Part shown: positions 1 through 64,000 of the stretch, one piece after another | Numbering within the stretch: the first letter of the stretch is position 1 | Layout: each line of letters opens with the position of its first letter | Virus record (IMG/VR): IMGVR_UViG_3300027804_002812 | Location: 224,001 to 288,000 of that record | Origin: a virus | Taxonomy: Duplodnaviria > Caudoviricetes | Direction: 5' to 3' (one strand) | DNA: 64,000 bases | The notes under the pieces: model-generated | What the model saw: the letters and a program-made list of their open reading frames with translations, nothing else | Told to the model about the DNA's origin: nothing | The model's database searches: none | Program-made: the position numbers and the translations under genes

Positions 1-1417
1 TTAGAAATAGTGTCGATTCATAGTCTCGTCTTCGGTCCAACGATGAATAGTTTATTCCAGTCTTTGCTCCAGTTGTCGGACCTTGACTTATATAAGCAGC
101 AGCTGCCTCCATATCACCATCATCAATCGCATCTTTTATTTTTTGACCGTAATCTCTGGCGGTTATAAAATATGGACCAACATTATATGAGAAACTCATC
201 AATGATGCTTTTTGTTTATCATTCAACCCATCCCAATTACTTACACCAAGTTGTTTGGCAATCAAAGGTGCAAATGTATTTTTTAATTGGTAATCCAAAG
301 TTTCCTCAGCTTCTTCTTTTGTCCATCGAGTATCTGCGGTAACATCTTCTAATTTACCATTTACCAATTTCTTACTTGACCCATATCCCCCTCTCCATGT
401 ACCTTCATCCTCAGAAGGTCTACTTGTAAAAGTTTCGAATTTTCTTATAAGTTGTTTTGACATTTCCAACCAATCACCTGTCAAAGATATTTTTTCCCCT
501 CCCACTGTTGGGTCAGATAATTTATTTATGTCCTCAGAGGTAATCCCTTTTTGTTTCAACATATCAATCAGTTTATTCAACATCTCAGGAGTCGCCTTAC
601 CCATAGGTTTTGAAGTACCTACCGCTGCCTTGGATAATCCTGTTGCCAAATCACTCAAATTACCTGAAGATATTGCAACGTGAACATGAGGAGTAATACC
701 TCCACCTTGCATGATTTTACCAATTACATCACCTTGTTTTACTGTATCACCAACTTTTAGTGGAGAATCGATGTGGGTATAAAATACGTCTGGTCCATCA
801 GTACTTTTGATTACAACTTGGTCTCCATATATTTTTTTGACTCCACTTTTAACAACATTGGAGTCCCCCCCTTTGAAAAGTTCGACAACTCCGTTGGTTA
901 GTGAATAAACTTCCGTACCTACAGGAGCTGTAATGTCCCACGCATTATTATTATACCAACCTGATGCACTGTGGGTACCTTGACCTGGTGTACCAATTAT
1001 TCCACCACCTTGTGCAACCAATTTTACGGCTTCATTCATGGATTCATCAGTTCCCAAGTTTTCTTCAGTGAACTTATTAACTGCTGCAGCAGTCTCAGGT
1101 CCAAATAATCCATCAACACCATGAATTGGCAAATCATATCCAAGAAGAATCAAACCAATTTGCATTGATTCAACTTCTTTTTTGAATTCGTAACTACCTC
1201 GTTGTTGTTCAGAGATTCCACCACTTTGTGCCGCAGATTCCAATGTACTATAAAACTCATCTACATCATCACCAACCAAATCAGCTTTAGTCGGGTCATC
1301 TTCTTTTCTGTATCCCAAGTCTTTCAAAAATTTATCAACGAATTCTTGTTCAACAATTTGATTACCATACATCATGGAATGCATTCTCACCAATTCTTCG
1401 GTCAATGTTTTTTTCAT
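1..1417 (-). CDS. Multidomain peptidoglycan hydrolase: leader + PG-binding domain + M23 peptidase + GH24-type lysozyme (3' end runs off window)
   Basis: Missing from the ORF track; translated by hand from ATG 1417. It reads MKKTLTEELVRMHSMM, then GVDGLFGPETAAAV (PG-binding), WDITAPVGTEVYS...FYTH...PHVH (M23) and LIRKFE...GGYG...SFSYNVG (phage lysozyme). Open to position 2. Confidence 0.85.
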   Translation of the reverse strand, partial: MKKTLTEELVRMHSMMYGNQIVEQEFVDKFLKDLGYRKEDDPTKADLVGDDVDEFYSTLESAAQSGGISEQQRGSYEFKKEVESMQIGLILLGYDLPIHGVDGLFGPETAAAVNKFTEENLGTDESMNEAVKLVAQGGGIIGTPGQGTHSASGWYNNNAWDITAPVGTEVYSLTNGVVELFKGGDSNVVKSGVKKIYGDQVVIKSTDGPDVFYTHIDSPLKVGDTVKQGDVIGKIMQGGGITPHVHVAISSGNLSDLATGLSKAAVGTSKPMGKATPEMLNKLIDMLKQKGITSEDINKLSDPTVGGEKISLTGDWLEMSKQLIRKFETFTSRPSEDEGTWRGGYGSSKKLVNGKLEDVTADTRWTKEEAEETLDYQLKNTFAPLIAKQLGVSNWDGLNDKQKASLMSFSYNVGPYFITARDYGQKIKDAIDDGDMEAAAAYISQGPTTGAKTGINYSSLDRRRDYESTLFL

Positions 1418-1433
1418 AACAATAAATATACAA

Positions 1434-2705
1434 TTACAAAAGTTTGTTGAACTTAGTTATTCTATCCCATTCTTTTTTGGACAATGTGATATTGTGTTTG
1501 GTAATCCCATCATAGTTATAATCTTCCATGTATTTCTCCCAAATGAACTTTTCGAATTCAGGTTTGACCTTAACAAAATTACAATTAAACGCGACCTTAT
1601 TCCATAACATGATATATGAAATTAAATTTGGATGATGTCCATAATTTGGTAAAACTTCATCGACACCAAAATTATAATCCAATTTGTTTGGACTAATTTC
1701 CACATATCCAAGTTCGGTCATGTTATCCATTGCCCACTCATCAATACCACCTCTTCTAAACCTTTCAGATTCATACATCCAAAAGTTATCGAAATTTATT
1801 TGATCCATTTTGAATTTAATCTCAGGCATAATCTTTTCGATATCAGATTCGGGATTATTGATGGGATTAAAATTTGGACTCAATACCACACGATTACTAA
1901 TAATCTCATATTGTTGTCTTCCTCCATTAAATAATGGGTGGGTAATTACTCCACTTTTGGAGATATCCCAATCTGATAAGGTGGATTGCATGAACAAAAA
2001 ATTATATCTCAACTTATTTTTCTCCAAATAATATTGGGTTCGCAATATGTTATCAAAATAAGTTTTGATTTTATTTTCCAATGGGAATTCATGTTCAATT
2101 CTTGAAATGTCATCATGGAAAAATTCATAATCAGGTCCCAACTCTGAATAGGCATTATGACTGGTATGAGCAGGAATCATATAAATCCTATCTTCGATTT
2201 TACCCCAATTAGACCCATTCTTTGAACGGAATAACTTGAAATATTCATAAAAAAATTCCAAATCTTCTTTTACATCTCCATTGGTCAGAGTAATTCCACG
2301 TTGTATCTCATAAAATTCAAATCTACACATCGGCCCAAAATCGAACCCCTTAAATTCAAACTTATTAAAATCCAAACCATAATGATGCGGGGGATGGATG
2401 GCAAACCGATGCCATTGCGACCATTCTACCAAACAAAAAATATTCTCAGGTTTAACTCCCAACTTCAACAACCCGTCGACAACATACGTCAACGAATCAG
2501 ATTGCCAATCCGAACCCTGACTACCCATAGATAAATTGATAGATACTATCTTGTTCCCCTCAATGCACAACCAATCAACTTGTCCATATTCATCTTTCAA
2601 TCTTTCACCCTCAATCAAATAATTAAAGATATTGAATACATAATCTGCAAGTCGGCCATAACTACAACCGCTCGATACAACAAACTTATATTTAGAAAAA
2701 TCCAT
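1434..2705 (-). CDS. SGNH/GDSL-like hydrolase family protein
   Basis: N-terminal SSGCSYG, QWSQWHR-like block, C-terminal GHHP. Confidence 0.55.
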   Translation of the reverse strand: MDFSKYKFVVSSGCSYGRLADYVFNIFNYLIEGERLKDEYGQVDWLCIEGNKIVSINLSMGSQGSDWQSDSLTYVVDGLLKLGVKPENIFCLVEWSQWHRFAIHPPHHYGLDFNKFEFKGFDFGPMCRFEFYEIQRGITLTNGDVKEDLEFFYEYFKLFRSKNGSNWGKIEDRIYMIPAHTSHNAYSELGPDYEFFHDDISRIEHEFPLENKIKTYFDNILRTQYYLEKNKLRYNFLFMQSTLSDWDISKSGVITHPLFNGGRQQYEIISNRVVLSPNFNPINNPESDIEKIMPEIKFKMDQINFDNFWMYESERFRRGGIDEWAMDNMTELGYVEISPNKLDYNFGVDEVLPNYGHHPNLISYIMLWNKVAFNCNFVKVKPEFEKFIWEKYMEDYNYDGITKHNITLSKKEWDRITKFNKLL

Positions 2706-2740
2706 ATCAAATTATAAAAACGAATATAATATTTATCAAT

Positions 2741-3376
2741 ATGAAAAAATTATGGATAATAGGAGATTCATTCAGTACCAATTTTTATGAACCAAATGAC
2801 GCCGATAACTGTTGGAAAAATCTATACTGTAAACATAAAGGATACCATCCAAAGTTTTTTGGTGAATTTGTTTCAGAAGACCTCAATATGGATTATGAAG
2901 TTTTAACCAAAGGTATTTTTGACAACTATAAAATGATTGAACTATTCATAGACAACATGGATAGATTCAATGAAGGTGATATCGTATCCTTTGGATGGAC
3001 CGCAACTTCAAGAATAAGATTTGTAAATGAATCTACCAATCAATGGGAGGTAATAAACTCCTATGGAATGAAAGGGGATTATTTCCAAGGAATGGCAGTA
3101 AGCACACTCGCAGACATAGCCGCAAATAGATACCACAAATTATATAAAATTGAATTAATCAAGTGGGCAAAATTAATTAGTAAATCTTTACCTAATATTT
3201 CAATAATACATTGGACATGGACCAATAACTCATACTTCCGTTATGAAACAATATCTGACGAAACGGAAAAAAAATTAAATGATTTACATTGGTCTGAAAA
3301 CGGACACAGACAATTTGCGGATTGGTTTATTGGGGTTCATAATAAACAAATCGAAAATAAATGTTTTGACTTATGA
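2741..3376 (+). CDS. SGNH/GDSL-like hydrolase
   Basis: IIGDSFS, FGWT..SR, DLHWSENGH motifs; TATTTAT at 2730-2736. Confidence 0.7.
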   Translation: MKKLWIIGDSFSTNFYEPNDADNCWKNLYCKHKGYHPKFFGEFVSEDLNMDYEVLTKGIFDNYKMIELFIDNMDRFNEGDIVSFGWTATSRIRFVNESTNQWEVINSYGMKGDYFQGMAVSTLADIAANRYHKLYKIELIKWAKLISKSLPNISIIHWTWTNNSYFRYETISDETEKKLNDLHWSENGHRQFADWFIGVHNKQIENKCFDL

Positions 3377-3384
3377 TAAAAAAA

Positions 3385-3403
3385 CCCACCGAAAAAAGGT
3401 GGG
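3385..3403. terminator. Bidirectional intrinsic terminator
   Basis: CCCACC-N7-GGTGGG between convergent genes, A-run on left. Confidence 0.75.
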
Positions 3404-3408
3404 AGGAT

Positions 3409-4641
3409 TTATTTATACAAGATAAAATCATTTTTCCGATCTTTCAAATCAACAACTTGAAATTCGGTTGGAGTTATAGGATAAACAAGATAATCGACCG
3501 CTTCCTTATTTTTCTTTGATTCAAATCTTTTAGCATCTGATTCAGATGATTTGACTTGAATTGTTATAGCATCCTTACCTCTTCCCATAATCAAGTCAAC
3601 GGAAAAAATCATATCAATAAAATTGCCATTTCCTCCACGATATAAGAGTTTATATCCCTTATTCTCGAATGCCTTGGAAACGTCAGTTTCCATTTGGTCT
3701 CCATATTTGGAAAATTTTGTTGAATATTTGGTGAAGTTCATTAAGTCTGTTTTACTTTCCAAATATTTTTCGAACAACTGTTCCTTGAAATCTCCTTTAT
3801 ATTTTAGAAGAACTTTTTTCATGGTTTCCGTATCAGTTGTATTAGATATTGTATCATATATTTGGGTAGAGGCTTTACTTCCAAGATTTTTGGCTTTTTC
3901 CAAATAAGTGGATAAAAGATCTGCTAAATCAGAATAGTTAGTGTTCAATTTGTTAACATAATGCCATTTTCCATTTGGGTCCAAATTACCTTCATCGTCA
4001 ACATATACCAATTTTCTATCGTATATGTATTTAACAAAATATTTATATCTCCATTGAGTTACTTTTCCATATGAAACCAATATATTCGCACCTTTAATAT
4101 TATCCTCAATATCTTTTTGTTGAATGTTAAATGTTATTCCCGACAAAATATCACCTATCACTTTTTTAAGATTTAATCCCTTTTCATCTTCAAGCCAAGA
4201 TCCGAGAGAATTTAATTTGTTATATACACTTCCACCCAACACGTTTGGGATACTCTTGTTAATTTTTTCTTCTTCTTGTCGGGAAAGAATTTTATCAACC
4301 GCCTCTCTATTCTTGTTTTGGTATCCAATGCAACCAAATGGAATTTGCAACCCACCAAATTTTGTGATTACCATACGTTTACAAGCATATGAGCTCATAT
4401 CCAACTCAAGAGCATCATCACCAATTTTAATCTCCAAATATCCCTTATTACCATACAACTGAGATAAATCATTGGCAGTTAATTTACCTTCACCTCCATC
4501 AATAACAACAGGATTGTTCACATAATAAAAATTACCCTTTGAGCCCAACGAACTACCTTTGATGACAGCAATATTTACACCCGTCTGGATGACCTCAACC
4601 AAATGATTTAACTGTTCCTCCGTAACAATGAAATTTCTCAT
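3409..4641 (-). CDS. Leader-tagged protein with C-terminal PD-(D/E)XK nuclease-like domain
   Basis: MRNFIVTEEQL leader; C-terminal E...F...GY...D...VDL...IQVK pattern. Confidence 0.6.
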   Translation of the reverse strand: MRNFIVTEEQLNHLVEVIQTGVNIAVIKGSSLGSKGNFYYVNNPVVIDGGEGKLTANDLSQLYGNKGYLEIKIGDDALELDMSSYACKRMVITKFGGLQIPFGCIGYQNKNREAVDKILSRQEEEKINKSIPNVLGGSVYNKLNSLGSWLEDEKGLNLKKVIGDILSGITFNIQQKDIEDNIKGANILVSYGKVTQWRYKYFVKYIYDRKLVYVDDEGNLDPNGKWHYVNKLNTNYSDLADLLSTYLEKAKNLGSKASTQIYDTISNTTDTETMKKVLLKYKGDFKEQLFEKYLESKTDLMNFTKYSTKFSKYGDQMETDVSKAFENKGYKLLYRGGNGNFIDMIFSVDLIMGRGKDAITIQVKSSESDAKRFESKKNKEAVDYLVYPITPTEFQVVDLKDRKNDFILYK

Positions 4642-4654
4642 ATATCAATAAATA

Positions 4655-4674
4655 CCCCACCTATTAATATGGGG
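4655..4674 (-). terminator. CCCCACC-family terminator
   Basis: CCCCA-N10-TGGGG downstream of 4683..5273. Confidence 0.6.
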
Positions 4675-4682
4675 TTGGATAA

Positions 4683-5273
4683 TTAAAATCTTAAAATTCT
4701 TTCTTTGTTTTGAATATCTACGATGTGTAAATATATATCGTCAAGGTCTTCGCCTGATTCAATTTTGTCAATAACATCTTCCTTTTTATAAAGAGTGTTT
4801 CTAACAATATAGTCAATCATCTCTTCATCTGTGATTCCTTTAGGTTTTTCAGGTTCAGGAGTACACTCGTATTCTCTATCCGATGTGCCAATGTCTTCAA
4901 TAGATAACCCCGACTCTCCAACAATTTGTTCGAACTTAGGAACCATCGTCTCATCATACCATTCAAGAATCACATGCAAAACATATGACTTTCTTATGCT
5001 CAATAATTCTGAAAGAGTATCAACAAGACCTTTGGATACCATCAAATATCCTTGGTCAAATCTACCATCCTCAAAATAATAAATTGCGGTAATTGTTTCT
5101 TTTCCATCAAAACACCAATCCTCACGAAGATTTCCGTAATTACGTGCCTTCGGAATGACCTTACGTTTACCATTACCAATATATTGATTCATATATTTGA
5201 CAATAAAATTACTAATGGACTGACTACTCTTGTTAAGTCTTCTATATTGTTCTTCTGTTAGTATATATTTCAT
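4683..5273 (-). CDS. Leader-tagged hypothetical protein
   Basis: MKYILTEEQY leader; 196-aa ORF. Confidence 0.8.
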   Translation of the reverse strand: MKYILTEEQYRRLNKSSQSISNFIVKYMNQYIGNGKRKVIPKARNYGNLREDWCFDGKETITAIYYFEDGRFDQGYLMVSKGLVDTLSELLSIRKSYVLHVILEWYDETMVPKFEQIVGESGLSIEDIGTSDREYECTPEPEKPKGITDEEMIDYIVRNTLYKKEDVIDKIESGEDLDDIYLHIVDIQNKERILRF

Positions 5274-5274
5274 A

Positions 5275-5610
5275 TTAACTTTTTTTTATTTTGAACTCAG
5301 CCCAAGTGCTATAAGGAACAACTTGAGTACGTTCAACTCTCAGATTATATTTGCTTTCGAAATACTTTCCAAAAAAGTGACGAGCAGTACCTACGTCTAC
5401 CGAAAACATAGACATAACGTCCTTAATTAAATCCGTTAAAATGTATAAATCGTCAGTGAAGTTATGCCCTATTATCCCGTGTTCTTCACCAGGAAACGCA
5501 AAGACAGTATCAAGATACCTACCTCTCTTTTTCTTAATCCCCTTCAATCTACTATCCAAGTATTTGAATACAATACTCTCTAATCTACTTTCCGTGATGA
5601 TGTATTTCAT
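5275..5610 (-). CDS. Leader-tagged paralog family A protein
   Basis: MKYIITESRLE start at 5610; shares FKYLDSKL..G..SD.VF..PG...MFS....GKY.ESRYNL with neighbours. Confidence 0.85.
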   Translation of the reverse strand: MKYIITESRLESIVFKYLDSRLKGIKKKRGRYLDTVFAFPGEEHGIIGHNFTDDLYILTDLIKDVMSMFSVDVGTARHFFGKYFESKYNLRVERTQVVPYSTWAEFKIKKS

Positions 5611-5611
5611 A

Positions 5612-5992
5612 TTATTCTTTATCAAGTATTAAGTAAGTTCTGTCAAATCTATCATTATCAACCACACTACCAAACATACTTTTAATCCTCGGAGCATAAT
5701 CCACTTTCATGTTGTATCTACTTTCAAGATATTTCCCAATTACCTCAAGAACATCACCCTCTTTCATAGAAAACATAGTTTGTATTTCCTCAAAGAATGG
5801 AAAATAAATGTGTAAATAATTATCCCCTTTTTTATGATACTTATTCACCGCAAATAACCCAACATCTTTACCAGGAACGGAAAAAACAAAATCCGAAAAT
5901 TTCCCTTTCTTTATAACGGTTCCTTCCAGCTTACTATCCAAAAATTTGAATAAAACTTTTTCTAATTTACTTTCCGTAATGATGTATTTCAT
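5612..5992 (-). CDS. Leader-tagged paralog family A protein
   Basis: MKYIITESKLE; alignable by eye to flanking paralogs. Confidence 0.85.
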   Translation of the reverse strand: MKYIITESKLEKVLFKFLDSKLEGTVIKKGKFSDFVFSVPGKDVGLFAVNKYHKKGDNYLHIYFPFFEEIQTMFSMKEGDVLEVIGKYLESRYNMKVDYAPRIKSMFGSVVDNDRFDRTYLILDKE

Positions 5993-6010
5993 ATCTTATA
6001 AATATCCCAA

Positions 6011-6169
6011 TCATTTATTACATTCACCCTTCTTTCCGCATACCTCACAGACATTCCCCTGTGAAGCACAAGTTCCCTTAAACTCACCTCCCTTAAGAAA
6101 TATCAATCTTACGGACATCAATATAAAAAATAAAGAAATAAATCCAATGGTTATTAGTAGTGTTATCAT
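6011..6169 (-). CDS. Small membrane protein with four-Cys tail (NqrM-like / Bacteroidota small membrane protein)
   Basis: Hand-translated 52 aa: MITLLITIGFISLFFILMSVRLIFLKGGEFKGTCASQGNVCEVCGKKGECNK; ATGA overlap with 6166..6528. Confidence 0.65.
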   Translation of the reverse strand: MITLLITIGFISLFFILMSVRLIFLKGGEFKGTCASQGNVCEVCGKKGECNK

Positions 6170-6528
6170 ATCCCATCTACTTTCAATGCTGAAAACTCAA
6201 AACCACAATTCCAAGTTGCAGAAGTGATATTCAAATTATATCTATTTTCAATATACCTTGCAATTGTTTTCAAAGATTCTTCCGATTGTAGAGAGAACAT
6301 GTTTTCCACCTCACGACCCAATAATAGAAAAACATATAATTTTCCTCCTTTATCAGTTTTTTCCCATCCCAATATTCCAAGTTCTTTATCTCCGTTAGGT
6401 GCCATTTTAGGAGAGATAAAAACAACATCCGAAAATTTTCCCTTCACAAGTTCGACACCTTCCAATTTACTATCCAAGAATTTGAATATGATATTTTCTA
6501 ACCGACTTTCCGTGATGATGTATTTCAT
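6166..6528 (-). CDS. Leader-tagged paralog family A protein
   Basis: MKYIITESRLEN; paralog of 5275/5612/6530. Confidence 0.85.
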   Translation of the reverse strand: MKYIITESRLENIIFKFLDSKLEGVELVKGKFSDVVFISPKMAPNGDKELGILGWEKTDKGGKLYVFLLLGREVENMFSLQSEESLKTIARYIENRYNLNITSATWNCGFEFSALKVDGI

Positions 6529-6529
6529 A

Positions 6530-6865
6530 TTAATAACTATCTACTTTTAACGGTTTCAAATTGAAAATACGCAAGTACTTGTTGGCATCCACCTTCAAAT
6601 TGTATCTACTTTCAACATACCTTCCGATAACATCAAGAACATCAGATTCATCCATTGAAAACACATTTTTAACTTCATCAACAATTTCGTAATAAGAGAA
6701 TAATTGATTAGATTTTTTCCATCCCATCAATCCAAATTCTTCACCAGGAAACACAAAGACAATATCAGAATAATCTCCTTTCTTGAGTTCAATACCCTCC
6801 AACTTCTCATTCAAAAATTTGAATATTAAGTTTTCCAATCTGCTTTCCGTGATGATGTATCTCAT
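6530..6865 (-). CDS. Leader-tagged paralog family A protein
   Basis: Start revised to MRYIITESRLEN at 6865. Confidence 0.85.
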   Translation of the reverse strand: MRYIITESRLENLIFKFLNEKLEGIELKKGDYSDIVFVFPGEEFGLMGWKKSNQLFSYYEIVDEVKNVFSMDESDVLDVIGRYVESRYNLKVDANKYLRIFNLKPLKVDSY

Positions 6866-6887
6866 AACTTCTTCTTTGAATAGGGGG

Positions 6888-7205
6888 TTAATAATATATT
6901 GAGTAATAAACCGCCTTAATGGGATTATCAGGATATTTTTTTTCAAACCATCTTTGAATTAAATCTTCAGTCTCAGAAAAATTCCTGTTGAACAATCCAC
7001 TAATTGTTAAGAACAAATGCTGACTAACTCCCAAGTGTTGGTCAAGAAACTGAAATATCATATTTTCATTTTTATCAACAAGGTCGAAGTCCTCCTCCGT
7101 CCCAATTGTATGACTTGAATCTCTTTCGATAAGTTCCCCCACCACTAAAGTAATATACTTATCAACCAATTTTACAAGTCTATCTTCTGAAATAATATAA
7201 TCCAT
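6888..7205 (-). CDS. Leader-tagged divergent family A protein
   Basis: MDYIISEDRL leader; LGVSQ.LF..IS.LF...F.E...LI..WFE pattern. Confidence 0.75.
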   Translation of the reverse strand: MDYIISEDRLVKLVDKYITLVVGELIERDSSHTIGTEEDFDLVDKNENMIFQFLDQHLGVSQHLFLTISGLFNRNFSETEDLIQRWFEKKYPDNPIKAVYYSIYY

Positions 7206-7231
7206 AATTTATAAATACCAATAAAATAAAA

Positions 7232-7255
7232 AACCCCACCTATAAAGATGGGGTT
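7232..7255 (-). terminator. CCCCACC-family terminator
   Basis: AACCCCA...TGGGGTT with A-run (U-tract on minus strand). Confidence 0.75.
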
Positions 7256-7279
7256 ATACTATAGATTGTGTTTTCGAAA

Positions 7280-7909
7280 TTACTTACCAGTTCTTGAAGT
7301 ATATCCTGTTGACGGTCTTTCCCCTTTTGCTGTCCGTATTAAAGCCTCTCGTTCTAGTTCCTCTTTTTCACCCGGTTTCAACGGTGGATAGGGTGTATCG
7401 TCTGAGGGTTGGAAGTTCGTTACCAAATTTCTAATAGGTCTCATAATTCTAGCCCATTCAGATTCATTAGAAATATCAGAACTCAAATCCGTGTATAAAT
7501 CAACATTGTAACTACTTTTATAAGCCTTTACCAATGCACAAAATTCACTAAATGATTTCAAATTTTCAAATGCTTTATAGATTAATTCTTCATTCGTTCC
7601 AACCCCTTGTACCGCATCTCTTATCATATCAGCAAACTGATTCACACGACCCCTATCTCTGTAAGAAGAATTTTCTTTGTTACATATATCACAAAACTCC
7701 TTAACTTTTTTGTCTGAATCTCCAAATCCAGTTAGGACTTGATTCAGCATACCCATCAAGTCTTGTTCATTAACCAAAGGTTTCACATCCCCAAGTTTCG
7801 AATTTAACAATTTAGAGAAACTCTCAGTCATAACCTTCATCCCTCCTGTATGTTGTTCACGGATGGAGTTCTTCTCCTGTTCCGATAAATCGTTTAATAT
7901 ATGTTTCAT
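7280..7909 (-). CDS. Leader-tagged protein with single annexin-like repeat
   Basis: DAVQGVGTNEELIYKAF...KAYKSSYNVDLYTDLSSDIS matches the annexin GxGT-DE...Y...L..DL..(E/D) repeat. Confidence 0.7.
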   Translation of the reverse strand: MKHILNDLSEQEKNSIREQHTGGMKVMTESFSKLLNSKLGDVKPLVNEQDLMGMLNQVLTGFGDSDKKVKEFCDICNKENSSYRDRGRVNQFADMIRDAVQGVGTNEELIYKAFENLKSFSEFCALVKAYKSSYNVDLYTDLSSDISNESEWARIMRPIRNLVTNFQPSDDTPYPPLKPGEKEELEREALIRTAKGERPSTGYTSRTGK

Positions 7910-7943
7910 AATTTTTAATTTATTATAAATATCTCAAACATTC

Positions 7944-7999
7944 AAAAAAAAGGGGTTGGGGATTTCCACGACCGAAGGGAGAAAGCGGATCCGAATACA
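7944..7999. repeat. Intergenic element copy 1 (A-run, GGGGTTGGGGATT, CGACCGAAGGGAG, AAAGCGG)
   Basis: Direct repeat of copies at 12421, 12907, 13614, 14478, 14895. Confidence 0.9.
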
Positions 8000-8007
8000 A
8001 ATAAAAA

Positions 8008-8030
8008 ACCCCACCTTTATGGGGTGGGGT
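8008..8030 (-). terminator. CCCCACC-family terminator
   Basis: ACCCCACC-TTTATGG-GGTGGGGT. Confidence 0.8.
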
Positions 8031-8049
8031 AAATAACAGATTGAATTTT

Positions 8050-8676
8050 TTATGCTAAGTTAGATTGTTGTGGTTTGCCGGTACTAGCATATGTTCCTTT
8101 TGGAACTGATGATCCACCAGAACCTACAGTACAAAAATCTTTTTTCAACTTATCAGTAAAATATTTTGAATATAGAGCAATCCCCTGAGGACCCGTAAAA
8201 AGTTTGGTGTCAAATGGGATTAATTGGTCGGGTTTATCACATGAGTAGCTCAAAAAATAAACATGGTCACTATTACCAACTCGGTAGTCTGTTCCATCAC
8301 TTAGTTTAACCTCTTCGTATTTATATGCAATAACTATTTTTCCAAGTTTATCTTTAGAGTCACCTAACCCACTATACATATAATCAATTCTAATTTGTCT
8401 TTTGAACTTTCTATTTTCACGATCAGTGTAAAGATTTACCGTATTTCCCTTGAAGGATTCAAATTTTTCTTCACTAAACGCATTGACTTTGTCTTGAGGA
8501 GTATCACCAGAGATTTCAGGTATCGCTTTGGACATCGGAGGGTTAATTTTGGTTTTTGTTCCAGGGTTTTCACCAGTTTGAGTCACCGTTGTTTGAACTT
8601 GCTCACTCATAAGTCGTTTCTCTAATCTCTGATTGACTTCTTGAATGTGTCTGATTTTACTATAACTTCTATTCAT
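8050..8676 (-). CDS. Leader-tagged hypothetical protein
   Basis: Start revised to MNRSYSKIRHIQEVNQRLEKRL, shared with 10591..11283. Confidence 0.8.
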   Translation of the reverse strand: MNRSYSKIRHIQEVNQRLEKRLMSEQVQTTVTQTGENPGTKTKINPPMSKAIPEISGDTPQDKVNAFSEEKFESFKGNTVNLYTDRENRKFKRQIRIDYMYSGLGDSKDKLGKIVIAYKYEEVKLSDGTDYRVGNSDHVYFLSYSCDKPDQLIPFDTKLFTGPQGIALYSKYFTDKLKKDFCTVGSGGSSVPKGTYASTGKPQQSNLA

Positions 8677-8716
8677 AATATTGTATTTCCAATAAATATC
8701 ATTAAACACAAAAAAA

Positions 8717-8737
8717 CCCCACCTTTATGGGGTGGGG
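8717..8737 (-). terminator. CCCCACC-family terminator
   Basis: CCCCACC-TTTATGG-GGTGGGG, same as the 8008 copy. Confidence 0.8.
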
Positions 8738-8763
8738 AGATATTAACTTCAATACTTAATATA

Positions 8764-9168
8764 TTATTGAGGTTGTTGAGGTGCTTGTGCTCTTGCAATT
8801 GCTTGTGCCAAAGCATCAAGTGGTGCCAATACATTGGAAATTGCCGGTAAATATGGTTTGAACGATTCCGTATTTTGATATTGAGAAACAGCTTTTTTAA
8901 TAGTATCAGGAAGATTACCAAGTTGTCTTCTGATTTTCAAAATGTCATAAATTGCATTTATTTCATTTTGTTGTGCCTGACTTGTTGCTCGGTTTGTTTG
9001 TCTCAAATCTTGTCTTGCATCTCTTCTTGCGTCCCTTGCATCTCGAACACCTGCTCTAGCGGCATCAAGTCCTTGTTGTGCGGCTATTTGTTGACTAGTT
9101 TGTTCTTGTAATGTTTTTTTAACCAATCTTGCCAAATCAGCTTCGGTCATTCTTATAATTTTTCCCAT
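8764..9168 (-). CDS. Leader-tagged helical Q/A/R-rich protein
   Basis: MGKIIRMTEADLARLVKK..LQEQ leader; DARRDARQ low-complexity helix. Confidence 0.8.
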   Translation of the reverse strand: MGKIIRMTEADLARLVKKTLQEQTSQQIAAQQGLDAARAGVRDARDARRDARQDLRQTNRATSQAQQNEINAIYDILKIRRQLGNLPDTIKKAVSQYQNTESFKPYLPAISNVLAPLDALAQAIARAQAPQQPQ

Positions 9169-9210
9169 AATAGTTTCAGTTTACAATAAATATCACAATA
9201 CTGAAAAAAA

Positions 9211-9234
9211 ACCCCCACCTATTAAGATGGGGTT
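9211..9234 (-). terminator. CCCCACC-family terminator
   Basis: ACCCC(C)A...TGGGGTT with A-run. Confidence 0.7.
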
Positions 9235-9239
9235 ATCAA

Positions 9240-9827
9240 TTAAATTATTTCCCAATCGATTTCACCGTATTGGTCGTATTCATCATTCTCATCGTGAGTG
9301 GAACCGTCAATATCTTCATGAAGTTTTCTATAAGCCTCACAAGAACTTCTTGCCATCACAGTATGAGTCCAAGTCTGAACGCAACTCCTTGATGCTTGAA
9401 TTGTATATTCTGTTTCCTCATTCTCTTCCCATCCTTCTTCATCCTCACAATCATCATCAACAACATTCTTAACATCCTCAGGAACTCTACCAAACTTATC
9501 GATTGATTCCATCAGACTATTGCGAAACGCAATCAAATCTTTCAAAGAATAAATCTTAAAGGAATAACTTGATGCGGGAGAACCATTAACCCCAATCTCA
9601 ACATATTCCTTTGTCCCATCAGATCCGTCCCAATGATAAATGGAAAGACCCGATGCATTATCGAATTCCAAAGTTGAATCATTAACATACAAATAATTCA
9701 AGTTCCAATTATCAGGATTGGAATCCTTCATTTCCTGATACTCTTTTTCCAAGTCTCTAATCTGAGACAATGCTTTGGAATACTTCTTCTCAAAAGACTT
9801 CTTCCATTTATCTGTAAATTCTGCCAT
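9240..9827 (-). CDS. Hypothetical acidic protein (no leader)
   Basis: Start likely MAEFTD at 9827; C-terminal domain resembles 22691..22939. Confidence 0.75.
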   Translation of the reverse strand: MAEFTDKWKKSFEKKYSKALSQIRDLEKEYQEMKDSNPDNWNLNYLYVNDSTLEFDNASGLSIYHWDGSDGTKEYVEIGVNGSPASSYSFKIYSLKDLIAFRNSLMESIDKFGRVPEDVKNVVDDDCEDEEGWEENEETEYTIQASRSCVQTWTHTVMARSSCEAYRKLHEDIDGSTHDENDEYDQYGEIDWEII

Positions 9828-9870
9828 AACAAATTTTTTTATAATGATAAACAAAATTTTTTAATAAAAA

Positions 9871-9895
9871 AACCCCTCCTTTATGGGGAGGGGTT
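9871..9895 (-). terminator. CCCCTCC variant of shared terminator
   Basis: AACCCCTCC-TTTATGG-GGAGGGGTT: compensatory A-T/T-A swap versus other copies. Confidence 0.8.
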
Positions 9896-9903
9896 ATATT
9901 ACA

Positions 9904-10581
9904 CTAATTTTTATCACTTAAGGCAACCCTGAGTTTATTTACATCTTCGTCCTCTTTTTTGGCATCGAAATAGTTTTTTGTAATATCATATCCAACACTA
10001 TATCCTACACCCACTCCCAAGTATTTTAATCCTGTTTTACCCAAATTTGCTAATGATGTTTTTATAGATGAAGATAATGGTTTTGATGCAGCTTGTTGAG
10101 CCAAAGTTTTGACGTGAGTGTCCAAAGAACTCTTAACAAAATCGGTTCCTTTTTTTATACCCTCAATGACGGCCAACTCTACTGAATCAGTAATTTTATC
10201 ACCTTTAGCTATTTTTTCAGCTAAGGCAGACATTCCTTTAACTCCTAGTTGTTTGATTGCAGGAATTCTATTTATAATAGCTAAAGCACCAGGCATCAAA
10301 GAAAATATTGCCACCAAACCTGCGGTTTTCGTGTCACCTTCTTTGTAATATAATGAGGCGTCCCCCAATCCGATTCCTGCTGATAAGAATGGACCAACGA
10401 AAGGTACAAAAGAACTTGCAAAGGCCAAAAGAGGTAAAAAGAAATGAGCATCTTTCACCATTAGTTCGCCCATCTTCATAATTGCCTCTGGTTTTTGGTA
10501 GTCATAACCACCTACAGGCCCTAAACCTATTGGTTGCTCAATGAGTAAATTATATTGACGTTCGGAAATAATATATTTCAT
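9904..10581 (-). CDS. Leader-tagged protein with hydrophobic Gly/Ala-rich helices (pre-toxin-TG-like)
   Basis: MKYIISERQY..LLIEQ leader; SFVPFVGPFLSAGIGLGDASLYYKEGD..AGL..IFSLMPG. Confidence 0.65.
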   Translation of the reverse strand: MKYIISERQYNLLIEQPIGLGPVGGYDYQKPEAIMKMGELMVKDAHFFLPLLAFASSFVPFVGPFLSAGIGLGDASLYYKEGDTKTAGLVAIFSLMPGALAIINRIPAIKQLGVKGMSALAEKIAKGDKITDSVELAVIEGIKKGTDFVKSSLDTHVKTLAQQAASKPLSSSIKTSLANLGKTGLKYLGVGVGYSVGYDITKNYFDAKKEDEDVNKLRVALSDKN

Positions 10582-10590
10582 GAAAAAAAA

Positions 10591-11283
10591 TTATTTAGTA
10601 ATAATATCCGCAATCGCGTCATCAAATTTTACAATAGCATCATCAAGATTCTGTTTGAAAATTTGAAATACCCTTTTGTTTCCCGGATCTAATTGTAAAG
10701 TTAAATCAAGATCACCTAATGATTTTCTAGCCCTCTTCAAAGCCAAATAGATATCGGCTAAATCTACAGCCTGTCCCTTCGGTGTTTGGAGTTTGTCAAG
10801 ATTTCTTGCCAAGTCATCTCCAACGTATTTGAGTCTAAGGAAAGCATTAGTTGCCACATCATTACCATAGGGTAATTTTGGTTGAGGTAAGGTAGACATA
10901 ATATTTTTGAAGTCTCTTAAGGCTACAACTACTTCATCTCTTACAGGAGACAAAAATCGAGTCAAAACATCTGACATTTTAAGCGTACCAAGTTTCGACA
11001 ATAATCTTGCGGTACTACCCGATGCCCCTGCCTTCACCAAACGAGAAATCATTTCGTCCGCAGTTTCTGGTTTTGGAGGAGCAATCCATGGCTTTGACGT
11101 AGTACCCATGGCTTTTTTAACAAGGTTTTTACCTCCTTGAACTAAACCTTTAGCCAATCCTGTAATTGCGGGAACAATTTGTTCGTTAACGTCTCCTTCG
11201 GTGATTACATTCTCAACCAATCTTTTTTCTAATCTTTGGTTGGCTTCTTGAATATGTCTGATTTTACTATAACTTCTATTCAT
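10591..11283 (-). CDS. Leader-tagged hypothetical protein
   Basis: Start revised to MNRSYSKIRHIQEANQRLEKRL at 11283. Confidence 0.8.
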   Translation of the reverse strand: MNRSYSKIRHIQEANQRLEKRLVENVITEGDVNEQIVPAITGLAKGLVQGGKNLVKKAMGTTSKPWIAPPKPETADEMISRLVKAGASGSTARLLSKLGTLKMSDVLTRFLSPVRDEVVVALRDFKNIMSTLPQPKLPYGNDVATNAFLRLKYVGDDLARNLDKLQTPKGQAVDLADIYLALKRARKSLGDLDLTLQLDPGNKRVFQIFKQNLDDAIVKFDDAIADIITK

Positions 11284-11322
11284 AACTTTGTATTTCCAAT
11301 AAATATCATACGGCACAAAAAA

Positions 11323-11344
11323 ACCCCACCTAAAAAGATGGGGT
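11323..11344 (-). terminator. CCCCACC-family terminator
   Basis: ACCCCA...TGGGGT with A-run. Confidence 0.7.
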
Positions 11345-11351
11345 AGGATAA

Positions 11352-11834
11352 TCAATCTCTTGGAATTCTAATCTTCTCAACTCCACGATTTTCTTTCATA
11401 AATCTAATATAATCATCAAGCAAAGATTTTACCTCTTCAAGAACACCAGCGTCTTTGGCAACAGCGAATAGATTAAAATAACGATTATTATCGTTGTGAA
11501 TTTCCAAATAGTTATTGTAAAGATTGAAAGCAAATTTACCAGTTCCGAATTTCTCTCTAATTTCGGGATTTTTAATCATAATCATACTAACATCCGATTG
11601 TCTATCAATATATCCCTGAAAAGTAGATTCCCCCTTGTTGCCAGTCACACACCACTTGGTGTCAGATCCATATTTACAAGACGCTGTAAATGTCAATGGA
11701 ACAACTTGTAAAAAATTTTCTGTATCCGATATAACAATTCTTTCATCTTTGGAAATCTTATATTTTGTCTCATCAATCACTCGTCTAACCAATCTTGTTA
11801 AATCTGACTCGGTTAATCTTACAACTTTTTTCAT
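11352..11834 (-). CDS. Leader-tagged PcfJ-related domain protein
   Basis: MKKVVRLTESDL leader; ASCKYGSDTKWCVT motif similar to 45751..47091. Confidence 0.6.
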   Translation of the reverse strand: MKKVVRLTESDLTRLVRRVIDETKYKISKDERIVISDTENFLQVVPLTFTASCKYGSDTKWCVTGNKGESTFQGYIDRQSDVSMIMIKNPEIREKFGTGKFAFNLYNNYLEIHNDNNRYFNLFAVAKDAGVLEEVKSLLDDYIRFMKENRGVEKIRIPRD

Positions 11835-11852
11835 AATGTATTTTCAGTTCAT

Positions 11853-12398
11853 TTATTGTAAAAGTTCATCAAAATCGTCCCTCATATTTTTTTGTCTTTC
11901 GATTTCGTCCAAGAAAAATTCATAAATGTAGGCATCAACCTCACCCAAATCCAATCCTGCGCAATCTGGGAATGCATCAGAATTTACGAGTTCCTCCAAA
12001 TAATTGATAAATCTCTCTCGACAATCCTCAGTATTTTCAGGAGTTTCATTGTTGTTCCACACGTAAAGATCCCCACCTTCGTGGTTGACATAATTTCCAT
12101 TTTCATCAAATTCAACCTCGGATTGTTCAAACATGAACTCTATGTAAGATCTAAGACATTCAAGTTCATCATCCATAAAATCTTCCGAATCTCCTGTCAC
12201 CGGAACTTTAGTCATCTCAACATCAGGATTATCCAATATAAATTTTTCGTCATCAGTTAAAGATTCAATCCCCTGAGAACTAATCTTATCCAAGATAGCG
12301 TCAATCATATCTTGATTCTTCAATCTTTTTGCCTCAGTAATCATTTTCTTAACCAATGATACCAACTCAGACTCTGTTAACCTTAAAACCTTTTTCAT
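11853..12398 (-). CDS. Leader-tagged acidic protein with DUF6576-like helix
   Basis: MKKVLRLTESEL leader; IDAILDKISSQGIESLTDDEKFIL. Confidence 0.7.
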   Translation of the reverse strand: MKKVLRLTESELVSLVKKMITEAKRLKNQDMIDAILDKISSQGIESLTDDEKFILDNPDVEMTKVPVTGDSEDFMDDELECLRSYIEFMFEQSEVEFDENGNYVNHEGGDLYVWNNNETPENTEDCRERFINYLEELVNSDAFPDCAGLDLGEVDAYIYEFFLDEIERQKNMRDDFDELLQ

Positions 12399-12420
12399 AT
12401 CAATAAATATTCAACATTCC

Positions 12421-12474
12421 AAAAAAGGGGTTGGGGATTAGAACGACCGAAGGGAGAAAGCGGATCCGAATACA
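12421..12474. repeat. Intergenic element copy 2
   Basis: GGGGTTGGGGATT-AGAA-CGACCGAAGGGAG-AAAGCGGATCCGAATACAAAT, near-identical to copy 1. Confidence 0.9.
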
Positions 12475-12483
12475 AATAAAAAT

Positions 12484-12503
12484 CCCCACCTAATAAGATG
12501 GGG
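12484..12503 (-). terminator. CCCCACC-family terminator
   Basis: CCCCA...TGGGG. Confidence 0.7.
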
Positions 12504-12512
12504 TTGGATAAT

Positions 12513-12878
12513 TCATATTATGTAATTATTGACATCCCCTCCATTTTTTTCTATAGAGTTGATTACTTGATAATATTTCTCATCACTCCAATCATTTTGA
12601 CTATCTTGTACATATGGAATACAATCGGGTAAAGGATGTTTGATTGCTTCCAATCTCCACGGATTTAATTCAATTTGTTCGTCAGTTAAGTTTTCAAGTG
12701 TAATTACACTACAATCACCTTCCCAATTTGGTTCAGCAACTCCACCTTGGCCATCACCAGGTTTTGTAACAAATATAATATTGTTGTCAACAAGTTTTTG
12801 GATATCAAAAGTCATACGAGAATTATCCATTCCCATCATTATCTCGTGTATTCTTTTTATGTTCTCTTGTAAGTTCAT
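12513..12878 (-). CDS. Leader-tagged hypothetical protein
   Basis: MNLQENIKRIHEIM leader. Confidence 0.8.
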   Translation of the reverse strand: MNLQENIKRIHEIMMGMDNSRMTFDIQKLVDNNIIFVTKPGDGQGGVAEPNWEGDCSVITLENLTDEQIELNPWRLEAIKHPLPDCIPYVQDSQNDWSDEKYYQVINSIEKNGGDVNNYII

Positions 12879-12906
12879 AATGTTTTTTGTTTATAGATAA
12901 ATAGTC

Positions 12907-12945
12907 AAAAAAGGGGTTGGGGATTGGAACGACCGAAGGGAGAAG
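12907..12945. repeat. Intergenic element copy 3
   Basis: GGGGTTGGGGATT-GGAA-CGACCGAAGGGAG. Confidence 0.9.
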
Positions 12946-12950
12946 ACGGA

Positions 12951-13592
12951 TTAGGATGGATGGGCAACCCAGCTCTTTCCTTTTATTTCAGGAATCTTTC
13001 CTTGCTCATATAATTTCATCAAGGCAATAAGACGATTCCATCCTTCGTTCCATTTATACATGCCATCAACCATTTCAACAACAAAAGGTTCATTGTCAGT
13101 CAAGGTTTCAACACCATCTTTTAATGCCCTTCTCATCTGAACTTCAATACGTTCCTTACCACCTTCAACGGATTCTTTGTAAGGAATGAATTTCATTGTT
13201 TCAGGATGAATTTGGTCAGGGGTAACAGAAATTGTTTCCAAACTTATTTTGGAAAACTTATTTTTGTATCTGTCAACCCTCTCTTCCATTGTGACAAATT
13301 CATCAGGACCAACTTGCATATTTTTTGGATCCAAATCTATAAAATAATGACTAGGATTATCCTTATTTGGGGGAAGAAGAGGAAACATCATTTCTTTAAT
13401 TGCCTCCACAGGAAAATCACTTTCTCCCGCAATACAAGAAAATATTTTTGAAAGTTCGTCCCTACCATATTTCTTCCCTGGCTCATAGTCAGATGGATAA
13501 CAATCCGTTTCTTCTTCAGGTTGAATGTCCTCATCCTCTTTTAGAATCCCCATCAACTCTTTAAGTCGATATATGTTTTCGTTTAAGTTCAT
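12951..13592 (-). CDS. Leader-tagged protein with ParB/Srx-like C-terminal domain
   Basis: MNLNENIYRLKELM leader; EPFVV...GMYKWNEGWNRLIAL resembles the ParB-like (D/E)GxHR motif. Confidence 0.55.
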   Translation of the reverse strand: MNLNENIYRLKELMGILKEDEDIQPEEETDCYPSDYEPGKKYGRDELSKIFSCIAGESDFPVEAIKEMMFPLLPPNKDNPSHYFIDLDPKNMQVGPDEFVTMEERVDRYKNKFSKISLETISVTPDQIHPETMKFIPYKESVEGGKERIEVQMRRALKDGVETLTDNEPFVVEMVDGMYKWNEGWNRLIALMKLYEQGKIPEIKGKSWVAHPS

Positions 13593-13613
13593 ATTCATAA
13601 ATATCAATTATTC

Positions 13614-13655
13614 AAAAAAAGGGGTTGGGGATTGGAACGACCGAAGGGAGAAAAC
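13614..13655. repeat. Intergenic element copy 4
   Basis: GGGGTTGGGGATT-GGAA-CGACCGAAGGGAG. Confidence 0.9.
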
Positions 13656-13670
13656 GAATCGACAGGTTAA

Positions 13671-14441
13671 TTACAAATAAAGAAGTTCTTTAATACGGAT
13701 GATTTCTTCTTGCAATTTTTCATCAACCAATGATACGTTGCCTATCACTTGTGTATCTTCAGGAAAATCCAACATAAGTTCAGGAATGTGTCCATCTCCG
13801 ATGAATGCAACTCCTCCGTTCATCAATTTATTCTTTAGATTCTCTCTCCTTAATTTAGTTCCTTGTTTGGCATAATGAGATAAACTCCCCTCGGGTCCAC
13901 CAGTTTTTACATCATAATTATCCCACATCAAACTCTCACCTTTTTTCAAAAAGTTAATTATATTTTCGGGTGTTGGTTCGGCAGATAATTCTTCTTCTGA
14001 GAAATTATTATCCAATAAAGTTTCGAAATCCGCGATGTTAGAGACAGATAAACTATTTTGTGTTGCAATTCCTTGATTGGCAGCATTTACAATCACATCT
14101 TTGACAGTATCTCCTTGTACACCAAGCAATTTATTCAATGTTTCTTTGTTTGCCTCAATATTCGAAAACATTACATAACCATTATAGAACCCCAAATCCA
14201 AATCATCGAATGTTCCGTTATTTTTTGCAGATATACCCAATGAGTTTAGGAAACTTCTTTCTCTCCCTTCACCACCTCCACAGTTGTCTTCTCCACAACC
14301 TTCGAAATAAAACCCATTCCCACCCGATTTTTTGATATATTCTATTAATTCGGGATTTGAAATGGTACCAACTGAAGGAGCATTATGGTCTGAAGGTATT
14401 ACCACACCATTTCCTAGTCTTATAATTTCAGTATAACTCAT
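13671..14441 (-). CDS. Hypothetical protein, possibly TIKI/TraB/ChaN-EreA superfamily, with the leader-like motif at its C-terminus
   Basis: GVVIPSDH, FYFEG, AFIGDGH motifs; ends KLQEEIIRIKELLYL. Confidence 0.5.
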   Translation of the reverse strand: MSYTEIIRLGNGVVIPSDHNAPSVGTISNPELIEYIKKSGGNGFYFEGCGEDNCGGGEGRERSFLNSLGISAKNNGTFDDLDLGFYNGYVMFSNIEANKETLNKLLGVQGDTVKDVIVNAANQGIATQNSLSVSNIADFETLLDNNFSEEELSAEPTPENIINFLKKGESLMWDNYDVKTGGPEGSLSHYAKQGTKLRRENLKNKLMNGGVAFIGDGHIPELMLDFPEDTQVIGNVSLVDEKLQEEIIRIKELLYL

Positions 14442-14477
14442 TGTATTATATTTTTACAACAATAAATATCTATCATC

Positions 14478-14542
14478 AAAAAAAGGGGTTGGGGATTAGA
14501 ACGACCGAAGGGAGAACGGGGCGGTATTCGAATATCCCCACC
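14478..14542. repeat. Intergenic element copy 5 with half terminator
   Basis: GGGGTTGGGGATT-AGAA-CGACCGAAGGGAG...ATCCCCACC. Confidence 0.85.
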
Positions 14543-14544
14543 TA

Positions 14545-14829
14545 TTAATTAACAAACATTTTCCCCAACTCTTCACCAAGTCCCTCCACCACAATGGGTT
14601 CACCGAACTTAACCTCATGGGAGATGTACTCATAGAGAGAATGCTCATTGCTCTGAGCCTCCACCATCTTGATAAGAGCATTTTTCAAATCCTCCTTATA
14701 AGCATACATCACCAAATCGGAATCAACAGGAAATGAAAAATCCACCCCACCCTTCGGCTTCCAATAAGGAATATTGGAACCAGAATAATTCTCGTAGTAT
14801 TGAGCGGAAACTAAAATAGAAATCATCAT
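14545..14829 (-). CDS. Hypothetical protein (host-RNAP promoter class)
   Basis: 94-aa ORF preceded by a TTTG-N19-TATCTTTG promoter. Confidence 0.7.
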   Translation of the reverse strand: MMISILVSAQYYENYSGSNIPYWKPKGGVDFSFPVDSDLVMYAYKEDLKNALIKMVEAQSNEHSLYEYISHEVKFGEPIVVEGLGEELGKMFVN

Positions 14830-14855
14830 ATCGTATAGAGGTTATCGTTGAAGTA

Positions 14856-14887
14856 CAAAGATACAATAATTTTCATACCACACAAAA
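14856..14887 (-). promoter_or_regulatory. Bacteroidota sigma70-type promoter (-33 TTTG / -7 TATCTTTG)
   Basis: Minus-strand TTTG then 19 nt then TATCTTTG, upstream of 14829. Confidence 0.7.
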
Positions 14888-14894
14888 TATTTTC

Positions 14895-14945
14895 AAAAAA
14901 AAGGGCTGGGGATTTCCACGAACGAAGTGAGAACGGACGGGGCGG
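14895..14945. repeat. Intergenic element copy 6 (covarying variant)
   Basis: GGGCTGGGGATT-TCCA-CGAACGAAGTGAG; stem CC/GG changed to AC/GT. Confidence 0.85.
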
Positions 14946-14957
14946 TATACAAATAAC

Positions 14958-15530
14958 TCACTTTACCAAATGAGGATATTTCTCCATCATTTTATTCACC
15001 TTTGTAATTGTATTAATACAAACCCCCAACTCTTCAGATATCCTATTATGCCTCCATCCCAACTTTTTTAATTCAACAATTTTCTTAATCTTTACTTTTT
15101 CAAAAAATAATTCAGGACTTTCACTTGTACCAACTTTTCTACCTGTATAAATTCCAAGTTCCTTTGCCCTTTTTATTCCCTTCATTCTCATCTCCTTAGA
15201 GTCTCTATTTATCACCAATTCCACAATCCCCAATAGATACTGCTGAATATAAAACGGTATAAACTTACACCTATATCCCTTCGAAATATTTTCCTTTAAT
15301 GGAAGAAATTGAATATTTCTCAAATCTGCAATATACTCAGGGGGTACGTTCAATCTATATCCAAATGAAACAGGAAACTTGTGGTCTATCGTCATTCCCT
15401 CAGGAACAATAATTCCTTTATAATTCAAATTTTGATTAGTATACCAATCAACCTTTCTTCTATAACTATTCATTGAAATTTCCATAACTAAAAAATAAAC
15501 AATACCACAAATTTTGTAAAATTTTTCCAA
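14958..15530 (-). CDS. HNH-like endonuclease fused to serine-resolvase-type arm and HTH
   Basis: TIDHKFPVS...NIQFLPLKENISKG (HNH); RMKGIKRAKELGIYTGRK...ISEELGVCINTITKV (resolvase arm + HTH). Start may be 15473. Confidence 0.6.
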   Translation of the reverse strand: MEKFYKICGIVYFLVMEISMNSYRRKVDWYTNQNLNYKGIIVPEGMTIDHKFPVSFGYRLNVPPEYIADLRNIQFLPLKENISKGYRCKFIPFYIQQYLLGIVELVINRDSKEMRMKGIKRAKELGIYTGRKVGTSESPELFFEKVKIKKIVELKKLGWRHNRISEELGVCINTITKVNKMMEKYPHLVK

Positions 15531-15591
15531 AAATTTTTTTTAACGTTGAAGGAGTATTTCCAAATAGGGGGTCAATGTTTAGAAAATAAAA

Positions 15592-15613
15592 AACCCCTCT
15601 GTTGGGAGGGGTT
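15592..15613 (-). terminator. CCCCTC variant terminator
   Basis: AACCCCTC...GAGGGGTT with A-run. Confidence 0.75.
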
Positions 15614-15617
15614 AATA

Positions 15618-15905
15618 TTAGTTCAACTTCTTTATGTATTGACCAACACCTGTACTCATGAATCCATTTTTCCTCAACTTACTTTTAATCCTAAGACCTG
15701 TATCCTTATCAAACCCATTCCATCCAAAATAACTTGGACTTTCCACATCCACCACAACATAACCCCCAATATATTTTACAGTCACACATTCAGAGTCCAT
15801 ATACTGTTTCAAATCATCAAGAATATCAATATCTCGGACTTCTTTAATCACCCCTCGTATAATCTTAATCAATTCAGATTCCGTAAGTCTTACAATTTTT
15901 TTCAT
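15618..15905 (-). CDS. Leader-tagged hypothetical protein
   Basis: Start revised to MKKIVRLTESEL at 15905, with TATTTAT just upstream. Confidence 0.8.
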   Translation of the reverse strand: MKKIVRLTESELIKIIRGVIKEVRDIDILDDLKQYMDSECVTVKYIGGYVVVDVESPSYFGWNGFDKDTGLRIKSKLRKNGFMSTGVGQYIKKLN

Positions 15906-15998
15906 ATTAATAAATACCCAAAAAAGGTCATTTTTTTCCCAAAAATTATTTTGCATAACATAGGGGATTATCCCCCCAAAACTGACATTCTGACAGGA

Positions 15999-16060
15999 GG
16001 GAAGGGGGGATACGGGGGGTAGGGGCCCCATATGGGGGGGTGGACCCCATGCCAGAGGGG
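15999..16060 (+). other. G-quadruplex-forming motif
   Basis: Six G-runs (G3, G6, G6, G4, G7, G4) within 62 nt of an AT-rich genome. Confidence 0.6.
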
Positions 16061-16100
16061 AGGTATTAGATATATTTATTTATCCCCCACCCCCTATGAG

Positions 16101-16163
16101 TTATCCACAACTTATCAATGTGGATAACTTGTGGAGGTAAACAGAATAATATATTGTGGATAA
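16101..16163. promoter_or_regulatory. DnaA-box cluster 1 (three perfect boxes)
   Basis: TTATCCACA 16101-16109; TGTGGATAA 16119-16127 and 16155-16163. Confidence 0.8.
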
Positions 16164-16352
16164 GTGGTATGACAGGCAGTCAGGAATAAAAACCACGTAG
16201 GGGTAACCAAAGAATGTTCTGTATACACAGTACAATTATATCTTGGAATCGTACGCACTACTTAACATAATCTAGATTATATAACATACTTCTATAACTC
16301 CCCCAACCTTTTATTGTATTATGTGGGGAATGTTTAGACACACCTTAAAAGT

Positions 16353-16787
16353 TTAGATAGTCATGAAAGGTTGTTGACCTTCCTTACGATTGATGTGCCA
16401 TGTCCCCACTTCAAGATTACGTCCCCTAATCTTAAACTCATCAGGAATGGCGGGGTTCTCAGTAACATCTTTGATTACAGACCTTATCCCATCACGGACT
16501 GACTTGTACTGTTCATACTCCATATCGTTAATAAGGTTGGGGTAAGACCAATCCAAATACTTCCCCTCATCAATCAACTCCTGAATCCATTCCTTCGTCT
16601 CAAAACCATAAGCCTCAGAAAACTCAGTGGGGTCGAACTCAAAGTTCAAAAAAATTGTTGTATAGAGATCCAAGTCCTCCTGTCTGACAAACACATCCTT
16701 AATCCATGGGTACTTCTTTTTTAATGCTCTCTTAATCAACTTGAAAACATATACGTTATAAATTTGTTCAGGTGTAATCTTCCCCAT
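16353..16787 (-). CDS. Hypothetical protein
   Basis: 144-aa ORF with TATTTAT upstream. Confidence 0.75.
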   Translation of the reverse strand: MGKITPEQIYNVYVFKLIKRALKKKYPWIKDVFVRQEDLDLYTTIFLNFEFDPTEFSEAYGFETKEWIQELIDEGKYLDWSYPNLINDMEYEQYKSVRDGIRSVIKDVTENPAIPDEFKIRGRNLEVGTWHINRKEGQQPFMTI

Positions 16788-16801
16788 GGTAATACTGTTT
16801 A

Positions 16802-17038
16802 TTATAAATACTCAGTCTTTATCATCTTTTGACATACCTCCACAATATCCTTGGGGAATATCTCATAGTCAGACACTTCGTACAACTTCTCAATCTTGGC
16901 ATCAACACAAACCCAAGCATCCATACTTAATGGTTTATTCGTAAACCCCCTCTTCGCTTTCTCAAAATACAGAGAACCAACCTCTTCCTCTTTGAAGGAG
17001 ATAATAAACCGTATTCTCCCCTCCTCTATCTTGTCCAT
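16802..17038 (-). CDS. Hypothetical protein
   Basis: Start revised to MDKIEEG at 17038 (TATTTATA at 17041-17048); the longer frame runs through DnaA boxes. Confidence 0.65.
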   Translation of the reverse strand: MDKIEEGRIRFIISFKEEEVGSLYFEKAKRGFTNKPLSMDAWVCVDAKIEKLYEVSDYEIFPKDIVEVCQKMIKTEYL

Positions 17039-17058
17039 CTTATAAATAAAATCTGTCA

Positions 17059-17162
17059 TGTGGATAAGTATACATTCGGAACATATAAAAATAAAGTTAT
17101 CCACACACTGACATTATGTCTGGCGGGGTCGTCATGTGGAAAACTTTTTCCATTGTGGATAA
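17059..17162. promoter_or_regulatory. DnaA-box cluster 2 (three perfect boxes, one 1-mismatch)
   Basis: TGTGGATAA 17059-17067 and 17154-17162; TTATCCACA 17097-17105; TGTGGAAAA 17135-17143. Confidence 0.8.
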
Positions 17163-17247
17163 CTATTATGACCAAAAAACTTGATTTTGTCAAAATGTCA
17201 GGGGAGCGTTACATGGGGGATAATCCCTTTGGGGATATTCGGTTCCC

Positions 17248-17271
17248 CCACTCTCTACCACATTCCCCCAC
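17248..17271 (-). promoter_or_regulatory. GTGG x3 array with 10-bp period (MraZ-box-like)
   Basis: CCAC at 17248, 17258, 17268; inverted partner GTGG at 17509 and 17519. Confidence 0.5.
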
Positions 17272-17405
17272 CATGAGTAGTGAATTTATGGCTGGTTATA
17301 GTGTAATGACCACTTTTTCCCCCCTGACGATAGCAGGAAGACCATTTTTTTACTATGTCTGTTTTCTAGCAAAAAAAGGATTAGTAAGTGAGACCCCGCG
17401 TGTAA

Positions 17406-17418
17406 CGAACGTAGTGAG
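17406..17418 (+). repeat. Isolated mini-hairpin core of the repeat element
   Basis: CGA-AC-GTA-GT-GAG. Confidence 0.6.
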
Positions 17419-17858
17419 TGTTTTAATCCCCCTTCAACGAATCACCATGGTTATATAGACCATATGAGATGACCATTACATTCCCCTTCAAGGGACATAT
17501 CGTGGATGGTGGTAAGAAGTGGGAGTAAGTATATGACATGGTATTATGAACCGAAGGTATTATCTTATATGTCATCTCACTATAGAACTGTATGTGAAAT
17601 AATATATGTTAATTCGGAAATTCCCCGAATGGGGATGGTTTATTTAACATCTCACCTTCACACTATACACCATCTCGTTTGATGTCCCCTCATTTAGCGG
17701 GGATTAGTTTGGCGGGGATTATACAACAAGAGAGAGAATAAGGGACAATCCACGGAACAAAGTGTAGTGGATAATGTCTGTCCCGAAATGAACGAACTTG
17801 GTGGATAATCATCACAATTATTTAATATGGTGTGAGTTTCTTTATTCTATTTATTGCT

Positions 17859-18557
17859 ATGATAAAAGACTTACTAACAATCGTTATACCCTGTAAGAAT
17901 GAAATGGAGTTAATTGATTTGACTCTGAGTTTAATTAACAAACAAGAGGGCATATCAGGTACAAGAGTTATTATTGCTGATTCCTCTGATGATTCGACAA
18001 GGGACATTATATTATCAGGAGGACATGATAATTTGAACATTACTATTATTGATGGTGGTTATCCGAGCGTAGCAAGAAACAAGGGTTCTGAGTTATGTAC
18101 AACCCCCTATATATTATTCTTGGATGCTGATATATTCTTGATTGATAATACCACCATTAAGAAGTGTATGGATATTATACAGAAACAGTCATTGGAGTTA
18201 TTAACCTGTAAGTTTAGATGTGAAGGCAGGTATTCATTTGTCTTCCCCATCTTTGAATTCTTTAGAGATTTATCTGTTAGATATTCCCCATGTGCGATTG
18301 GTGGTTTTATGTTGTTTGAATATGATACCTTTATTAGAGTTGGAGGATTTGATGATGAAGATAAGTTTGCTGAGGATTTTCATCTTAGTAGTAAAATCTC
18401 CCCTAAGTTATTTAAGGTGGTGAATAAGAAGATATATACTACGGATAGAAGATTTAAGAAGAAAGGATTATTTTATATGGTTAAAGTTGCCATTCTATCC
18501 ATAATGAATAAGAACAACCCCGCGTTTTTTAAGTATGACCACAACTACTGGCTATAA
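17859..18557 (+). CDS. Glycosyltransferase family 2
   Basis: TIVIPCKNE, IIADSSDD, ARNKG, LFLDAD, GGFD...AED; start revised to 17859 (TATTTAT at 17848). Confidence 0.9.
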   Translation: MIKDLLTIVIPCKNEMELIDLTLSLINKQEGISGTRVIIADSSDDSTRDIILSGGHDNLNITIIDGGYPSVARNKGSELCTTPYILFLDADIFLIDNTTIKKCMDIIQKQSLELLTCKFRCEGRYSFVFPIFEFFRDLSVRYSPCAIGGFMLFEYDTFIRVGGFDDEDKFAEDFHLSSKISPKLFKVVNKKIYTTDRRFKKKGLFYMVKVAILSIMNKNNPAFFKYDHNYWL

Positions 18558-19260
18558 GGTCGTGATAATGTCCGACCTCCACTTGGGAATGAAAGACTCT
18601 TCCCCTAAAAAGATATTGGAATTCTTGGATTCCATTCATACCGACCTGCTAATCCTTAATGGAGATATCATCGATATGGACGCCCTTAAACGTGGAAGCA
18701 AATGGAAAAATAAACATACAAAAGTTATTATGAAACTTCTTGATATGTCCCGTGATACTGATATCATATATCTTCGTGGAAACCATGACTCAGACTTGGA
18801 AGATGTTTATGGATATAAATTTGGAAACATAAAGTTTATGGATGAATACATCTATAATCATGAAGATAAAAAGATGTTGATATTTCATGGTGATAAAATT
18901 GATGTCACCGTCAAATATAAATTTCTTAGTCAGATCGGATCCATCGGTTATGACGTTGCCCTTCGACTGAACACTTTATATAATGAATATCGAATGAGAA
19001 CTGGCAAACCATATTACTCCATATCCAAATGGATTAAAAAAAATGTGAAGAATGCAATCTCCTTCGTTAACGACTTTGAAATAAATGCTTGTGAATACGC
19101 CAAATCCAAGAAATGTGATTCCGTCATATGTGGACATATTCATATCCCCGTGATTAAAAAAATTGATGAAATCGATTACTACAACTCAGGTGATTGGGTT
19201 GAAAACTTCTCCTGTCTTGTGTTGACTTCAGAAAATGAATGGAAATTAATTGAAAGGTAA
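18535..19260 (+). CDS. Calcineurin-like metallophosphoesterase, UDP-2,3-diacylglucosamine hydrolase (LpxH)-like
   Basis: SDLHLG, LNGDIID, GNHD, FHGD, CGHIH, YNSGDW. Confidence 0.85.
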   Translation: MTTTTGYKVVIMSDLHLGMKDSSPKKILEFLDSIHTDLLILNGDIIDMDALKRGSKWKNKHTKVIMKLLDMSRDTDIIYLRGNHDSDLEDVYGYKFGNIKFMDEYIYNHEDKKMLIFHGDKIDVTVKYKFLSQIGSIGYDVALRLNTLYNEYRMRTGKPYYSISKWIKKNVKNAISFVNDFEINACEYAKSKKCDSVICGHIHIPVIKKIDEIDYYNSGDWVENFSCLVLTSENEWKLIER

Positions 19261-19639
19261 TCCGAAAAGTATTACCTTTGGGACTATGAAGAATACCCTG
19301 AAACTTAAGAGATTAATGATGTCGTACTTAAACACCACGTACCCTGAGATTTACCTATTGAAGTTGGATTTCTTGGGGGATATCGTACAGACCTTTGATG
19401 AAAGTAAACAAAAGGGATGGTTCGACGAAAATGGAGTGAATAGTAGTCCTGATAGTTGGTGGGTCATGAGAAAGAAAATCATCTCGAGATTGGAGTTGAT
19501 GTTCTCTGTGGATTATGTCACCGCTGACAGCGTATTGAATGATTGGGTGAACTGTAGACCTAAATATGAGTATGTCAGAAACTCTATGAACGAGCAAGTC
19601 CTTGTCCGTGTGATGGAGGAATGTCATACGACATTATAA
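19250..19639 (+). CDS. Hypothetical protein (distant family A-like)
   Basis: 129-aa ORF; LELMFSVDY....VLNDW pattern. Confidence 0.65.
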   Translation: MKGNPKSITFGTMKNTLKLKRLMMSYLNTTYPEIYLLKLDFLGDIVQTFDESKQKGWFDENGVNSSPDSWWVMRKKIISRLELMFSVDYVTADSVLNDWVNCRPKYEYVRNSMNEQVLVRVMEECHTTL

Positions 19640-19702
19640 CTGTCATTTGCCGGGATTGATTATCCCCCAACCCCCTTTTTTATTTTAATGATATTTATTA
19701 CT

Positions 19703-20014
19703 ATGAAGTATATTATATCTGAGCACAGATTCGAAAGATTTATAATAAAGTACTTAAACACTTTGGACTTTATTGATGATAACCATAGTGAAGATGGCTT
19801 TGATGTGATGTATAACGGTAGTGAAGCGATGGCTTACCGAAGTCGTCATAAAAAATTATACATTAGCACTGACTTAATTAAAGATATGAAATCCCTTTTT
19901 AATTTGAGTCAAAAAGAAGTCATGGACTATATAAGAACGTGGTTTCGTAATGAATATGATGTGGAAGTAAATACCTTATGGTTTTTATTTCCTGATGAAC
20001 CATTTACCTATTAA
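19703..20014 (+). CDS. Leader-tagged family A-like protein
   Basis: MKYIISEHRFE at 19703, TATTTAT upstream. Confidence 0.8.
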   Translation: MKYIISEHRFERFIIKYLNTLDFIDDNHSEDGFDVMYNGSEAMAYRSRHKKLYISTDLIKDMKSLFNLSQKEVMDYIRTWFRNEYDVEVNTLWFLFPDEPFTY

Positions 20015-20023
20015 ATCTGTCAT

Positions 20024-20329
20024 ATGCCGGGATTGAATTTACCCCCTACCCCCTTTGATGTTGAAAAAACTTTACGTAGAGTTGTTGACAAAATCATCTT
20101 ACCCAAGTTCCCCGAGGTTAAGACTTATGTTATCACACCAACTGAAGTTGATTGGCCAGGAAAGGTAACTGAATATTATCATCTATATTACGGTATTACC
20201 GCAGATATCTCGATTGAACGTGCCAGAGAATTATATGAGGACTCTTATAGATTGTTTAACATGTTGGGTTTCGATAACGCCAAACTAAATGTATCCACGA
20301 AACGGGTGATGGATGGAATGTCTATCTGA
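20024..20329 (+). CDS. Hypothetical protein
   Basis: 101-aa ORF in co-directional cluster. Confidence 0.7.
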   Translation: MPGLNLPPTPFDVEKTLRRVVDKIILPKFPEVKTYVITPTEVDWPGKVTEYYHLYYGITADISIERARELYEDSYRLFNMLGFDNAKLNVSTKRVMDGMSI

Positions 20330-20350
20330 TTAATTAACCTATATTAGAAT

Positions 20351-20635
20351 ATGAAATACATTATCTCCGAGAGTCGACTTGATAACATCATGAAAAAGTA
20401 TTTGGACTCTTTCTTATTGGGTAAGAATGTAGTCGATAATAAAAGGGTTATTGCAGTGTATAGTGATGAGGAGGATTATTTACAATATTTCCCGAGAAAA
20501 AAAGAACTATTTATATTGGATGAATTCTTGGATGAGTTCGAGGCTATGTTTGGTCTTACTCGAAAAGAATCAATTAGATTCATTATGGATTGGTTCGAAA
20601 ATGAATTTCATGTGAAAGTTCAGATGGCTGGATAA
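20351..20635 (+). CDS. Leader-tagged family A-like protein
   Basis: MKYIISESRLD leader; MFGL....S...I.DWFENEF. Confidence 0.8.
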   Translation: MKYIISESRLDNIMKKYLDSFLLGKNVVDNKRVIAVYSDEEDYLQYFPRKKELFILDEFLDEFEAMFGLTRKESIRFIMDWFENEFHVKVQMAG

Positions 20636-20642
20636 TTGGTTT

Positions 20643-20984
20643 CTACCCAACATATTTTTTGGCGCCACGTGTATATAAAGACACAAACTTCTCCAACAAT
20701 TCCTTATCACTATTGATTAAATTACGAAGTCCGTCTTCTAATTCTTCCATTTGTCGAACGTGGATATCAGCATAATCCGTAGGTATTACACTTATAATCC
20801 CCGAGTATATTGCTCTATCTAAGTATGTTTGAAAGTCAGGCATAAATGATGGCATGTACCAATCTGCCGCTAGAATAACTGCGTTGATAAGTTCGGGCAT
20901 TCTTCTCTTGAGATATGGATCTACGGAGCCTTCATTAATCCCCATCACTTCTTTAATTCTATCTATATCTTCTTGTAAGTTCAT
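20643..20984 (-). CDS. Leader-tagged paralog family B protein
   Basis: MNLQEDIDRIKEVMGINE; YLKRR...F..YLDRAI domain. Confidence 0.8.
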   Translation of the reverse strand: MNLQEDIDRIKEVMGINEGSVDPYLKRRMPELINAVILAADWYMPSFMPDFQTYLDRAIYSGIISVIPTDYADIHVRQMEELEDGLRNLINSDKELLEKFVSLYTRGAKKYVG

Positions 20985-21325
20985 ATTAAATCGAGTTTGC
21001 TTATGTAAATTTGTTGAAGTTTTTGGAATAGTTCTCTGTCTCTATTGATTATTCTCCATAAAATAATTTCGAGTTCCTTTAATTCATCGTGAGTCAAATC
21101 ATAAGTTGCTATTACGTCTCTAATTGAACCAAATATTGCCCTGTCTACAAAATTCAGAAAATCGTGATCAGAATATTCTCTGTCACTCCTAACATATATT
21201 GCGTCAGCAATATCAACAATTGCCTCCACAAACGCAGGAATTCTTCTTCTTAAATATGGATTAAGAAAACCTTCAGTGATCCCCATCACCTCTTTGATCC
21301 TATCTATATCTTCTAATAAATTCAT
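20981..21325 (-). CDS. Leader-tagged paralog family B protein
   Basis: Start revised to MNLLEDIDRIKEVM at 21325. Confidence 0.8.
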   Translation of the reverse strand: MNLLEDIDRIKEVMGITEGFLNPYLRRRIPAFVEAIVDIADAIYVRSDREYSDHDFLNFVDRAIFGSIRDVIATYDLTHDELKELEIILWRIINRDRELFQKLQQIYISKLDLI

Positions 21326-21329
21326 TTGG

Positions 21330-22292
21330 CTATATGTTGGAGATATAGTGATCGTAAATCTCATCGTATATTGAATGTTTCTTTATTAACTCCAATATCA
21401 TCGGCTCTAACTCCTCACGAATCTTTAACTGTTCCTCGTATTCCCCTCCTATTTCATCGTGAACAAAATCTCTTGTTGCTGAGAATACAACCCTCTTTAG
21501 AAAATCATTAAAGTTATCGTATGCTCTTGGCGATAACCAATCATATGAAGCCTCAACATAATCAATTAAAGCATCCATTCTTCTTTTGACACGATTAATT
21601 TCTTTGGATTCATTCAATCCGTTCACTTTTTCAAAGGAAGTTTCATTAGGGTCACCCCAACCACCTTCTGAGAAAAAGTAATTATGAATCTCGTCATACA
21701 TTTCTTTATTGGTATTTATGTAGTTCAACATTTTTGGTTCGAAGTCATCCATCATCTTTGACATATCATCAAAATCTTCGGAATCAAAAAAATCCATGGC
21801 AATATGCCTAGTTGTGTCATGTACAACTCTCCTTAAAAAATGGTCAAAGTTGTCGAATCTACTAGCAGCTAAATCACTATATTGAGAACGTATGTCATTA
21901 TTTAACCTACCTAATCTTCTTTTGATAGGAAGTGCGTAATCGGATTCATCGATTCTTGAAGTAACCCTATAATTTATGTAATTACGTTTGATTCTTTTGA
22001 ATAACCTCTCATCATTACGTAATATTCTAAGAGCAATTGGAAGTAACTCATCTATTTCTTCACTGGTCACAAGAATATCATTATGACCGAAGAAACTGTC
22101 TATTGCATGCATCAAAATCTCCTCGACATATTCTTCAAAACTATCACTATCAGTTTCCTCTACATCAATCCACTCGAAAGAATTAATAATATCATCTATA
22201 AATTCCTCCTGTCTTCGTATAAAAAAAGTGTTGCGGTTTTCGTTAATACCCATCACTTCTTTAATCCGATTTATGTCTTCCTGTAGATTCAT
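21330..22292 (-). CDS. Leader-tagged family B protein with three tandem domain copies
   Basis: MNLQEDINRIKEVM; three RR...F(D)(S/N)F..FL.RVV...(T)R repeats. Confidence 0.8.
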   Translation of the reverse strand: MNLQEDINRIKEVMGINENRNTFFIRRQEEFIDDIINSFEWIDVEETDSDSFEEYVEEILMHAIDSFFGHNDILVTSEEIDELLPIALRILRNDERLFKRIKRNYINYRVTSRIDESDYALPIKRRLGRLNNDIRSQYSDLAASRFDNFDHFLRRVVHDTTRHIAMDFFDSEDFDDMSKMMDDFEPKMLNYINTNKEMYDEIHNYFFSEGGWGDPNETSFEKVNGLNESKEINRVKRRMDALIDYVEASYDWLSPRAYDNFNDFLKRVVFSATRDFVHDEIGGEYEEQLKIREELEPMILELIKKHSIYDEIYDHYISNI

Positions 22293-22318
22293 GTTAATAA
22301 ATATCTGTGTAATGAAAA

Positions 22319-22341
22319 ACCCCCACCTTTTGGGTGAGGGT
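22319..22341 (-). terminator. CCCCACC-family terminator
   Basis: ACCC-CCACC...GGTG-A-GGGT. Confidence 0.6.
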
Positions 22342-22346
22342 CTTAA

Positions 22347-22685
22347 TTAAAATACTCTTAGAAAATGTCCCAAGAGACCCGTTACTCCAATCATGATTGG
22401 AATGTAGGTTTTTGCTCCACCCATAAGTGATAGATGTATTACTGTTGCAGCACTCATGAATGATGCGATTAGAATTGCTCCGAACAATGATGTTGCAGGA
22501 ATCAATAGTAATACAACTCCTAATAGTTCACCTAATCCTGTAACAACTCTATACTTATCTAACTTCATGTACGCGAAATTACCCACCATTTCTTTAGTTC
22601 CGATTAGTTTTTCGATAGCGCCTTTTCCCAAAAATAGTGCTGTTACCACGGATAGTGCCCATCCGATAATTGATAAAATTTCCAT
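22347..22685 (-). CDS. DoxX-like membrane protein
   Basis: Four hydrophobic segments; GLGELLGVVLLLIP...GAIL....M.AA..IH. Confidence 0.8.
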   Translation of the reverse strand: MEILSIIGWALSVVTALFLGKGAIEKLIGTKEMVGNFAYMKLDKYRVVTGLGELLGVVLLLIPATSLFGAILIASFMSAATVIHLSLMGGAKTYIPIMIGVTGLLGHFLRVF

Positions 22686-22690
22686 AGTTT

Positions 22691-22939
22691 TTATTTTTTA
22701 TATAATTGTGTTAATCTTTCTAATTCTTGTTCATCCAATTCTTGTTCATCGTCTAAAAAAAATTCGATGTCATCAGTGTAAACCTTTTCATCGTCGTGGT
22801 GGTAAATGTCATCGCATCCACCATCAGCACATGAATCGATAAGATCACGTGCCTCGTCTTCATCTTCTGCTAATACACTATACGTCCAAGCGGTAACAAG
22901 TGTTCTTTCACCAATAAATGTAAATTTTTTCTTTGCCAT
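22691..22939 (-). CDS. Hypothetical acidic protein
   Basis: 82-aa ORF; resembles C-terminus of 9240..9827. Confidence 0.7.
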   Translation of the reverse strand: MAKKKFTFIGERTLVTAWTYSVLAEDEDEARDLIDSCADGGCDDIYHHDDEKVYTDDIEFFLDDEQELDEQELERLTQLYKK

Positions 22940-22995
22940 AAATTTTTTATTTAACTTTAATAATTTATTTTGGGATTGTCAAATAGAGACAATAC

Positions 22996-23121
22996 CTATT
23001 TTCCCCTTAAGAAAAATAATACTATTGCTCCTATAATTAGGTATGTCATAAAGTTTGGAATATTGGTCATACCCCAAACAATGATGAATCCTACAATCAA
23101 AACATTAATAAGTCGTAACAT
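22996..23121 (-). CDS. Small two-TM membrane protein
   Basis: Hand-translated 41 aa: MLRLINVLIVGFIIVWGMTNIPNFMTYLIIGAIVLFFLRGK; TATATTTG at 23146-23153. Confidence 0.55.
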   Translation of the reverse strand: MLRLINVLIVGFIIVWGMTNIPNFMTYLIIGAIVLFFLRGK

Positions 23122-23185
23122 GAGTTATTTTTTTTAGGTGTGTACCAAATATAAAAAAAATATTTGAATAAAAAAACTTTTGTCC

Positions 23186-23869
23186 TTATATCAAATTAGA
23201 AGGTATAGTAAATTTCTTGTAAAGAATCTCCGCAAATCTTTTATGCCCCGCAAATGAAAAATGATAATCGAAAATACCACTATCTTGCCAAATAGTCTGC
23301 ATACTTAAAACAATAGGATCCTGTATTTGAAATGTAATGGTTTGACATTTCTTTTTATTTAACTCTTTGATAATAAAATTGAAACGCTTTTCCCACCTGT
23401 CTTTCCACAATGGACTTTCTGAAAAAAAATATTGATAGTCAATTATTGTATTCCAAAGTTTTTCCTCACTAATATGGTTTTTCAAAAAATTTCTTAAATT
23501 TTTCTCTCCTCTGTCTTCAAACATTGATATAATGCTAATCCATGATTGGTACATTGGTATATCCATTCTAGCCCAACTTGTCATACCAATTATGACCTTA
23601 TCATTTTCTTTTATTTGTTCGAAATTATCAAGGACCCAATCAAATATTTTGTCGTTGCTGGCCCCCGATTGAGATACATTTTTAATATCTTCGTTCAACC
23701 ATTCACCAAGCCATTCAATCCAAACCTTGTCTCCTTCTTTTTTGTGTTTGATATAATATTCATGTATTGGATAATCTGTGTGTCCGAATCCCCAACCTGG
23801 TCTACAGCCATGTCCCCATGTGAAACTATCTCCAAATCCCCATATCATGTTAAATAACTCCTTTGTCAA
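23186..23869 (-). CDS. SGNH/GDSL-like hydrolase
   Basis: GFGDSFTWG, NVSQSGASND, IIGMTSWAR, DYHFSFAGH. Confidence 0.75.
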   Translation of the reverse strand: MTKELFNMIWGFGDSFTWGHGCRPGWGFGHTDYPIHEYYIKHKKEGDKVWIEWLGEWLNEDIKNVSQSGASNDKIFDWVLDNFEQIKENDKVIIGMTSWARMDIPMYQSWISIISMFEDRGEKNLRNFLKNHISEEKLWNTIIDYQYFFSESPLWKDRWEKRFNFIIKELNKKKCQTITFQIQDPIVLSMQTIWQDSGIFDYHFSFAGHKRFAEILYKKFTIPSNLI

Positions 23870-24566
23870 CCATTTCCTCCATCACAGCAAGTTGTTCAGG
23901 ACTAGGAGGTTCTAACCATGAAATGGCTGTGTCAAAAACCCAATTCAATTCAGGTGTTAATAAATTTCTCTCTTTTAATATAGATTTTACGTATGACAAT
24001 CCTTGTTTCAATTTTTCAACTTGTTTTACTAAAACGTCAACACTCAAGGTTTTTGTCATTTTCAACAAGAGCAACCACCAAGAATAATTCCAACCTGTTT
24101 TGCCAAACAAAATTCGATATTTAATTATTCCTTTACTTATTGCCCACCTTTGAATTTCGTCTGGAGTTAATTTCAATACATTTTTAATCCCTTCCTTAAT
24201 TCCTGCGGATGCCACGTTTCCTCCAACTGGAACAAATCCCAGTGCTGCGGTCGCCAACCCTAAAAGAATAAACTCGGTCCTTTCGAGACCTGATGTCATG
24301 GCGGCTCTTGCAAAATAAGATATAGCATGAATTTCATCTATTGCAAATGACACTACATTACCCACACCTGGTACAACATCTATTGCCGCGGAAACGGTAT
24401 CAATCATAAAATCAGGGTTAATAGGGGTTTTTGAATCGATTGCTCCTTTGGATTGTCCGAAATTTTTAGGTGGTGCAGATTTTGGAGCAAGTGTTTTTCC
24501 TTTCAATTCAAGAGATGTTTGCTCCATAACCTCTTTGATTCTATGTATATCCTCTTGTAAGTTCAT
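23850..24566 (-). CDS. Leader-tagged protein with pre-toxin-TG-like hydrophobic hairpin
   Basis: MNLQEDIHRIKEVMEQ; DVVPGVGNVVSFAID...LGFVPVGG. Confidence 0.65.
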   Translation of the reverse strand: MNLQEDIHRIKEVMEQTSLELKGKTLAPKSAPPKNFGQSKGAIDSKTPINPDFMIDTVSAAIDVVPGVGNVVSFAIDEIHAISYFARAAMTSGLERTEFILLGLATAALGFVPVGGNVASAGIKEGIKNVLKLTPDEIQRWAISKGIIKYRILFGKTGWNYSWWLLLLKMTKTLSVDVLVKQVEKLKQGLSYVKSILKERNLLTPELNWVFDTAISWLEPPSPEQLAVMEEMVDKGVI

Positions 24567-24567
24567 C

Positions 24568-24993
24568 TTATTTCTTTTTCTTAACACAGTTCGGATATCT
24601 TTTACCAAACATGGTTTTCATTCCTTTTTGAGTATATCCTTTCCAACATCTTTCGGTAATTTCACCTTCAGATAGGTCTTCTGTGTCCTCACAATCACTA
24701 ACAAATCTTGATTGCAATAAAGGTGGAATTTCAAAATAATTATTAATGAGCAAATATATCTCATTCATGATATCTTGATGAAAATAGTGAGTAAGAATGT
24801 TGTCACCAGTTTTGAAAACAACTGAAACCCAATATCTTGGATATGTTTTCTCAATCCCATATCCCTTAACAACGATTTTACAAATGTCATCAGGATATTT
24901 GGATACAATAGTATTATCCAATAACCTTTGAATGTATTTGGTCAAATCTTTCTTTGTTTCTTCTTTTAATATTTTTCTGATAAGGTCTCTCAT
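24568..24993 (-). CDS. Leader-tagged protein with CWKGY...PNCVK tail
   Basis: MRDLIRKILKEE at 24993; C-terminal CWKGYTQKGMKTMFGKRYPNCVKK, a motif recurrent in large-phage virion-associated proteins. Confidence 0.7.
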   Translation of the reverse strand: MRDLIRKILKEETKKDLTKYIQRLLDNTIVSKYPDDICKIVVKGYGIEKTYPRYWVSVVFKTGDNILTHYFHQDIMNEIYLLINNYFEIPPLLQSRFVSDCEDTEDLSEGEITERCWKGYTQKGMKTMFGKRYPNCVKKKK

Positions 24994-25013
24994 TGTATAT
25001 AAATACAAAGAAA

Positions 25014-25415
25014 TTAAAATAACTTTGATAAAATTCTACGTGTGAATTCTTCAGTTTTTGTAAGCCCTCTAACTGTCCACAATTCCTTATCAATTAACCT
25101 TTCAAATTTTTTATATAAAGAATTTCTTAAAAACAAAAAATCCCAATGGTCAACAACAAACCTTTTAACATAAGTTTTATTTGGTAACCTGAAAGAAAAC
25201 GCTAATAATGAACTCTCATGTAATTTATTAAGGACTGTGAAAACTCTGAAGTTGAATGCAGAAGAATCTCCATAATATCCAATAGTGAATAAACTAACTT
25301 TGAAACTGACTCTATGTAGTTTCCATGAAACTTTTTCTAAAAACTTATTTATACCCATATTAAAAAAATAATAAAAAGTTGTACGATAATAAAGAAATTG
25401 GAATAGTTTTTCCAA
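25014..25415 (-). CDS. Hypothetical protein
   Basis: 133-aa ORF; true start may be further downstream. Confidence 0.6.
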   Translation of the reverse strand: MEKLFQFLYYRTTFYYFFNMGINKFLEKVSWKLHRVSFKVSLFTIGYYGDSSAFNFRVFTVLNKLHESSLLAFSFRLPNKTYVKRFVVDHWDFLFLRNSLYKKFERLIDKELWTVRGLTKTEEFTRRILSKLF

Positions 25416-25705
25416 TCTTATTTTTTGTTATATTTCTTAATATGACAACAATCGAAAAACATATCGTGAAATATATTGATGATAAATTTGGTTTCCCTTA
25501 TCTACATTATAGCCGAGAGGAACAAACTTGGGTAAATGAATTTTTTTTATTCGACATCAAAACAAAGACAATGTATATTTCAGATTTGGTTAAGTTTGAT
25601 TTGAATAAAAAATATGGTAAAGGTTATATTGATAATGTACTTTTGACTGTGGTTAATTATTGGTTCAAAAAAACATATAAACTTGAAGTAAAGGAAGTTG
25701 AATAA
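25379..25705 (+). CDS. Hypothetical family A-like protein
   Basis: MYISDLVK.DL...YG....NYWFKKTYKLEVKEV; start probably 25442. Confidence 0.65.
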   Translation: MYDNKEIGIVFPILFFVIFLNMTTIEKHIVKYIDDKFGFPYLHYSREEQTWVNEFFLFDIKTKTMYISDLVKFDLNKKYGKGYIDNVLLTVVNYWFKKTYKLEVKEVE

Positions 25706-25717
25706 CTATTTACTGAT

Positions 25718-26371
25718 ATGAGTTACTTAGTTGCAAACATCCCGCCCGTAGAGGTTTTTATAGATAAAAAGTTTTTATACGATTTTCAAAAAGATGAATC
25801 AGGAAATTACTTAGGTGATGGAGAGTGGGAAAAAGGACATTGGGTCAGCGTAAAATCTATTCCAAATCGAGCCTTGTTATTCGAAACTTATGTTGATAAG
25901 TTTGGTGCGGTTTACGACAAATTACCAATTCACGCATTTCGTTGGAAGGAACCACAACCAACAGATAAAGTGTTTCCATTGGACTTCTTGCAACTTTGGG
26001 ATTGCCTGTCATACAACATATCTGTAATTGAGAAACGTGTCCTGAGAGGTGTTAAAACCTATACTACGATGAAGGACCAAAGTATTGTTGAAGGTGAATA
26101 TTTGTTCACAATAGATACGACTCACTCGGATCCAAATGAAATAGATTGTGGATGGAGCGAAACTCCTAATGAACACAAATGTTACAATATATCTAAATTA
26201 GAAAATGGACAGATATGTGCTCAACCTAATAACCGAACAAGATGGTATCAACCGAGCAGAACTTCGGACATAACACAAATTCCTTATTTCAGATATTCAA
26301 CAAAAATTTGGAAATCAGAGGACTATAGTAAATGGCGTCCTTCAGATGAAAATTGGGACTACACTCCTTAA
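25718..26371 (+). CDS. Conserved T4-like/jumbo-phage hypothetical protein
   Basis: MSYLVANIPP...LQLWDCLSY...YLFTID...HKCYN..KLENGQICAQPNNR. Confidence 0.7.
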   Translation: MSYLVANIPPVEVFIDKKFLYDFQKDESGNYLGDGEWEKGHWVSVKSIPNRALLFETYVDKFGAVYDKLPIHAFRWKEPQPTDKVFPLDFLQLWDCLSYNISVIEKRVLRGVKTYTTMKDQSIVEGEYLFTIDTTHSDPNEIDCGWSETPNEHKCYNISKLENGQICAQPNNRTRWYQPSRTSDITQIPYFRYSTKIWKSEDYSKWRPSDENWDYTP

Positions 26372-26374
26372 TGA

Positions 26375-27193
26375 CTATTGTAGTTCACCAATCAAAACCA
26401 TAGGAGTCATTCCTAATGCCGCCGCAGTTGAAAGTCTTGTATTACCAGCAACCAAGTAATATCTATCACCAAACTTAAGTATCATCGGTCTATGGTAATC
26501 TCCTCCTAATAGTGCTTTAGCTAATTTTGTTGGATTGGTTTTGTTGAATTCTTTGGCGATTTTCCTTACCTTGTCCATTTCACCCACCTTGATTTGGTTG
26601 GAATGTGTGTTTTCTAATTTTCTCCACACTTCAAAAGGAATTTCAATTTCAACACCGTTTCTGAATGCTCTCACAACATCTTTAACTGATGTATCGACTC
26701 CATAGTTTCTCGATAAATCCTCCACCGTTCTTTCGATTTCTTCTATTTCATCATCGATGGGGTCTTTTTTTCTCCGAAGAGAAACGACTTTTTTATCTTC
26801 ATAAAGCCTCTCTTTGAATTCAGGATTTTGTTTGTCGAACTTCTTAATAAAAATACCTGAGAGAACGTTACTCATGTTCTCCTCAGGTCCTCCGATGTCT
26901 TGTATTTTTTCTTTTTCGTCAACACCCATTTCTTGAGTCTGATACTCATGAACCCATTCATGTGATAAAGTTCTTAAGATGTCAATTAACATTCTACCTT
27001 TAGATAAAATGACAATCTTACTATTTGGCATTCTCACACCTGTAGTGACAGTTTGATTTCGATCATCTACAAATTTTACCTCTACATCTGAAGACAACGG
27101 AAGCTGGCTTTGTAAAAATTTGATAAAGGAGGAAATAACCTCCATTTGTTCCTTACTAACTCCTGATTTTGCGACTTTGATACAAACTTTCAT
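26375..27193 (-). CDS. Zincin (HExxH) metallopeptidase-like domain + ParB-like domain
   Basis: ILRTLSHEWVHEYQ; RPMIL...YYLVAGNTRL. Confidence 0.65.
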   Translation of the reverse strand: MKVCIKVAKSGVSKEQMEVISSFIKFLQSQLPLSSDVEVKFVDDRNQTVTTGVRMPNSKIVILSKGRMLIDILRTLSHEWVHEYQTQEMGVDEKEKIQDIGGPEENMSNVLSGIFIKKFDKQNPEFKERLYEDKKVVSLRRKKDPIDDEIEEIERTVEDLSRNYGVDTSVKDVVRAFRNGVEIEIPFEVWRKLENTHSNQIKVGEMDKVRKIAKEFNKTNPTKLAKALLGGDYHRPMILKFGDRYYLVAGNTRLSTAAALGMTPMVLIGELQ

Positions 27194-27223
27194 CAGGTAT
27201 AAATATTATGAAATATTGTTATT

Positions 27224-27361
27224 TTATTTGACGGTTACTTTTCGTTTTTTACTTTCAATCCTTTTACACTCTTTTGAAATAACTTTGACCAACTCTCCCA
27301 TTGGATTATTTGCTAAAAAAAACCTCATTCTTGTGTCTGATTCTAATGTTCTTAAGTTCAT
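27224..27361 (-). CDS. Small basic hypothetical protein
   Basis: Hand-translated 45 aa starting MNLRTLESDTRMRFFLANNPMGELVK. Confidence 0.4.
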   Translation of the reverse strand: MNLRTLESDTRMRFFLANNPMGELVKVISKECKRIESKKRKVTVK

Positions 27362-27411
27362 ATTTTTGTTATTATTTACTAATTTAATAAATAGTCGCAT
27401 TTCACCAAATA

Positions 27412-27663
27412 TTATTTGGTGTGATGTGATTTGTCAATCGTCTTAATACACTTTTTCATCGCCTCGAACTGACCCCAAGTCAACATGAATCGAGTTGGTC
27501 CACTCAAATCTTCAATGTGAATATCATATCCTTCTCCGTTGGTCCATTCAGTGACTTCCAAAAAGTCACCTTTACCTTTCCTGTCTCCCAAAGACCCAAC
27601 ACAGTAATCTTCTAAATGAACAAATGCGGATTTTCGCATTTCGATTTTTATTTCTTTTTTCAT
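27412..27663 (-). CDS. Hypothetical protein
   Basis: 83 aa; FLEVTEWTNGEGYDI motif. Confidence 0.7.
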   Translation of the reverse strand: MKKEIKIEMRKSAFVHLEDYCVGSLGDRKGKGDFLEVTEWTNGEGYDIHIEDLSGPTRFMLTWGQFEAMKKCIKTIDKSHHTK

Positions 27664-27667
27664 AATA

Positions 27668-28030
27668 TTATATTTGGTCTACATCATATGCTTTAGGTGA
27701 GGGTAAACCACTGTACTCACAGTAAAGTTCTTCACGTTGTTTTTCGAGTTCGTCTTTAATTTCTTCAGGAAAATACATTCCATCGGACTCCATATCAGAA
27801 ATGGTCCTGTCGATAGTTTTTAATAAATTCTTTTTTTCTTTTACGGACAATTTATCATCGTTGAATAAATTTTCCAAGAGATTATAAAGTGCGTCTCTAC
27901 CGAATACAGGTTTTTTATACTGATACGGTTCCTTCTCCATTTTGGAGATTTCTTTAATAGATGCGATGATGAAAACCAAAAATGCTATCATCACAAATAT
28001 TGACAAAATTAAAATCCCTATGTTATCCAT
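27668..28030 (-). CDS. Membrane-anchored hypothetical protein
   Basis: N-terminal TM; C-terminal CEYSGLPSPKAY. Confidence 0.7.
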   Translation of the reverse strand: MDNIGILILSIFVMIAFLVFIIASIKEISKMEKEPYQYKKPVFGRDALYNLLENLFNDDKLSVKEKKNLLKTIDRTISDMESDGMYFPEEIKDELEKQREELYCEYSGLPSPKAYDVDQI

Positions 28031-28202
28031 TTCTTTTTTTCAAGTTAAAAATCATTACGAATCCTAAAATGGTAGGACACCATAGCCCGATAAAGATGGC
28101 TTTGAGGGGTTCATTCAAGAACACAAAGTAGTATTCCGATATCATGATGAGAATTAACACCAATACCAATAGTGCCAACTCTGATTTTTTGAATTTGTTC
28201 AT
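28023..28202 (-). CDS. Small two-TM membrane protein
   Basis: Hand-translated 59 aa: MNKFKKSELALLVLVLILIMISEYYFVF...AIFIGLWCPTILGF. Confidence 0.6.
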   Translation of the reverse strand: MNKFKKSELALLVLVLILIMISEYYFVFLNEPLKAIFIGLWCPTILGFVMIFNLKKRNG

Positions 28203-28282
28203 ATCTTTTTTTTAGTGAGTTTCAACCCCTAAAAGTAAAGAAAAAAATCTATTAAAAAAAATAAGTGGTTAAAATTAACCAC

Positions 28283-28681
28283 TTATTTTTTCTGCCAACT
28301 TCCTTCTGAAATGATTGTTGGTTTATCGTTCCTATCAATCATAATCCATTCAGATTTCACAAGTCCGAATGGTTCGAAACAATCCATGACTTGTTCCAAT
28401 GTAAAACACTTACAACTGTAAATGTCAAACTGTATCATGGGTAACTCCAAATTGTCCCAAATGTGAATGGAAGCATGAGAAGTCGCCAACGTCACGGTTC
28501 CCGTTAATCCTTCATTACCTGGATCTGAAACATATACACTTGTAGGTCCTGCCACAACTTTCATCCCCACCGTTTCAACCAAGTTTATAAACCATTTGTT
28601 TAATTCCTCCTCCTGTTTTGGAGGATTAGTTGCCCAACATTTAACAAGTAAGTGTTGGTGATAAGGATTGAATTTCTTCAT
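28283..28681 (-). CDS. speD: S-adenosylmethionine decarboxylase proenzyme (class 1b) homolog
   Basis: HQHLLV, G.TGTVTLATSHASIHIW, QFDIYSC. Confidence 0.85.
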   Translation of the reverse strand: MKKFNPYHQHLLVKCWATNPPKQEEELNKWFINLVETVGMKVVAGPTSVYVSDPGNEGLTGTVTLATSHASIHIWDNLELPMIQFDIYSCKCFTLEQVMDCFEPFGLVKSEWIMIDRNDKPTIISEGSWQKK

Positions 28682-28729
28682 CTATAATATATGTATTTTT
28701 TTACATATATATCAGGAATTCAAGAAAAA

Positions 28730-29818
28730 TTAAAATTTGAATCCTGTAACTCTTTCATATAGTTTTTCACCATTGGAGAGTGTATCAATTCCAAAACTTG
28801 GATATACGGATTTATAATAGTTATGTATCTTTCTAATCCATTCCTCACCATAGTTTTTGTGAATATAACCTATACAAATACATTGTAATATTTCGTCCCA
28901 CTTTCTGTATGTTAGATGTTGAACCCCAAAGAAATCAAAGTCAAACAGTTTAACCAAATCCTGCTCTGTATTAACTATAATTTCCCTTTCATTTCGATTA
29001 TCATGAGAAGATGACATCAAACTATGATACTGCCCATAACCTTTGGGTGTTGTAACAATGAACTTGAAAGGGAATTGGTAATTACTATTTGTAATCCCCA
29101 TATACTCCTGTTCGAGCATCAGGAATTCTTTATGTGATAAGAATGTACTTTTATTTTTAACTTGTTCTCTATACCTTTCATTAATTTCCATCAGATTCAA
29201 ATGAATCATCAATTGCTCAATATAACATTCACCACCCGCTCCATCAATAAATTTTCTATTTCTGTTGTAATGGTCAATTGATTTTTTTGCAGCCAAGTTC
29301 ATGGACTCATAATCTTTGGCATAAATAACAGACATATTAGGAATTTCTGAAACTCTGAAATTATCTTTTATAAAATCGCTATGTTGTTCCTGTAATACAT
29401 AAAAAGGGCCAGCATAAGTTTTAACAAGATTAGGAAAATCGTTTTCATTCAAACCTTCAGGCCCTACGTCACTTGGACTTGAAAATATAAATTCTCTCCC
29501 CGAATCTTGGAAGTGGAAATTTTTATATAGAATTGTATCGGTATCAATATGTAAAAACTCTTCTTTTATATTTTCAAATACCTTCAGTTTGTAATAACTA
29601 TACATCTTACTTTTCTCCTTATTTAATAAAGAGGTATTAATATAGTCATAAGGCAATCCAATATCCTTTAATTGTTTTTTTGTTGGAGTGTTTGTATAAA
29701 TTGAAATGTTCCCGTAGTTCTTCTTTGCCTCAAGAACACTCAATAGTTGTGGATACATTTCTTCTTTCCAAATAATTGCGGATTCTCTTGGTATGTACGT
29801 ATGATAGACGTTCAACAT
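28730..29818 (-). CDS. GT-A fold glycosyltransferase-like protein (DUF6734-like)
   Basis: LSVL.AKKNYGNISIYT, YYKLKVF, FLHIDTDTILY, PNMSVI, YIEQL. Confidence 0.6.
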   Translation of the reverse strand: MLNVYHTYIPRESAIIWKEEMYPQLLSVLEAKKNYGNISIYTNTPTKKQLKDIGLPYDYINTSLLNKEKSKMYSYYKLKVFENIKEEFLHIDTDTILYKNFHFQDSGREFIFSSPSDVGPEGLNENDFPNLVKTYAGPFYVLQEQHSDFIKDNFRVSEIPNMSVIYAKDYESMNLAAKKSIDHYNRNRKFIDGAGGECYIEQLMIHLNLMEINERYREQVKNKSTFLSHKEFLMLEQEYMGITNSNYQFPFKFIVTTPKGYGQYHSLMSSSHDNRNEREIIVNTEQDLVKLFDFDFFGVQHLTYRKWDEILQCICIGYIHKNYGEEWIRKIHNYYKSVYPSFGIDTLSNGEKLYERVTGFKF

Positions 29819-29829
29819 TCTAATAATGA

Positions 29830-30144
29830 TTAATCACAATTATCAGGGTGAGGACAAGCTTGGCCAGCGCCTTCAATGTATCCATATCTTTGATGGATAT
29901 TTGTGGTTTTGAGGTATGGAGTTACCTTTCCACACACAACACAAGTATCGTAGTCATCAGGACGATGTATTGCGGTCACCAGTCCATCTTCATTAATAGT
30001 TAAACCAACATGTTCATCATCAATTCGAGGTCCTTCTAAGTCCCTCTTTGCTTGCCAAAATCTATCATGGACTTTTTTACCCATATCATAATAGTTTGAT
30101 GTTGATAAAATCTCTTCTTCAGTGAAAGTAATTTTGATTGACAT
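29830..30144 (-). CDS. Hypothetical protein with C-terminal Cys cluster
   Basis: CVVCGKVT....R..YIEGAGQAC. Confidence 0.7.
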   Translation of the reverse strand: MSIKITFTEEEILSTSNYYDMGKKVHDRFWQAKRDLEGPRIDDEHVGLTINEDGLVTAIHRPDDYDTCVVCGKVTPYLKTTNIHQRYGYIEGAGQACPHPDNCD

Positions 30145-30198
30145 AATATGTTTTTTATATTCAAAACATAATTAGGTAAAAAGAAAAAATAAATGTAT

Positions 30199-30256
30199 TT
30201 ATCAATATGATTAACATAAAAACATTATCAATATGATTAACATAAAAACATTATCA
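30199..30256 (+). repeat. 26-bp tandem duplication over a start codon
   Basis: TTATCAATATGATTAACATAAAAACA at 30199-30224 and 30225-30250, plus TTATCA. Confidence 0.9.
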
Positions 30257-30598
30257 GAAAAGTTAAAATATTTAATCGGAGAAGAATCTAATAGACAATT
30301 TGAAATATTTGATTTGGATGTGGATTTTTATGACGGAAATAGTGGTTATCAATTATTCATTAAGTTTGATTACTTTGGGGGATTCGATTCTCAGATGCCC
30401 GGCTTTACAACGGATATATCTAAAATGATAGAAAAAATAGAAAAAATTGTATCCAAAGTTACAATCACACCTGAAAGAAAATTATCTTTGTCTCAGGAAG
30501 TTAATGTCGAATCTTTTATCGATCAAATTGATTATAAGATTGAAGATAGACATATTTTTACTATTTCTTTTTTAGTTCACTACCCTGACAAAAATTAA
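30233..30598 (+). CDS. Hypothetical protein
   Basis: 121-aa ORF. Confidence 0.75.
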   Translation: MINIKTLSEKLKYLIGEESNRQFEIFDLDVDFYDGNSGYQLFIKFDYFGGFDSQMPGFTTDISKMIEKIEKIVSKVTITPERKLSLSQEVNVESFIDQIDYKIEDRHIFTISFLVHYPDKN

Positions 30599-30601
30599 AT
30601 T

Positions 30602-31426
30602 ATGGATGAGAAAATAAAAAAAACTGCCACCAAACTTCAAGGTTTAGTAAAACATTACGATAACCCTAGTGAAGTTTATTACGATGTTAGAAAGATTGCC
30701 GAAACACAAAGTGATTACTTCCAATACTTAGGTCCTGACAATATAATCAAATTAACATTATACATCTATTCACTCAAGAAAACTGGAGATTTGAAAATGG
30801 GTGAAAAAATGATTAACAATTTATCTTTTGTACAACTTTTAACAACTGACAACGAACCCACAATAAAAGAGTGCGAATCATGTGAAGGAAGTGGTACGGA
30901 AAGATGTGAAAGATGTAAAGGTTCTGGTATGATAGAATGTCCAACATGTGATGGTGATGGTGAAGTATCTTGTGAATGGTGCGACGACTATGAATATGAG
31001 GAATGTGAGGAATGTAATGGAAGTGAAACTATGAATTGTAATAGTTGTGAAGGTAGCGGCGACGTATATTGTCCTTCATGTAATAGGGATGGTGAAACAG
31101 TTTGTGAAACATGTGGAGGTGAAGGTGAAGTCACAAGTGAAGACGAAGTATCCTATGAGACTTATTTTATTGCAACTTGGAACAAACAGATTCAAGATCT
31201 TTGTGAATTACGTGTTGAGACATTAGAACCAATTATGTCTTTGACGCAGTTTCTCAAGTTAAACGACGATTATTTGGAGTTGATTAGGTGGAACGGATCG
31301 TCTAATCTCAATGTAGATAAAGACCAAATGTATTGTACTGATTACTCTAACGAGCCAGAAATCTACCTACAAAAAAATATGCTCATCAGACCAAGACACA
31401 TTCGAGATTCAGATTATTTGAAATAG
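30602..31426 (+). CDS. DnaJ-type zinc-finger repeat protein
   Basis: Eight CxxC units, most CxxCxGxG. Confidence 0.8.
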   Translation: MDEKIKKTATKLQGLVKHYDNPSEVYYDVRKIAETQSDYFQYLGPDNIIKLTLYIYSLKKTGDLKMGEKMINNLSFVQLLTTDNEPTIKECESCEGSGTERCERCKGSGMIECPTCDGDGEVSCEWCDDYEYEECEECNGSETMNCNSCEGSGDVYCPSCNRDGETVCETCGGEGEVTSEDEVSYETYFIATWNKQIQDLCELRVETLEPIMSLTQFLKLNDDYLELIRWNGSSNLNVDKDQMYCTDYSNEPEIYLQKNMLIRPRHIRDSDYLK

Positions 31427-31429
31427 AAA

Positions 31430-31449
31430 AAGGAGACCGAAGTCTCCTT
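31430..31449. terminator. Bidirectional terminator with UUCG loop on minus strand
   Basis: AAGGAGAC-CGAA-GTCTCCTT between convergent genes. Confidence 0.8.
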
Positions 31450-31491
31450 TATAGGGCTGTACAGGTTTTGTACAACTTCCACCACCAAGTT

Positions 31492-31791
31492 TTATCGGAC
31501 TTGGAAACCGTTGTTTCTGAAAATAGAGTTAGCCAATTCCTCCAATTTTTCAGCGTTCATATAACCAATCACATCTTCACCAATTTCAGGGAAGAAATAC
31601 ATAGTGACAAAATTTCTATCTTTAGTATCCAAGATTGCAACTTCAAAAGTTTCATCAAAATCACCATATAATCCTTTTGCCCCACCAACAATAGACAATT
31701 CATATTTACGGTTGAAGATGTTTGTCATTCTCCCACCTTTCCCGATTGGATGAGGTTTTGACCAATTTTTTATGTCTTTAATTCTAATCAT
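31492..31791 (-). CDS. Hypothetical protein
   Basis: 99 aa; SIVGG..GLYGD...TFEVAI motif. Confidence 0.75.
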   Translation of the reverse strand: MIRIKDIKNWSKPHPIGKGGRMTNIFNRKYELSIVGGAKGLYGDFDETFEVAILDTKDRNFVTMYFFPEIGEDVIGYMNAEKLEELANSIFRNNGFQVR

Positions 31792-32069
31792 TTTGATACC
31801 TCCGCTTCGATTTTAGATTTATTAATAAGATGTTCCGCTAATGTATAAGTATCCACATTTGTGGTTATGATGGATTCAACCAAATGTTTATAAGGAACGT
31901 GAACGAAGAAATCCACTCCATTAAAAAACGTCAAATCGTTTTTCAATTCAATACTTCCCTGAATCATCTTAAGAAAAAGCTTGAATTGAGTTCCATTTAC
32001 AAATGTCTCATTCAGAAGAGTTCCGAACTTTTCGTGTTGAATCTTGATGTTGTGGGATGTCATGTTCAT
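31788..32069 (-). CDS. Hypothetical protein
   Basis: Start revised to MNMTSHNI; TATATTTG at 32089-32096. Confidence 0.7.
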   Translation of the reverse strand: MNMTSHNIKIQHEKFGTLLNETFVNGTQFKLFLKMIQGSIELKNDLTFFNGVDFFVHVPYKHLVESIITTNVDTYTLAEHLINKSKIEAEVSK

Positions 32070-32124
32070 ATCTTCGTCGTTTGTTTTACAAATATAGTAA
32101 ACTCCTACTATAATAAAAAAAAAA

Positions 32125-32147
32125 TCCCCTACTTTTTTTGTAGGGGA
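32125..32147 (-). terminator. Intrinsic terminator
   Basis: TCCCCTAC/GTAGGGGA stem with A-run on left. Confidence 0.75.
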
Positions 32148-32199
32148 GGTGAGAAAAATAAGAGGGTTTACGACCCTCCACATTGATGACCAAACTTAT

Positions 32200-32547
32200 C
32201 TATTCGGTCTGATGCTGATAGTGTAATTTTCTGTGACAATTAGAACACAAAACAATACATTTTTCGATTTCATTTTGTATTTTTTGTTTTCCCCAACCTC
32301 TTCCAGCCGCTCTTGATACAATTATTTCTTTTTCATTTGGATTTTTATGATGAAAGTCCAAAGTCGCTGGATGATTTTCGCCACAAATCTCACAAAACAA
32401 ATTTTTTTTGAATTCCTTAAACTCCTCTCTTGCCTTGGATTTGCTTTCTCGAGATTTTGTTATATAGTATTCCTTATTATTTTGATAATGTTTTTTTTGG
32501 TACTCTCGGTTCTTTTCTCTTTGTTTTTCTTTGTCTTTGTATGGCAT
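32200..32547 (-). CDS. HNH endonuclease (free-standing homing-type)
   Basis: CEICGENHPATLDFHH...CIVLCSNCHRKLH; start revised to MPYKD. Confidence 0.85.
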   Translation of the reverse strand: MPYKDKEKQREKNREYQKKHYQNNKEYYITKSRESKSKAREEFKEFKKNLFCEICGENHPATLDFHHKNPNEKEIIVSRAAGRGWGKQKIQNEIEKCIVLCSNCHRKLHYQHQTE

Positions 32548-32638
32548 ACCTTTTTTAATATAAATACATGAAAAAAGGTAAAAATTTCGAACTAAAAATA
32601 AAGTTATGAGACCCAAACTTAAATAGTCCAACAAAAAA

Positions 32639-32680
32639 GTCCCACAAACTCCTTCTCTCTCGAACTCTCATTTGTGGGAC
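32639..32680 (-). terminator. Terminator-like hairpin with large purine-rich loop
   Basis: GTCCCACAAA/TTTGTGGGAC 10-bp stem, 22-nt loop, U-tract on minus strand. Confidence 0.6.
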
Positions 32681-32797
32681 AAATGTTTCACAAACATAGT
32701 CAGAATATTTTATTATATCAAACTAAAATGAAACTTTTTGTGGGGGTGTTGAATCTCTCGATTCAGTTTTATAAATATAGGTAAGTTTGATAAAAAA

Positions 32798-33211
32798 TCA
32801 AACTACTTCGAAATATTTTTTTAATATTGTTTGTAAATTGGATTCCAATCCCAATTTTTTTGTTTCTTTGAAGGTAAAGTATCCACATTTGGTATGTTCA
32901 TGTCCGTCTACCGCTGAATCCAAGTCAGGTAATATTTCATCAGTAAGTTCAGATATGAACACATAGATAAAGTCCTTATCAGATTTCACACCATCTTCGA
33001 TTACAGGAATTGTTCCAATGAAATCAATATCGTTCTCTGATAATTCAAAATCAGTCTCTTCGTATAGTTCACGAACAGCGGCTTCCCGTGGAGTTTCCCC
33101 TCTTTCGATTTTACCTGTAGGAATGAACCATTGGTTAGGATGTGAATCCTCACCATTTCGTTTACACAGTAAACACTTATCCTTGTATTTTAATATTACA
33201 CCTGAGTACAT
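32798..33211 (-). CDS. NUDIX hydrolase
   Basis: GKIERGETPREAAVRELYEETDF Nudix box. Confidence 0.9.
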   Translation of the reverse strand: MYSGVILKYKDKCLLCKRNGEDSHPNQWFIPTGKIERGETPREAAVRELYEETDFELSENDIDFIGTIPVIEDGVKSDKDFIYVFISELTDEILPDLDSAVDGHEHTKCGYFTFKETKKLGLESNLQTILKKYFEVV

Positions 33212-33238
33212 TTCAACTTAAATTGTATTTATATAATT

Positions 33239-33586
33239 ATGGACGTATCAATAAATAATCACAGATTCGAAGTTACAACATTAATTGACCCAAAATCTCA
33301 AAGAATCGGAATGATGGGTAAAAGATTTTCACACATCAAACAAGGAATGTTGTTTTTAATGGGAGGAAAGGAACAATGTTTTTGGATGAAGAACTGTATT
33401 ATACCTTTAGACATTATTATAATAAAAAATAATGTGATTGTCAACATCCATCATGATTGTCCTCCATGTCTTCAAGATGATTGTCCTTCTTATTGTGGTA
33501 ATGGGAATATCGTATTAGAATTACGTGGAGGTGCTTGTCAAAAGTTAGATATCAAACCTGGAGATACGGTTAATTATTTGTTTTAG
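33239..33586 (+). CDS. DUF192 family protein
   Basis: GMMG....GMLF....FWMKNCIIPLDII...VLELRGG...IKPGD. Confidence 0.85.
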   Translation: MDVSINNHRFEVTTLIDPKSQRIGMMGKRFSHIKQGMLFLMGGKEQCFWMKNCIIPLDIIIIKNNVIVNIHHDCPPCLQDDCPSYCGNGNIVLELRGGACQKLDIKPGDTVNYLF

Positions 33587-34973
33587 ATTCCGATATTTTT
33601 TCCTTCAAAATTTTTTGGAATTGGTTTGCAATCATTTTTGTAAACTTAACCGTTGGACTATCTTCTGAATCATTATACTTGTATCCACCTTGAGGAGGTC
33701 TCGTACTTCTCCCAAGATAGTTTAACCCTGATATATTTGTGATACATTTGTGTCCACCTGAATTAGACTGTATTAAATCCCAAGCATTGACTCCGATTTT
33801 ATCCAAAATTCTCATCTCATCTTCGGTCAAACTCTTGAAAGGTTTTTCCATCATATCCCCAATTTTATCTAAAACTTTTTCGCCGTTGTCCATGAACATT
33901 ATTTTATCTCCATACAACGCCTTAAAATCTTTGAATGTGAATCCAATACTTTCAGGTCCAACACTTGTTTCACTAACCCACTTTATTGTTGATAATGGCA
34001 CAGTTTTTTGTCTTAATTGTTCTTCCCACTTGCCCAATACTTCCTGAGCAATCTCACCCAAATTTACACCTTTAAGTTCTCTATCTTTTTTGAACGGATT
34101 ACAAGATGCTTGGACAAGTCCCATCGGCCATGCCATAATTAAAAAATCTGCCTCAGGATTGTTCTTATAAGGAGTGTATCTATCATAAGAACCTGGCTTA
34201 AACATACTTCCACCACCATATTGGAAAATGATATTGTCCGTTACGGTTGGGAATGACTTCATTTGCTGAGTGTAGTCTTCAGCATTTTTCTGTAATTGTT
34301 CAGGTGTTGGAGATCCAACCGACTTCATCCAAGATTTGATATTATTCAAAATAGACATCAGAGATGGTTGTGAATCCATAACCAACATCTCTAAGAAACC
34401 AGGTTTGTTCTTGAATGCTAACAATAGTTTGTTAATTACTAATCCCAACAACATCTTATTTCCTTGAAGAGAAGTTTCTCTATCAAATCGGAATAGATAA
34501 TTTACAACGTCTTCGGGACTAAGATTTTGTCTTGCAAAATCTGCAGAGTCAACTGTATTAATTAACAATATGTCTGATGATGGAAAGAGGTCTTTTGGTG
34601 AAACAACCTGTGATATTGTTGCAACATTAGATCGAGATTGTCGGAATGATGTAGACTTTGTATCTTCAGCGCCAGCCTGTCTATCATGATGGTCTGTGTG
34701 AATAACGAACATTGGTTTTCCATGTGCAAAGTCAACAAGTACTGGCATGGTATCTCCCATTGCATCATTCTTTTTCACTGCGAATTCTTTGTCCCCGTAT
34801 TGAATTACGTGAGTATCAACAACATCAATACCATTATCCTCAAGGTACTTTTTCATTGCAATCGCAGTCGTTACCCCATCTAAGTCCTGATGGAAGTAGA
34901 TTTCTGCCTTGGGATATCGTTTACTTAATTCTTTAATATCCCGAATACCACCCTCTTTTAATATTTTTTTCAT
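33570..34973 (-). CDS. Leader-tagged DHH-family phosphoesterase-like protein
   Basis: MKKILKEGG start; YFHQDLDG, VDFAH, TDHH motifs. Confidence 0.7.
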   Translation of the reverse strand: MKKILKEGGIRDIKELSKRYPKAEIYFHQDLDGVTTAIAMKKYLEDNGIDVVDTHVIQYGDKEFAVKKNDAMGDTMPVLVDFAHGKPMFVIHTDHHDRQAGAEDTKSTSFRQSRSNVATISQVVSPKDLFPSSDILLINTVDSADFARQNLSPEDVVNYLFRFDRETSLQGNKMLLGLVINKLLLAFKNKPGFLEMLVMDSQPSLMSILNNIKSWMKSVGSPTPEQLQKNAEDYTQQMKSFPTVTDNIIFQYGGGSMFKPGSYDRYTPYKNNPEADFLIMAWPMGLVQASCNPFKKDRELKGVNLGEIAQEVLGKWEEQLRQKTVPLSTIKWVSETSVGPESIGFTFKDFKALYGDKIMFMDNGEKVLDKIGDMMEKPFKSLTEDEMRILDKIGVNAWDLIQSNSGGHKCITNISGLNYLGRSTRPPQGGYKYNDSEDSPTVKFTKMIANQFQKILKEKISESKTNN

Positions 34974-35332
34974 TGGAACTGTTTTTTGACCCAATCGAGA
35001 AAATTTCCCCAATAATCTTCGTGTACACCATACTCATTAGCATTTATGTTTTTCAACATAATTTTGTCCTTTTCAGGCATTTTGGCGTAAGTTTTGTCTC
35101 CAAATTGTCCATCTGTAGGATATACTCCGATCATGTCTTGATATTTAGCAATTGCTTCCTCAGTCTTTGAATTTCGGCCAGTTCTACCATCCACTACCAA
35201 ACCAGCATTCATTCTTTTATTCAGAAAAGCCTGTATTCTGTAAATATGTTCTCGGTGATACATTTGTTCGTTAATCACTCTTCTAACAACTCTTGTTAAA
35301 TCCGATTCAGTTAATTTTATTACTTTTGTCAT
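34970..35332 (-). CDS. Leader-tagged peptidoglycan-binding domain protein
   Basis: MTKVIKLTESDL..VINEQ; IQAFLN...VDG..G..T..AIAKYQ....DGQFGDKT. Confidence 0.75.
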   Translation of the reverse strand: MTKVIKLTESDLTRVVRRVINEQMYHREHIYRIQAFLNKRMNAGLVVDGRTGRNSKTEEAIAKYQDMIGVYPTDGQFGDKTYAKMPEKDKIMLKNINANEYGVHEDYWGNFLDWVKKQFQ

Positions 35333-35334
35333 GA

Positions 35335-35712
35335 TTAAGATTTTAAGGTTAATAAGAACTTTGATTTGTTAATCAATGCCAACATTTCATCTCTAATATT
35401 CAACAAGTCTGTGTCATATCTTGTATCCAATTGGTCTGAAAAACTAACTAAAAATTCGGTAATTCCATCCATAAAATTTTGTATACTGATGGAGGAAATG
35501 TCTTGAAACATCAACGCAAATTCAGGCTCGAATTCTGGTCTTCCATATTTTCCCATCATGACTTCAGTAAATTCATCAATTAAATCACCAAGTCCGTCAT
35601 ATAATTCTCCATAAGTTCTGTGTTTAGCATCTCCGTATGTTTGCCAATGTAAAAACTTCCACTGAAGTTGTACCTGTACCAATTTTTTAATTAATTCTTC
35701 TTTCATCTTCAT
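35335..35712 (-). CDS. Ferritin/Dps-like protein (DUF5856-like)
   Basis: KFLHWQT...HRTYGELYDGL.DLIDEFTE...GKYGR. Confidence 0.7.
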   Translation of the reverse strand: MKMKEELIKKLVQVQLQWKFLHWQTYGDAKHRTYGELYDGLGDLIDEFTEVMMGKYGRPEFEPEFALMFQDISSISIQNFMDGITEFLVSFSDQLDTRYDTDLLNIRDEMLALINKSKFLLTLKS

Positions 35713-35731
35713 AAATATAAGTAGATATAAA

Positions 35732-35754
35732 AAAAAGGTCTCGAAGACCTTTTT
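35732..35754 (-). terminator. Intrinsic terminator
   Basis: AAAAAGGTCT-CGA-AGACCTTTTT. Confidence 0.75.
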
Positions 35755-35762
35755 TGTTGAAT

Positions 35763-36611
35763 TTAGAAATTCAAAACACCTTGTTTTTTTTGGTCAACAA
35801 AGTGTTGAACCCTTTTTCGTGCAACTTCAGAATAATTCGAACTGAGTTCGATTCCAATCCATCTGCGTCCTAAAATTTCTGCAGAAACCAAACTTGTTCC
35901 GCTTCCAGTAAATGGATCCATAACAATATCATTTTTATATGTAAGAATCTTGATTGCTTTAGATGGAATATCCATTGAGAATGTTGCTTTGGTTTGTTGT
36001 TTTGTATCCGCAAAATATTCCCATTGCCCATAAACCAAAGACATGAATTCTTTTTTATCCTCTTCTTTGTATACCGTTTTCTTTTTCAACGTGCCATCTT
36101 CTTGTTCAACATCCACAATCTCAAACTCCCATTGTGTTTCCCCTTTAACTTTCTTAATTCTATCTTTCTTGTAAGCAAGGATTACACATTCTTTTGGATT
36201 GTAAATGTAAGGTGAAGAAGGAGACATCCAAGAACCCCAAGCAGTGGTCTTACTTCTATGTGGAGCATTCTCATCAAGGTCAACAAGTCCATAAAATTTG
36301 AACCCAACCTTTTTCATAACAGACCAAAATTCAGACATGAATAATACTCTACCACCTCTATCTTGGACGTTAATTTCATATGGAATATTGACCGCAATCC
36401 TTCCATCATCTTTTAATACTCGGAAGGCTTGAGACAACCACTTCTCAGTAAATTCCCAATAATCATCCATTAATTGATTATCATCATGAGTATCATAATC
36501 AATTCCTACATTGTATGGCGGTGACGTAACAACCAAATCGATTGATGACTCAGGTAGTTTACCCATTTCCTCAACACAGTCACCATTTATAATTCTATTT
36601 GTTTCTAACAT
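35763..36611 (-). CDS. DNA N4-cytosine/N6-adenine methyltransferase (beta class)
   Basis: VTSPPY before DPFTGSGT. Confidence 0.9.
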   Translation of the reverse strand: MLETNRIINGDCVEEMGKLPESSIDLVVTSPPYNVGIDYDTHDDNQLMDDYWEFTEKWLSQAFRVLKDDGRIAVNIPYEINVQDRGGRVLFMSEFWSVMKKVGFKFYGLVDLDENAPHRSKTTAWGSWMSPSSPYIYNPKECVILAYKKDRIKKVKGETQWEFEIVDVEQEDGTLKKKTVYKEEDKKEFMSLVYGQWEYFADTKQQTKATFSMDIPSKAIKILTYKNDIVMDPFTGSGTSLVSAEILGRRWIGIELSSNYSEVARKRVQHFVDQKKQGVLNF

Positions 36612-37012
36612 CGTAATTTACCTTCGTTTCTTAATTGTTCTCTAATTTTGGTCGCAGAAATATCCCCAACTTCTTGAGGTGGAATATGTTCTATAATATC
36701 GTACCCAACTCCTCTACCAAAATTAACTGATTCAATATCAGGAATAATGATAACTTTGACCCTACCTTCACCAACTAGCTCTGATAGTTCTTGCGAAACG
36801 TTATTATAAACTTCTTCTGAAGTATAAGGATTTTTATCGTCAGGTTCAATATCTCTAATGCAAATAAGAACATTTTTACCTTCATCCAAGCATTGGTTGA
36901 TTAACCATTTGTGGCCATCATGAAACGGTTGATATCGTCCCACCAGCATAGAATACTGTTTACCTCCAGTATTTTTTAACTTGGGGTCTCCCTCAACGTG
37001 AATCTTTTTCAT
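36605..37012 (-). CDS. HxGH nucleotidyltransferase (cytidylyltransferase-like)
   Basis: GRYQPFHDGH; ISATKIR. Confidence 0.85.
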   Translation of the reverse strand: MKKIHVEGDPKLKNTGGKQYSMLVGRYQPFHDGHKWLINQCLDEGKNVLICIRDIEPDDKNPYTSEEVYNNVSQELSELVGEGRVKVIIIPDIESVNFGRGVGYDIIEHIPPQEVGDISATKIREQLRNEGKLRC

Positions 37013-37020
37013 ATTTGTTT

Positions 37021-37461
37021 TTAATTTGTTTTTATAAACTCCAAAATCATATTTGCAGAATCATTAATTGAAACATTCGTTGTATCAATATCTATATAAT
37101 TTTCTGTTGGTGGTTCATAGTCTTGTACGAATAAACTTTCTTTCCCACGTATTTCTGTTGTATGAACATAAACTTCAATAAGATTATTGCCCATCTTTGA
37201 TTTGAACTTATCTCTTTGGTCTTTATATGGAGACACTAAGGAAACAAATAAGTGTTTACCTTTGTTATGAAGATATTCTGAGATTTGTTGTGCAAGTTCA
37301 ATATTCTTTCTACGTCCAACTTCAGAGTAATCCTTATTATCAAATAAATCCCTCAAATCATCTCCATCAATATGAAATACATCCGAACCCATGTTTAACA
37401 TCATTCGTTTACATAGGGTTGTCTTACCTGATCCAGGTTGTCCTGTTAACCAAATTATCAT
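37021..37461 (-). CDS. cysC: Adenylylsulfate kinase-like P-loop kinase
   Basis: WLTGQPGSGKTT, IDGDDLR, SLVSPY...R, YEPP. Confidence 0.8.
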   Translation of the reverse strand: MIIWLTGQPGSGKTTLCKRMMLNMGSDVFHIDGDDLRDLFDNKDYSEVGRRKNIELAQQISEYLHNKGKHLFVSLVSPYKDQRDKFKSKMGNNLIEVYVHTTEIRGKESLFVQDYEPPTENYIDIDTTNVSINDSANMILEFIKTN

Positions 37462-37682
37462 TTTTCTAAATTTTTAATTTTTCGGTCCAAATAAAATGCT
37501 GCTTTCTTTAAGTCTTCAAGTTCTTTCGTTTGGTCTTTTTTACCCGCCCTTGCAACGTATTTAACTACGTTGAATAAGTAAGCGTCTTTATCTAAATCCC
37601 ATGCTTCACACACTTTGATGACCTCATACGTATTATCCTCACCTCCATAGTGGTTAGGATGATTTACCATTTCTTTACTCAT
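37458..37682 (-). CDS. DUF3310 family protein
   Basis: VNHPNHY...YEVIKV...NVVKYVARAGKK...EDLKKAAFYL. Confidence 0.85.
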   Translation of the reverse strand: MSKEMVNHPNHYGGEDNTYEVIKVCEAWDLDKDAYLFNVVKYVARAGKKDQTKELEDLKKAAFYLDRKIKNLEK

Positions 37683-37812
37683 TGTTTTTACCCCACTTTT
37701 TTCCGATGTATTCATTGTATCTATCATATTTTCTTGGACTATATAACATCCAAACAAAATAGATATCAATGAACCATTCTATCTTTTTAAGAATATTTTT
37801 AATTTTTTCCAA
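37675..37812 (-). CDS. Small hypothetical protein (TTG start)
   Basis: Fills the gap between genes: LEKIKNILKKIEWFIDIYFVWMLYSPRKYDRY. Confidence 0.35.
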   Translation of the reverse strand: MEKIKNILKKIEWFIDIYFVWMLYSPRKYDRYNEYIGKKWGKNNE

Positions 37813-38020
37813 AATATTGTTCAATAGTTTCAAGTCGTTCATCAGCATCTGCCAACATACGGAGAGCTTCTTCAGCATTCTCATAAAAGTCTTTTGTCGA
37901 ATGGTCACCAATACCTACTCCAGTATTACCCAACAAGTCCAAGGTTAATAGCGCTTTTGCTTTATCTGCCTCCGCTGAGGTCTTTAACATTTTGATTAGA
38001 TTTTTATTCATAATTTCCAT
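37799..38020 (-). CDS. Hypothetical protein
   Basis: 73 aa; GIGDHST motif. Confidence 0.7.
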   Translation of the reverse strand: MEIMNKNLIKMLKTSAEADKAKALLTLDLLGNTGVGIGDHSTKDFYENAEEALRMLADADERLETIEQYFGKN

Positions 38021-38022
38021 TT

Positions 38023-38205
38023 TTATTTAATTACATTCAATATTTCTTTATCAGTTTTTCCCTCTATGTGCAGTTTGAAAATTAGAGAACAAGTATCATT
38101 CTCAAAATATAACATATCACTTTTTCCGTAGTATTCTTTCAATCTTCCTTCTCTAAGGGCAGAGACACACTGGTCAAGTTTTACCCATCTCTTGTTAACG
38201 CTCAT
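38023..38205 (-). CDS. Hypothetical protein
   Basis: 60-aa ORF in operon. Confidence 0.6.
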   Translation of the reverse strand: MSVNKRWVKLDQCVSALREGRLKEYYGKSDMLYFENDTCSLIFKLHIEGKTDKEILNVIK

Positions 38206-38223
38206 TTTGAAAATATAATAAAG

Positions 38224-39003
38224 TTAGTTCTGAGTGTCAAAGTTATTAATTTTTTCAAAATTAACAACCTGAAAAATATAAGACATAACTTTTCTTTTTA
38301 TAATTGGTACCATTGTTTCTTCGAATGGAAAATTCTGTGAACATTTAATCTCGAATATTGGGAGGTCTTTATAAAATTCGGTTTGATTCCATTTTGAATT
38401 TGAATCAATAATTTCGGTAAGTGTCCGTTCATCAATTCCACCTTCAGATATCAAACTCAAATGTGTTCTGTTCGTGGATTTATCTTTTTTGTCGGGTTTA
38501 ATCTCATACTCCCACACATACATCTTTTCTTCAGACTTTCGATAGAAAAAAATGTAACCCGAGCCAGATATTAGATTTTTTTTGTTTTTTCGTAAATACA
38601 AATCAATAGATTCGAATGCGATGTTCCATATTGATTTGGCAATGTTGAAGGCATCAAATAGTTTTGGTCCCGAAAACTTCAAAGTTTTATCCAATTCATT
38701 TTCTTCTTGTTCGGTTAATTGTCTTGGTTTTTTTGGAGTTAATTCTTTAACAAGTATTTCATCATCAGGTGATTCAAATTTCTTATTGGTTAACAAAAGT
38801 GTATTCTCCTTTGAGATTGATTGAATATTTGCTAAATGTAATGACAATTCCACAAAATTTGGGTATAGTTCAAACTTGTCAAAACTTTGGTCACATTTCT
38901 GAAGATAGTTCAACAAGGTATATTTGTTGTACTCGAAATCCAATGGTTCTTTGAACATCCATTCTGGATTTAATTTGAATGATATCTTTTTCTTTCTACC
39001 CAT
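38224..39003 (-). CDS. Conserved hypothetical protein
   Basis: 259 aa; PLDFEYNKYTLLNYLQK motif. Confidence 0.75.
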   Translation of the reverse strand: MGRKKKISFKLNPEWMFKEPLDFEYNKYTLLNYLQKCDQSFDKFELYPNFVELSLHLANIQSISKENTLLLTNKKFESPDDEILVKELTPKKPRQLTEQEENELDKTLKFSGPKLFDAFNIAKSIWNIAFESIDLYLRKNKKNLISGSGYIFFYRKSEEKMYVWEYEIKPDKKDKSTNRTHLSLISEGGIDERTLTEIIDSNSKWNQTEFYKDLPIFEIKCSQNFPFEETMVPIIKRKVMSYIFQVVNFEKINNFDTQN

Positions 39004-39029
39004 AGGGAAATTATAATAGTTATTAACTA

Positions 39030-39872
39030 TTAATCAATTCTCATTATATAAAATAAGTCTCCGTCAGCATAAACCTCGTGAGCCTCTCCATCATACCTTG
39101 CAAGAAAATGTCCATAACCGTCTGTATCAATCAAATCTTCGATAAGAGATTCCACATCAACAAATCGTTCCCAATTAACGTCAAATTCGTCTATAAACCA
39201 CCATGGGTCTCTTCTGACATCACGTAAATTATCCGCAATCCTTTCTTCAATTAATTCATCAGGAAACTCCCCTTCAGGTTCTGAATTTATTTCTTCAATT
39301 TCAATTTCGTATTCGTCAATTAATTCGTTGAATTCTACTATCTTGGATGAAAGCCAACTATCATTTTTCCCACCCATTGCATTTTGAAATTGTTTAATCC
39401 CATTTTCTAATCTCTCCTTCTTCTTGGTAAGAATTTCGACTTGCTCAAGTTGTTTTCCAGACAACATTCTATCTTTGTCATCGAAATATGCTTCAGGATA
39501 ATCATTGATATCTTCAGTATAATACTCTTCCGCGTAATTAATGACTTCTTCTATATCTAAATGGCCTTCCACAAAATCTTTATTGAAAGTTTCTATCCCT
39601 TCCGTTTCTATCATATCTTTGATGTAATTATAACAAGAATCTCGGGTATCATATTCATCACCAACAGCATATTCCTTATCCTCAACAATGATCAGATCCA
39701 TATCAAAATAGTCTCCTCCATACACTATATCGTCCAAAGTTGTGTCCTCGTCCAAATCTCCAACATCTTTTAGCCAACTCAAAAGGAGTTCAGCCTTCAA
39801 TTTTAATGAGGGATTTTCCAAAAATAGTTTGGTTCGGTCTTTGGCGGATTCATTTTGTTGTGAAAATTTCAT
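39030..39872 (-). CDS. Acidic hypothetical protein
   Basis: 280 aa, D/E-rich; TATTTAT upstream. Confidence 0.75.
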   Translation of the reverse strand: MKFSQQNESAKDRTKLFLENPSLKLKAELLLSWLKDVGDLDEDTTLDDIVYGGDYFDMDLIIVEDKEYAVGDEYDTRDSCYNYIKDMIETEGIETFNKDFVEGHLDIEEVINYAEEYYTEDINDYPEAYFDDKDRMLSGKQLEQVEILTKKKERLENGIKQFQNAMGGKNDSWLSSKIVEFNELIDEYEIEIEEINSEPEGEFPDELIEERIADNLRDVRRDPWWFIDEFDVNWERFVDVESLIEDLIDTDGYGHFLARYDGEAHEVYADGDLFYIMRID

Positions 39873-39959
39873 CAGTTTTTTATTTAATAAATATCTTTAT
39901 GCAATATAATTAAAGTAAGGAACTATTTATAGACATAAACAAATTAAATTATCACCACC

Positions 39960-40115
39960 ATGGGATGCGGATGCAAAAACAATAATCAACCTCAGCCTCA
40001 GGCTCAACAACCAACAACAACTCAATTAGTAAAAGAACAACAAAATGAGAGTGTTAAGGCGGCTATCAAAAAAACTGTAGAGAAGTATTACAACGTAAAC
40101 AAAACTTCTAACTAA
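39960..40115 (+). CDS. Small protein beginning MGCGCK
   Basis: Hand-translated 51 aa; TATTTAT upstream; terminator 40141-40158 downstream. Confidence 0.7.
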   Translation: MGCGCKNNNQPQPQAQQPTTTQLVKEQQNESVKAAIKKTVEKYYNVNKTSN

Positions 40116-40140
40116 GTTTTAGTGTAAGGGATTTATGAGA

Positions 40141-40158
40141 GGGACAATTTTTTGTCCC
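40141..40158 (+). terminator. Intrinsic terminator
   Basis: GGGACA-N6-TGTCCC followed by T-run. Confidence 0.7.
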
Positions 40159-40176
40159 TTTTTTGTATTTATTAAT

Positions 40177-41172
40177 ATGGATTTTCAAAAAATAATAGAC
40201 GATTTCAATGATGGTGAATTTGACGCTGAACTTTTTTTTGGTGATTGGGACACATTTTTTACTGTTTTGGACAAAAGAGGTTTAATTAACCAAATTGATA
40301 TTGAGAATACAGAGGTACAGAATGCGTTGTTAATTTGGCTTCATGGTAGGGACCGTAAAAGGTTCCTTGAATTTGTTGAAGATAAATTGTCGGATATTTT
40401 CGTTGACGAAAATGGCGTGGTTTATTTGGATTTGGATGAAAGGTCTGATTTGGCGAATTTTTTCTGTGAACGCACCCGAAATGGTCTCTCAACATACTAT
40501 ATAAATGCCATTCTTTCAGGTGAAAACGATGCCTTTTTCAATTACGACACAACTGATAGTGTTTATCGTGATGTTATTGAAGGGCTAACCCCAAAAAATA
40601 TGAAACGTCTTAGAGAATATGTAGTCGAAAATCTAAAAGGCCAAAAAATAAAAACTGAAACTATCGAACTAGAAGATATTGCAAGGGAACAAGGTCATCC
40701 CGAATATGTTATAGTCGATGATTCTATAACGGCGCAAACTATCATAGACGATAAAGAGTCAATGAATTACCTTTTAGAGACTTATCTTGAAGAGTTAAAT
40801 GACGAACTACTGTCCATTCATAATAATGCTTACAACCAAGCATATGAGAGTGAACTTTACGGAAAAATTTTCAGTGAATTACAAGAATATATAAACGGTA
40901 ATGGTGAATATTATTCACAACCTCACCGTTTCAAAAAAGATACAATGACTCAACGGTTTAGAGTTCCTGTTGCATCGAACTTTGACGAAATAATTTTGGA
41001 CTATTTAATTTCAAACAAGAATCGAGGATCTCGTGGATTATTAGAATATTGGGGTGATTACATACCAATGATTCAAGATGAAAAAGATTGTTTAACGGTA
41101 CATTCCCCAGACTATCCTGACTTTAGAGAGGTTGAAAATAATATTAATGAAATTTTCACCGATTACATCTAA
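40177..41172 (+). CDS. Acidic hypothetical protein
   Basis: Start revised to MDFQ at 40177 after TATTTAT. Confidence 0.75.
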   Translation: MDFQKIIDDFNDGEFDAELFFGDWDTFFTVLDKRGLINQIDIENTEVQNALLIWLHGRDRKRFLEFVEDKLSDIFVDENGVVYLDLDERSDLANFFCERTRNGLSTYYINAILSGENDAFFNYDTTDSVYRDVIEGLTPKNMKRLREYVVENLKGQKIKTETIELEDIAREQGHPEYVIVDDSITAQTIIDDKESMNYLLETYLEELNDELLSIHNNAYNQAYESELYGKIFSELQEYINGNGEYYSQPHRFKKDTMTQRFRVPVASNFDEIILDYLISNKNRGSRGLLEYWGDYIPMIQDEKDCLTVHSPDYPDFREVENNINEIFTDYI

Positions 41173-41229
41173 TTATTCTATTCTTTTTGTAAGTACAATT
41201 TATTATCATTCAACAAATCAGTTAATTAA

Positions 41230-41976
41230 ATGATATTAAAGAAGACTAACAGCAGGGTTTATACAATAAATTTATTTTCAGACTATCTACTAACCAAAAT
41301 CCCAAACACAGAAGAATCAATTTTCTCTGTAGCAGATTGTAAAAATTTCATTATTATAAAAGGCAAGACCTCCCATAAAGAAATTTTGGATATCAGTTCA
41401 ATAACAAAAGAGTTCAACGAAAAATACGAACCTGAAACACCAATTTCTCACACAATAGATTTAATTGAATATGATTGTAAGTTATCCAAAGTAAAAAATT
41501 TGGAATTCATCTTACATAAGTCAGAAAACTGTTCTTACCATAAAACCCAAATTGAAAAATTCTCCTTGAATGAATCATCATTTGATTTCAATTGTTACCC
41601 ATCGAAAGTATCTGATGATGATTTGATTGTGACATCCGAATTCCCTCATGGTTATTCCTTGAATCAGGGAAGGCTTATCTATCTTTACGGAAAACATATT
41701 TTTTATAGTATTCCAACTAACTACAGAGATTCATCCATTATTTTTAATCTGTCTTTGGAAAAAAATGATGATAATGATAATATCATATCAATCTTTGATG
41801 TGGATAAAAACTCTGAAGATGAAACCTTAAAGTCCGCAATATTAGATGTATTCGATTTTGATATGTCTTGGTTATCATCTGAAATGAAAAAAGTGGATTG
41901 GAGTGTTGAACTCACAAATCCACTCGAGGAATATCCTTTTATCAAAAAGAAAAACAAGGACTTTATTATTTTCTAA
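41230..41976 (+). CDS. Hypothetical protein, remote similarity to SAM synthetase (MetK) domains
   Basis: NLFSDYLL...IFSVADC..FIIIKGKT and PHGYSL resemble MetK N-terminal and central segments; catalytic motifs not seen. Confidence 0.35.
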   Translation: MILKKTNSRVYTINLFSDYLLTKIPNTEESIFSVADCKNFIIIKGKTSHKEILDISSITKEFNEKYEPETPISHTIDLIEYDCKLSKVKNLEFILHKSENCSYHKTQIEKFSLNESSFDFNCYPSKVSDDDLIVTSEFPHGYSLNQGRLIYLYGKHIFYSIPTNYRDSSIIFNLSLEKNDDNDNIISIFDVDKNSEDETLKSAILDVFDFDMSWLSSEMKKVDWSVELTNPLEEYPFIKKKNKDFIIF

Positions 41977-42272
41977 ATAATCCCAACATTCTTTCGATGT
42001 TCATTGATTATTTGAAGTGCTTCCGTCAACTCGTTATAATTTTTTTCAGGTGTGTATAGGAAGGATTTATAATCCTTCCCACTACCTTCAATAATCAATA
42101 ATGCTGGAATCATATCATTATCAGTTATTTCACTGAAAATGTCGTATTCATCTTTATACTCATCGATATCTCTATCAAAAAATTCAACTCCCTCTTCCTT
42201 CAACATTTTTTTGAAGTCGACACAAAAGGGACATCCTTTCATAGTATAGACAATTACATTCAGATCCTTCAT
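41973..42272 (-). CDS. Glutaredoxin-like protein
   Basis: YTMKGCPFC. Confidence 0.85.
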   Translation of the reverse strand: MKDLNVIVYTMKGCPFCVDFKKMLKEEGVEFFDRDIDEYKDEYDIFSEITDNDMIPALLIIEGSGKDYKSFLYTPEKNYNELTEALQIINEHRKNVGII

Positions 42273-42277
42273 AATCT

Positions 42278-42595
42278 TTAATCTAATAATTTAAGAAGTT
42301 GATCTGGTGACATCACACCTGGCTTTGAAAAAGTTTCCTCTCCATTCTCAAATATTTTAATCGTAGGAACTCCCCTAACATTCCACTCTTTCATAAGGTC
42401 CATATCTTGTTCAATGTCAAATTTATAGACCCCGTATTTCGGTGTTCCTTTTTGCATTAAAGATTCATTAACTTTTTCAAGGTTTCCCAACATTATTTTG
42501 CACGGTCCACACCAAGTTGCAAATAGGTCAAGGACGAAGTTTTCCTTGTTGTTAATTTTTTGTTTTAGTTCTTCACTTGTTAGTTGTTTTGTCAT
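42278..42595 (-). CDS. trxA: Thioredoxin
   Basis: FATWCGPCK; VRGVPT. Confidence 0.9.
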   Translation of the reverse strand: MTKQLTSEELKQKINNKENFVLDLFATWCGPCKIMLGNLEKVNESLMQKGTPKYGVYKFDIEQDMDLMKEWNVRGVPTIKIFENGEETFSKPGVMSPDQLLKLLD

Positions 42596-42911
42596 TGTTA
42601 AATTGTTTTAATAGTTGTTGTATAAAAATTGTTAGTTCGCTGTATTGACTCTGATTGTAATAGACAATTAAATTCGATTCAACTTCACCTAACAATAAAT
42701 ATAAATAAAATCCCTGTTTTGTTTTATAAATTTTTTTATTGAATTCAGTTTTTACATTAATAATACCTGTGAATGCCTCACTCCAAACGACTTCTAAACT
42801 TCTATTATCAATGAATTTATAAATAGAATGTCCAGGAAAATCCAATCTTAAACTGGAAAAAACGTCCGAACCAATTTCTTTGTTTTTTATGTATTCAGGT
42901 TTTTCTACCAT
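42573..42911 (-). CDS. Hypothetical protein
   Basis: 112-aa ORF in operon. Confidence 0.65.
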   Translation of the reverse strand: MVEKPEYIKNKEIGSDVFSSLRLDFPGHSIYKFIDNRSLEVVWSEAFTGIINVKTEFNKKIYKTKQGFYLYLLLGEVESNLIVYYNQSQYSELTIFIQQLLKQFNNDKTTNK

Positions 42912-42916
42912 AGTTA

Positions 42917-44593
42917 TTAAAAGTCTAATGTACGAGGTCCCTCGATTGTTTTATGTCTCCATTTCAAGAAACCATCCTCATCCCAATATGAGTCGGATTC
43001 AAAGAATACCCCATTATAACACTTTTTGGTTATTTTCACGGTTTCAAATCTATCATCGTTTACGTAATATAACATTTTCAAATCCAATTTCAATAGCCAG
43101 TACATCCATTCATCCGATAATTTCCCATTGTATTTCCCCAAACTTTGTACTCTACGACATTTAACCTTATCATCCTCTCGATATAACTGATATTCAATAG
43201 TTGCCCTTTCCTCAGAATATCTTGAACCCTTCCTGAAAGATAGTATTATATTTGACGGCTTACCAATATAGGTTTTTACACAGTTTGATTGAATTGAACT
43301 TTCTTGATTATATGAGGTTGAATCATCCAATAATACAGGATAATATTCTCCCAATGGTTGTTCCAAATGTTCGTAAGAATAGATAGGGTAAATCCTTTCA
43401 TAGTGACCATTTTTATAGAATGTCAATTTATCCGACCAATCCAAATGTTCATTTCTAAAGATGTCTACATCATTACTCATCCACCTCAAATCGGTTTCAC
43501 CATACATTTTTAATTGGGTGTAAATTTCAATGTGGTCGATGAATGTATAGGTGTCTAGCATTTCCTCAAAGTATACTTTCTTGAATAAATTGAATACCCT
43601 ACGTAGTTCATCTTTACCAATTACATTTACAAACTCAGCGGGAACATCCCTATCTTTGATTTTGAACTCAGAATTCAAAGTTTGTAAAATAAAATCATCA
43701 TCTTGATTAATCCAATCATCACCGAATAATTTTCTTGCTATCAAGTACAAGTCCAAGTTAAGTGATTTACAACCATGAAGACATTTTTTTAATTTCTTTC
43801 CAGTCAATCCATTATGTATCATAAACGCATCCACCAATCGATTGTCATTCTTTTTAAGTGTCTTTCTAAAGATAGGACCAACTAATTTGGAAGAATACAA
43901 ATGGAAATTGTTTGGATACTTAATCCCTTTTTTGTCTAAATAAAACTTGAATAATCTTTTGTCTAAACTAAAGAAACTAATTAATCCTCTCCCATCAATC
44001 TCATCCATAAATTTTGATGATGCATCCACAGCAACCTCTATAGAGTTATGTGAATATGACCATATTTTATCTCTTATGACATATCCTATGTTTGATATCG
44101 GTTCGTATAAGAAAAAATTTTTGTGAAGTTTTTTATGTACTTTCTTCTTATTTTGATAATTGCGTAAAAATCCTGAGTATACATCACCAGTTTTGGTGTT
44201 GACGGTGATGTAGTCTACGTTCCGAACAACTTTGAACCACTTGTTTCCAACTTTTCTTTCTCTAAACCCATTAAAGACCTTCATAGAGACCTTATCTCCA
44301 TCACGTTCGACCACAATCATCAAATAAGATTTGAGTACCCTAGCTAAAGGATTTCCGTAGTGTAACACAAAGTCCTCCTCAACATTGGAAACGAAGTTCT
44401 CTAAATAAACATCAGATTTTTTTGATAAGTTTATTTTATCATTTGCACAAAGTAGTTGGTCCCAAATATCCGCTTCATTTTCATCATCGAAAAAATATTT
44501 GTTTCTTGAGTGCGGGAAGGTAATCGGAACGGTGTCGTGAAATACGACCGTAGTGTAAGCGTCATAACTAACTTTGAAAATTTCTTCTTTCAT
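42917..44593 (-). CDS. PcfJ-like domain protein
   Basis: C-terminal YNQESSIQSNCVKTY....IILSFR....RATIEY. Confidence 0.65.
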   Translation of the reverse strand: MKEEIFKVSYDAYTTVVFHDTVPITFPHSRNKYFFDDENEADIWDQLLCANDKINLSKKSDVYLENFVSNVEEDFVLHYGNPLARVLKSYLMIVVERDGDKVSMKVFNGFRERKVGNKWFKVVRNVDYITVNTKTGDVYSGFLRNYQNKKKVHKKLHKNFFLYEPISNIGYVIRDKIWSYSHNSIEVAVDASSKFMDEIDGRGLISFFSLDKRLFKFYLDKKGIKYPNNFHLYSSKLVGPIFRKTLKKNDNRLVDAFMIHNGLTGKKLKKCLHGCKSLNLDLYLIARKLFGDDWINQDDDFILQTLNSEFKIKDRDVPAEFVNVIGKDELRRVFNLFKKVYFEEMLDTYTFIDHIEIYTQLKMYGETDLRWMSNDVDIFRNEHLDWSDKLTFYKNGHYERIYPIYSYEHLEQPLGEYYPVLLDDSTSYNQESSIQSNCVKTYIGKPSNIILSFRKGSRYSEERATIEYQLYREDDKVKCRRVQSLGKYNGKLSDEWMYWLLKLDLKMLYYVNDDRFETVKITKKCYNGVFFESDSYWDEDGFLKWRHKTIEGPRTLDF

Positions 44594-44615
44594 ATTTTAA
44601 TTATAATAAAAAAAA

Positions 44616-44635
44616 TGGGGGATATAAACCCCCCA
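44616..44635 (-). terminator. Intrinsic terminator
   Basis: TGGGGG-ATATAAA-CCCCCCA with A-run on left. Confidence 0.65.
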
Positions 44636-44640
44636 CTTAA

Positions 44641-45390
44641 TTAACAATAAGACTCCGCCAACTCCCAAAGATTAGTATTAATCTTGTTGATGGATTGGAA
44701 GTTTTTCAATTCTTTCATCGAAGTGAATCTTCCTTTTTCGGATTGGTATCTCAAACCTCCTCGAACAAACTTCTCTTGAATTACGTTGAACGTAGTCCAA
44801 ACTGAACTTCCTGAATCCTCATGTCTGATAGGACGAAGGAAGTCCTCAAATTTGATTTTAGGGATTGACCCTCTTTCCCAACGGATTGAAGTGGCTTTGG
44901 TTACAAAGTCAACCACTTTTTCTTCATCCAAGAATGTAGTCTCCATCTTACCTACAGACCTTTGGATTACTGGCAGTCTTTCCGCAAATTGGTCTGTGAT
45001 TTGTTTCACTGTCCCCATGTCAAACTTCATGTGTTTAACAGAAATTTTATCCGAAAGGGACGTTGGTACTGTTAGACCATTGGAACAAACTAATCGATAA
45101 AGTCCAGCGCTTACTGAGAACGTACTCATTCCATTGTGGGAGTTTCTGATAATCGCCTCTACCAAAGAATCCCCTACCTGTGGAAATTCCACATTACGTA
45201 GTCTTAACTCATGTTGAGCGTAAGATCCTCTACCATTTTGTTTAGCGGAGAACACTTTCCATCCTTCATTCTCAAAGTTTTCGAGAATGTCCATTGTCGG
45301 TACAAAAGTGTACTTGTTCGACATTTTTGGAGATGGAGAGGTGGTGAATACTGAGGGAGCGATTCTCTTAAGGTAGTCTGTCGTTATCAT
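44641..45390 (-). CDS. DUF932/DUF945 family protein
   Basis: YTFVPT, NSHNGMSTF...AGLYRLVCSNGL, WTTFNVIQE; TATCTTTG at 45410-45417. Confidence 0.85.
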   Translation of the reverse strand: MITTDYLKRIAPSVFTTSPSPKMSNKYTFVPTMDILENFENEGWKVFSAKQNGRGSYAQHELRLRNVEFPQVGDSLVEAIIRNSHNGMSTFSVSAGLYRLVCSNGLTVPTSLSDKISVKHMKFDMGTVKQITDQFAERLPVIQRSVGKMETTFLDEEKVVDFVTKATSIRWERGSIPKIKFEDFLRPIRHEDSGSSVWTTFNVIQEKFVRGGLRYQSEKGRFTSMKELKNFQSINKINTNLWELAESYC

Positions 45391-45442
45391 GTCTTATTGA
45401 TTTAGAATTCAAAGATATGATAAGAAATTTAATTTGCCAAAC

Positions 45443-45724
45443 TCAATTCAAAAAAAGATAACCAAATTTCGTTTTTTGAATAAAATTTTTTGAAAGTTCT
45501 TCAACTACCTGTTTATCAGGTTGATTAATTTCGGAGCAGACATCAATTAATTGAGATTGGGTGAGGCTCACGTCCTCACCCTTCTCATAATTTTCAATCG
45601 CTATTTCTTTGATTTTGGTGTAAAAGTATTCTTCCTTGTCTTTGGAGACCAAATTCAATAAGTCAGTAGGATTTTCCCTAAAAAACTTAATGATGTTATT
45701 CATGTATATCTCAACATCAACCAT
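45443..45724 (-). CDS. Hypothetical protein
   Basis: 93-aa ORF. Confidence 0.7.
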   Translation of the reverse strand: MVDVEIYMNNIIKFFRENPTDLLNLVSKDKEEYFYTKIKEIAIENYEKGEDVSLTQSQLIDVCSEINQPDKQVVEELSKNFIQKTKFGYLFLN

Positions 45725-45750
45725 ATCAATTAAAATTAATTTACGAAATA

Positions 45751-47091
45751 CTAATTTTCACTTTTGTCCATATATTCCAAATCCCACATGTTAGGGCCTA
45801 TTGGATCGCCTTTTTCTTCTATTTTCTTAGGTACTCTTACATTGTCACATCCTTTTAGATTCAAAAACATAAGATTCGGTAAATCAGCAACACAATCAGG
45901 TATTGTTCTTAATTCAGGATTTCTAGTAATCGCTAAAAAATTCAAATTTTTAAGATTACATATTGAATCAGGTATTTTTGAGAAAGTAATATTGTCTGTA
46001 AGAATATTAGTCAAGTTTTGAAGCTTACCAATATCTTCCGGTAATTCTACATGTATAGGGTCTTTACTGTCTCTGTTTTGAATTAGAATTCTTTCCAAAG
46101 ATTTAGGTAAACTGTCCATTAAGTCCTCTAAACCATATAATGCAATGAATTTACCAACAGAACCTGAACTTAAACTCTCAATTTTTAATTCTTTACCTCC
46201 GAGTACAATGCCTTTAGCAAATTCAGGTTTGAAGAAAGGTTTCAACTCGGACATAGGCCCATTCAATAGTTGAACTAAATCTTGTTGTCTGTCATCCTTA
46301 TCCATGAACTGGTTAGATTGAAAATGGAATTGATATCTTTCCTTAGGAAGTCCTGTCATTGGACTGACATCGGTATCATTAGGATTAAAAATTACATATA
46401 GAGGTCCATCTTTTATGTATCTGTCGAACCAGCTAGCACCTGGTGCTGAAGTACACCATCTCGTTTCTTGGTTGTTTCCACCATAGAAACAAGCCGCTTC
46501 CTTACCTACCGCTCCTTTATCCTCAATTTCTACAACTCTCCAATTTTCCCCGTCATAAACCAACTTTGCGCCTGGATGAACAGGTGCAGATTTTCTTTCA
46601 GCCTTTGTTGTAGTCGCTAATGTTAAATCAAAATCTTTAACCGCGTCATAAAGTTGATCAGGTGTCAACTTATTGATGTCTCTCATTTCTTTAGGAAGTC
46701 GTCCTTTGAATCTATCAAACTTTTTAAGATCATCAGTAACCTTGTAAAGGTCTTCCATGAAAACATCCTTAGCGCGTTTTACATCTTTTTCATAGGTATA
46801 ATCACCAGGATTTGTTTCAGTTTTTGGCATCAAATAATGCTTCACCAGCCAAGGAACATAACTTCCAGCTTTAATCTTACCCAATTCCTCAGGAGTGGCA
46901 GTTTCAATGTCCACGTTGTTTAATCTAGTTGTTGGGTCTGCTAATACCAAATCAACAAACTCTTTCTTTGAAAGTTTAGGTCTTAACTTATTACCCTCTT
47001 TGTCCTTACCAGATTTAGTTAAAGCGTTCATCAAAACCTCAAATCTTGACTGTTCAACTATGATTGACTTTAATAACGAAGTAAATTTCAT
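45751..47091 (-). CDS. Leader-tagged PcfJ-related domain + leucine-rich-repeat protein
   Basis: MKFTSLLKSIIVEQ; AACFYGG...TRWCTS; LPEDIGKLQNL, IPDSICNLKNL, IPDCVADLPNL LRRs. Confidence 0.75.
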   Translation of the reverse strand: MKFTSLLKSIIVEQSRFEVLMNALTKSGKDKEGNKLRPKLSKKEFVDLVLADPTTRLNNVDIETATPEELGKIKAGSYVPWLVKHYLMPKTETNPGDYTYEKDVKRAKDVFMEDLYKVTDDLKKFDRFKGRLPKEMRDINKLTPDQLYDAVKDFDLTLATTTKAERKSAPVHPGAKLVYDGENWRVVEIEDKGAVGKEAACFYGGNNQETRWCTSAPGASWFDRYIKDGPLYVIFNPNDTDVSPMTGLPKERYQFHFQSNQFMDKDDRQQDLVQLLNGPMSELKPFFKPEFAKGIVLGGKELKIESLSSGSVGKFIALYGLEDLMDSLPKSLERILIQNRDSKDPIHVELPEDIGKLQNLTNILTDNITFSKIPDSICNLKNLNFLAITRNPELRTIPDCVADLPNLMFLNLKGCDNVRVPKKIEEKGDPIGPNMWDLEYMDKSEN

Positions 47092-47135
47092 TTAACTTTA
47101 ATTTATTAATAAATATATTGTTATTACAAAAATAA

Positions 47136-47975
47136 TTAATAATTCAATATTAACAGCTCTTCACCCATATTTTGTTTTGTACCTTTTTTCGCTGCGGCGG
47201 CTTTAGCAAATTCTTTTTTCTCCCATCTATTTTTGGTTTCAGGAAACCAATCGTGTAATAGTTCAAAATCATAGTAGGATAAACTGAACTTACCTTGTAC
47301 CTTGTTCAAAGCAATTGCCAATCTTTCATGATCATCTCTATCAAAATCATGGTTACTATAATAATTTTCAGTTTTCCAATAAGGTGGATCAACATAAAAA
47401 TAAGTGGATGGTGAATCATATTTCTCAATCACATCTTGAAAGTCCAAATTCTCTACATCAGTAATTTTGAGAAAATGGTCAACCCATTTTGGTTTACTAA
47501 GTTTGTCTCTGAATGCAAGATATTTCGATCTATATTTACCCTTCAAATCAATGAAATTAGACGTTTCAGGTTTACTACCACTGAATACTTGTGACAATAC
47601 ATAAACATACTTCGCAGCGGTAAGATAATCACACTTCCCAACGTTGAACCTTTCATTGAATATCTCAGACTGAAACATGTAGAACTTATCTCTTAGTTCT
47701 ATTGGAGTGTATGCCACCCCAACTTTCTGTACTTCGATTTCATCCATTACACGTTGAAGCTCTGATGGATTCTGAACACATTGAAATAGATTGTAATTTA
47801 ATGGATTAAAGTCATTGTAAACGACTTTCTTAAGGTTTGGATACTTTTCCATATCCATGTTAAAAAAACACCAAAACATACCTGAAAAAGGTTCTACATA
47901 TGTTTCCATGTCTGTTGGATAAAATGGTACTATCCACTTACCTATTTTTGATTTACCTCCAATATAACTTATCAT
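47136..47975 (-). CDS. dam: Dam-like (D12 class) DNA adenine methyltransferase
   Basis: YIGGKSK, YVEPFSG, YNDFN, YVDPPY. Confidence 0.85.
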   Translation of the reverse strand: MISYIGGKSKIGKWIVPFYPTDMETYVEPFSGMFWCFFNMDMEKYPNLKKVVYNDFNPLNYNLFQCVQNPSELQRVMDEIEVQKVGVAYTPIELRDKFYMFQSEIFNERFNVGKCDYLTAAKYVYVLSQVFSGSKPETSNFIDLKGKYRSKYLAFRDKLSKPKWVDHFLKITDVENLDFQDVIEKYDSPSTYFYVDPPYWKTENYYSNHDFDRDDHERLAIALNKVQGKFSLSYYDFELLHDWFPETKNRWEKKEFAKAAAAKKGTKQNMGEELLILNY

Positions 47976-48030
47976 AGCACAATGATAATAAAAAAATTTA
48001 ACAAAGGCAATTACTTATAACAATTTTTGT

Positions 48031-48136
48031 AAGGGCGACAGGAGGCTTTCTGTGTAAATCCCATTTCATCACACGGTGTCGACTCACAATAGGATTTACT
48101 ATACTTACGAGGTTTTTTATATTTCCCCTGTTCCTT
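48031..48136 (+). ncRNA. Candidate 6S-like RNA (Bacteroidota 6S-Flavo type)
   Basis: Non-coding. Closing stem AAGG..ACAGG (48031-42) with CCTGT.CCTT (48127-36); central bubble containing ACTTA; inner stem GTAAATCC (48054-61) with GGATTTAC (48092-99); TACTTATA motif just upstream. Confidence 0.55.
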
Positions 48137-48194
48137 CTCGTCAAGGTACATATAAAGGATTCTACGAATTTGTTCACTTAGCATACTTATAATT

Positions 48195-48335
48195 ATGGCA
48201 GAATGTAAAAAATGTAATCAAAAACCAACAAGTAAAACACAATATTACACAATTGGTATTGGTGTTTATCTTTTAGGGTCATCAATCTACGGAACAGTAA
48301 AAATATTTGAATTACTAATTGGATTAATTAAATAG
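48195..48335 (+). CDS. Small CxxC + single-TM protein
   Basis: Hand-translated 46 aa: MAECKKCNQKPTSKTQYYTIGIGVYLLGSSIYGTVKIFELLIGLIK. Confidence 0.65.
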   Translation: MAECKKCNQKPTSKTQYYTIGIGVYLLGSSIYGTVKIFELLIGLIK

Positions 48336-49242
48336 TCCTCTCGAACTTTACGTTCAATTTCAAATACATATCCCCTCCATTATAACCCTTACCTCTTAAC
48401 CTTAAGGGTTTGGACGTATCGAACACCTTTGGAGAATCTATCCTTAACTCACCATCAGGATGTGGAATATTGTATTTATCTTTTTTCAAATCTTCCAAAT
48501 TCAAAAATAAGTTATAAATTAAGTCGTTGTTGAATTTCTCGAAACCGTCTTTAGGCACCACCTCAATTTGAATTACCAAATCACCGTATTCTCCATTCTT
48601 AAAATCACCAGCTCTTTCTATTTTTAGGTATTGACCACTATCAACTCCCTTAGGGATCATAAACCTTAAGTCCGCAGCAGTTTGTTTTGTGCCTCTACCA
48701 TCACACCCATAACATTTGTGAACCAAAGTATATCCTCTGCCTCCACAAGTTGGACAAGCGGATCTAACTTGTTGAGTCATAAATCCAGTTCCAAAGTATT
48801 TCATAAAGAATCCTTGTCCATTACAAGACCCACACTTTTGTTGTTCCCCACCTGCCCCACTACATACATTGCAATGAGTATCCTTCATATATTGAATGGT
48901 CTTTTCGTCTCCCTTATATGATTCAATCGGATTGATTTGAACCCGTACAATTTTATCAGGAGCACTCTTTCGTTTCGGTTGTTGGAACCCTCCACCAAAC
49001 ATTTGTGAAAACATTTGTTCGTACGCAGTACCTTGAAATGGATTATTTCCTCTGTTGTCGTATTCAGCTCTTTTATCAGGATTACCTAAAATTTCATATG
49101 CTTCTGCAATTTCTTTGAACTTCTCTTCCCCCTGAGGATTTTTGTCAGGATGGTATTGTGCCGCAAGTCTTCTATAAGACTTTTTTATTTCATCCTGAGA
49201 GGCTTTCTCTTCAACTTCTAAAATTTTATAGTAATCTTTCAT
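48328..49242 (-). CDS. dnaJ: DnaJ chaperone (J domain, Zn finger, C-terminal domain)
   Basis: HPDKN; four CxxCxGxG motifs. Confidence 0.95.
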   Translation of the reverse strand: MKDYYKILEVEEKASQDEIKKSYRRLAAQYHPDKNPQGEEKFKEIAEAYEILGNPDKRAEYDNRGNNPFQGTAYEQMFSQMFGGGFQQPKRKSAPDKIVRVQINPIESYKGDEKTIQYMKDTHCNVCSGAGGEQQKCGSCNGQGFFMKYFGTGFMTQQVRSACPTCGGRGYTLVHKCYGCDGRGTKQTAADLRFMIPKGVDSGQYLKIERAGDFKNGEYGDLVIQIEVVPKDGFEKFNNDLIYNLFLNLEDLKKDKYNIPHPDGELRIDSPKVFDTSKPLRLRGKGYNGGDMYLKLNVKFERTI

Positions 49243-49244
49243 AT

Positions 49245-49889
49245 ATGGAGAACTACATGGTAGTCTTATTCAAGAATAAAAAAAAGAAAAAAATTATAAA
49301 GAAGTTTATAACATTCTCCCGTGCAAAACAATTTTATGATAAATTAATTAAAGAATCAAACGAAGTATTATTTGAAGTTAAAGTTGAAGGTGGCGCCGAA
49401 TGTAGGTACGAAGTGGGAATTGTGGAGATGAGTTCAAAACAATTAATCCCAGTTTATATGACCGACGAGTATGGCAGAAATATCAAAGTTAAATTGGATG
49501 AAGATGGTATGACTTTGTTCAAAATTGAACCGTATAAAAAAGAAGAAACCATTTACGACATCAGGGAACAGAAAAAAATAAAAACACAAACCTTTATTAA
49601 AAAATATTTGAAGGGGGACGGTTTGAAAATGATTTCAGTACTTAATAATAAAATTGTTCTCCAAGAAGACGAAAAGATTCACCTCTTTACATTAAAGTCA
49701 GAAAGTGAATCTTCAAGATTTGTTGATAGTATTTCCTCGTATTTTTTCAAAATCAAAAGAGGAGATTGTTTGTTTGTAAAAGATTATTCTACCGCACAAA
49801 GGAAATCTTTATATGCATTATTAGAATCTGCAGGTATCGATAAAAAAATATTATATAGGAAATTTACGACGCTACCTCAGTCAAAATAA
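49245..49889 (+). CDS. Conserved hypothetical protein
   Basis: Start MENYMVVLF at 49245, 2 nt from the divergent dnaJ start. Confidence 0.7.
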   Translation: MENYMVVLFKNKKKKKIIKKFITFSRAKQFYDKLIKESNEVLFEVKVEGGAECRYEVGIVEMSSKQLIPVYMTDEYGRNIKVKLDEDGMTLFKIEPYKKEETIYDIREQKKIKTQTFIKKYLKGDGLKMISVLNNKIVLQEDEKIHLFTLKSESESSRFVDSISSYFFKIKRGDCLFVKDYSTAQRKSLYALLESAGIDKKILYRKFTTLPQSK

Positions 49890-50094
49890 AATGAAATTCT
49901 GTGCCTGAAATATCAATAGAAAATTGTTTGTGATGTCGATCAACCTCCCTGAAATGATTAATAACACTGGTATATTCTCCCTTTGGTAACTCGAATACAA
50001 TTGTTGCCTTACCACTAAAAATAGTCTGACAGGACTCAGCAATTAATGCCAACTTTTCTAACTCCCCAAAATTAATATCTTTATCTTCTGCCAT
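49864..50094 (-). CDS. Hypothetical protein
   Basis: 76-aa ORF in operon. Confidence 0.65.
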   Translation of the reverse strand: MAEDKDINFGELEKLALIAESCQTIFSGKATIVFELPKGEYTSVINHFREVDRHHKQFSIDISGTEFHFILTEVAS

Positions 50095-50252
50095 AATGTT
50101 AGTTTTTTAGGTTCTCGGAACAATTCTTCTTTTTTGATACCACGAATTTCCTCAATATATTTTCTTTTTGTATTTTCAATTTCCTTTGTATCTTTCAACT
50201 TTTCACTTTCCAACCAATTCAGTATCGACTGGTTCCTGTTCGTCTTGCTCAT
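50058..50252 (-). CDS. Hypothetical protein
   Basis: Start likely MSKTNRN; ends KKLTLWQKIKILILGS. Confidence 0.6.
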   Translation of the reverse strand: MSKTNRNQSILNWLESEKLKDTKEIENTKRKYIEEIRGIKKEELFREPKKLTLWQKIKILILGS

Positions 50253-50676
50253 AGTCAGAATCATTATCGTCATCATCCAATTCAACATCTAATTCTGGTG
50301 TATCATCACCATCATCGAAGTCAAAATATAAATTTTGAAGTTTATCTAAATCAGTTTTTTCAAATGTAGATTTCAATCGTTCAACAGTTTCTTTGAATAA
50401 TCTTTCTTTTAATTCTTTTTCTTTGTTTAACTTAATGACCTTAGATATTTTTGTCATAGTCTTAGAAACTTCAGAATCATCTATAGGAGAAACAAATGAA
50501 ATCCCTTTCAGGTTTTGATTTTCTGCCTCAAATCCGACAATCTGACCTTCTTCAACAATACTTTTAGGTAAAGACCATTTAGTAGGGAAAACCATATCAA
50601 AACTTAAGTAAGTTTTTAGTTTCCTAATCGAGTGTAGATACTCAACAAATGGTAATAATTCTTTATAAAAACTCAT
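50203..50676 (-). CDS. Hypothetical protein with acidic tail
   Basis: 157-aa ORF. Confidence 0.7.
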   Translation of the reverse strand: MSFYKELLPFVEYLHSIRKLKTYLSFDMVFPTKWSLPKSIVEEGQIVGFEAENQNLKGISFVSPIDDSEVSKTMTKISKVIKLNKEKELKERLFKETVERLKSTFEKTDLDKLQNLYFDFDDGDDTPELDVELDDDDNDSDYEQDEQEPVDTELVGK

Positions 50677-50861
50677 GATAGATATATGTAGGTGATGATG
50701 TAACTTATTGATAATCCTAAGGTTATAAGTTCCCTGTTAGAATAAACCAAAGGTTTTGGTTCTTTTTCTAACAGGGCTCCTATAAATTTTAATGCGTGTC
50801 TTAGTGACACTAATATTGTAAACACAAATATAAAAAAATATATTGTATTAATATTATGCAT
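50673..50861 (-). CDS. Small two-TM membrane protein
   Basis: IYFFIFVFTILVSL and LITLGLSISYIITYIYL segments. Confidence 0.65.
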   Translation of the reverse strand: MHNINTIYFFIFVFTILVSLRHALKFIGALLEKEPKPLVYSNRELITLGLSISYIITYIYLS

Positions 50862-51036
50862 TTTTCTCGGTTTTGCTGTGTTCAAGAACCTCAGTTCTGA
50901 ATTGTTGAAGTAAAGCTTTTAGTTCTTGTGCAGATTTTCTTGCACGGGTACCCGCACTTTTATTACCTTTATAGAATTTAGCCGCATCAACTGACAATAG
51001 TTCAGTAAGTTCTTTAATTTGTTCTAATGTTTCCAT
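50854..51036 (-). CDS. Histone H1-like Hc1 family protein
   Basis: KFYKGNKSAGTRARKSAQELKALLQQFR. Confidence 0.8.
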   Translation of the reverse strand: METLEQIKELTELLSVDAAKFYKGNKSAGTRARKSAQELKALLQQFRTEVLEHSKTEKNA

Positions 51037-51116
51037 TTCTAATCTAATTAATGTTTATTGTTTATGTGATAAAAATAACTTTATTTACTCCTGTGTAAAT
51101 AGAGGATGGTTTTTTT

Positions 51117-51593
51117 CTACTTAACATTTTTCTCCATCATTTTGTAAATCTCCGTAATCATATCCAAATCTGACTTGCTAAATGGTTTTGACATATTGAA
51201 TATATCATTCAGAAATATTGGAACCGAGTCTTTAACTTTCTTGTCACTTTGGTTATAAAATGTGTCCATGTAAAAAGACTTAAGATAGTCTTTATGTTCA
51301 CCATTCAAGGTAATGACTATATTTTCTTTCTTAAAATTTTCAATCATTTTCTCCCAACACCAGTCAAAATGAGATTTTTTATCATCTTGAGATAAAACTA
51401 TTTTAGTTTCAATTGCATTGCCATTTGAATCACCCATATAGGTGTCAGTAATCACATAGTTCAATGATTTGAATATGTCACCATATAATTCAATTTTTTC
51501 ATAAATCATATTGTGCACGTTAAACCAAATGACCACTTCGTCATTGGGAACTGGTTTGGCTATCCAATTAAAAAAATTCTCCATAGAGTTCAT
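51117..51593 (-). CDS. Conserved hypothetical protein
   Basis: 158-aa ORF. Confidence 0.7.
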   Translation of the reverse strand: MNSMENFFNWIAKPVPNDEVVIWFNVHNMIYEKIELYGDIFKSLNYVITDTYMGDSNGNAIETKIVLSQDDKKSHFDWCWEKMIENFKKENIVITLNGEHKDYLKSFYMDTFYNQSDKKVKDSVPIFLNDIFNMSKPFSKSDLDMITEIYKMMEKNVK

Positions 51594-51632
51594 CTATGGA
51601 GAATATAATACAAATCAAATAAATGTGAATTT

Positions 51633-53093
51633 TTATTGTGTTTTTCTGTTGTATCCGATAAGATTTTTCATCTTTTCCATCTCTTCAGAAATAACTTTAG
51701 ACTTTTTGTTTTCAGTTGACTCAAGTTGGTTCATTATTTTCTGTGCCTTTGCCGTAGAACCTTTCTTCAATCCACCTGATTGTGTTTTGTCACCAGCAAT
51801 ATCTACAGGTTGTGGTTGTCTCTTGTATGAAACATTCATTTGTTCCGCTCCGTACAAATTATCGTCAAAATTCTTTTTGAATCTGTCGCCAACTTTTTCA
51901 CTTCTTTTAGAAACGTTTCCTAATGCTTTACCATCTTTACCTGTTACAGCATTTCCGTTTTTAGAATCACCTTTGATTTGCTTCTCAATCATCTCGTCAT
52001 CAGGTTTGATTTCATCATAAACTAAATTAGTCATTCCAGGATATGCGAATGCCTCGATATACTCTTCTACTGCATCGGATGGATGATATTTCTTTTCCTT
52101 GTGGTCTTTTTCCATGTCGTAATTACTTTGAGGGAAATCGTCAGGGTTTTCGTCATATCCTCCATCACCTGATACCATGTCCTTCATGTAATCCTTCATT
52201 TTCTTAATTACCTCTTTAGCGTAATCATCATTTTCTTTTTTATTAAGACCCAAAACCTTATCAGTTTTTTTCAAACCTTCAGGACTCTTGTTAGAAATAT
52301 TTGATTTTTCGTCTTTATCTTTAACTGATTGTTCCAACACGATTTGTTCTATTAGGTCAATCAATTCATCCTCAGTCAATTTCAAAGAAGATTTTCTATT
52401 TTCTTTAACCTTGTATGTTTTTCCATCAACTTCAAAGGAATCTTTACCAGATTTCTTCGCGTCAGCTAATGCCCCACTAAATGCATTCCCTTCTTCAGTT
52501 TCAGCCTCTCCCATATCTCTTGGAGTTCTAACTCTGAATGGCTTTCCATACCTTTTTTTATATAAGTCAAAGAATTTTTTACCCTCTTCACCTTGTGCAA
52601 ATAATCTTTGTTTTCCACCATACTTAGAATCAAATGAATCGAAATCGTCAAACTCTTCTTCATCATAATCAAAGTCAAAATCTCCAGTATATTGTCTATC
52701 GTCTTCGTCATAAAATCCGTGTTCATCATCAAATGAACCAATCATTTTTGGTCTACGAGTCACATGAAACTTATCTCTACCCATTTCCATACCCATATCT
52801 TCTTTTTCGAAGTCATCTCCACTCTCACTTTCATCATCGTAGAAATAAAACTCATCAACTTCTTTTTTGTGATTTTTAGTATCTCTAAGTTTTTTGAAGT
52901 CAGCAGCTGTGATTTTACCTTTTGGTTCTGCAACATCAATCTTTTTTTGGCCACCTTTAAGTTGTTCGTCAACTTCAATCTCAGTCCATTCTCCTTCTTC
53001 TAATTGTTCAGAAATTTGTTTTGCTTTATTTTCAATTTCCTCATTCAATATTTTGGAAACTAATTTGTCTATGTTGATTTTGAAATTACTCAT
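51633..53093 (-). CDS. Acidic putative internal head/scaffold-like protein with multiple xxE motifs
   Basis: KILNEE, LKLTEDELIDLIEQIVLEQ, ISEEMEKMKNLI; GNAFSGAL..AKK.G..SFEVDGKTY and KGKITAADFKKLR modules. Confidence 0.55.
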   Translation of the reverse strand: MSNFKINIDKLVSKILNEEIENKAKQISEQLEEGEWTEIEVDEQLKGGQKKIDVAEPKGKITAADFKKLRDTKNHKKEVDEFYFYDDESESGDDFEKEDMGMEMGRDKFHVTRRPKMIGSFDDEHGFYDEDDRQYTGDFDFDYDEEEFDDFDSFDSKYGGKQRLFAQGEEGKKFFDLYKKRYGKPFRVRTPRDMGEAETEEGNAFSGALADAKKSGKDSFEVDGKTYKVKENRKSSLKLTEDELIDLIEQIVLEQSVKDKDEKSNISNKSPEGLKKTDKVLGLNKKENDDYAKEVIKKMKDYMKDMVSGDGGYDENPDDFPQSNYDMEKDHKEKKYHPSDAVEEYIEAFAYPGMTNLVYDEIKPDDEMIEKQIKGDSKNGNAVTGKDGKALGNVSKRSEKVGDRFKKNFDDNLYGAEQMNVSYKRQPQPVDIAGDKTQSGGLKKGSTAKAQKIMNQLESTENKKSKVISEEMEKMKNLIGYNRKTQ

Positions 53094-53120
53094 TGTTTTT
53101 ATTTTTTATAATAAATATCT

Positions 53121-54098
53121 TTATTTGTTACTTTTGTTCTTATTTCGGTATTCATGCTCCAAAATAGTTATAATCACAGACTCATCAATATTCAATTTAC
53201 TTGCCACTCTCTTTATTGCTTCTTTAACTGATTCATTTTTACTTAATTTCAAGTTTGTGATATCACCCTGATTACAATATGGGAATGTTGTACATTTCTT
53301 CTTAATCTTTACAAATGACCCTCCTTTATATTGTGTCTTTCGACTTGGCCCCCAATCCTTTTTCTTTGTTGATTTTGCCCACATTGCAGGTGTTTCATAT
53401 CCTCCTGATGAACCTGTTGTTGTCGCCTCTTTCGCTTCAACTTTCTCAACTTCACTCTCTTCCAATTTTGGTGTTTCACTTCTACTTCTTTCCCAAAACT
53501 GATCATCACCACCAAAAACTGGCGCTGAATATGCTCCAACAGAACCTGATCCAGTTGCTTCTTTGGGCTCCGATTTCTTAATTTGTTTGAAAGCACATCT
53601 CTTCAAAAAATCTACGTGGTCAAAATCAACTTTTTCCCTCTTCAATTTTTTAATCATATTATGTGCAACCTCTTTTCTGTTAGACGTATCTTTGATTTGC
53701 TTGATAATTTCAATTATTCCATCAACCATTTCTTTATCATTTTGGTCGGACTCATTGTGTTTAATTTCGTTTGTCTCCATCTTAGATAATTTATCGTAGT
53801 ACTTTGGGTCTTCTGATATGTGGTCCATAGCAATTTCTTTTGCTTTCTCCTTATCGTCTGTATGTTCCATCTCAACTTTAACACCTTTATCAAATTGTTT
53901 GGTTAATACTTTAACATCAACTTTGTGTTTTTTTGCAATATCACTCAAACTTTTATCATCAGCAACTCCTCCTTCAAGTTTTTCCTCTGTGAATCCTTGT
54001 TTATATTTCATGTGGTCTTGTAATGTTGATGAGTTTAGACTTATCTGCGAAAACGCTTTATCTAAACTATTCTTGAATAAATCTGCTGAACTTTTCAT
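53121..54098 (-). CDS. DUF5661-like domain putative virion protein
   Basis: KGVKVEMEHTDDKEKAKEIAMDHISEDPKYYDKL; repeated KEAT(G/T)(S/T)GS.G.Y. Confidence 0.6.
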   Translation of the reverse strand: MKSSADLFKNSLDKAFSQISLNSSTLQDHMKYKQGFTEEKLEGGVADDKSLSDIAKKHKVDVKVLTKQFDKGVKVEMEHTDDKEKAKEIAMDHISEDPKYYDKLSKMETNEIKHNESDQNDKEMVDGIIEIIKQIKDTSNRKEVAHNMIKKLKREKVDFDHVDFLKRCAFKQIKKSEPKEATGSGSVGAYSAPVFGGDDQFWERSRSETPKLEESEVEKVEAKEATTTGSSGGYETPAMWAKSTKKKDWGPSRKTQYKGGSFVKIKKKCTTFPYCNQGDITNLKLSKNESVKEAIKRVASKLNIDESVIITILEHEYRNKNKSNK

Positions 54099-54109
54099 TT
54101 CACTTATTT

Positions 54110-54355
54110 TTAGGCATTCTTAAGTCTTGGCTCCCAATAACTTCTATTCATCCACATGAATTGGTAGAATTCTCGGAACATTCTTAATGTGATGTCTTTG
54201 ACTTCACCCTCGAGTTTACCTCGTTTAATTTCTTTCTGAATTCTATCCATCAACTGGTCTTCAAACTGTTTAATAGTATTATTGTTCATAAAGGATTTTA
54301 TTTCTTTACGAATCATAACTTCTATTTCTTTAGCTTCTGAACTTGTAAGTGCCAT
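54110..54355 (-). CDS. Hypothetical protein
   Basis: 81-aa ORF. Confidence 0.7.
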   Translation of the reverse strand: MALTSSEAKEIEVMIRKEIKSFMNNNTIKQFEDQLMDRIQKEIKRGKLEGEVKDITLRMFREFYQFMWMNRSYWEPRLKNA

Positions 54356-54780
54356 TAGTTACCTATTAATAAAAACGTGGTTAATCCCAACCCTGCAAAA
54401 GTACCCAACTTCCATAAAAAAGTTTGAGCTCTTTGTCCCTTTAATTCTTTATGTAAACTATCCGTTAACTCTTTGGATAATTTAAGTTGCTCGTCCTTTT
54501 TTCCAATGATGAACTGATTATTCTCATCTTTTTGTGTCAAAATGGTAATGATATTATCTTTTTGTGACTCTCTTTCCTCCACTTTTTGAAGTTTGAGTTT
54601 CATAAATCCCATTTCTTCCTTCAATCCATCATATTTCAACAAATCTTGATAGACCAATCTGGCAACTCTAACGCTTAATACTACTTTGGAAGAATCTGTT
54701 GTCTCAGTTTGAATAACGGTCTGCGAAAAGCTTCTCGAGCTCAACATTACCAATAAAACCAACACTAATAACTTTTTCAT
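54355..54780 (-). CDS. Signal peptide + coiled coil + C-terminal TM protein (spanin-like candidate)
   Basis: MKKLLVLVLLVMLSSRSFSQ; C-terminal FLWKLGTFAGLGLTTFLLI; overlaps 54704..55054. Confidence 0.5.
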   Translation of the reverse strand: MKKLLVLVLLVMLSSRSFSQTVIQTETTDSSKVVLSVRVARLVYQDLLKYDGLKEEMGFMKLKLQKVEERESQKDNIITILTQKDENNQFIIGKKDEQLKLSKELTDSLHKELKGQRAQTFLWKLGTFAGLGLTTFLLIGN

Positions 54781-55054
54781 CAGTTTGTTCTTTTACCATT
54801 TCTATATTGTTATCGATTTCATGAATTTCTTTGGTTATAGAATTTACTGTTTCTTTTATTACCAAAACTTTTTCATCCATCTCTTTATTGACAGATTGAG
54901 CAGAATCAATTTCAACTTGGATATTCTCAATTTTTTCTTTATAGGATTTAACATCTGTTTTAATCCCATTTGTATTCAAAATATTCCATAACGCTAACAC
55001 TAATACTATCACTAGTAATATGTTTTGTTTGTTATTGATTATTTTCTCTCTCAT
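54704..55054 (-). CDS. N-terminal TM + coiled-coil protein (i-spanin-like candidate)
   Basis: ILLVIVLVLALWNIL then a long heptad helix. Confidence 0.5.
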   Translation of the reverse strand: MREKIINNKQNILLVIVLVLALWNILNTNGIKTDVKSYKEKIENIQVEIDSAQSVNKEMDEKVLVIKETVNSITKEIHEIDNNIEMVKEQTDEKVISVGFIGNVELEKLFADRYSN

Positions 55055-55055
55055 C

Positions 55056-55628
55056 TTAAACTGGTGATTCCGATGTCTTCTTTCTATTCGCCAAAACTTT
55101 ACCCCACTTGGACTTAAATTTTTGGTAGAATTGTTGAAGTTTATTTATTAAAGTTAAAAACTCCTCATCGACTTTTATCATTTCTCCATTGATGTATATT
55201 CCACTGTTCTCTCCAATTGTTAGGATGAAATCAATGTCTTCATCAATAAGTTTCCCCGACCACTCAACGCTATTTTTATATACATTCAATGTGTTGAAAT
55301 CAACCAAGTCGGAAACCTCCTCAACGAATTCGTCCATCGTCTCTTGGAAAGCAACTTTCTCATCTGTGGTGATATCCAAATCACTTCTATCTTTACCGTG
55401 AAGTTTCAAAATACCACCAGAAATTCTGTATTTTTGGGACTTGTCTTTTGGAGTTGGTTCTTCACCAGCTTCAATATCAGTCTCAGCAGTATCATACTCA
55501 ACATCTTGTTGGATCCTACTTTCAACATCTTTAGCAACGTTTATTTGTCCGTCTTGCTCAAAGAGTAATTTGGACTTCTTTAATAGAGATTTAATCTCAT
55601 CGTACCTTTCGTTATGCAAATTGCTCAT
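55056..55628 (-). CDS. Leader-like tagged hypothetical protein
   Basis: IKSLLKKSKLLFEQ N-terminus. Confidence 0.7.
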   Translation of the reverse strand: MSNLHNERYDEIKSLLKKSKLLFEQDGQINVAKDVESRIQQDVEYDTAETDIEAGEEPTPKDKSQKYRISGGILKLHGKDRSDLDITTDEKVAFQETMDEFVEEVSDLVDFNTLNVYKNSVEWSGKLIDEDIDFILTIGENSGIYINGEMIKVDEEFLTLINKLQQFYQKFKSKWGKVLANRKKTSESPV

Positions 55629-56217
55629 TTTCTAAAAATTTAATAAAGGTTTCGAAATTGAATGATGGGCTCAAGTCTGTGAATGTGGAGTTATAGTTAC
55701 TTCTCGAGCAAATACCCTCGAAGTTTTCTATATTATCCACTTTCGTATTATGACCTACACACGTCTTTTCAATCTGAAGAGTATCTGTCAAATACTTACA
55801 CAACTCAGCAGTCATTTGAATTTGCTCAGGAGTGTAAGGTTGCCAAAAATAATAGTCTCTCCATTTTTTTTCGTAAACCTGTTGATTATAAATACTTCCT
55901 TTCCAGTTAATATAATGATTGGATAATGGTTTCTTTTCCAACCATCCCAAATTCTCCAAACTCACAATTATCGAAAGTTTATTTGTTATTACATCGTCAA
56001 AGAAATTACTATGTCCTTCATTGGACAATAATTGTAATACCCTTCCATCTCGAGTCACAACATAGTTTGGTATTTTATCGTATTTGGTGTTGTACCTAAA
56101 CGTAAGGGAAGCCAAGTATTCCTCGACTTCCCTTGAAGTATGACACAAAATTATTTGCGTCTTTTGTTTGTATTTTCCTGTTGGTTTGAATTTTCCGTAT
56201 CTTTCAATATTAACCAT
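55612..56217 (-). CDS. N-acetylmuramoyl-L-alanine amidase (Amidase_2), probable endolysin
   Basis: ILCHT, YVVTRDGRVLQL, SIIVSLEN, VGHN, TDLSP. Confidence 0.8.
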   Translation of the reverse strand: MVNIERYGKFKPTGKYKQKTQIILCHTSREVEEYLASLTFRYNTKYDKIPNYVVTRDGRVLQLLSNEGHSNFFDDVITNKLSIIVSLENLGWLEKKPLSNHYINWKGSIYNQQVYEKKWRDYYFWQPYTPEQIQMTAELCKYLTDTLQIEKTCVGHNTKVDNIENFEGICSRSNYNSTFTDLSPSFNFETFIKFLENEQFA

Positions 56218-56920
56218 GACTTCTCAAATAACTGAGCCTTTTAACTTCAGAATCAGAATTTGATTCTTCTTTGAGTTCATTTTCTAAAACTCCAAATTTT
56301 TGTTCATTCAGTTTTCTTAATTCATTTTCCAACTTTTCCAGTTCTTCTTGAGTTGGTGTATATTTTTCTTTATCGACTTCCGCCTCCATCTTACCCGCCT
56401 GAATACTTAATTGGTCAATATCCAAAACTTGAGGTTGTGGAGTTGGCGTTTTTTTCTTTTCCTCTTCTTCAAACTTAACTAACATGTGCAAGAATGAAAG
56501 AGAAATTATTGGTAACATACCTCCAGCAAACAAAGCCAAAAATCTTTTATGACCAACAAAATCACCAGATTCAACACCCAAATAACTAACAAAAGGATCA
56601 ACTAAATCAACCCAATCCTTAAATGATTGTGAATCAACATCGATGTATTGATAGGCAAAGAAAATATTTCCAATGAACTGAATAAGTGTCACAATACCGA
56701 ATGGGAAATATACCTTAGATCCCATCTGTGCTGAGATTGCCGCCAATGCAGAAAGAGCAGCGATTTCAATACCCACTGACAAATAAATCGCCCAACTTAA
56801 TGGATTTGATAATCCATACCAAGAAGTTACGTGAGATATGGATACAAATGCAACGGTTAAGATTGGAACTAAAAAGGAAATATAAATTATTGCCTTGAAA
56901 TTCTTCTGAACCCAATTCAT
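56210..56920 (-). CDS. Multi-TM membrane protein with charged tail (holin-like candidate)
   Basis: Four hydrophobic segments; adjacent to the amidase. Confidence 0.5.
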   Translation of the reverse strand: MNWVQKNFKAIIYISFLVPILTVAFVSISHVTSWYGLSNPLSWAIYLSVGIEIAALSALAAISAQMGSKVYFPFGIVTLIQFIGNIFFAYQYIDVDSQSFKDWVDLVDPFVSYLGVESGDFVGHKRFLALFAGGMLPIISLSFLHMLVKFEEEEKKKTPTPQPQVLDIDQLSIQAGKMEAEVDKEKYTPTQEELEKLENELRKLNEQKFGVLENELKEESNSDSEVKRLSYLRSHG

Positions 56921-57204
56921 TTCCTCTGTGATTTAAGTTTTTTTATCTCATCTTCGATTTCAGTTTGTCTTCTGACATCAAATAATTTTCTATCGGTAGC
57001 CTGAATCATTCTTTTTTCTGCCTCCAATCCTGAGATTTGTAATTCAATGTTTAATTCTTGTTTGGTATATGTCGAATCTTTAATTGCGGTAATCTCTTGT
57101 CTTACTTTGGTTAATTCTCTTGAATCACCACAAGACTTGAACAATGTGAGTAAGGTGATTACCAAAACAATAATAACAAAGTTGTTTTCAATAAATTTTT
57201 TCAT
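56917..57204 (-). CDS. Membrane/lipoprotein-like coiled-coil protein
   Basis: Hydrophobic N-terminus ending LFKSC. Confidence 0.5.
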   Translation of the reverse strand: MKKFIENNFVIIVLVITLLTLFKSCGDSRELTKVRQEITAIKDSTYTKQELNIELQISGLEAEKRMIQATDRKLFDVRRQTEIEDEIKKLKSQRK

Positions 57205-57273
57205 AACAATTTTATTTTGATTTATCCTTAAAATATAAAAGGTGTATTAAATAAATACACCCTTTATCCTAAT

Positions 57274-58071
57274 TTACAGATAGTCGAAGAGAATACCCGT
57301 TTCGTTTCGTAACTTTCTCAAAGCTTTTTCTTTGATTTGTCTAACCCTTTCTTTGGTCAAATCGAAGTCAGTTCCAATGTCCTCAAGGGTTCTTGTTGAA
57401 CCTGATAACCCAAAATAATCTTCAATAATCACCTTTTCTCTCTCGTCTAAGACATCCAACATATTCAAAAGTTTTTCTTTCAAAGTGTCTTCAGTGGATA
57501 AATTTTTGTCAGCCAAATCAGCGTTTGGATTAACCAAAATGTCCAATAATGTATCACCTTCTTCATTAAGTGGATTATCCAAGTTAATGGTATAAGGTAG
57601 ATTCACCATCTTTTCGGGTAATTCAACACCAGCCTTTTCAAGTTCTTTCTTAGCCTTATGAAGTTCTTGGACAACATTGACAGGAAGACGAATGGTTCTC
57701 GCGTTCTCATTCAAAGATTGCAATATGGATTGTCTAACCCACCATACAGCATAAGAAATGAATCTTAATCTTTTAGTCCAATCAAAGTTTTCGATCGCCT
57801 TCATCAATCCAAGATTACCTTCAGCAATCAAATCACATAAATCCAAACCTTGATTCTGATATTGTTTGGACACGGTGATAACGAAACGCAAGTTACCTTC
57901 CAATAATTCTTTTTGGATTTCTTTCTTCTCTTCTTCAGTAATAAACCCTGATAACATTCTTTCAGCAAGTTCACGTTCCCTCTCAGGAGTCATGACCTTA
58001 ATTTTTCGAATGTCTTTCAGATAATGACTGATTTCTTCTTGATTAATTGGAATTGAGGATTTTTCTTTCAT
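57274..58071 (-). CDS. rpoD: RNA polymerase sigma-70 factor, Bacteroidota RpoD/SigA-like
   Basis: NLRFVITVSKQYQNQG..DLIAEGNLGL...FISYAVWWVRQSI; region 4 TLEDIG...LTKERVRQIKEKALRKL; no region 1.1. Confidence 0.9.
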   Translation of the reverse strand: MKEKSSIPINQEEISHYLKDIRKIKVMTPERERELAERMLSGFITEEEKKEIQKELLEGNLRFVITVSKQYQNQGLDLCDLIAEGNLGLMKAIENFDWTKRLRFISYAVWWVRQSILQSLNENARTIRLPVNVVQELHKAKKELEKAGVELPEKMVNLPYTINLDNPLNEEGDTLLDILVNPNADLADKNLSTEDTLKEKLLNMLDVLDEREKVIIEDYFGLSGSTRTLEDIGTDFDLTKERVRQIKEKALRKLRNETGILFDYL

Positions 58072-58072
58072 A

Positions 58073-58627
58073 TTAGTTATTACTGTAGTTTTGAAGTAGA
58101 GTTAATTCGTGTTTGGTAAGGGAGTCCATTCCTAAGACATTAATCTTATCCAAGATGGTATCCAAAGTTGTTTTCACTGCTGGAGTACCCATCCAAGGTG
58201 CAAGCTTGGACTTGAATTGTGACTCCAATTCATTTGAAAAACTCATATCGATATCATCCTCATCATAGTCATTATACAAATCAGTATTCTCAACAACACC
58301 TTTCATGTCGATTGAATAGTCATTATTTTGTCCAGGATTATCTAAATCAAATAAATGTCCAGATTTTTCGTAAGGGACATGAACTGACACTTTGTCAGAT
58401 ACTTCTGTCAAAATTAGTATTTCACTATCTACATGGATAAGTCCAGTGATATATTCAAAGATTTCGTCTTTAGGAACATCTGTTGCGAAGTACATCATTA
58501 TAATTCCTCCTCCGAATTGAAACTTCATGTTTGGTGAATCCACCAATGGTGCGACTGACATTACCATTTGATTACAACTTTCGTCTGTAATGAAATTACC
58601 AATAACTGTGGCTAAGTAGTTTTTCAT
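58073..58627 (-). CDS. Hypothetical protein with C-terminal DUF6576-like helix
   Basis: LDTILDKINVLGMDSLTKHELTLL. Confidence 0.7.
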   Translation of the reverse strand: MKNYLATVIGNFITDESCNQMVMSVAPLVDSPNMKFQFGGGIIMMYFATDVPKDEIFEYITGLIHVDSEILILTEVSDKVSVHVPYEKSGHLFDLDNPGQNNDYSIDMKGVVENTDLYNDYDEDDIDMSFSNELESQFKSKLAPWMGTPAVKTTLDTILDKINVLGMDSLTKHELTLLQNYSNN

Positions 58628-58642
58628 GTGTTTGATTATTTT

Positions 58643-59143
58643 TTACAAAGATACTGATTTAATATTACTAACAAAATATACTCTTCCTTTAGTTCCCGAA
58701 TGTTGCTCGTACCACTTACCTTCTTTATCTTTCCAAACATATGGATTGTTTGGGTCGACATCCCATCGATACTGTGAATAGAAGTCGAAATCTTTTTTTA
58801 ATAGATTGGATTTGTGTGAGTCATGAAACTTTTGATTACCGAACCAATCAGGATAGATTACTGGTTCATCAATATCCTCCTTATCCATAGTGTTCTTGAA
58901 CCCACGTTTAACCCACTCGTCAATACTTGCATTCAAGTACATCTTCAAAAGTGGAACATGGTTCCTCCACATAACAGAGCATGGATGGTTTACCCACCCT
59001 TTGTAGGGGGTACCATCCAACTTTAATCTGCCAGTGATTGCACTGATAATTTGATAGGTTTCAACTCGTTGTTTACCGAGTCTCTTGTTGTCAAGGACTC
59101 TCATTGATTCAGTAATGTCTGAGTATGGTAGGAATGTTTGCAT
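58643..59143 (-). CDS. Pyrimidine-dimer glycosylase-like / MSMEG_6728 family protein
   Basis: MQTFLPY...LDNKRLGKQRVE...NHPCSVMW...SHKSNLL.KD..FY; TATCTTTG 4 nt upstream of ATG. Confidence 0.8.
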   Translation of the reverse strand: MQTFLPYSDITESMRVLDNKRLGKQRVETYQIISAITGRLKLDGTPYKGWVNHPCSVMWRNHVPLLKMYLNASIDEWVKRGFKNTMDKEDIDEPVIYPDWFGNQKFHDSHKSNLLKKDFDFYSQYRWDVDPNNPYVWKDKEGKWYEQHSGTKGRVYFVSNIKSVSL

Positions 59144-59176
59144 ACCACAAAGATATACATTATGAATTGAATTGCA

Positions 59177-59782
59177 CTATTCCCACTCCAAAATTTGTTT
59201 GTTAATTTTGATAATTTGTTTTCTTAGATATTCTTGAACCAACTTTTTGAAATCACTATACCACTTTTGTTTTCCCTTGTCTGTGAATACCAAGTCTTTT
59301 TTCGCGTTTTTGATTTGAAGTTGACCTTTACCTAATGCTCCTACACCTAATACGGAAATATCCAATTCCCAAATGAAAAATACTTTGATGTCAACAATAT
59401 TTACCCACCCATTTTCGAGTTTATATTTCACAGATACATAAATAAGTTCTTTCTTATCGGATGAGAATAATTTCTTAATCTTATCTATAGAAGTAAGATT
59501 TGGCATCGAGAAACCAGAGTCCATGTCGTGAGTCTTAGGGTCGATATAGAACGATACCAAGTCAGAAACTAATGTAACATCTTCGATGGATTTTTTACTC
59601 CTTGGTCCCTTAGTTTCAGTAATCAAATCACTTTTGGCATTCATTAAAATTTCAGTCACCTTACTTTCTACCAAATCACCTACTGTTCTTTGCATGCCAC
59701 CATTAACCAATTCAAAACTTCTCAAGTTTTCGGTTAGCAAATTCTGAATGTACTCTTTTACCATTACTTTCTTTTTTTTCAT
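59177..59782 (-). CDS. PD-(D/E)XK type II restriction-endonuclease-like protein
   Basis: GDLVE...IEDV...YIDPKT...MPNLTSIDK...GKGQLQI. Confidence 0.55.
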   Translation of the reverse strand: MKKKKVMVKEYIQNLLTENLRSFELVNGGMQRTVGDLVESKVTEILMNAKSDLITETKGPRSKKSIEDVTLVSDLVSFYIDPKTHDMDSGFSMPNLTSIDKIKKLFSSDKKELIYVSVKYKLENGWVNIVDIKVFFIWELDISVLGVGALGKGQLQIKNAKKDLVFTDKGKQKWYSDFKKLVQEYLRKQIIKINKQILEWE

Positions 59783-59849
59783 ATCGTTTATTTTTGGTTA
59801 ACTTATTTTTCAAATATACTAAAAATTTTCGAATAAAAAAATCTCACAA

Positions 59850-62231
59850 TTATTGTGAGACTTTTGAAATATTATCAACCTTACTTATCCTGACCACGTT
59901 ATTGGACCAGTTATTTACAAGTGGATTGTGAGTGATTACAAATATCTTCTCAAAGTAATCTCTCATTTTGGTAAAGAATTCCCCAACCATTTCAAGATTA
60001 TCATTAGAAATTTTTCCGAACACTTCGTCCCACACAATTATGTTTGGTTTTGGAAGTGAACAAACTTTTGATAGTACCGCTCTCAATGCCATCGCTGCAA
60101 TCGTTCTTTCATAACCAGATCCTGACACCATCAGTTTTTCAACACCAGTGGAGTTATCTATCATGATGAACTCAACCTCATTCTTGTCATTGATACGGAT
60201 TTCCAAACTGAAGTACGCTGAGTCCTGAAGCAATCTCTGAAGTTCAGAATTAATCAATGGCATCATGGTCTTCATAATCATTTTGGTGATTCCATTCTTA
60301 CCATAAATTTCAACGTAGATTTTATAAATCTTTTCACGTTCAAACTCCTCAGCAATCTTAAGAATGATGTCGTTGTTCTTTTCGATTCTTGACTCCAAAG
60401 ATTCTATCCGTGTTGAATTTGTGGTCTGCGTTCTTTCATATCCCCGCTTTTCATTAATAAGTTCATCAATACGTAAACCAGCCTTAACTAACTGAGCGTC
60501 AATCTCATTATTTTTCTTAATCTTGTCTTGAACTTCCTCGTATCTTCTGAGTTTATCTTTAACTTGAGTCAATTTGAGTTCAGTGGATTCCAAAGATAGT
60601 TCATACTTCTCCTTGATGAGTTTGTTTCTTTCATATTCATCAAAGTCTTTCTTGAGTTGTGTGAAGGATTGTTCTTTCTTTTCGTACCCATCAATTTCTT
60701 CTTTGAAATCCTCAACAAGTCTTTTGAATGAATCGAGTTGTTTAATTTTCTCGTTGGTCAATTTAGCCTCCATCAATTTGATTCCACAATGTTCGCATTG
60801 AATTCCGTCACCATATTTTTCAATAAGGTCTTGGATTTCCTCAACTTTGTTCTCACAAGTAACCAGTTCGGCAAATCTTGATTTGATTACCTCTTTTACA
60901 TTATCATGTTTATCTTCATGATAAAACTCTTTTGGTTCAACGATTTTGATTTCGTTGATTTGTCTTGTGGTTTTATCTCTGGACTCTTCGAGGTCAGAGA
61001 TTTCTGATTGAAGTTTAATTGGATTCAAAGTAACCAATTCCTTATCCAAATCCATGAATTTAGATTTGAGAAGATTATCCTTGTATTCTTGTCCCTTCTG
61101 AAGTCTTGCATCCACGTCTGAGATGTTTTTGGACATCAAGTTAATCTCATCCTTCATTCTACCTATCTCCTCACCAGAGTTGATGTTATCTTGTTTCAGA
61201 GACTCTGTGTTATAGACATTGGACACCATCCCTTTGGAAAACTCAGAATAAATTTCTTTACCAGTTTCTTCCTTTTTCTTTAGGAATTCCAATCCAAGGA
61301 ATCTACTCAAGACCTGTCCTCTCGCAGTTGGTTTTGCCTCCAACAAGTCCTCAAGATTGGACGCGGTCGTAACAATAGTCATCAAGAAATCTTCCATACT
61401 TCCGATGGACTTCTTCATGAAATTTTCAGTCTCCCTTCTTTGTTCACCTGTGAAGTTTTGTAGTTGTCCGTCAGCAAGTTTTTTGAAAAACTCCAATTCA
61501 GTTTTGATATTCCATTCACCAGCCTTGGACTTCTTTCTTTCTATTTGACGCAAGATAACATAGTCTTCACCATCAATAGTAATATCACCTTGAACACTAA
61601 CTTTGTTTACATCGGTAAACCTATTGAAGATTTCTTCAGCCTTCTGAGTTTTGGTTGTTGTATTGAAGAATAAAAACAATAGAAGGTCAACGGTTAATAC
61701 CGTCTTCCCTCCAAAGTTTGGTGGATCTGATTCAACTACCGTAATCCCATTACACTTTTCAAAATCAATTACCTGATTCTGCCCGTAGGAAAGAAAATTA
61801 CTGAATTCAATCTTCTTGATGTACCATCTTTTGAATGGTGTCACCTCAACCTCATTCGCTAACATTCTGTTTTCAACCGCAAGGTCAATGTTCATAAGTT
61901 GGTCGAAGTATTGGTCTTGACCTTTGGATTCCAAATAACTTTTTACCAACTCTTTTTGATAATTCTTATCCATGATGTTTACTGAAACATCAATAGTCTG
62001 TTGGGATTCGTCATCAGAACTTTTCACTTTAGTAATAACGTTTATATTCGTTGAAGAATACTTTTTCATAAAGTATTGCTTCACAGACTTTATTCGTTCC
62101 TGAGTAAAGTTTTCTGGTGTGTCTTCCCAAATTACCTGTATATAAGGATTTTCCAAAATAGACGTATCTATATTATTTGGCATATTCGTGTAGTTGTAAG
62201 TTGGATATGGATTAAACAAATCCCATTTCAT
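59850..62231 (-). CDS. sbcC: SbcC/Rad50/gp46-like recombination ATPase
   Basis: NFLSYG, PNFGGKT, zinc hook CEHC, SGSGYE signature, WDEVFG, FVITH. Confidence 0.9.
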   Translation of the reverse strand: MKWDLFNPYPTYNYTNMPNNIDTSILENPYIQVIWEDTPENFTQERIKSVKQYFMKKYSSTNINVITKVKSSDDESQQTIDVSVNIMDKNYQKELVKSYLESKGQDQYFDQLMNIDLAVENRMLANEVEVTPFKRWYIKKIEFSNFLSYGQNQVIDFEKCNGITVVESDPPNFGGKTVLTVDLLLFLFFNTTTKTQKAEEIFNRFTDVNKVSVQGDITIDGEDYVILRQIERKKSKAGEWNIKTELEFFKKLADGQLQNFTGEQRRETENFMKKSIGSMEDFLMTIVTTASNLEDLLEAKPTARGQVLSRFLGLEFLKKKEETGKEIYSEFSKGMVSNVYNTESLKQDNINSGEEIGRMKDEINLMSKNISDVDARLQKGQEYKDNLLKSKFMDLDKELVTLNPIKLQSEISDLEESRDKTTRQINEIKIVEPKEFYHEDKHDNVKEVIKSRFAELVTCENKVEEIQDLIEKYGDGIQCEHCGIKLMEAKLTNEKIKQLDSFKRLVEDFKEEIDGYEKKEQSFTQLKKDFDEYERNKLIKEKYELSLESTELKLTQVKDKLRRYEEVQDKIKKNNEIDAQLVKAGLRIDELINEKRGYERTQTTNSTRIESLESRIEKNNDIILKIAEEFEREKIYKIYVEIYGKNGITKMIMKTMMPLINSELQRLLQDSAYFSLEIRINDKNEVEFIMIDNSTGVEKLMVSGSGYERTIAAMALRAVLSKVCSLPKPNIIVWDEVFGKISNDNLEMVGEFFTKMRDYFEKIFVITHNPLVNNWSNNVVRISKVDNISKVSQ

Positions 62232-62233
62232 TT

Positions 62234-62422
62234 TTATTGTTGTGTTTCAGAAGTTCCGTTTTGTTCAGACTCTTGTTTTTTCTTAAATTCTTCCATCTGA
62301 AGTTTCATTGTCTCATTAAACAACTTCTGAATTGCCGATTGTTGTGTCTTGATAGATTGATTTCTATTTTCAACTCTTTTTCTGTGAGCTTTAGCTCCAC
62401 CTCTTACTTTTGATTTTCCCAT
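62234..62422 (-). CDS. Small basic hypothetical protein
   Basis: 62 aa; KAHRKRV..RN. Confidence 0.65.
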   Translation of the reverse strand: MGKSKVRGGAKAHRKRVENRNQSIKTQQSAIQKLFNETMKLQMEEFKKKQESEQNGTSETQQ

Positions 62423-62426
62423 TTTG

Positions 62427-63020
62427 TTAGTCGTTTAATGTAAATAATTGAACGGTAACTCCCTTACCATTGGTCGCCTGAAAGTCATAATCAACTTCCA
62501 ATTCAGTTCCCTTGAAGAAAACTTTGTTAATAAAGTCCCAGTCTGCATAATCAGTCCCTATTGTACCAGGGATATATGAAAAATCTTTTGGTGATGGAAC
62601 TTCTTCAGATTCAAAATTAAATCCATAAACCATTCCTTTGTTCTCTTCCATAAACAGCAAAACATTCTCATTCTCACCTTCAGAAGGAAATCCATGATAA
62701 TCAACACTTTCATAATTTTCATCAATTTCATAGTGGTCAGTCATTTCATCCAATTTGAATGTAACAATGTCCTCACCATTTTCATCTGCAATTATGAAAC
62801 TAAGTCCATCATTGTCCATAGGTTTGTCAATAACCCACATATTTGTGTTAAAGGGTTCATAACCTTCAACGATTGTTTCCAAGTCCCAAGCCATTTCACT
62901 CAGGTCCTCATATCCATTTTCTTCTTGATATTCTTGAATATCTTGAACCTGTTGGTCGGTAAGGGATTGTGCGGATGCGTTCAATTCCCACCCGTAAACT
63001 TTTAATTGATACTTTGCCAT
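62427..63020 (-). CDS. Acidic hypothetical protein
   Basis: Start revised to MAKYQL. Confidence 0.7.
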   Translation of the reverse strand: MAKYQLKVYGWELNASAQSLTDQQVQDIQEYQEENGYEDLSEMAWDLETIVEGYEPFNTNMWVIDKPMDNDGLSFIIADENGEDIVTFKLDEMTDHYEIDENYESVDYHGFPSEGENENVLLFMEENKGMVYGFNFESEEVPSPKDFSYIPGTIGTDYADWDFINKVFFKGTELEVDYDFQATNGKGVTVQLFTLND

Positions 63021-63046
63021 TTTGTTTTTATTTTGTTGTTTGTTTT

Positions 63047-63397
63047 TTATTCTGATTTTGGTCGATTTACTTCGAACCATTCTACAATTGCATTTATTGC
63101 CCATACGGCTCCTGAGGCAAACATTCCATCAAAAAACCAAGAGTACCATAATGATTCCCCAATGATTATATTCCAAGGAGAATATACAAAAATTCCAATA
63201 AAGAATCCAACCCAAGTTGACGTACACATCATACATCTTAGCATATCGGATAAGAATATCCAAAAATCTTGGAAAATTGAGTCAACATCTGCCGCCCATT
63301 TGTTTATCGCGTTTCTTGGTCTATTGAAAATACTTCCATAAACGAGGATGTTGCTCATACCATAAGCCATTATCATCCATATTAATATTTGTACCAT
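63047..63397 (-). CDS. DUF1360-like membrane protein
   Basis: GSIF..PR....CMMCTSTWVGF. Confidence 0.65.
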   Translation of the reverse strand: MVQILIWMIMAYGMSNILVYGSIFNRPRNAINKWAADVDSIFQDFWIFLSDMLRCMMCTSTWVGFFIGIFVYSPWNIIIGESLWYSWFFDGMFASGAVWAINAIVEWFEVNRPKSE

Positions 63398-63402
63398 AAT
63401 TT

Positions 63403-64000
63403 TTATTTATATAATGTGTCGTCCAAATTTGAACCTTTGAGGAATGCCGCTTTTCTATCTTGTTGGAATTTTTGAATTTCTTCAATAGTTTTTTGGTATT
63501 CCATAATCTGTTTATCTTTCTCGATATTGTCTTGTTTCAACTTTTGAACAGTATTTTGAATTGCCTCTAACTTTGATTTCAATCCAATATCAGTACTCTC
63601 TTTTTCAATAACTACTTCTTTGATAATTTCTACAGGAACCTCCTTAATCACTTCAATTACTTTTTCGAGTGGTGGAGTTTGTCTAAGAATGTCTAAAGAA
63701 TGTCTAAGTTCGTCTAATTCTTTATCCTTTTTAGACATTTCTTCTTGGAAAATATTTTCCATTTCTTGAGTTTTAGTGGAAAATACTTTGCGTTGTTGTT
63801 CGAATTCCTGTTCTTTTTGGAAAATTTTTGTGTTCATCTCTTCTTGGTCAGTAACATAAACTACCTTATCAACAGGAACCTCTTTGATGACATCCTTGAT
63901 TACCACCTTCTCAACGGGTATTTCTTTGATAATCTCAACAACTTTTTCAACCACCCTTTCAACAGGAACTTCTTTAATAATTTCTACAACCTTTTCGACT
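63403..64000 (-). CDS. VPV-repeat (articulin/alveolin-like) coiled-coil protein, 5' end outside window
   Basis: Frame open to the window edge; tandem VEKVVEIIKEVPVE repeats. Confidence 0.75.
   Translation of the reverse strand, partial: VEKVVEIIKEVPVERVVEKVVEIIKEIPVEKVVIKDVIKEVPVDKVVYVTDQEEMNTKIFQKEQEFEQQRKVFSTKTQEMENIFQEEMSKKDKELDELRHSLDILRQTPPLEKVIEVIKEVPVEIIKEVVIEKESTDIGLKSKLEAIQNTVQKLKQDNIEKDKQIMEYQKTIEEIQKFQQDRKAAFLKGSNLDDTLYK

What the first reader, a model, noticed from the sequence alone, without database searches (positions are those of the whole stretch)
1..55628. Interchangeable N-terminal (I/L/V)xE leaders on about 29 unrelated proteins: candidate virion cargo-tagging system
Seen in sequence, five leader types are fused to unrelated bodies. 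Type I M[KRD]YI[IL][TS]E (3409, 4683, 5275, 5612, 6166, 6530, 6888, 9904, 19703, 20351). Type II MKK[VI][VI]RLTE.[DE]L (8764, 11352, 11853, 15618, 34970). Type III MNLQEDI.RIKE.M (12513, 12951, 20643, 20981, 21330, 23850; related 1417). Type IV MNRSYSKIRHIQE (8050, 10591). Type V IL(K/N)E / IIVEQ (7280, 24568, 33570, 45751, 51633). Many have a second xxE-Q about 15-60 aa in (IVEQ, LVNEQ, LMSEQ, LQEQ, LIEQ, INEQ, LFEQ). Established: T4 internal proteins carry a short capsid-targeting leader removed by the prohead protease gp21 after (I/L)xE. Inference: these leaders load a large, swappable repertoire of proteins (hydrolase, nuclease, annexin, ParB-like, DHH, LRR) into the head for injection into the host.
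Basis: partly seen in the sequence, partly recalled or inferred. Interest (0 to 1): 0.88.

Follow-up and report, generated by a model that had tools for sequence, protein, structure and literature searches.

The report
Swappable capsid-targeting-like leaders on phage proteins
An uncultured 326-kb freshwater T4-like giant phage puts a few short, interchangeable N-terminal tags, each ending in the cut site of its head-maturation protease, on dozens of unrelated late proteins (several of them cell-wall enzymes), most likely to load them into the capsid for injection, as T4 does with its three internal proteins; packaging itself is untested.

Summary
The core observation holds. Leader types I-IV are real, N-terminal and far beyond chance.

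- **Not all of it holds.** Seven of the ten type I genes are one paralog family. "Type V" is a bare (I/L/V)xE match, which 37.5% of all ORFs have.
- **The window** has about 25 leader genes on about 17 unrelated bodies. I add a further type (VI).
The genome encodes a T4 gp21-type prohead protease (Peptidase_S77). Its gp23-like capsid protein aligns T4's LTE|A maturation site with LINE|A.
- **In IMG/VR,** leaders II, III and IV head 93, 77 and 46 distinct proteins, falling into 80 (with this genome's ten), 37 and 33 body clusters. Conservation collapses right after a hydrophobic-x-Glu: E22, roughly E18 (less sharply), E25.
- **Leaders swap.** The same body occurs under different leader types in related phages, joined exactly at that Glu.
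- **Expression.** Leader genes carry the late-promoter-like motif of the head and tail genes. Identical RNA-library contigs from lake metatranscriptomes lie on several of them.
- **Cargo.** It includes peptidoglycan-binding and hydrolysing domains without signal peptides.

Best reading (about 0.6): a T4-CTS-like capsid-loading propeptide system, greatly expanded. No virion data exist. This scan has reported similar leaders on other uncultured T4-like phages.

The parts
1..1417 (-). 473-aa protein (runs 4 nt off the window). N-terminus MKKTLTEELVRMHSMM...QIVEQ is leader-like, a type II/III hybrid. It is followed by PG_binding_1, Peptidase_M23 and phage lysozyme domains, with no signal peptide. 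TATTTAT motif at 1428-1422.
3409..4641 (-). Type I leader (MRNFIVTE) on a 410-aa body with weak PD-(D/E)XK nuclease-like leads. A relative of this body carries a type IV leader in L274.
4683..5273 (-). Type I leader (MKYILTE) on an unrelated 196-aa body.
5275..7205 (-). Five type I genes (5275-5610, 5612-5992, 6166-6528, 6530-6865, 6888-7205). All start M(K/R/D)YII(T/S)E and all are full-length paralogs of one ~105-126 aa family. A 52-aa ORF at 6011-6169 lies between them.
7280..7909 (-). Annexin-like 209-aa protein with the type VI N-terminal motif (LSEQEKNSIREQH, 9 aa after Met) and a later PLVNEQ.
8050..8676 (-). Type IV leader (MNRSYSKIRHIQE.NQRLEKRLMSE|Q) on a 208-aa body.
8764..9168 (-). 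Type II leader (MGKIIRMTEADLARLVKKTLQE|Q) on a 134-aa basic body.
9904..10581 (-). Type I leader (MKYIISE...LLIEQ) on an unrelated 225-aa body.
10591..11283 (-). Type IV leader on a 230-aa body unrelated to that of 8050-8676.
11352..11834 (-). Type II leader on a 160-aa body. In the AF2 model the leader is a low-confidence helix (residues 9-20), the junction (16-27) has pLDDT below 50, and the body is a confident alpha/beta fold of unknown kind.
11853..12398 (-). Type II leader on a 181-aa very acidic body (DUF6576 match).
12513..13592 (-). Two type III leader genes (12513-12878, 12951-13592) starting MNL(Q/N)ENI.R(I/L)(H/K)E, with unrelated bodies.
15618..15905 (-). Type II leader on a 95-aa body. 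The same body carries a type I leader in a related phage (L214).
19703..20635 (+). Two type I genes of the small paralog family (19703-20014, 20351-20635), with a non-leader ORF between them.
20643..22292 (-). Three type III leader genes (20643-20984, 20981-21325, 21330-22292) starting MNL(Q/L)EDI.RIKEVMGI.E, with related bodies.
23850..24566 (-). Type III leader (MNLQEDIHRIKEVMEQ) on an unrelated 238-aa body.
34970..35332 (-). Type II leader on a 120-aa body with a weak PG_binding_1 match. An orthologue with the same leader is in L061.
24568..24993 (-). 'Type V' candidate (MRDLIRKILKEE). It resembles one head-module N-terminus (genome 134789) but is not recurrent beyond chance, so it is doubtful.
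33570..34973 (-). DHH-family protein. Its 'type V' leader is not supported (bare I-L-K-E only).
45751..47091 (-). LRR protein with SIIVEQ near the N-terminus and TATTTAT at 47115-47109. It is a late gene; processing is possible but rests on the motif only.
51633..53093 (-). 486-aa protein with KILNEE and QISEQ and TATTTAT at 53117-53111. Evidence is at motif level only.
12403..12409 (-). Example of the late-promoter-like motif TATTTAT (often GATATTTAT[T/A]), which lies 5-25 nt before the ATG. Other copies are at 4654-4648, 6004-5998, 7217-7211, 7931-7925, 8698-8692, 9192-9186, 11305-11299, 12903-12897, 13603-13597, 15916-15910, 19692-19698(+) and 22303-22297.
8008..8030 (-). Example of the GC-rich hairpin plus T-run terminators that separate the leader-gene cassettes. 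Others are at 3385-3403, 4654-4675, 7232-7255, 8717-8737, 9213-9232, 9871-9895, 11323-11344, 12484-12503 and 15592-15613.
   Evidence: 23 found vs 8.7 +/- 3.3 in shuffles

Best explanation
The leaders are removable N-terminal propeptides that work like the capsid targeting sequence (CTS) of T4 internal proteins.

Proposed mechanism:
- A late-expressed protein carries an 8-25 residue amphipathic leader. Four types are well supported and probably six exist.
- The leader docks the protein onto the scaffolding core while the prohead assembles.
- The gp21-type prohead protease then cuts after the hydrophobic-x-Glu that ends the leader: ITE7 (type I), LTE9 and VI.E22 (type II), IKE12 and GI.E18 (type III), IQE13 and (L/M).E25 (type IV).
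- The mature body stays in the head and is ejected into the host with the DNA.
- The leader types are functionally equivalent address labels, so bodies can be exchanged by recombination at the leader/body junction. This gives each phage of the clade its own repertoire. Part of the cargo acts on peptidoglycan; the rest is probably host take-over or anti-defence.

Shown here: the leaders, their modularity, the swapping, their boundary, the protease and the MCP site, the shared promoter-like motif, and presence in RNA libraries.

Inferred: binding to the core, cleavage, packaging and ejection.
For: 1. **Protease and capsid protein.** Peptidase_S77 lies at genome 140410-141126 (E 1e-22). It keeps the ELNHP His, the GxSSRGxGS Ser, a conserved Asp and T4's N-terminal L-I-E. 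A gp23-type MCP (E 1e-62) aligns T4's FLTE|AEIGG with HLINE|ASS here and IVSE|AN in phage immuto. A T4-like (I/L/V)-x-E|small specificity is therefore expected.

2. **Sharp leader boundary in IMG/VR.**
- Type II: 93 distinct proteins; information is 3-4 bits up to E22 (90/93), then about 0.4 bits.
- Type IV: 46 proteins; conserved to (L/M/I)-x-E25.
- Type III: 77 proteins; conserved to G-(L/I/V)-x-E18, a less sharp boundary (E18 in 48/77).

3. **Modularity.** 103 type II proteins fall into 80 body clusters, type III into 37 and type IV into 33.

4. **Swapping at the Glu**.
- This genome's type II gene at 153602 reads ..VIAE|TGTDSKV; L250 has a type IV leader ..VITE|TGTDSKV on a 95% identical body.
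- L030 reads ..NLLE|QFNMDD; L267 reads ..MLFE|QFNMDD.
- L037 is type II; L285 has a type IV leader placed in front of a retained RVIKE|Q, with bodies 98% identical over 140 aa.
- Type I/II and I/IV pairs also exist.

5. **Selection acts on the peptide.** Leader codons differ at synonymous sites; Thr8 uses all four ACN codons.

6. **Late-motif association.**
- TATTTAT lies within 45 nt upstream of 18/32 leader genes against 65/349 other ORFs (OR 5.6, p 8e-6). Most of the remainder sit close behind such a gene on the same strand.
- The motif also precedes the scaffold, protease and portal genes and the tail sheath and head-tail adaptor genes.

7. **Co-occurrence.** 8/8 near-complete and 18/25 of all leader-bearing IMG/VR records have Peptidase_S77.

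8. **Cargo that needs delivery from outside.**
- No signal peptide is evident at the N-termini of leader or leader-like proteins in this genome (by eye). They carry PG_binding_1 (four clear matches, one of them on the M23 + lysozyme protein, plus one weak), OmpA-like and M23 + lysozyme domains.
- In relatives they carry Tae4, Tlde1/YkuD and PG_binding_1.

9. **Structure model.** AF2 shows a detached leader helix and a disordered junction at residues 16-27, before a folded body.

10. **Presence in RNA libraries.** Contigs with 0 mismatches lie on leader genes in 4 lake metatranscriptome runs.

11. **Precedent.** In T4 a 10-residue CTS is sufficient for packaging; residues 8 and 10 govern processing; T-even internal proteins are diverse apart from the CTS (PMC9026906, PMC3012670, PMC5694885).
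Against: - There is no virion proteome, no N-terminal sequencing and no cultured member of the clade. tblastn of two leaders found nothing in 50,697 phage records.
- The leaders are not homologous to T4's MKTYQEFIAE and are up to 2.5 times longer. The HMMs find none in T4.
- The nearest isolate, Flavobacterium phage immuto, has the same head module but no such leaders. The system is therefore an add-on of one clade, and its co-occurrence with the protease is phylogenetically confounded.
- A bare (I/L/V)xE is common: 37.5% of ORFs have one.
- Type II/IV leaders are basic and type III is acidic. That is awkward if all bind one surface.
- Type I is mostly one paralog family whose conservation runs on past ITE.
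- The late class of the TATTTAT motif is inferred from the genes it precedes, not measured.
- The phage also encodes ClpP and a ClpB/C-like ATPase, which allows a degron reading.
Confidence: 0.6

Rival explanations
1. The leaders are docking or assembly helices for another common partner or another virion site (tail lumen, baseplate, neck, or a non-structural hub). The proteins are not head cargo, and the leader need not be cleaved.
For: - The AF2 model shows an amphipathic helix.
- Virion-associated peptidoglycan hydrolases are usually tail proteins (general knowledge), and several leader proteins carry PG domains.
- Late expression would fit any virion component.
Against: - It does not explain why conservation stops exactly at hydrophobic-x-Glu in three leader types.
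- It does not explain why swap junctions sit at that Glu, nor why L285 kept the RVIKE|Q tail behind a new leader.
- Dozens of unrelated small proteins per genome are hard to place on a tail of fixed architecture.
Confidence: 0.15
2. The leaders are degradation or adaptor tags read by the phage's own ClpP plus ClpB/C-like unfoldase (or by a host protease), timing the removal of a set of late proteins.
For: The genome encodes ClpP (E 1.5e-55) and a double AAA+ Clp ATPase. The ATPase gene lies next to two type II genes. N-terminal tags on unrelated proteins are what a degron looks like.
Against: - A degron needs no conserved C-terminal boundary with Glu.
- It does not explain the match to the MCP maturation site.
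- It does not explain signal-less periplasm-acting domains.
- No reason is apparent for four or more equivalent degrons.
Confidence: 0.07
3. The shared 5' ends have no protein function. They are kept alike because they are the homology arms of mobile promoter-gene-terminator cassettes that shuffle between phages, as described for the promoter/stem-loop cassettes of T4-type hyperplastic regions (from my own knowledge; not checked here).
For: The cassette layout is real: terminator hairpin, promoter-like motif, gene. RNA contigs from co-occurring relatives share only the roughly 45-nt leader-coding piece.
Against: Leaders diverge freely at synonymous sites while the amino acids stay fixed. Conservation follows an amphipathic-helix pattern and ends at a codon-exact Glu. 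Recombination may well use the leaders, but that does not explain the constraint at the peptide level.
Confidence: 0.05
4. The leaders are recognition sequences for a modifying enzyme (RiPP-like logic), as was argued for another shared phage tag in this scan (e1-127136).
For: The architecture is formally the same: one leader, many bodies. The genome has radical-SAM-looking genes at about 17-19 kb (by eye only).
Against: No candidate modifying enzyme lies near the leader genes; those genes are more than 200 kb away in a glycan island. The bodies are folded proteins of 70-520 aa, not peptides.
Confidence: 0.03

Closest known systems
Phage T4 capsid targeting sequence (CTS) of internal proteins IPI, IPII, IPIII (and the propeptides of Alt, gp24, gp67, gp68), removed by prohead protease gp21
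   Same: - A short N-terminal leader on otherwise unrelated proteins, ending in (L/I)-x-E.
- A gp21-family protease and a gp23-type MCP with a homologous maturation site in the same genome.
- Late genes.
- Cargo that varies between related phages.
Sources: PMC9026906, PMC3012670, PMC5694885.
   Different: - No sequence similarity to MKTYQEFIAE.
- Leaders of up to 18-25 aa, often with two candidate cut sites.
- At least four interchangeable leader classes in one genome.
- About 35-40 tagged genes per genome instead of 3-5.
- In IMG/VR, 80 (with this genome's ten), 37 and 33 body clusters for leader types II, III and IV.
- Cargo includes cell-wall enzymes.
- Nothing has been shown experimentally.
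Processed inner-body / ejection proteins of giant phages phiKZ, 201phi2-1 and SPN3US (proteases gp175/gp245, MEROPS S80)
   Same: A giant phage in which many head proteins carry N-terminal propeptides cut after Glu by a gp21-related protease. The propeptides often have several cut sites, and some paralogs share identical N-termini (PMC5694885, PMC9026906).
   Different: There the motif is (S/A/G)-x-E and the protease is the diverged S80 family. Those propeptides are long and mostly protein-specific, not a few portable leaders. Here the protease is a canonical S77 and the motif is hydrophobic-x-E.
Phage P1 Dar system: N-terminal capsid targeting signal of DarB
   Same: An N-terminal ~30-residue signal is sufficient to send a reporter into the capsid, and the cargo is anti-restriction protein injected with the DNA (PMC9024508).
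   Different: It involves one or a few proteins and stepwise assembly dependent on other Dar proteins. There is no family of shared leaders and no gp21-type removal of the tag.
T6SS periplasm-acting effectors (Tae4 amidase, Tlde1 L,D-transpeptidase family)
   Same: Leader-bearing proteins of related phages carry Tae4 and Tlde1/YkuD domains. Like T6SS effectors they have no evident Sec signal (not checked for these relatives) and would need injection by a contractile machine to reach peptidoglycan.
   Different: The delivery device would be a phage head and tail, and the address label is an N-terminal cleavable leader rather than a PAAR/VgrG/Hcp adaptor. The domain matches are single hits.

Membership tests
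T4-type CTS / prohead-protease propeptide system | A gp21-family (Peptidase_S77) prohead protease with its catalytic residues in the same genome | tested here: met
   (E 9.7e-23, above the cut-off). The alignment with T4 gp21 keeps the ELNHP His, the SSRG Ser, an Asp and the N-terminal LIE.
T4-type CTS / prohead-protease propeptide system | A gp23-type major capsid protein whose propeptide is cut at (L/I)-x-E | tested here: met
   T4 FLTE|A aligns with [HF]LINE|[AS] in this clade and IVSE|A in immuto. Cleavage itself is inferred by homology.
T4-type CTS / prohead-protease propeptide system | A gp22-like scaffolding core to which leaders bind | tested here: inconclusive
   A 523-aa, extremely acidic ORF lies at genome 138501-140072 between the protease and MCP genes, in the gp22 position. 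It has no Pfam match. Binding was not testable.
T4-type CTS / prohead-protease propeptide system | A short N-terminal leader shared by otherwise unrelated proteins | tested here: met
   For type I it is only partly met (nine of 14 are paralogs).
T4-type CTS / prohead-protease propeptide system | The leader ends at the protease consensus, with Glu at P1 and Leu/Ile at P3 | tested here: met
   Conservation boundaries fall at E22 (II), E25 (IV) and, less sharply, about E18 (III), and at E7 (I). Swap junctions sit at the Glu.
T4-type CTS / prohead-protease propeptide system | Sequence relatedness of the leader to T4's CTS (MKTYQEFIAE) | tested here: not met
   The leader HMMs find nothing in the T4 genome. 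The motifs differ, so this is an analogue, not a homologue, of the T4 CTS.
T4-type CTS / prohead-protease propeptide system | Expression together with the head genes (late) | tested here: inconclusive
   A promoter-like TATTTAT motif is shared with the head and tail genes, and RNA-library contigs lie on leader genes. No timing data exist.
T4-type CTS / prohead-protease propeptide system | The protein is found inside the mature head with the leader removed, and is ejected on infection | not testable with these tools
   There is no cultured relative and no proteome.
phiKZ-type (S80) processed head proteins | An (S/A/G)-x-E cleavage motif and an S80 protease | tested here: not met
   P3 is I/L/V/M in all leader types and in the MCP site. 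The protease scores as S77.

The most novel reading that the evidence does not exclude
A clade of abundant freshwater giant phages uses its capsid as a general effector-delivery device.
- Several equivalent, recombination-portable address leaders load dozens of proteins per virion.
- These are drawn from a pool of well over a hundred unrelated families, including T6SS-like peptidoglycan effectors.
- The different leader classes may set position, copy number or order of ejection.
- The leader/cleavage-site junction would then be a natural plug-and-play site for cargo exchange, far beyond what T4's three internal proteins suggested.
Probability: 0.25. Interest if true: 0.8.

Novelty: new variant of a known kind. 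Interest (0 to 1): 0.62.

Why it matters
If the leaders work as read here, the following would follow.
- T4's capsid-targeting trick is not a curiosity of three internal proteins. It would be a scalable addressing system that environmental giant phages use for large, fast-changing arsenals of injected proteins.
- It would give a sequence rule for predicting injected effectors in uncultured phages: leader plus hydrophobic-x-Glu, a late motif, and a gp21-type protease.
- It would give a catalogue of more than a hundred unknown cargo families to mine for anti-defence and host take-over functions.
- It would point to peptidoglycan-acting cargo delivered from the head.
- It would supply new, longer and mutually exchangeable packaging tags for engineering protein delivery by phages.

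The swap junctions (same body, different leader) are direct evidence from natural sequences that the leader types are interchangeable modules, which makes functional equivalence likely.

Tried and rejected
- **Cultured relatives.** Megablast of 20 kb of the window against 50,697 phage records found no match. tblastn of a type II and a type VI leader also found none. No cultured relative with a proteome could be used.
- **Databases.** Pfam and PHROGs on 20 leader proteins were almost blank. The 5.8-billion-protein search returned only metagenomic proteins, nearly all 'hypothetical', with no Pfam domain.
- **Fold of a cargo body.** AF2 plus Foldseek against PDB and AFDB for the 160-aa type II protein gave no informative fold match. 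Protein-atlas look-ups gave only a weak nuclease lead for the 410-aa type I protein.
- **Type I search.** A narrower one mostly recovered the paralog family.
- **Type V.** Rejected as a leader class on base rates and on the IMG/VR count.
- **Protease N-terminus.** MKNLRILEASEL looks like a type II leader by eye, but it did not appear among the type II HMM's reported hits (E up to 50), so I dropped the idea.
- **Body charge.** This was not decisive. Type II and IV bodies are mostly basic, like T4 internal proteins, but type I and III bodies are mostly acidic.
- **RNA genes.** Rfam and tRNA scans of the window found nothing.
- **Sigma-70 promoters.** Promoter-like sites are not enriched in the leader region (53 vs 57.5 expected).

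Full report
**What the DNA is.** The window is bases 224,001-288,000 of a single 326,291-bp IMG/VR virus record with 33.7% G+C, which CheckV rates as complete.
- It has no close relative among 50,697 cultured phage records.
- The only DNA-level hit is part of the capsid gene of Flavobacterium phage vB_FspM_immuto.
- Its DNA is near-identical in freshwater and lake metagenomes from at least 19 studies.
- It is an uncultured freshwater jumbo phage. The host is probably Bacteroidota: by eye, the start regions printed show no Shine-Dalgarno sequence, and the nearest isolate infects Flavobacterium.

**The observation.**
At the other ends the ORFs do start with the stated motifs.
- An all-against-all comparison of N-termini in the whole genome recovers the same classes.
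- Genome-wide counts are 14 type I, 10 type II, 6 type III and 2 type IV.
- I also find four proteins with a further N-terminal motif, x-E-(E/Q)-E-(K/R)-N-x-I-x-x-L-H, placed 7-9 residues after the Met (type VI). One of them is the annexin-like gene at 7280-7909.
- The 473-aa M23 + lysozyme protein at 1-1417 starts with a type II/III hybrid.
- A type II HMM scores the nine members in the scored ORF set at E 1e-10 to 1e-15, and every other N-terminus in the genome at E 0.13 or worse. The tenth member, at 239905, matches the A6 HMM at E 1.4e-11.

**Are the bodies unrelated?** I compared residues 31 onward by BLAST.
- All ten type II bodies are unrelated to each other, and so are the two type IV bodies.
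- Type III is three related plus three unrelated bodies.
- Nine type I genes are full-length paralogs of one ~100-126 aa family, and five have unrelated bodies.
- 'Type V' does not stand. 37.5% of all ORFs of at least 90 aa have (I/L/V)xE in their first 25 residues, against 32% in an internal control. The one specific type V-like N-terminus recurs in IMG/VR only at about the rate my rough estimate gives for chance.
- The 'second xxE-Q' has a basis. Hydrophobic-x-EQ in the first 70 residues is three times as frequent as internally and is enriched in late-motif genes (p 0.001). Often it is the leader's own end.

**The protease and its likely specificity.**
- The genome has a T4-type head module: portal, two small ORFs, Peptidase_S77 protease (E 1e-22), a 523-aa hyper-acidic ORF in the scaffold position, and a gp23-type capsid protein.
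- Aligned with T4 gp21, the protease keeps the His, Ser and Asp blocks and even the N-terminal L-I-E.
- Aligned with T4 gp23, the known maturation site FLTE|AEIGG falls on HLINE|ASS. Across ten clade members it reads [HF]LINE|[AS], and in immuto IVSE|AN.
- I take this as good indirect evidence for a hydrophobic-x-Glu | small-residue specificity, as in T4 (PMC9026906, PMC5694885).

**The leaders across the clade.**
- A degenerate-pattern scan of IMG/VR found more than 585 stretches for type II, of which 371 were confirmed. It found 289/83 for type III, 142/62 for type IV and 335/58 for type I.
- In 93 distinct type II proteins, column information stays at 3-4 bits up to position 22 (Glu in 90/93). 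It drops to 1.6 bits at position 23 (Q/S/N/G) and to about 0.4 bits beyond.
- Type IV is conserved through (L/M/I)-x-E25.
- Type III is conserved through G-(L/I/V)-x-E18, a less sharp boundary with E18 in 48/77.
- Part of the conservation inside the leaders is ascertainment, because hits were confirmed by tblastn. The position of the collapse and the Glu are not.
- Bodies are highly diverse. 103 type II proteins fall into 80 BLAST clusters, 77 type III proteins into 37 and 46 type IV proteins into 33.
- Each of nine related complete genomes (257-326 kb) has 6-17 type II, 0-6 type III and 0-2 type IV leaders. Nearly all matches start at or within a few positions of the model's start. T4 and immuto have none.
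- All 8 near-complete and 18 of 25 leader-bearing records have Peptidase_S77. Because these records form one clade, the link is phylogenetically confounded.

**Interchangeability, shown directly.** Comparing all bodies across leader types gave pairs with the same body under different leaders.
- This genome's type II gene at 153602 reads ...KKVIAE|TGTDSKV. L250 reads ...ENVITE|TGTDSKV behind a type IV leader, and the bodies are 95% identical.
- L030 (type II, ...NLLE|QFNMDD) pairs with L267 (type IV, ...RRMLFE|QFNMDD) at 83% identity.
- L037 and L029 (type II, ...RRVIKE|QGVRTLV) pair with L285, where a complete type IV leader sits in front of a retained RVIKE|Q. The bodies are 95-98% identical over 140 aa.
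- The window's type II gene at 15618-15905 shares its body with a type I gene (L214). The 410-aa type I gene at 3409-4641 shares its body with a type IV gene (L274).
- In the three high-identity pairs the junctions fall at the hydrophobic-x-Glu. This is what one expects if 'leader up to Glu' is the functional module and the mature protein starts after it.

**Level of selection and expression.**
- Leader codons vary freely at synonymous sites; Thr8 of type II uses ACA, ACC, ACG and ACT. The constraint is therefore on the peptide.
- Most leader genes, or the first gene of their short runs, are preceded by a terminator hairpin and then (G)ATATTTAT(T/A) 5-25 nt before the ATG.
- The same strand-specific motif precedes the scaffold, protease, portal, tail sheath and head-tail adaptor genes and several giant structural ORFs.
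- It lies upstream of 18/32 leader genes against 65/349 other ORFs (OR 5.6, p 8e-6). I read it as the late promoter; this is an inference.
- In four lake metatranscriptome runs, contigs with no mismatch lie on leader genes at 7.3-9.3, 11.5-13.2 and 20.6-21.2 kb. None lie on the plus-strand genes at 17.7-19.6 kb.
- Some contigs match only the roughly 45-nt leader-coding piece and then run into unlike sequence, as expected from other leader genes of co-occurring relatives.
- Contigs cannot show strand or ends, and RNA libraries can hold DNA.

**Cargo.** Most bodies have no known domain. The recognisable ones point to the cell wall.
- In this genome: M23 + lysozyme + PG_binding_1 (window 1-1417), three further PG_binding_1 proteins with leader-like N-termini, an OmpA-like protein encoded right after the capsid gene, and a weak PG_binding_1 on the type II gene at 34970-35332.
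- Among 34 longer leader proteins of relatives: Tae4, Tlde1/YkuD, PG_binding_1, collagen and GYF.
- No signal peptide is evident at the N-termini printed for this genome's proteins (by eye). Delivery from the virion is one simple route to the periplasm; release at lysis is the other.
- The 410-aa type I protein has weak PD-(D/E)XK nuclease leads.
- An AF2 model of the 160-aa type II protein shows a low-confidence leader helix, a disordered junction around residue 22 and a confident body of unknown fold.

**Interpretation.**
- The best-supported mechanism is a T4-CTS-like system. Late-made proteins dock by their leader onto the assembling core, the gp21-type protease removes the leader at hydrophobic-x-Glu, and the bodies are ejected with the DNA. 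I put this at about 0.6.
- The rivals are another docking site in the virion (0.15), a tag for the phage's own ClpP/ClpB-C pair (0.07; genes confirmed), pure cassette-recombination homology (0.05) and a leader for a modifying enzyme (0.03, prompted by e1-127136). Each fails to explain the Glu-exact boundary together with the MCP site.
- The leaders are analogues, not homologues, of T4's CTS.

**Novelty.**
- The principle is known from T4, where reviews already suggest that the CTS lets T4-like phages package varied proteins (PMC9026906). Partial parallels exist in phiKZ/SPN3US and P1 (PMC5694885, PMC9024508).
- I found no paper describing these leaders or a multi-leader repertoire of this size.
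- This scan has reported comparable CTS-like leaders on other uncultured T4-like phages, so the theme is recurrent.
- New here: several co-existing leader classes, direct natural swap junctions, and peptidoglycan-acting cargo.

Noticed in passing
window 12399-12512, 12879-12950, 13593-13670 (minus-strand sense): A repeated intergenic element (..CTCCCTTCGGTCGTTC[C/T]AATCCCCAACCCCTTTTTT..) sits between the end of one gene and the TATTTAT motif of the next, in front of several leader genes. Other first-stage notes on this genome describe the same element (e1-5338625, e1-5335785).
   Followed up: partly
whole genome; e.g. window 12403-12409, 15910-15916, 22297-22303: The late-promoter-like motif often ends only 4-6 nt before the ATG, and by eye the printed upstream sequences show no Shine-Dalgarno. 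Many late transcripts may therefore be leaderless or nearly so.
   Followed up: no
genome 173781-174479 (L241:3781-4479) and 154213-156225 (L005:4213-6225): The phage encodes its own ClpP (E 1.5e-55) and a 670-aa double-AAA+ ClpB/ClpC-like ATPase. The ATPase gene lies next to two type II leader genes.
   Followed up: partly
window 57274-58071 and 48328-49242: A complete sigma-70-family factor (regions 1.2, 2 and 4) and a full DnaJ (J domain, zinc finger, C-terminal domain) are encoded in the right half of the window.
   Followed up: partly
genome 135472-136584 (L004:5472-6584), directly after the capsid gene: A 370-aa protein with an OmpA-type peptidoglycan-binding domain, no signal peptide, a type VI-like N-terminus (..SNEERNRILSLHE...LMSEQ) and its own GATATTTAT motif. 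It is a candidate virion protein that anchors to the cell wall.
   Followed up: partly
genome 147553-148467 (L004:17553-18467): A 304-aa head-module protein carries KLTESQINILHSRLISE at residues 21-38. This resembles the core of the type II leader but is placed internally, and it is not significant by HMM (E 0.93).
   Followed up: no
window 2741-3376, 23186-23869; genome 168027, 218971, 219675, 220315, 222384: Several paralogous proteins begin with a GDSL/SGNH-hydrolase-like (F/I)GDSF block. They are scattered around the leader-gene region.
   Followed up: no
window 16000-17800: A stretch with higher G+C (38.8%) and no convincing long ORF. It has no tRNA or Rfam match. Another first-stage note places DnaA-box-like repeats near here.
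   Followed up: no
window 8638-8684 and 9117-9163 (loose ends): Metatranscriptome contigs match only the leader-coding ~45 nt of the type IV and type II genes and continue into unrelated sequence on both sides. Other leader genes of co-occurring relatives are thus also present in RNA libraries.
   Followed up: partly

What the first reader, a model, noticed from the sequence alone, without database searches (positions are those of the whole stretch)
3385..22341. Single-gene cassette array: shared promoter motif + tagged ORF + shared terminator
Genes here behave as stand-alone units. TATTTAT sits 4-25 nt before the ATG, and a homologous terminator (CCCCACC..GGTGGGG) occurs at 3385, 4655, 7232, 8008, 8717, 9211, 9871, 11323, 12484, 15592 and 22319. 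The copies at 9871 and 15592 carry a compensatory CCCCTC/GAGGGG change. Conserved DNA brackets variable cargo, and the leader-coding DNA is identical even at synonymous sites (28 nt at 5587-5614 = 6505-6532). Inference: an integron-like but recombinase-free cassette array in which homologous flanks allow insertion, loss and swapping of cargo genes.
Basis: partly seen in the sequence, partly recalled or inferred. Interest (0 to 1): 0.75.

Follow-up and report, generated by a model that had tools for sequence, protein, structure and literature searches.

The report
Shuffling cassette array of tagged phage genes
This is a highly reshuffled block of small late genes in an uncultured 326-kb T4-like freshwater phage: most of the genes carry short N-terminal tags that look like capsid-loading signals, and shared promoter, terminator and tag sequences mark the points where relatives have swapped genes, a larger-scale version of a mechanism already described for T4-type phages.

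Summary
All 11 hairpins, the TATTTAT motif, the compensatory stem change and the 28-nt identity are present at the stated coordinates.

The window lies in a 326-kb IMG/VR phage record that encodes a T4-type major capsid protein (Gp23) and prohead protease (Peptidase_S77). The region is a hyperplastic accessory block with about 22 small ORFs. They carry four N-terminal leader classes: A (MKYIITE), B (MKKxxRLTESDLxRxVKRVIxE), C (MNLQEDIxRIKE) and D (MNRSYSKIRHIQE). Each contains the [L/I]-x-E cleavage motif of the T4 protease.

TATTTAT is not specific to the cassettes. It is the phage's genome-wide late-type promoter motif and also precedes the portal, sheath, scaffold and protease genes. Only 6 of about 10 units hold a single gene.

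One cassette gene (w9240) at 75% or more identity has 13-14 different upstream and 12 different downstream neighbour families in 27 related contigs. Homology blocks end at hairpins and T-runs, at promoters, at a six-copy element and at tag ends (29 of 44 end clusters; 18% expected).

No integrase or resolvase is encoded.

The closest known systems are the PeSL promoter-terminator cassettes and the T-even internal-protein loci. I class this as a new variant of a known kind. The scan has already noted similar capsid-targeting-like leader arrays on other DNA.

The parts
3385..3403 (-). terminator-like hairpin with T-run, bidirectional, after ORF 3409-4641
4654..4675 (-). type I hairpin; its 3' end overlaps promoter motif 4648-4654
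7232..7255 (-). type I terminator hairpin with T-run
8008..8030 (-). type II terminator hairpin with T-run
8717..8737 (-). type II terminator hairpin with T-run
9213..9232 (-). type I terminator hairpin; its T-run (9204-9211) is a recurrent block end in relatives
9871..9895 (-). type II hairpin with compensatory T-A pair; position 9872 is the commonest block end (11 loci)
11323..11344 (-). type I terminator hairpin with T-run
12484..12503 (-). type I terminator hairpin with T-run
15592..15613 (-). terminator hairpin, CCCCTC/GAGGGG variant
22319..22342 (-). terminator hairpin (9 bp including a T.G pair) upstream of promoter 22297-22303
4648..15916 (-). late-type promoter motifs TATTTAT on the minus strand at 4648, 5998, 7211, 7925, 8692, 9186, 11299, 12403, 12897, 13597, 14462 and 15910 (each 7 nt), 4-20 nt before an ATG. 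Further copies at 22297 (-) and 19692 (+).
   Evidence: the same motif precedes portal, sheath, fibre, scaffold and protease genes
7946..8003 (-). six-copy C-rich element (..CTCCCTTCGGTCGTnnnAATCCCCAACCCC then T-run), copy 1
12421..12478 (-). six-copy element, copy 2 (94% identical to copy 1, placed before an unrelated gene)
12907..12964 (-). six-copy element, copy 3
13615..13672 (-). six-copy element, copy 4; stays with the upstream gene 13671-14441 in relative L099
14479..14536 (-). six-copy element, copy 5; stays with the upstream gene 14545-14829 in relative L091
14896..14953 (-). six-copy element, copy 6 (diverged)
19633..19679 (+). same C-rich element in + orientation before + strand gene 19703-20014; a second, weaker copy at 20010-20056
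3409..4641 (-). 410-aa ORF with leader-like MRNFIVTEE; weak PD-(D/E)xK nuclease leads at the C-terminus
   Evidence: orthologues at 77-80% in other contexts
4683..7205 (-). run of six A-leader ORFs (4683-5273, 5275-5610, 5612-5992, 6166-6528, 6530-6865, 6888-7205), with one internal promoter at 5998
7280..7909 (-). 209-aa ORF, MKHILNDLSE.., with an annexin repeat (Pfam 26.1 bits, cut-off 25)
8050..8676 (-). D-leader ORF (MNRSYSKIRHIQE)
8764..9168 (-). B-leader ORF (MGKIIRMTEADL..); lies on the other side of the lysozyme gene in relative L006
9240..9827 (-). untagged acidic 195-aa ORF (MAEF..), the marker cassette used for the comparison
9904..10581 (-). A-leader ORF with hydrophobic segments
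10591..11283 (-). D-leader ORF; shares only the leader and upstream DNA with 8050-8676
   Evidence: (family D9)
11352..11834 (-). B-leader ORF
11853..12398 (-). B-leader ORF with DUF6576
12513..12878 (-). C-leader ORF
12951..13592 (-). C-leader ORF
13671..14441 (-). untagged 256-aa ORF inside the array
14545..14829 (-). untagged 94-aa ORF inside the array
14958..15530 (-). ORF with phrog_5104 N-terminal part and invertase-type HTH; possibly homing-endonuclease-like
15618..15905 (-). B-leader ORF; relative L006 shares the upstream DNA and the first 36 nt of the ORF, then has different cargo
19703..20014 (+). A-leader ORF on the + strand
20351..20635 (+). A-leader ORF on the + strand
20643..22292 (-). 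three C-leader ORFs (20643-20984, 20981-21325, 21330-22292)

Best explanation
The region is a hyperplastic accessory block of a T4-superfamily jumbo phage.

It holds short late transcription units. Each unit starts at the phage's late-type promoter motif (TATTTAT, 4-20 nt before the ATG). Each unit ends either at one of a family of related intrinsic terminators (CCCC..GGGG stem plus T-run) or at a C-rich six-copy element that is also followed by a T-run.

Most of the ORFs begin with one of four short leaders. Each leader ends in, or contains, [L/I]-x-E, the cleavage motif of the T4-type prohead protease that this phage encodes. The leaders most likely act like the T4 capsid targeting sequence. 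On that reading they dock unrelated cargo proteins into the prohead core, the protease trims them, and the proteins are delivered with the DNA.

Because every unit carries the same few regulatory and leader sequences, the phage's general recombination machinery can delete, insert, reorder and re-head genes at these points without disturbing neighbouring genes. This is the proposal made for PeSL cassettes.

Shown here: the anatomy, the genome-wide late motif, the presence of the protease, massive reshuffling among relatives, and block ends lying on the shared elements.

Inferred: transcription start and stop, capsid targeting and cleavage, and that the shared elements cause the exchanges rather than merely tolerate them.
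For: Phage type. Peptidase_S77 scores 78 bits and Gp23 scores 209 bits in the same record. A Rad50/SbcC-like gene and a weak RecA-like gene are present.

Late motif. TATTTAT precedes the scaffold, prohead protease, portal, tail sheath and tail fibre genes. It is strand-specific, 80 sense against 19 antisense.

Leaders.
- 25 strict matches genome-wide, 22 of them at genome 229-249 kb.
- Distant members differ at synonymous sites, so selection acts on the peptide.
- A B-leader logo from 116 non-identical proteins of other viral contigs shows 22 conserved residues. I20 is 84% and E22 is 97% conserved, and conservation collapses at residue 23.
- At least 752 B-leader proteins of 99-751 aa exist in the large protein database.
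- 13 of 16 B-leader-bearing viral records carry Peptidase_S77, including 6 of 6 that are at least 90% complete.
- 118 of 157 tagged ORFs in 80 other loci have TATTTAT within 40 nt upstream.
- The M23-peptidase/lysozyme next to the array also starts with a leader-like MKKTLTEE.

Shuffling.
- In relative L006 the array is reordered and interleaved with novel genes, while the flank stays syntenic.
- In 27 loci where the w9240 orthologue is at least 75% identical, it has 13 upstream neighbour families (14 with this genome) and 12 downstream families.
- 29 of 44 unique block-end clusters fall on elements that cover 18% of the region (binomial 5e-12).
- Resolved junctions lie in the T-run (L091, L099), at the promoter edge (L098) and inside the B leader (L093, L098).
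- The same arrangements recur in contigs from different assemblies.
- In lake metagenomes the exact strain's contigs break at these elements, and 8-11 contigs per run diverge 34 nt into the B-leader ORF.

Literature. gp21 cuts after L/I-X-E, and 10-19-residue propeptides target the internal proteins to the core (PMC9026906). PeSL cassettes are described in PMC2839356 and PMC4122927.
Against: - No experiment or proteome shows packaging or cleavage.
- [L/I]-x-E is short. 18% of this phage's ORFs have it within the first 13 residues.
- No cultured phage in GenBank carries the B leader, so nothing can be transferred from a studied relative.
- Block ends at gene borders are expected under any gene-turnover process, because selection keeps genes whole.
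- BLAST blocks extend into conserved tags and terminators simply because these are conserved.
- At two resolved junctions the parents share only a 7-nt T-run. That looks more like microhomology than homologous recombination.
- Several array genes lack a leader (9240, 13671, 14545), and several tagged genes lack their own promoter or terminator.
- Metagenome contigs can be chimeric at repeats.
Confidence: 0.62

Rival explanations
1. This is ordinary gene turnover with no role for the repeats. The promoters and terminators resemble each other only because they serve the same polymerase. Genes are gained and lost by illegitimate or microhomology-mediated recombination (moron-like accretion), and selection keeps only the junctions that fall between genes.
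For: The L091 and L099 junctions share only a 7-nt T-run. In L098 one junction lies directly between a stop codon and the next ATG. TATTTAT is genome-wide. Synonymous-site identity in the tags is barely raised.
Against: The type I and type II hairpins share loop sequence and a conserved G.U pair, not only GC content. Intergenic blocks of 71-111 nt at 89-94% identity precede unrelated genes (families D2 and D9). Several block ends lie inside ORFs, exactly at the end of the leader. The turnover is confined to this block, while the flanks keep their order.
Confidence: 0.2
2. The apparent shuffling is an assembly artefact. Metagenome assemblers joined different co-occurring strains at the short shared repeats.
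For: All relatives are metagenome contigs. The repeats are exactly where k-mer contigs break. Identity to this genome differs between neighbouring cassettes on one contig, for example 97-99% next to 67-73% in L091.
Against: The shared elements are 20-70 nt, shorter than typical reads. Identical arrangements recur in contigs from different samples: L006 with L007; L092 with L093; L095, L096, L098, L106 and L112; L103 with L104; L107, L108 and L113. Many interleaved genes have no counterpart in this genome.
Confidence: 0.07
3. Cassette mobility is driven by a nuclease. The hairpins or the six-copy element would be recognition or cleavage sites for a homing-type endonuclease, for example the HNH-like plus HTH ORF at 14958-15530, and repair of the break copies neighbouring cassettes.
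For: ORF 14958-15530 sits inside the array and has an invertase-type HTH. It is present next to different genes in L114. The six-copy element shows no RNA structure, so it may be a DNA or protein-binding site. The PeSL authors also speculated that a GGGG..CCCC-binding protein exists (PMC2839356).
Against: Pfam finds no nuclease domain. Most shuffled loci do not contain this ORF. Nothing links it to the elements.
Confidence: 0.08
4. The leaders are not capsid-targeting signals. They would instead be a shared docking helix for another partner, such as a modifying enzyme, a chaperone or another virion site, or an mRNA-level initiation element.
For: There is no direct evidence for packaging. An earlier scan note (e1-127136) describes a shared phage N-terminal tag better explained as a radical-SAM recognition site. 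The AlphaFold model of the leader is low-confidence.
Against: Radical-SAM genes in this genome lie more than 85 kb from the array. Synonymous variation with a conserved peptide argues against an RNA element. Conservation ends exactly at I-x-E. The genes are driven by the same motif as the head and tail genes. The T4-type protease co-occurs with the leader.
Confidence: 0.25

Closest known systems
PeSL (promoter-early stem-loop) regulatory cassettes of T4-type phages (Arbiol et al. 2010, PMC2839356; Comeau et al. 2014, PMC4122927)
   Same: Composite promoter plus GC-stem hairpin/terminator motifs, with stems often GGGG..CCCC. They are concentrated in hyperplastic regions next to ORFans. Insertions, deletions and replacements between relatives map to them. 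No dedicated recombinase is known. The authors themselves compared them with integrons.
   Different: Here the promoter is the late-type TATTTAT motif shared with the structural genes, not a sigma70-like early promoter. A second 3' element (the six-copy C-rich element) alternates with the hairpins. The leader-coding DNA is a third kind of junction, lying inside ORFs. Mini-circles were not tested. There is no sequence homology to the RB49/phi1 PeSLs.
T-even internal protein (IP) loci and the capsid targeting sequence (CTS) (Repoila et al. 1994, as cited in PMC2839356 and PMC12373910; review PMC9026906)
   Same: Unrelated small proteins share a short N-terminal leader ending in the gp21 motif L/I-x-E. 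The loci are hypervariable between relatives and are flanked by PeSL-like elements. The proteins are non-essential, and in T4 they are injected defence inhibitors (Ip1-3 block GmrSD, PMC12373910).
   Different: There are four or more leader classes, 7 to 22 residues long, instead of one 10-residue CTS (MKTYQEFIAE, quoted in PMC8442874). About 22 tagged genes sit in one block, against 3 in T4. The promoter motif is late-type. Packaging and cleavage are untested here.
Integron gene-cassette arrays
   Same: A tandem array of short, mostly single-ORF units of variable content, each with a hairpin-forming sequence at its 3' end.
   Different: There is no IntI tyrosine recombinase and no serine recombinase. 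The hairpins are terminator-like with T-runs, not attC sites. The cassettes carry their own promoters instead of relying on a common Pc.
Morons of lambdoid phages (Hendrix et al. 2000, as discussed in PMC2839356)
   Same: Single genes that bring their own promoter and terminator and are inserted between other genes.
   Different: The moron concept does not include conserved flanking sequences or a shared protein leader. Here the flanks form repeated families.

Membership tests
PeSL-type regulatory cassettes | Composite intergenic motif made of a promoter plus a stable GC-stem stem-loop | tested here: met
   The hairpin, its T-run and TATTTAT lie within about 40 nt of each other at 4654, 7232, 8717, 9213, 11323 and 22319.
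PeSL-type regulatory cassettes | The promoter is a sigma70-like early promoter | tested here: not met
   Sigma70-like sites are not enriched: 78 found against 86.5 expected. The conserved motif is TATTTAT, which is shared with the structural genes.
PeSL-type regulatory cassettes | Enriched in hyperplastic regions next to ORFans | tested here: met
   11 of 43 hairpins lie in 16 kb. The cargo has almost no Pfam or PHROG matches.
PeSL-type regulatory cassettes | Insertion, deletion and replacement breakpoints between relatives coincide with the motif | tested here: met
   29 of 44 block-end clusters lie on the shared elements. Junctions are shown at base level.
PeSL-type regulatory cassettes | Excised mini-circles carrying one hybrid motif | not testable with these tools
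   Only assembled contigs were available. The 'goes back' joints are also compatible with a different gene order in relatives.
T4 CTS / internal proteins | A short N-terminal leader shared by otherwise unrelated proteins | tested here: met
T4 CTS / internal proteins | The leader ends at a gp21 cleavage motif L/I-x-E | tested here: met
   B leader: I20-x-E22, with E at 97% and loss of conservation after it. A leader: I-T-E7. C leader: L-Q-E5 and I-K-E12. D leader: I-Q-E13. This is sequence evidence only.
T4 CTS / internal proteins | A gp21-type prohead protease (Peptidase_S77) in the same phage | tested here: met
   and 13 of 16 other leader-bearing records.
T4 CTS / internal proteins | The protein is packaged in the head, trimmed and ejected | not testable with these tools
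   This needs virion proteomics. The complex prediction of scaffold with leader gave no verdict.
T4 CTS / internal proteins | Sequence homology to the T4 CTS MKTYQEFIAE | tested here: inconclusive
   There is only a general resemblance (MK-aromatic/aliphatic..I-x-E). The peptide is too short for statistics.
Integron | IntI tyrosine recombinase next to the array | tested here: not met
   PF00589 is absent from the 326-kb record, while the control genomes are all positive. PF00239 is also absent.
Integron | Promoterless cassettes expressed from one common promoter | tested here: not met
   12 promoter motifs lie within the 13-kb minus-strand array.
Integron | attC recombination sites at cassette ends | not tested
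   The 3' hairpins are 7-10 bp GC stems with short loops and T-runs. I saw no attC-like core sites, but I ran no attC model.

The most novel reading that the evidence does not exclude
A large clade of uncultured T4-like jumbo phages may use a standard, exchangeable gene format: late promoter, cleavable leader of 7-22 residues, cargo, and a CCCC/GGGG terminator. This format would build and constantly re-deal an arsenal of capsid-delivered proteins. The leader-coding DNA itself would serve as an in-frame recombination linker, so that cargo can be swapped behind a fixed address tag. If true, the injected proteome of hundreds of uncultured phages could be read from sequence alone, and the unit of exchange would be defined at base resolution.
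Probability: 0.35. Interest if true: 0.7.

Novelty: new variant of a known kind. Interest (0 to 1): 0.55.

Why it matters
If the leaders are capsid-targeting signals, this phage lineage packs some twenty or more different accessory proteins, against three in T4, and exchanges them gene by gene between co-occurring strains. That would make the block a natural catalogue of candidate injected anti-defence or takeover proteins. It would also give an unusually clear natural example of modular shuffling: the same gene is found in at least 13 contexts, with junctions resolved to a T-run, a promoter edge or the end of a leader. The finding also extends the PeSL idea from early-gene regions of coliphages to late-expressed, virion-directed genes of freshwater jumbo phages.

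Tried and rejected
- Complex prediction of the gp22-like scaffold (523 aa) with the B-leader alignment gave no verdict (score 0.00). It counts neither for nor against binding.
- The AlphaFold2 model of ORF 11352-11834 has mean pLDDT 64. The leader is modelled as a helix (residues 9-22) at pLDDT about 50, followed by a disordered linker and a beta-rich domain. Confidence was too low to use, and I ran no fold search.
- Megablast of the array against GenBank phages found nothing. tblastn with B-leader proteins found no cultured phage.
- Full-text search for the leader strings found no paper.
- Repoila 1994 (PMC395341) is not held in the library. It is cited only through later papers.
- RNA-library contigs (run X16) cover several cassettes, for example 8771-9171, and none of the pieces listed crosses a hairpin. 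Contigs cannot show transcript ends, DNA may contaminate the library, and stretches without cover prove nothing.
- The 'goes back' and 'skips' joints in DNA contigs have short sides (19-51 nt) and come from more abundant relatives. I did not read them as circles.
- RNA folding of the six-copy element showed no structure beyond shuffled controls (z from -1.2 to +1.1), so it is not an intrinsic terminator.
- Test for DNA-level homogenisation of the leaders: only a slight excess of identical codons, so general gene conversion of the tags is not supported.
- Integron membership is rejected.
- The radical-SAM tag reading gains no support: the three rSAM genes lie at 16, 19 and 310 kb, far from the array.
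- Pfam, PHROGs and ESM Atlas give almost no function for the cargo.

Full report
1. Context

The window is bases 224001-288000 of a 326,291-bp IMG/VR virus record with about 33% GC. The record encodes a T4-type prohead protease (Peptidase_S77, 78 bits, genome 140.5 kb) and a Gp23-type major capsid protein (209 bits, 136.7-138.3 kb). Between them lies an acidic gp22-like scaffold gene, and a portal gene sits nearby. The window also encodes an SbcC/Rad50-like protein, and an M23-peptidase/lysozyme lies at its left end. The phage is therefore a distant T4-superfamily jumbo phage. Its best matches among GenBank phages are only 22-24% identical. Shine-Dalgarno-like sequences precede only 12 of 397 ORFs.

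2. The observation

Each lies a few to about 50 nt after a stop codon and is followed by a T-run.

The hairpins fall into two subfamilies that share loop sequence as well as stem sequence:
- Type I, CCCCATCTT(A/T)(A/T)TAGGTGGGG: five copies in the window plus one at window -677.
- Type II, CCCCACCCCATAAAGGTGGGG: two identical copies, plus the CCCCTCC/GGAGGGG variant at 9871.

Twelve copies align at 70% mean column identity. The consensus stem has 7 bp, and two of its pairs show compensatory changes.

An unbiased scan finds 43 terminator-like hairpins in the whole genome. Eleven of them lie in the 16 kb at genome 223.3-239.6 kb.

TATTTAT lies in sense orientation within 35 nt of the ATG of 80 of 397 ORFs. 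The reverse complement does so for 19, and same-composition permutations have a median of 14. The gap to the ATG is bimodal, 4-6 nt or 12-20 nt.

The 28-nt identity 5587-5614 = 6505-6532 is exact. It always lies 9-20 nt upstream of a TATTTAT motif.

3. Corrections to the picture

TATTTAT is not a cassette feature. It precedes the scaffold, prohead protease, portal, tail sheath and tail fibre genes and many others. It is therefore best read as this phage's late-type promoter motif, the counterpart of the T4 late promoter TATAAATA (the T4 motif is from my own knowledge).

The units are not all single genes:
- Six units hold one gene: 15618, 9240, 8764, 8050, 7280 and 3409.
- Two units hold two genes: 11853 with 11352, and 10591 with 9904.
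- One unit holds 6-7 A-family genes (7205 down to 4683).
- The stretch from 15530 down to 12513 has five genes separated by the six-copy element rather than by hairpins.

Window 16.3-19.6 kb holds other things, namely a DnaA-box cluster, a glycosyltransferase and a metallophosphoesterase.

4. The tags

Strict patterns find 25 tagged ORFs in the genome, and 22 of them lie at genome 229-249 kb. The classes are:
- A: MKYIITES..
- B: MKK(I/V)(I/V)RLTESDLxR(L/I)VKRVIxE
- C: MNLQEDIxRIKEVMGI
- D: MNRSYSKIRHIQE

Looser relatives of these leaders occur on the 410-aa ORF 3409-4641, on ORF 7280-7909, on the M23-peptidase/lysozyme, and on a few genes elsewhere, including one inside the structural module.

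Distant members of each class use different synonymous codons. Across each family, codon identity at identical residues is only slightly higher in the tag than in the rest of the protein. The peptide is therefore what is conserved.

The B leader is widespread. A back-translated pattern hit more than 586 stretches in IMG/VR, of which 394 were confirmed. A profile search found at least 752 proteins of 99-751 aa. A logo from 116 non-identical proteins shows strong conservation through residue 22 (I20 84%, E22 97%), and no position beyond it exceeds 31%. Phage T4's prohead protease cuts after L/I-X-E, and T4 internal proteins carry 10-19-residue propeptides that target them to the prohead core and are then removed (PMC9026906). 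All four leader classes contain such a motif at or near the end of the conserved stretch.

Three further checks agree with this reading:
- 13 of 16 other leader-bearing viral records carry Peptidase_S77, including 6 of 6 that are at least 90% complete. The three without it are fragments.
- 118 of 157 tagged ORFs in 80 other loci have TATTTAT within 40 nt upstream.
- Radical-SAM genes, a rival partner suggested by an earlier scan note, lie far from the array.

I therefore read the leaders as capsid-targeting and protease-processing signals, with about 55-60% confidence. This rests on sequence logic only.

A relative with a 70%-identical lysozyme (L006, and the identical L007 from a second metagenome) keeps gene order in the flank. 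In the array, however, it has a different order, novel genes of 227, 230, 393 and 414 aa, and the 8764 and 8050-like cassettes on the other side of the lysozyme gene.

I then used ORF 9240 as a marker, and 33 metagenome loci were retrieved. In the 27 loci where the marker is at least 75% identical, its upstream neighbour belongs to 13 different families (14 counting this genome). Its downstream neighbour belongs to 12 different families.

BLASTN blocks between these loci and the window end at 44 distinct positions. Of these, 29 lie on hairpins and T-runs, the six-copy element, promoter-to-ATG segments or the first 75 nt of tagged ORFs. Together these elements cover 18% of the region (binomial 5e-12). 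The commonest ends are:
- 9871-9875 (11 loci) and 9894-9905 (8 loci), which are the two edges of hairpin 9871-9895;
- 9204-9211 (9 loci), the T-run after hairpin 9213-9232;
- 9099-9119 (9 loci), the end of the B leader of the next gene.

At base level:
- In L091 and L099 the upstream parent (a gene plus a six-copy element) and the downstream parent (the 9240 unit) meet inside the 7-nt T-run.
- In L098 one junction lies at the 5' edge of the TATTTAT promoter of the 3409 unit.
- Another L098 junction lies between the stop codon of 3409 and the ATG of a B-leader gene. The tag DNA of that gene is more diverged from this genome than its cargo is.
- In L093 homology runs through terminator, promoter and B leader and stops at the end of the leader.

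The six-copy element stays with the upstream gene in L091 and L099. It therefore behaves as a 3'-end module, equivalent in position to a hairpin, although it has no RNA structure.

Lake metagenomes that hold the exact strain also hold many relatives. The exact strain's contigs break at the D leader, at six-copy elements and at hairpins. In each run, 8-11 contigs share the first 34 nt of the B-leader ORF and then diverge.

6. What this does and does not show

It shows that gene content and order in this block turn over far faster than sequence diverges, and that the exchange units are delimited by the shared elements.

It does not prove that the shared elements cause the exchanges:
- Selection for intact genes would also place junctions between genes.
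- BLAST blocks extend into conserved motifs simply because these are conserved.
- Two resolved junctions share only a T-run.

Chimeric assembly at repeats is a formal rival. It is weakened because the elements are short and because identical arrangements recur in independent assemblies.

No tyrosine or serine recombinase is encoded. A Rad50-like gene and a weak RecA-like gene are present, in line with T4-type general recombination, which needs only short patches of homology (as discussed in PMC2839356).

7. Comparison with known systems

Arbiol et al. 2010 (PMC2839356) described PeSLs as conserved promoter-plus-stem-loop cassettes, often with GGGG..CCCC stems, clustered in hyperplastic regions of T4-type phages. 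They showed that insertions, deletions and replacements between RB49 and phi1 map to these cassettes, demonstrated mini-circles, compared the cassettes with integrons, and noted that no dedicated recombinase is known. They also point out that Repoila et al. 1994 saw PeSL-like elements around the hypervariable internal-protein loci of the T-even phages. Comeau et al. 2014 (PMC4122927) extended PeSLs to other T4-like branches.

The present array works like both systems at once. It differs in four ways:
- It uses the late-type promoter motif.
- It has a second 3' element.
- It has four or more leader classes, and leader-internal junctions.
- Its scale is larger.

It fails the defining features of integrons. 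I therefore class it as a new variant of a known kind. Earlier notes of this scan describe similar capsid-targeting-like leader arrays in other uncultured T4-like jumbo phages (e1-5340821, e1-5321603, e1-5348662). These are leads, not independent evidence.

8. Verdict

The best explanation, at about 0.62 overall, is a PeSL-like, late-expressed cassette array of leader-tagged and probably capsid-targeted accessory proteins.

Noticed in passing
window 7946-8003, 12421-12478, 12907-12964, 13615-13672, 14479-14536, 14896-14953 (-); 19633-19679, 20010-20056 (+): A C-rich element (..CTCCCTTCGGTCGTnnnAATCCCCAACCCC followed by a T-run) always lies 9-20 nt upstream of a TATTTAT motif and is strand-specific. 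It is found only in this phage and its close relatives. It shows no RNA structure and stays with the upstream gene in relatives. Its function is unexplained.
   Followed up: partly
window 16101-17162: Six perfect DnaA boxes (TTATCCACA) lie in about 1.1 kb at the strand switch next to the array. Seven occur in the window, against 1.26 expected.
   Followed up: partly
window 14958-15530 (-): An ORF inside the array has an N-terminal match to phrog_5104 and a C-terminal invertase-type HTH but no resolvase catalytic domain. It may be a homing-endonuclease-like gene. It is present next to different genes in relative L114.
   Followed up: partly
whole genome (G000): Only 12 of 397 ORFs have a Shine-Dalgarno-like sequence. 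For 28 genes TATTTAT ends just 4-6 nt before the ATG, which suggests leaderless or near-leaderless late mRNAs.
   Followed up: partly
window 7280-7909 (-): This cassette protein contains one annexin repeat just above the Pfam cut-off (26.1 against 25 bits, residues 91-150).
   Followed up: partly
window 2-1417 (-), continuing to window -4: An M23 peptidase, peptidoglycan-binding domain and phage lysozyme fusion starts with a leader-like MKKTLTEE and has a TATTTAT promoter. It may be a virion-delivered cell-wall hydrolase. Relative L095 has a partly homologous 491-aa protein with a different (A-like) leader.
   Followed up: partly
genome 135472-136650 (-) and L006:11031-12338: A fifth possible leader (MIKQTWxISxEERxRILSLHES) is shared at 88% over 33 residues by two otherwise unrelated proteins. 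One lies directly downstream of the major capsid gene here, and the other lies next to the lysozyme gene in the relative.
   Followed up: no
protein P0066 (metagenome, 302 aa): This protein carries the B leader at its N-terminus and a second, internal copy (..KKVTESDLTRLVRRVIQE..) in the middle, as if two cassettes had fused in frame.
   Followed up: no
window 13671-14441 (-): This untagged array protein ends with ..EKLQEEIIRIKELLYL, which resembles the C leader (..IxRIKE(L/V)M..) but sits at the C-terminus.
   Followed up: no

Follow-up and report, generated by a model that had tools for sequence, protein, structure and literature searches.

The DNA analyzed here, which we call the window, covers 64,000 nucleotides, from base 224001 to base 288000 of an IMG/VR virus record that is 326,291 bp long and has a G+C content of approximately 33%. 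The source appears to be a distant, uncultured T4-like jumbo phage. Its 326-kb genome encodes a Gp23-family major capsid protein and gives a Peptidase_S77 match (78 bits), the family of gp21-type prohead proteases; this gp21 homologue is encoded at genome positions 140410-141126. A search with the capsid protein matched 2,528 phage records. The organisms most often listed are T4-like phages of Enterobacteria and cyanobacteria, and the nearest matches include Flavobacterium phage 'immuto' as well as uncultured huge phages. The host likely belongs to the phylum Bacteroidota.

The gene that is the subject of this report forms a stand-alone, one-gene unit on the minus strand, in which a preceding terminator is followed by the motif GATATTTAT, the open reading frame (ORF) and the gene's own terminator. 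The encoded protein has four parts: a leader of 48 residues, two capping helices, one annexin repeat and a disordered tail. The features of the locus, in window coordinates, are as follows.

8008-8030: hairpin of a type like that downstream of the annexin gene, terminator of the upstream gene
7925-7933, minus strand: late-promoter-like motif GATATTTAT, 22 nt upstream of the ATG
7280-7909, minus strand: complete ORF of the annexin-repeat protein P0001, 209 amino acids plus stop, ATG start
7766-7909, minus strand: N-terminal leader, residues 1-48 (MKHILN..EQEKNSIREQH..MKVMTESFSKLL..KPLVNE), portable, with a predicted cut after E48
7676-7771, minus strand: two capping helices, residues 47-78 (helices 47-60 and 65-78; pLDDT 85-90)
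7418-7654, minus strand: annexin repeat, helices A-E, residues 86-164 (the Pfam part, residues 91-150, is 7460-7639)
7595-7606, minus strand: G102-V-G-T105, the AB-loop half of a predicted type II Ca2+ site, in which G102, G104 and T105 are invariant
7475-7477, minus strand: D145, the acidic residue in the alignment column of the annexin bidentate Ca2+ ligand (D/E in annexin VI repeats)
7283-7417, minus strand: tail rich in proline and charged residues, residues 165-209, predicted disordered (pLDDT 43-54)
7232-7255, minus strand: intrinsic terminator hairpin with a T-run, a 10-pair stem followed by TTTTATTTTA, which closes the one-gene unit

The spacer upstream of the annexin gene (7944-8007) carries an A-run/GGGGTTGGGGATT element that recurs between cassettes. 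In metagenomes, the protein has 990 homologous clusters, many of them already annotated with PF00191, and the start is kept at M1. No GenBank phage was matched by megablast with 7 kb, by tblastn with the whole annexin protein, or by tblastn with a 30-residue leader of the LTESDL type. IMG/VR searched with the annexin core alone yielded no close relatives, and the sole PHROGs match to the annexin protein is meaningless (E 0.036).

A preliminary description, made from the nucleotide sequence, had proposed an annexin repeat on the basis of a GVGT loop, a downstream D, NEE, and a Y..YN.DL..DL pattern. All of these elements are present in the translation (G102-V-G-T105, N-E-E at 106-108, Y130..Y134-N-V-D-L-Y-T-D-L and D145), and the reported distance of 39 residues from T105 to D145, where 38 is canonical, is exact. 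The assignment is backed by sequence, profile and predicted fold. The Pfam Annexin model (PF00191) matches residues 91-150 with an E value of 9.5e-6 and 26.1 bits (cut-off 25), and relatives score up to 29.8 bits. In a six-frame search of the 326-kb genome, this ORF gave the one Annexin match (27.4 bits). A profile built from 43 homologues (alignment A1) and compared with every PDB sequence matched annexins only, the best whole-chain E value being 8.7e-36 (annexin VI), with single repeats at i-E 1e-5 to 1e-3. In these alignments, the annexin repeats are matched one by one, and D145 falls on the acidic Ca2+ ligand. Further, a phmmer search with the 119-amino-acid core against 1.84 billion representatives recovered 574 proteins at E<=1e-3. 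Some of these are proteins of 500-3,300 residues with three to nine matched stretches, and all three such multi-repeat proteins tested with Pfam are annexins (170-259 bits). By these scores, the annexin match is far above chance level.

An AlphaFold2 model was built with alignment A1. Its core, residues 47-164, comprises seven helices with pLDDT mostly 85-95, of which residues 86-164 form the five helices A-E of an annexin repeat (pLDDT about 90-95 in this predicted model), the fold on which the preliminary assignment had been staked. The best 50 Foldseek matches in the PDB are all annexins. When residues 84-160 of the model were overlaid on single annexin repeats with VIA-align, Z scores ranged from 9.7 to 7.0, with an rmsd of 1.8-2.5 A over 72-77 residues. 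The best overlay has a Z score of 9.7 and 1.9 A over 74 residues, and the overlaid set includes the isolated domain 1 of annexin A1 (1bo9). Because the structure is a predicted model, fold and sequence do not count as independent lines of evidence, and sequence similarity alone may have led AlphaFold to an annexin geometry.

Within the repeat, the residues of the putative Ca2+ site are conserved. Among the 43 homologues of alignment A1, G102, G104, T105 and W152 are invariant, and D145, Y130, Y134, L138, D141 and L142 are conserved in at least 90%. The distance between the loop and the acidic residue is 38 in 122 and 39 in 84 of 222 phage-type relatives (206 of 222 together). The value of 39 in the window results from a one-residue insertion between helices B and C, as placed by the HMM alignment; a sister subfamily retains the canonical 38. 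About 90% of the 222 relatives have I, V, L, M or F between the two loop glycines. The type II Ca2+ site (a G-x-G-T loop plus an acidic residue) is thus, as judged by alignment, kept in the phage repeat, and the combination of conserved spacing and a hydrophobic loop tip is the pattern expected from selection on a Ca2+ site that faces a membrane.

The protein has one annexin repeat only: Pfam finds a single stretch, the genome gives a single match, and the core of four or eight repeats is absent. A second, degenerate repeat in residues 47-78 was considered and ruled out, since the model has two helices there and the one Pfam stretch is residues 91-150. A signal peptide or transmembrane (TM) segment was likewise ruled out (maximum 19-residue hydropathy 0.71). 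C76 in the second capping helix, which is part of a CxxC in the subgroup of P0001, and C124 in annexin helix C do not vary in either of the two subfamilies examined. A C76-C124 disulfide is plausible, and the invariant cysteine pairs suggest an oxidising compartment. The tail is replaced in homologues by variable tails rich in proline, threonine and glutamine. Many members, including P0072, P0075 and P0089, end in long repeats rich in proline, threonine, glycine and glutamine, such as KPTGG. That Pro/Thr-rich tails might serve as glycosylation substrates is pure speculation.

The window carries the soluble form, the minimal representative of a broader family. On 25 viral contigs, and likewise in hundreds of proteins from metagenomes, the capped annexin repeat is flanked by two further elements: on its N-terminal side a TM helix or a long, hydrophobic stretch rich in glycine and alanine, and on its C-terminal side a Cys-rich domain with a weak PG_binding_1/3 match. 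At least 120 full-length members of this form are present among 802 matches. In a sample of 25 members of the TM subfamily, Annexin was matched in 23, PG_binding_1 in 5 and PG_binding_3 in 5 (the PG_binding models at E<=1e-3). The C-terminal domain of this subfamily has a BLAST E value of 4e-4 to a Pfam-positive PG-binding domain, and four further cysteines are invariant in it; in view of these weak similarities, we call it PG-binding-like. Since most relatives place the annexin repeat between a membrane segment and a PG-binding-like domain, the cell envelope is the probable site of action.

The annexin repeat is a Ca2+-dependent unit of membrane binding, familiar above all from animal cells. 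Annexins are generally regarded as a eukaryotic hallmark with rare bacterial copies, and the preliminary description had accordingly spoken of sporadic bacterial copies. That statement is correct for cells and misses a large, almost phage-only family. A pattern-based scan with one motif, taken from the loop of the phage family, over one genome for each of 185,579 prokaryotic species, a design that can miss distant relatives, returned one true relative: a multi-annexin protein in a Haliangiales MAG (JBKJOI010000990.1; our contig L057). This protein exceeds 2,000 residues; downstream of its several annexin repeats lies a hydrophobic region rich in glycine. A Bacteroidales integrase also returned by the pattern is unrelated, with a chance match to the motif inside it. 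The 25 viral contigs were found with the same motif and a second one, so that the viral scan is not equal to the one-motif cellular scan. The family amounts to hundreds of clusters at 50% identity and is essentially confined to phages. In the literature that we searched, no published report of annexins in viruses or phages was found. The only systematic survey of bacterial annexins likewise reported none in viruses; it accepts single-domain bacterial annexins as members, and finds bacterial annexins to be commonest in Bacteroidota, with giant multi-repeat proteins in Myxococcota (PMC3894181).

Comparison with eukaryotic annexins (A2, A4, A5, A6 and domain 1 of A1) reveals common features, namely the five-helix repeat, which is predicted here and overlays the known structures at Z 9.7-7.5 with an rmsd of about 2 A, the G-x-G-T loop with a downstream acidic ligand, and a helix D of the form 'DL..DL..D/E', at 19-28% identity. 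However, the phage protein has one repeat instead of four or eight, and thus no annexin disc. Its repeat is capped by two extra N-terminal helices with an invariant Cys pair, glutamine replaces the usual lysine before the loop, the spacing is 39, and the protein is phage-encoded and fused to a portable leader. The bacterial annexins described by Kodavali et al. 2014 (PMC3894181) also bring such repeats into the prokaryotic world, some as single-domain proteins (for example, in Cytophaga hutchinsonii), whereas the phage family has its own N-terminal cap, Cys pair, leaders, and TM and PG-binding partners.

The leader is the second distinctive part of the protein. Its 48 residues are more strongly conserved than the cargo that follows: leaders 77-92% identical to it precede proteins that are otherwise unrelated, one of which has a Pfam PG_binding_1 domain, with at least three further unrelated cargos. 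Conversely, the annexin core is found behind at least four other leader types, including LTESDL-type, EKSRILEMH-type and MVQP-type leaders (examples are MKKVIRLTESDLVRLVKKVINEQ; MKNLFNNISESEKSRILEMHSGKKNVISEQ; MSNKII...KIEEQ; and MVQPQYSPQEAL...QPVNE). The junction between leader and core is always hydrophobic-x-E, mostly followed by Q. The leader is hydrophilic, has pLDDT values below 50, and is free of hydrophobic segments (maximum KD19 0.71). About a dozen genes with LTESDL-type and related leaders are present in the genome, concentrated at 3.4-16 kb of the window.

The end of the leader looks like a substrate of a gp21-type protease because it resembles a site in the phage's own capsid protein. 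BLASTP aligns H-L-I-N-E60/A61 of that protein with F-L-T-E65/A66 of T4 gp23 (the slash marks the bond), which is the T4 maturation cleavage site. The leader end, L-V-N-E48/Q49, resembles the capsid L-I-N-E/A, the motif being short, and the scaffold protein of the phage, encoded at genome positions 138501-140072, contains S-L-S-E-Q. Genome-wide, hydrophobic-x-E-Q is enriched only about twofold in N-termini, so the motif is weak evidence alone. In two metagenome homologues, P0106 and P0108, the leader-end motif (SKLGDLKPLVREE, or EIEEQ) is repeated between two cargo modules, which suggests a polyprotein-like tandem cargo with processing sites in between.

Other leader-tagged proteins of this genome have wall-binding or wall-hydrolase domains. 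A 473-amino-acid protein at window positions 2-1417 (minus strand; genome C1:223996-225417) joins a MKKTLTEELVRMHSMMYGNQIVEQ leader to PG_binding_1, Peptidase_M23 and Phage_lysozyme domains, and this double cell-wall hydrolase could be either an entry enzyme delivered by the virion or an unusual endolysin. Outside the window, a 505-amino-acid protein (genome C1:175238-176755, minus strand) has a MVQPKYSPEEAL leader of the MVQP type and a strong PG_binding_1 match. On related contigs (L052-L056), the syntenic slot of this protein is occupied by a leader-TM-annexin-PG-binding-like protein, and this is a case of cargo replacement at a conserved locus. Five small paralogous ORFs at window positions 5275-6946 and 20351-20635, of about 94-126 amino acids (one listed as 138 amino acids, from an upstream TTG), open with M(K/R)YII(T/S)ESRL(E/D) followed by a FKFLD/KKYLD-type sequence; four are in tandem and one is on the opposite strand. 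The ORFs 4683-5273 and 9904-10581, neighbors of these paralogues, have in common with them only an MKYI(I/L) start. To judge by the domains recognized, the leader-tagged cargo of this phage lineage is largely aimed at the membrane and cell wall.

Of 396 genes, 89 have the sequence TATTTAT in the 60 nt before their start, where 7 would be expected from the density of the motif, with position peaks at -11/-12 and at -20 to -26. It precedes the genes for the portal, prohead protease, scaffold and giant fibre, the annexin gene, and nearly all leader-bearing genes. The longer form GATATTTAT occurs 11 times in the window versus 2.1 expected. We call this motif late because it precedes structural genes; its role as a late promoter is assigned by association only, and the annexin protein would presumably be expressed late.

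The preliminary description had placed a single repeat behind a virion-type leader. The single repeat stands, and support for the virion role is indirect, consisting of the modular nature of the leader, the capsid-like motif, the gp21-type protease, and the upstream motif of head genes. The closest parallel is the T4 capsid targeting sequence (CTS), a stretch of 10 residues (MKTYQEFIAE). As in T4, unrelated and dispensable-looking cargo genes of a hypervariable cassette region have an N-terminal tag in common, whose last residues are hydrophobic-x-Glu. The genome also has a gp21-type protease, and the upstream motif is common to head genes. In contrast, the phage leader has 48 residues and belongs to one of several interchangeable classes, and T4 CTS cargo is anti-restriction, whereas the cargo here is envelope-directed (annexin, wall-binding domains and wall hydrolases). 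If the leader does act like a CTS, it would be an analogue of the T4 sequence, not a homologue. In T4, the internal proteins IPI-III and Alt carry the CTS, which the gp21 prohead protease cuts off (PMC3012670, PMC9958956). Internal proteins of the T4 type are as a rule directed against host defense (PMC3012670); in giant phages, long propeptides are removed from ejection proteins (PMC5694885).

These observations lead us to propose that the protein is loaded into the head, trimmed by the head protease, and binds the host membrane through Ca2+, a reading that, taken whole, we rate at about an even chance of being right. Under this proposal, the 48-residue leader most likely works in the manner of the T4 CTS: it would attach the protein to the prohead's scaffolding core, and the gp21-type protease of the phage would then cut the leader off after E48 (L-V-N-E/Q). 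The mature protein of about 18 kDa would comprise the two capping helices, the annexin repeat and the flexible tail, with Ca2+ held by backbone carbonyls of the G-V-G-T loop and by D145. By analogy with other annexins, the kept type II site and hydrophobic loop tip lead us to expect Ca2+-bridged binding to anionic lipid phosphates. Released from the virion at infection, the protein would attach to the host membrane surface in the Ca2+-rich envelope, possibly near the point of genome entry. Late timing, packaging, cleavage, binding of Ca2+ and lipid, and the stage of action are all elements that we infer.

Ca2+-dependent membrane binding in ejection or entry, as the preliminary description had suggested, is a reasonable inference, and relatives in which the annexin core is fused to a membrane segment and a PG-binding-like domain lend it further weight. 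Moreover, because the soluble members have no Sec-type signal, delivery by the virion would be the simplest route to the Ca2+-rich envelope. One argument against the proposal is that the destination of T4 internal proteins is the cytoplasm, a compartment with little free Ca2+; this would suit an annexin poorly unless it is released into the periplasm. Also, TM-bearing relatives could insert into the inner membrane of the producer cell rather than be packaged.

The leading alternative, which we consider possible but doubtful, is that the protein stays unpackaged in the producer cell as a late factor of the envelope or of lysis. In this case, the TM relatives would be inserted in the inner membrane, the leader facing the cytoplasm and the annexin and wall-binding domains lying in the periplasm, an N-in/C-out topology that fits the dominant architecture of hydrophilic N-terminus, TM segment, annexin and PG-binding-like domain. 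The soluble form would remain in the cytoplasm until holin lesions admit Ca2+ and would then bind the membrane; such release late in infection is the main alternative to virion delivery. The protein might disrupt, bridge or fuse membranes in the manner of spanins, set the timing of lysis, or act in superinfection exclusion. The late-type upstream motif on the annexin gene agrees with this alternative, the leader-tagged M23 and lysozyme protein could equally be an endolysin, and annexins aggregate and reshape membranes upon a rise in Ca2+ (PMC10882027). However, this alternative leaves unexplained why conserved, exchangeable leaders with a capsid maturation motif are found on dozens of unrelated soluble and membrane cargos, and the annexin gene, as a stand-alone cassette, adjoins no holin or spanin partner.

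A bolder reading, which strikes us as unlikely, is that the jumbo phage carries the annexin into the cell as a Ca2+-triggered patch or clamp for the membrane, so that the host is kept alive for phage production. When the tail breaches the envelope, or an abortive-infection pore opens, Ca2+ would enter and the annexin would lock on and seal or hold the damaged membrane. If true, this would be a bacterial-virus counterpart of the annexin-mediated membrane repair of animal cells.

We think it distinctly improbable that the protein is an accessory of the virion surface, fixed by its leader to the outside of the capsid or tail, with the annexin repeat binding phosphorylated lipid A, outer-membrane lipid or vesicles via Ca2+ and thereby aiding adsorption. 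Many phages need Ca2+ for adsorption, and the late-type upstream motif would suit a structural accessory; binding of annexin A5 to lipid A has been reported (cited in PMC10882027). Yet relatives with long hydrophobic or TM segments are unlikely to decorate the surface of a particle. The leader, disordered by prediction, has a protease-type motif at its end, and Pfam and PHROGs searches with the protein brought up no fibre, Ig-like or capsid-decoration domain.

Loss of Ca2+ binding is known from some annexin repeats. A repurposed fold that acts independently of Ca2+, as a structural module or one that binds proteins such as a cytoplasmic target in the host, would fit with the soluble form in the window, which has no membrane anchor, and with T4 internal proteins that act against restriction enzymes and are typically anti-defense (PMC3012670), but we judge it very unlikely, given that the Ca2+-ligand residues belong to the small set of positions that are invariant, or nearly so, throughout the family and that the partner domains of relatives point to the membrane and wall.

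The annexin reading of this gene is well supported, and the reading of its product as an entry protein with a virion-type leader is plausible. What appears to be new is a single annexin repeat with an apparently intact Ca2+ site that constitutes a large, almost phage-only family, capped by its own helices and carried on a portable leader. Judging by their architectures, members of this family are as a rule joined to membrane and cell-wall modules and carry a leader of the capsid-loading type. If the proposed head-loading mechanism holds, phage biology would gain a new class of envelope-acting cargo protein, and annexin research a minimal, 13-kDa one-repeat module (116 residues) for probing the abilities of a lone repeat. 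Viruses would then also have a place in discussions of how the annexin repeat arose and spread, and the large pool of single-repeat annexins in phages could bear on where that repeat came from.
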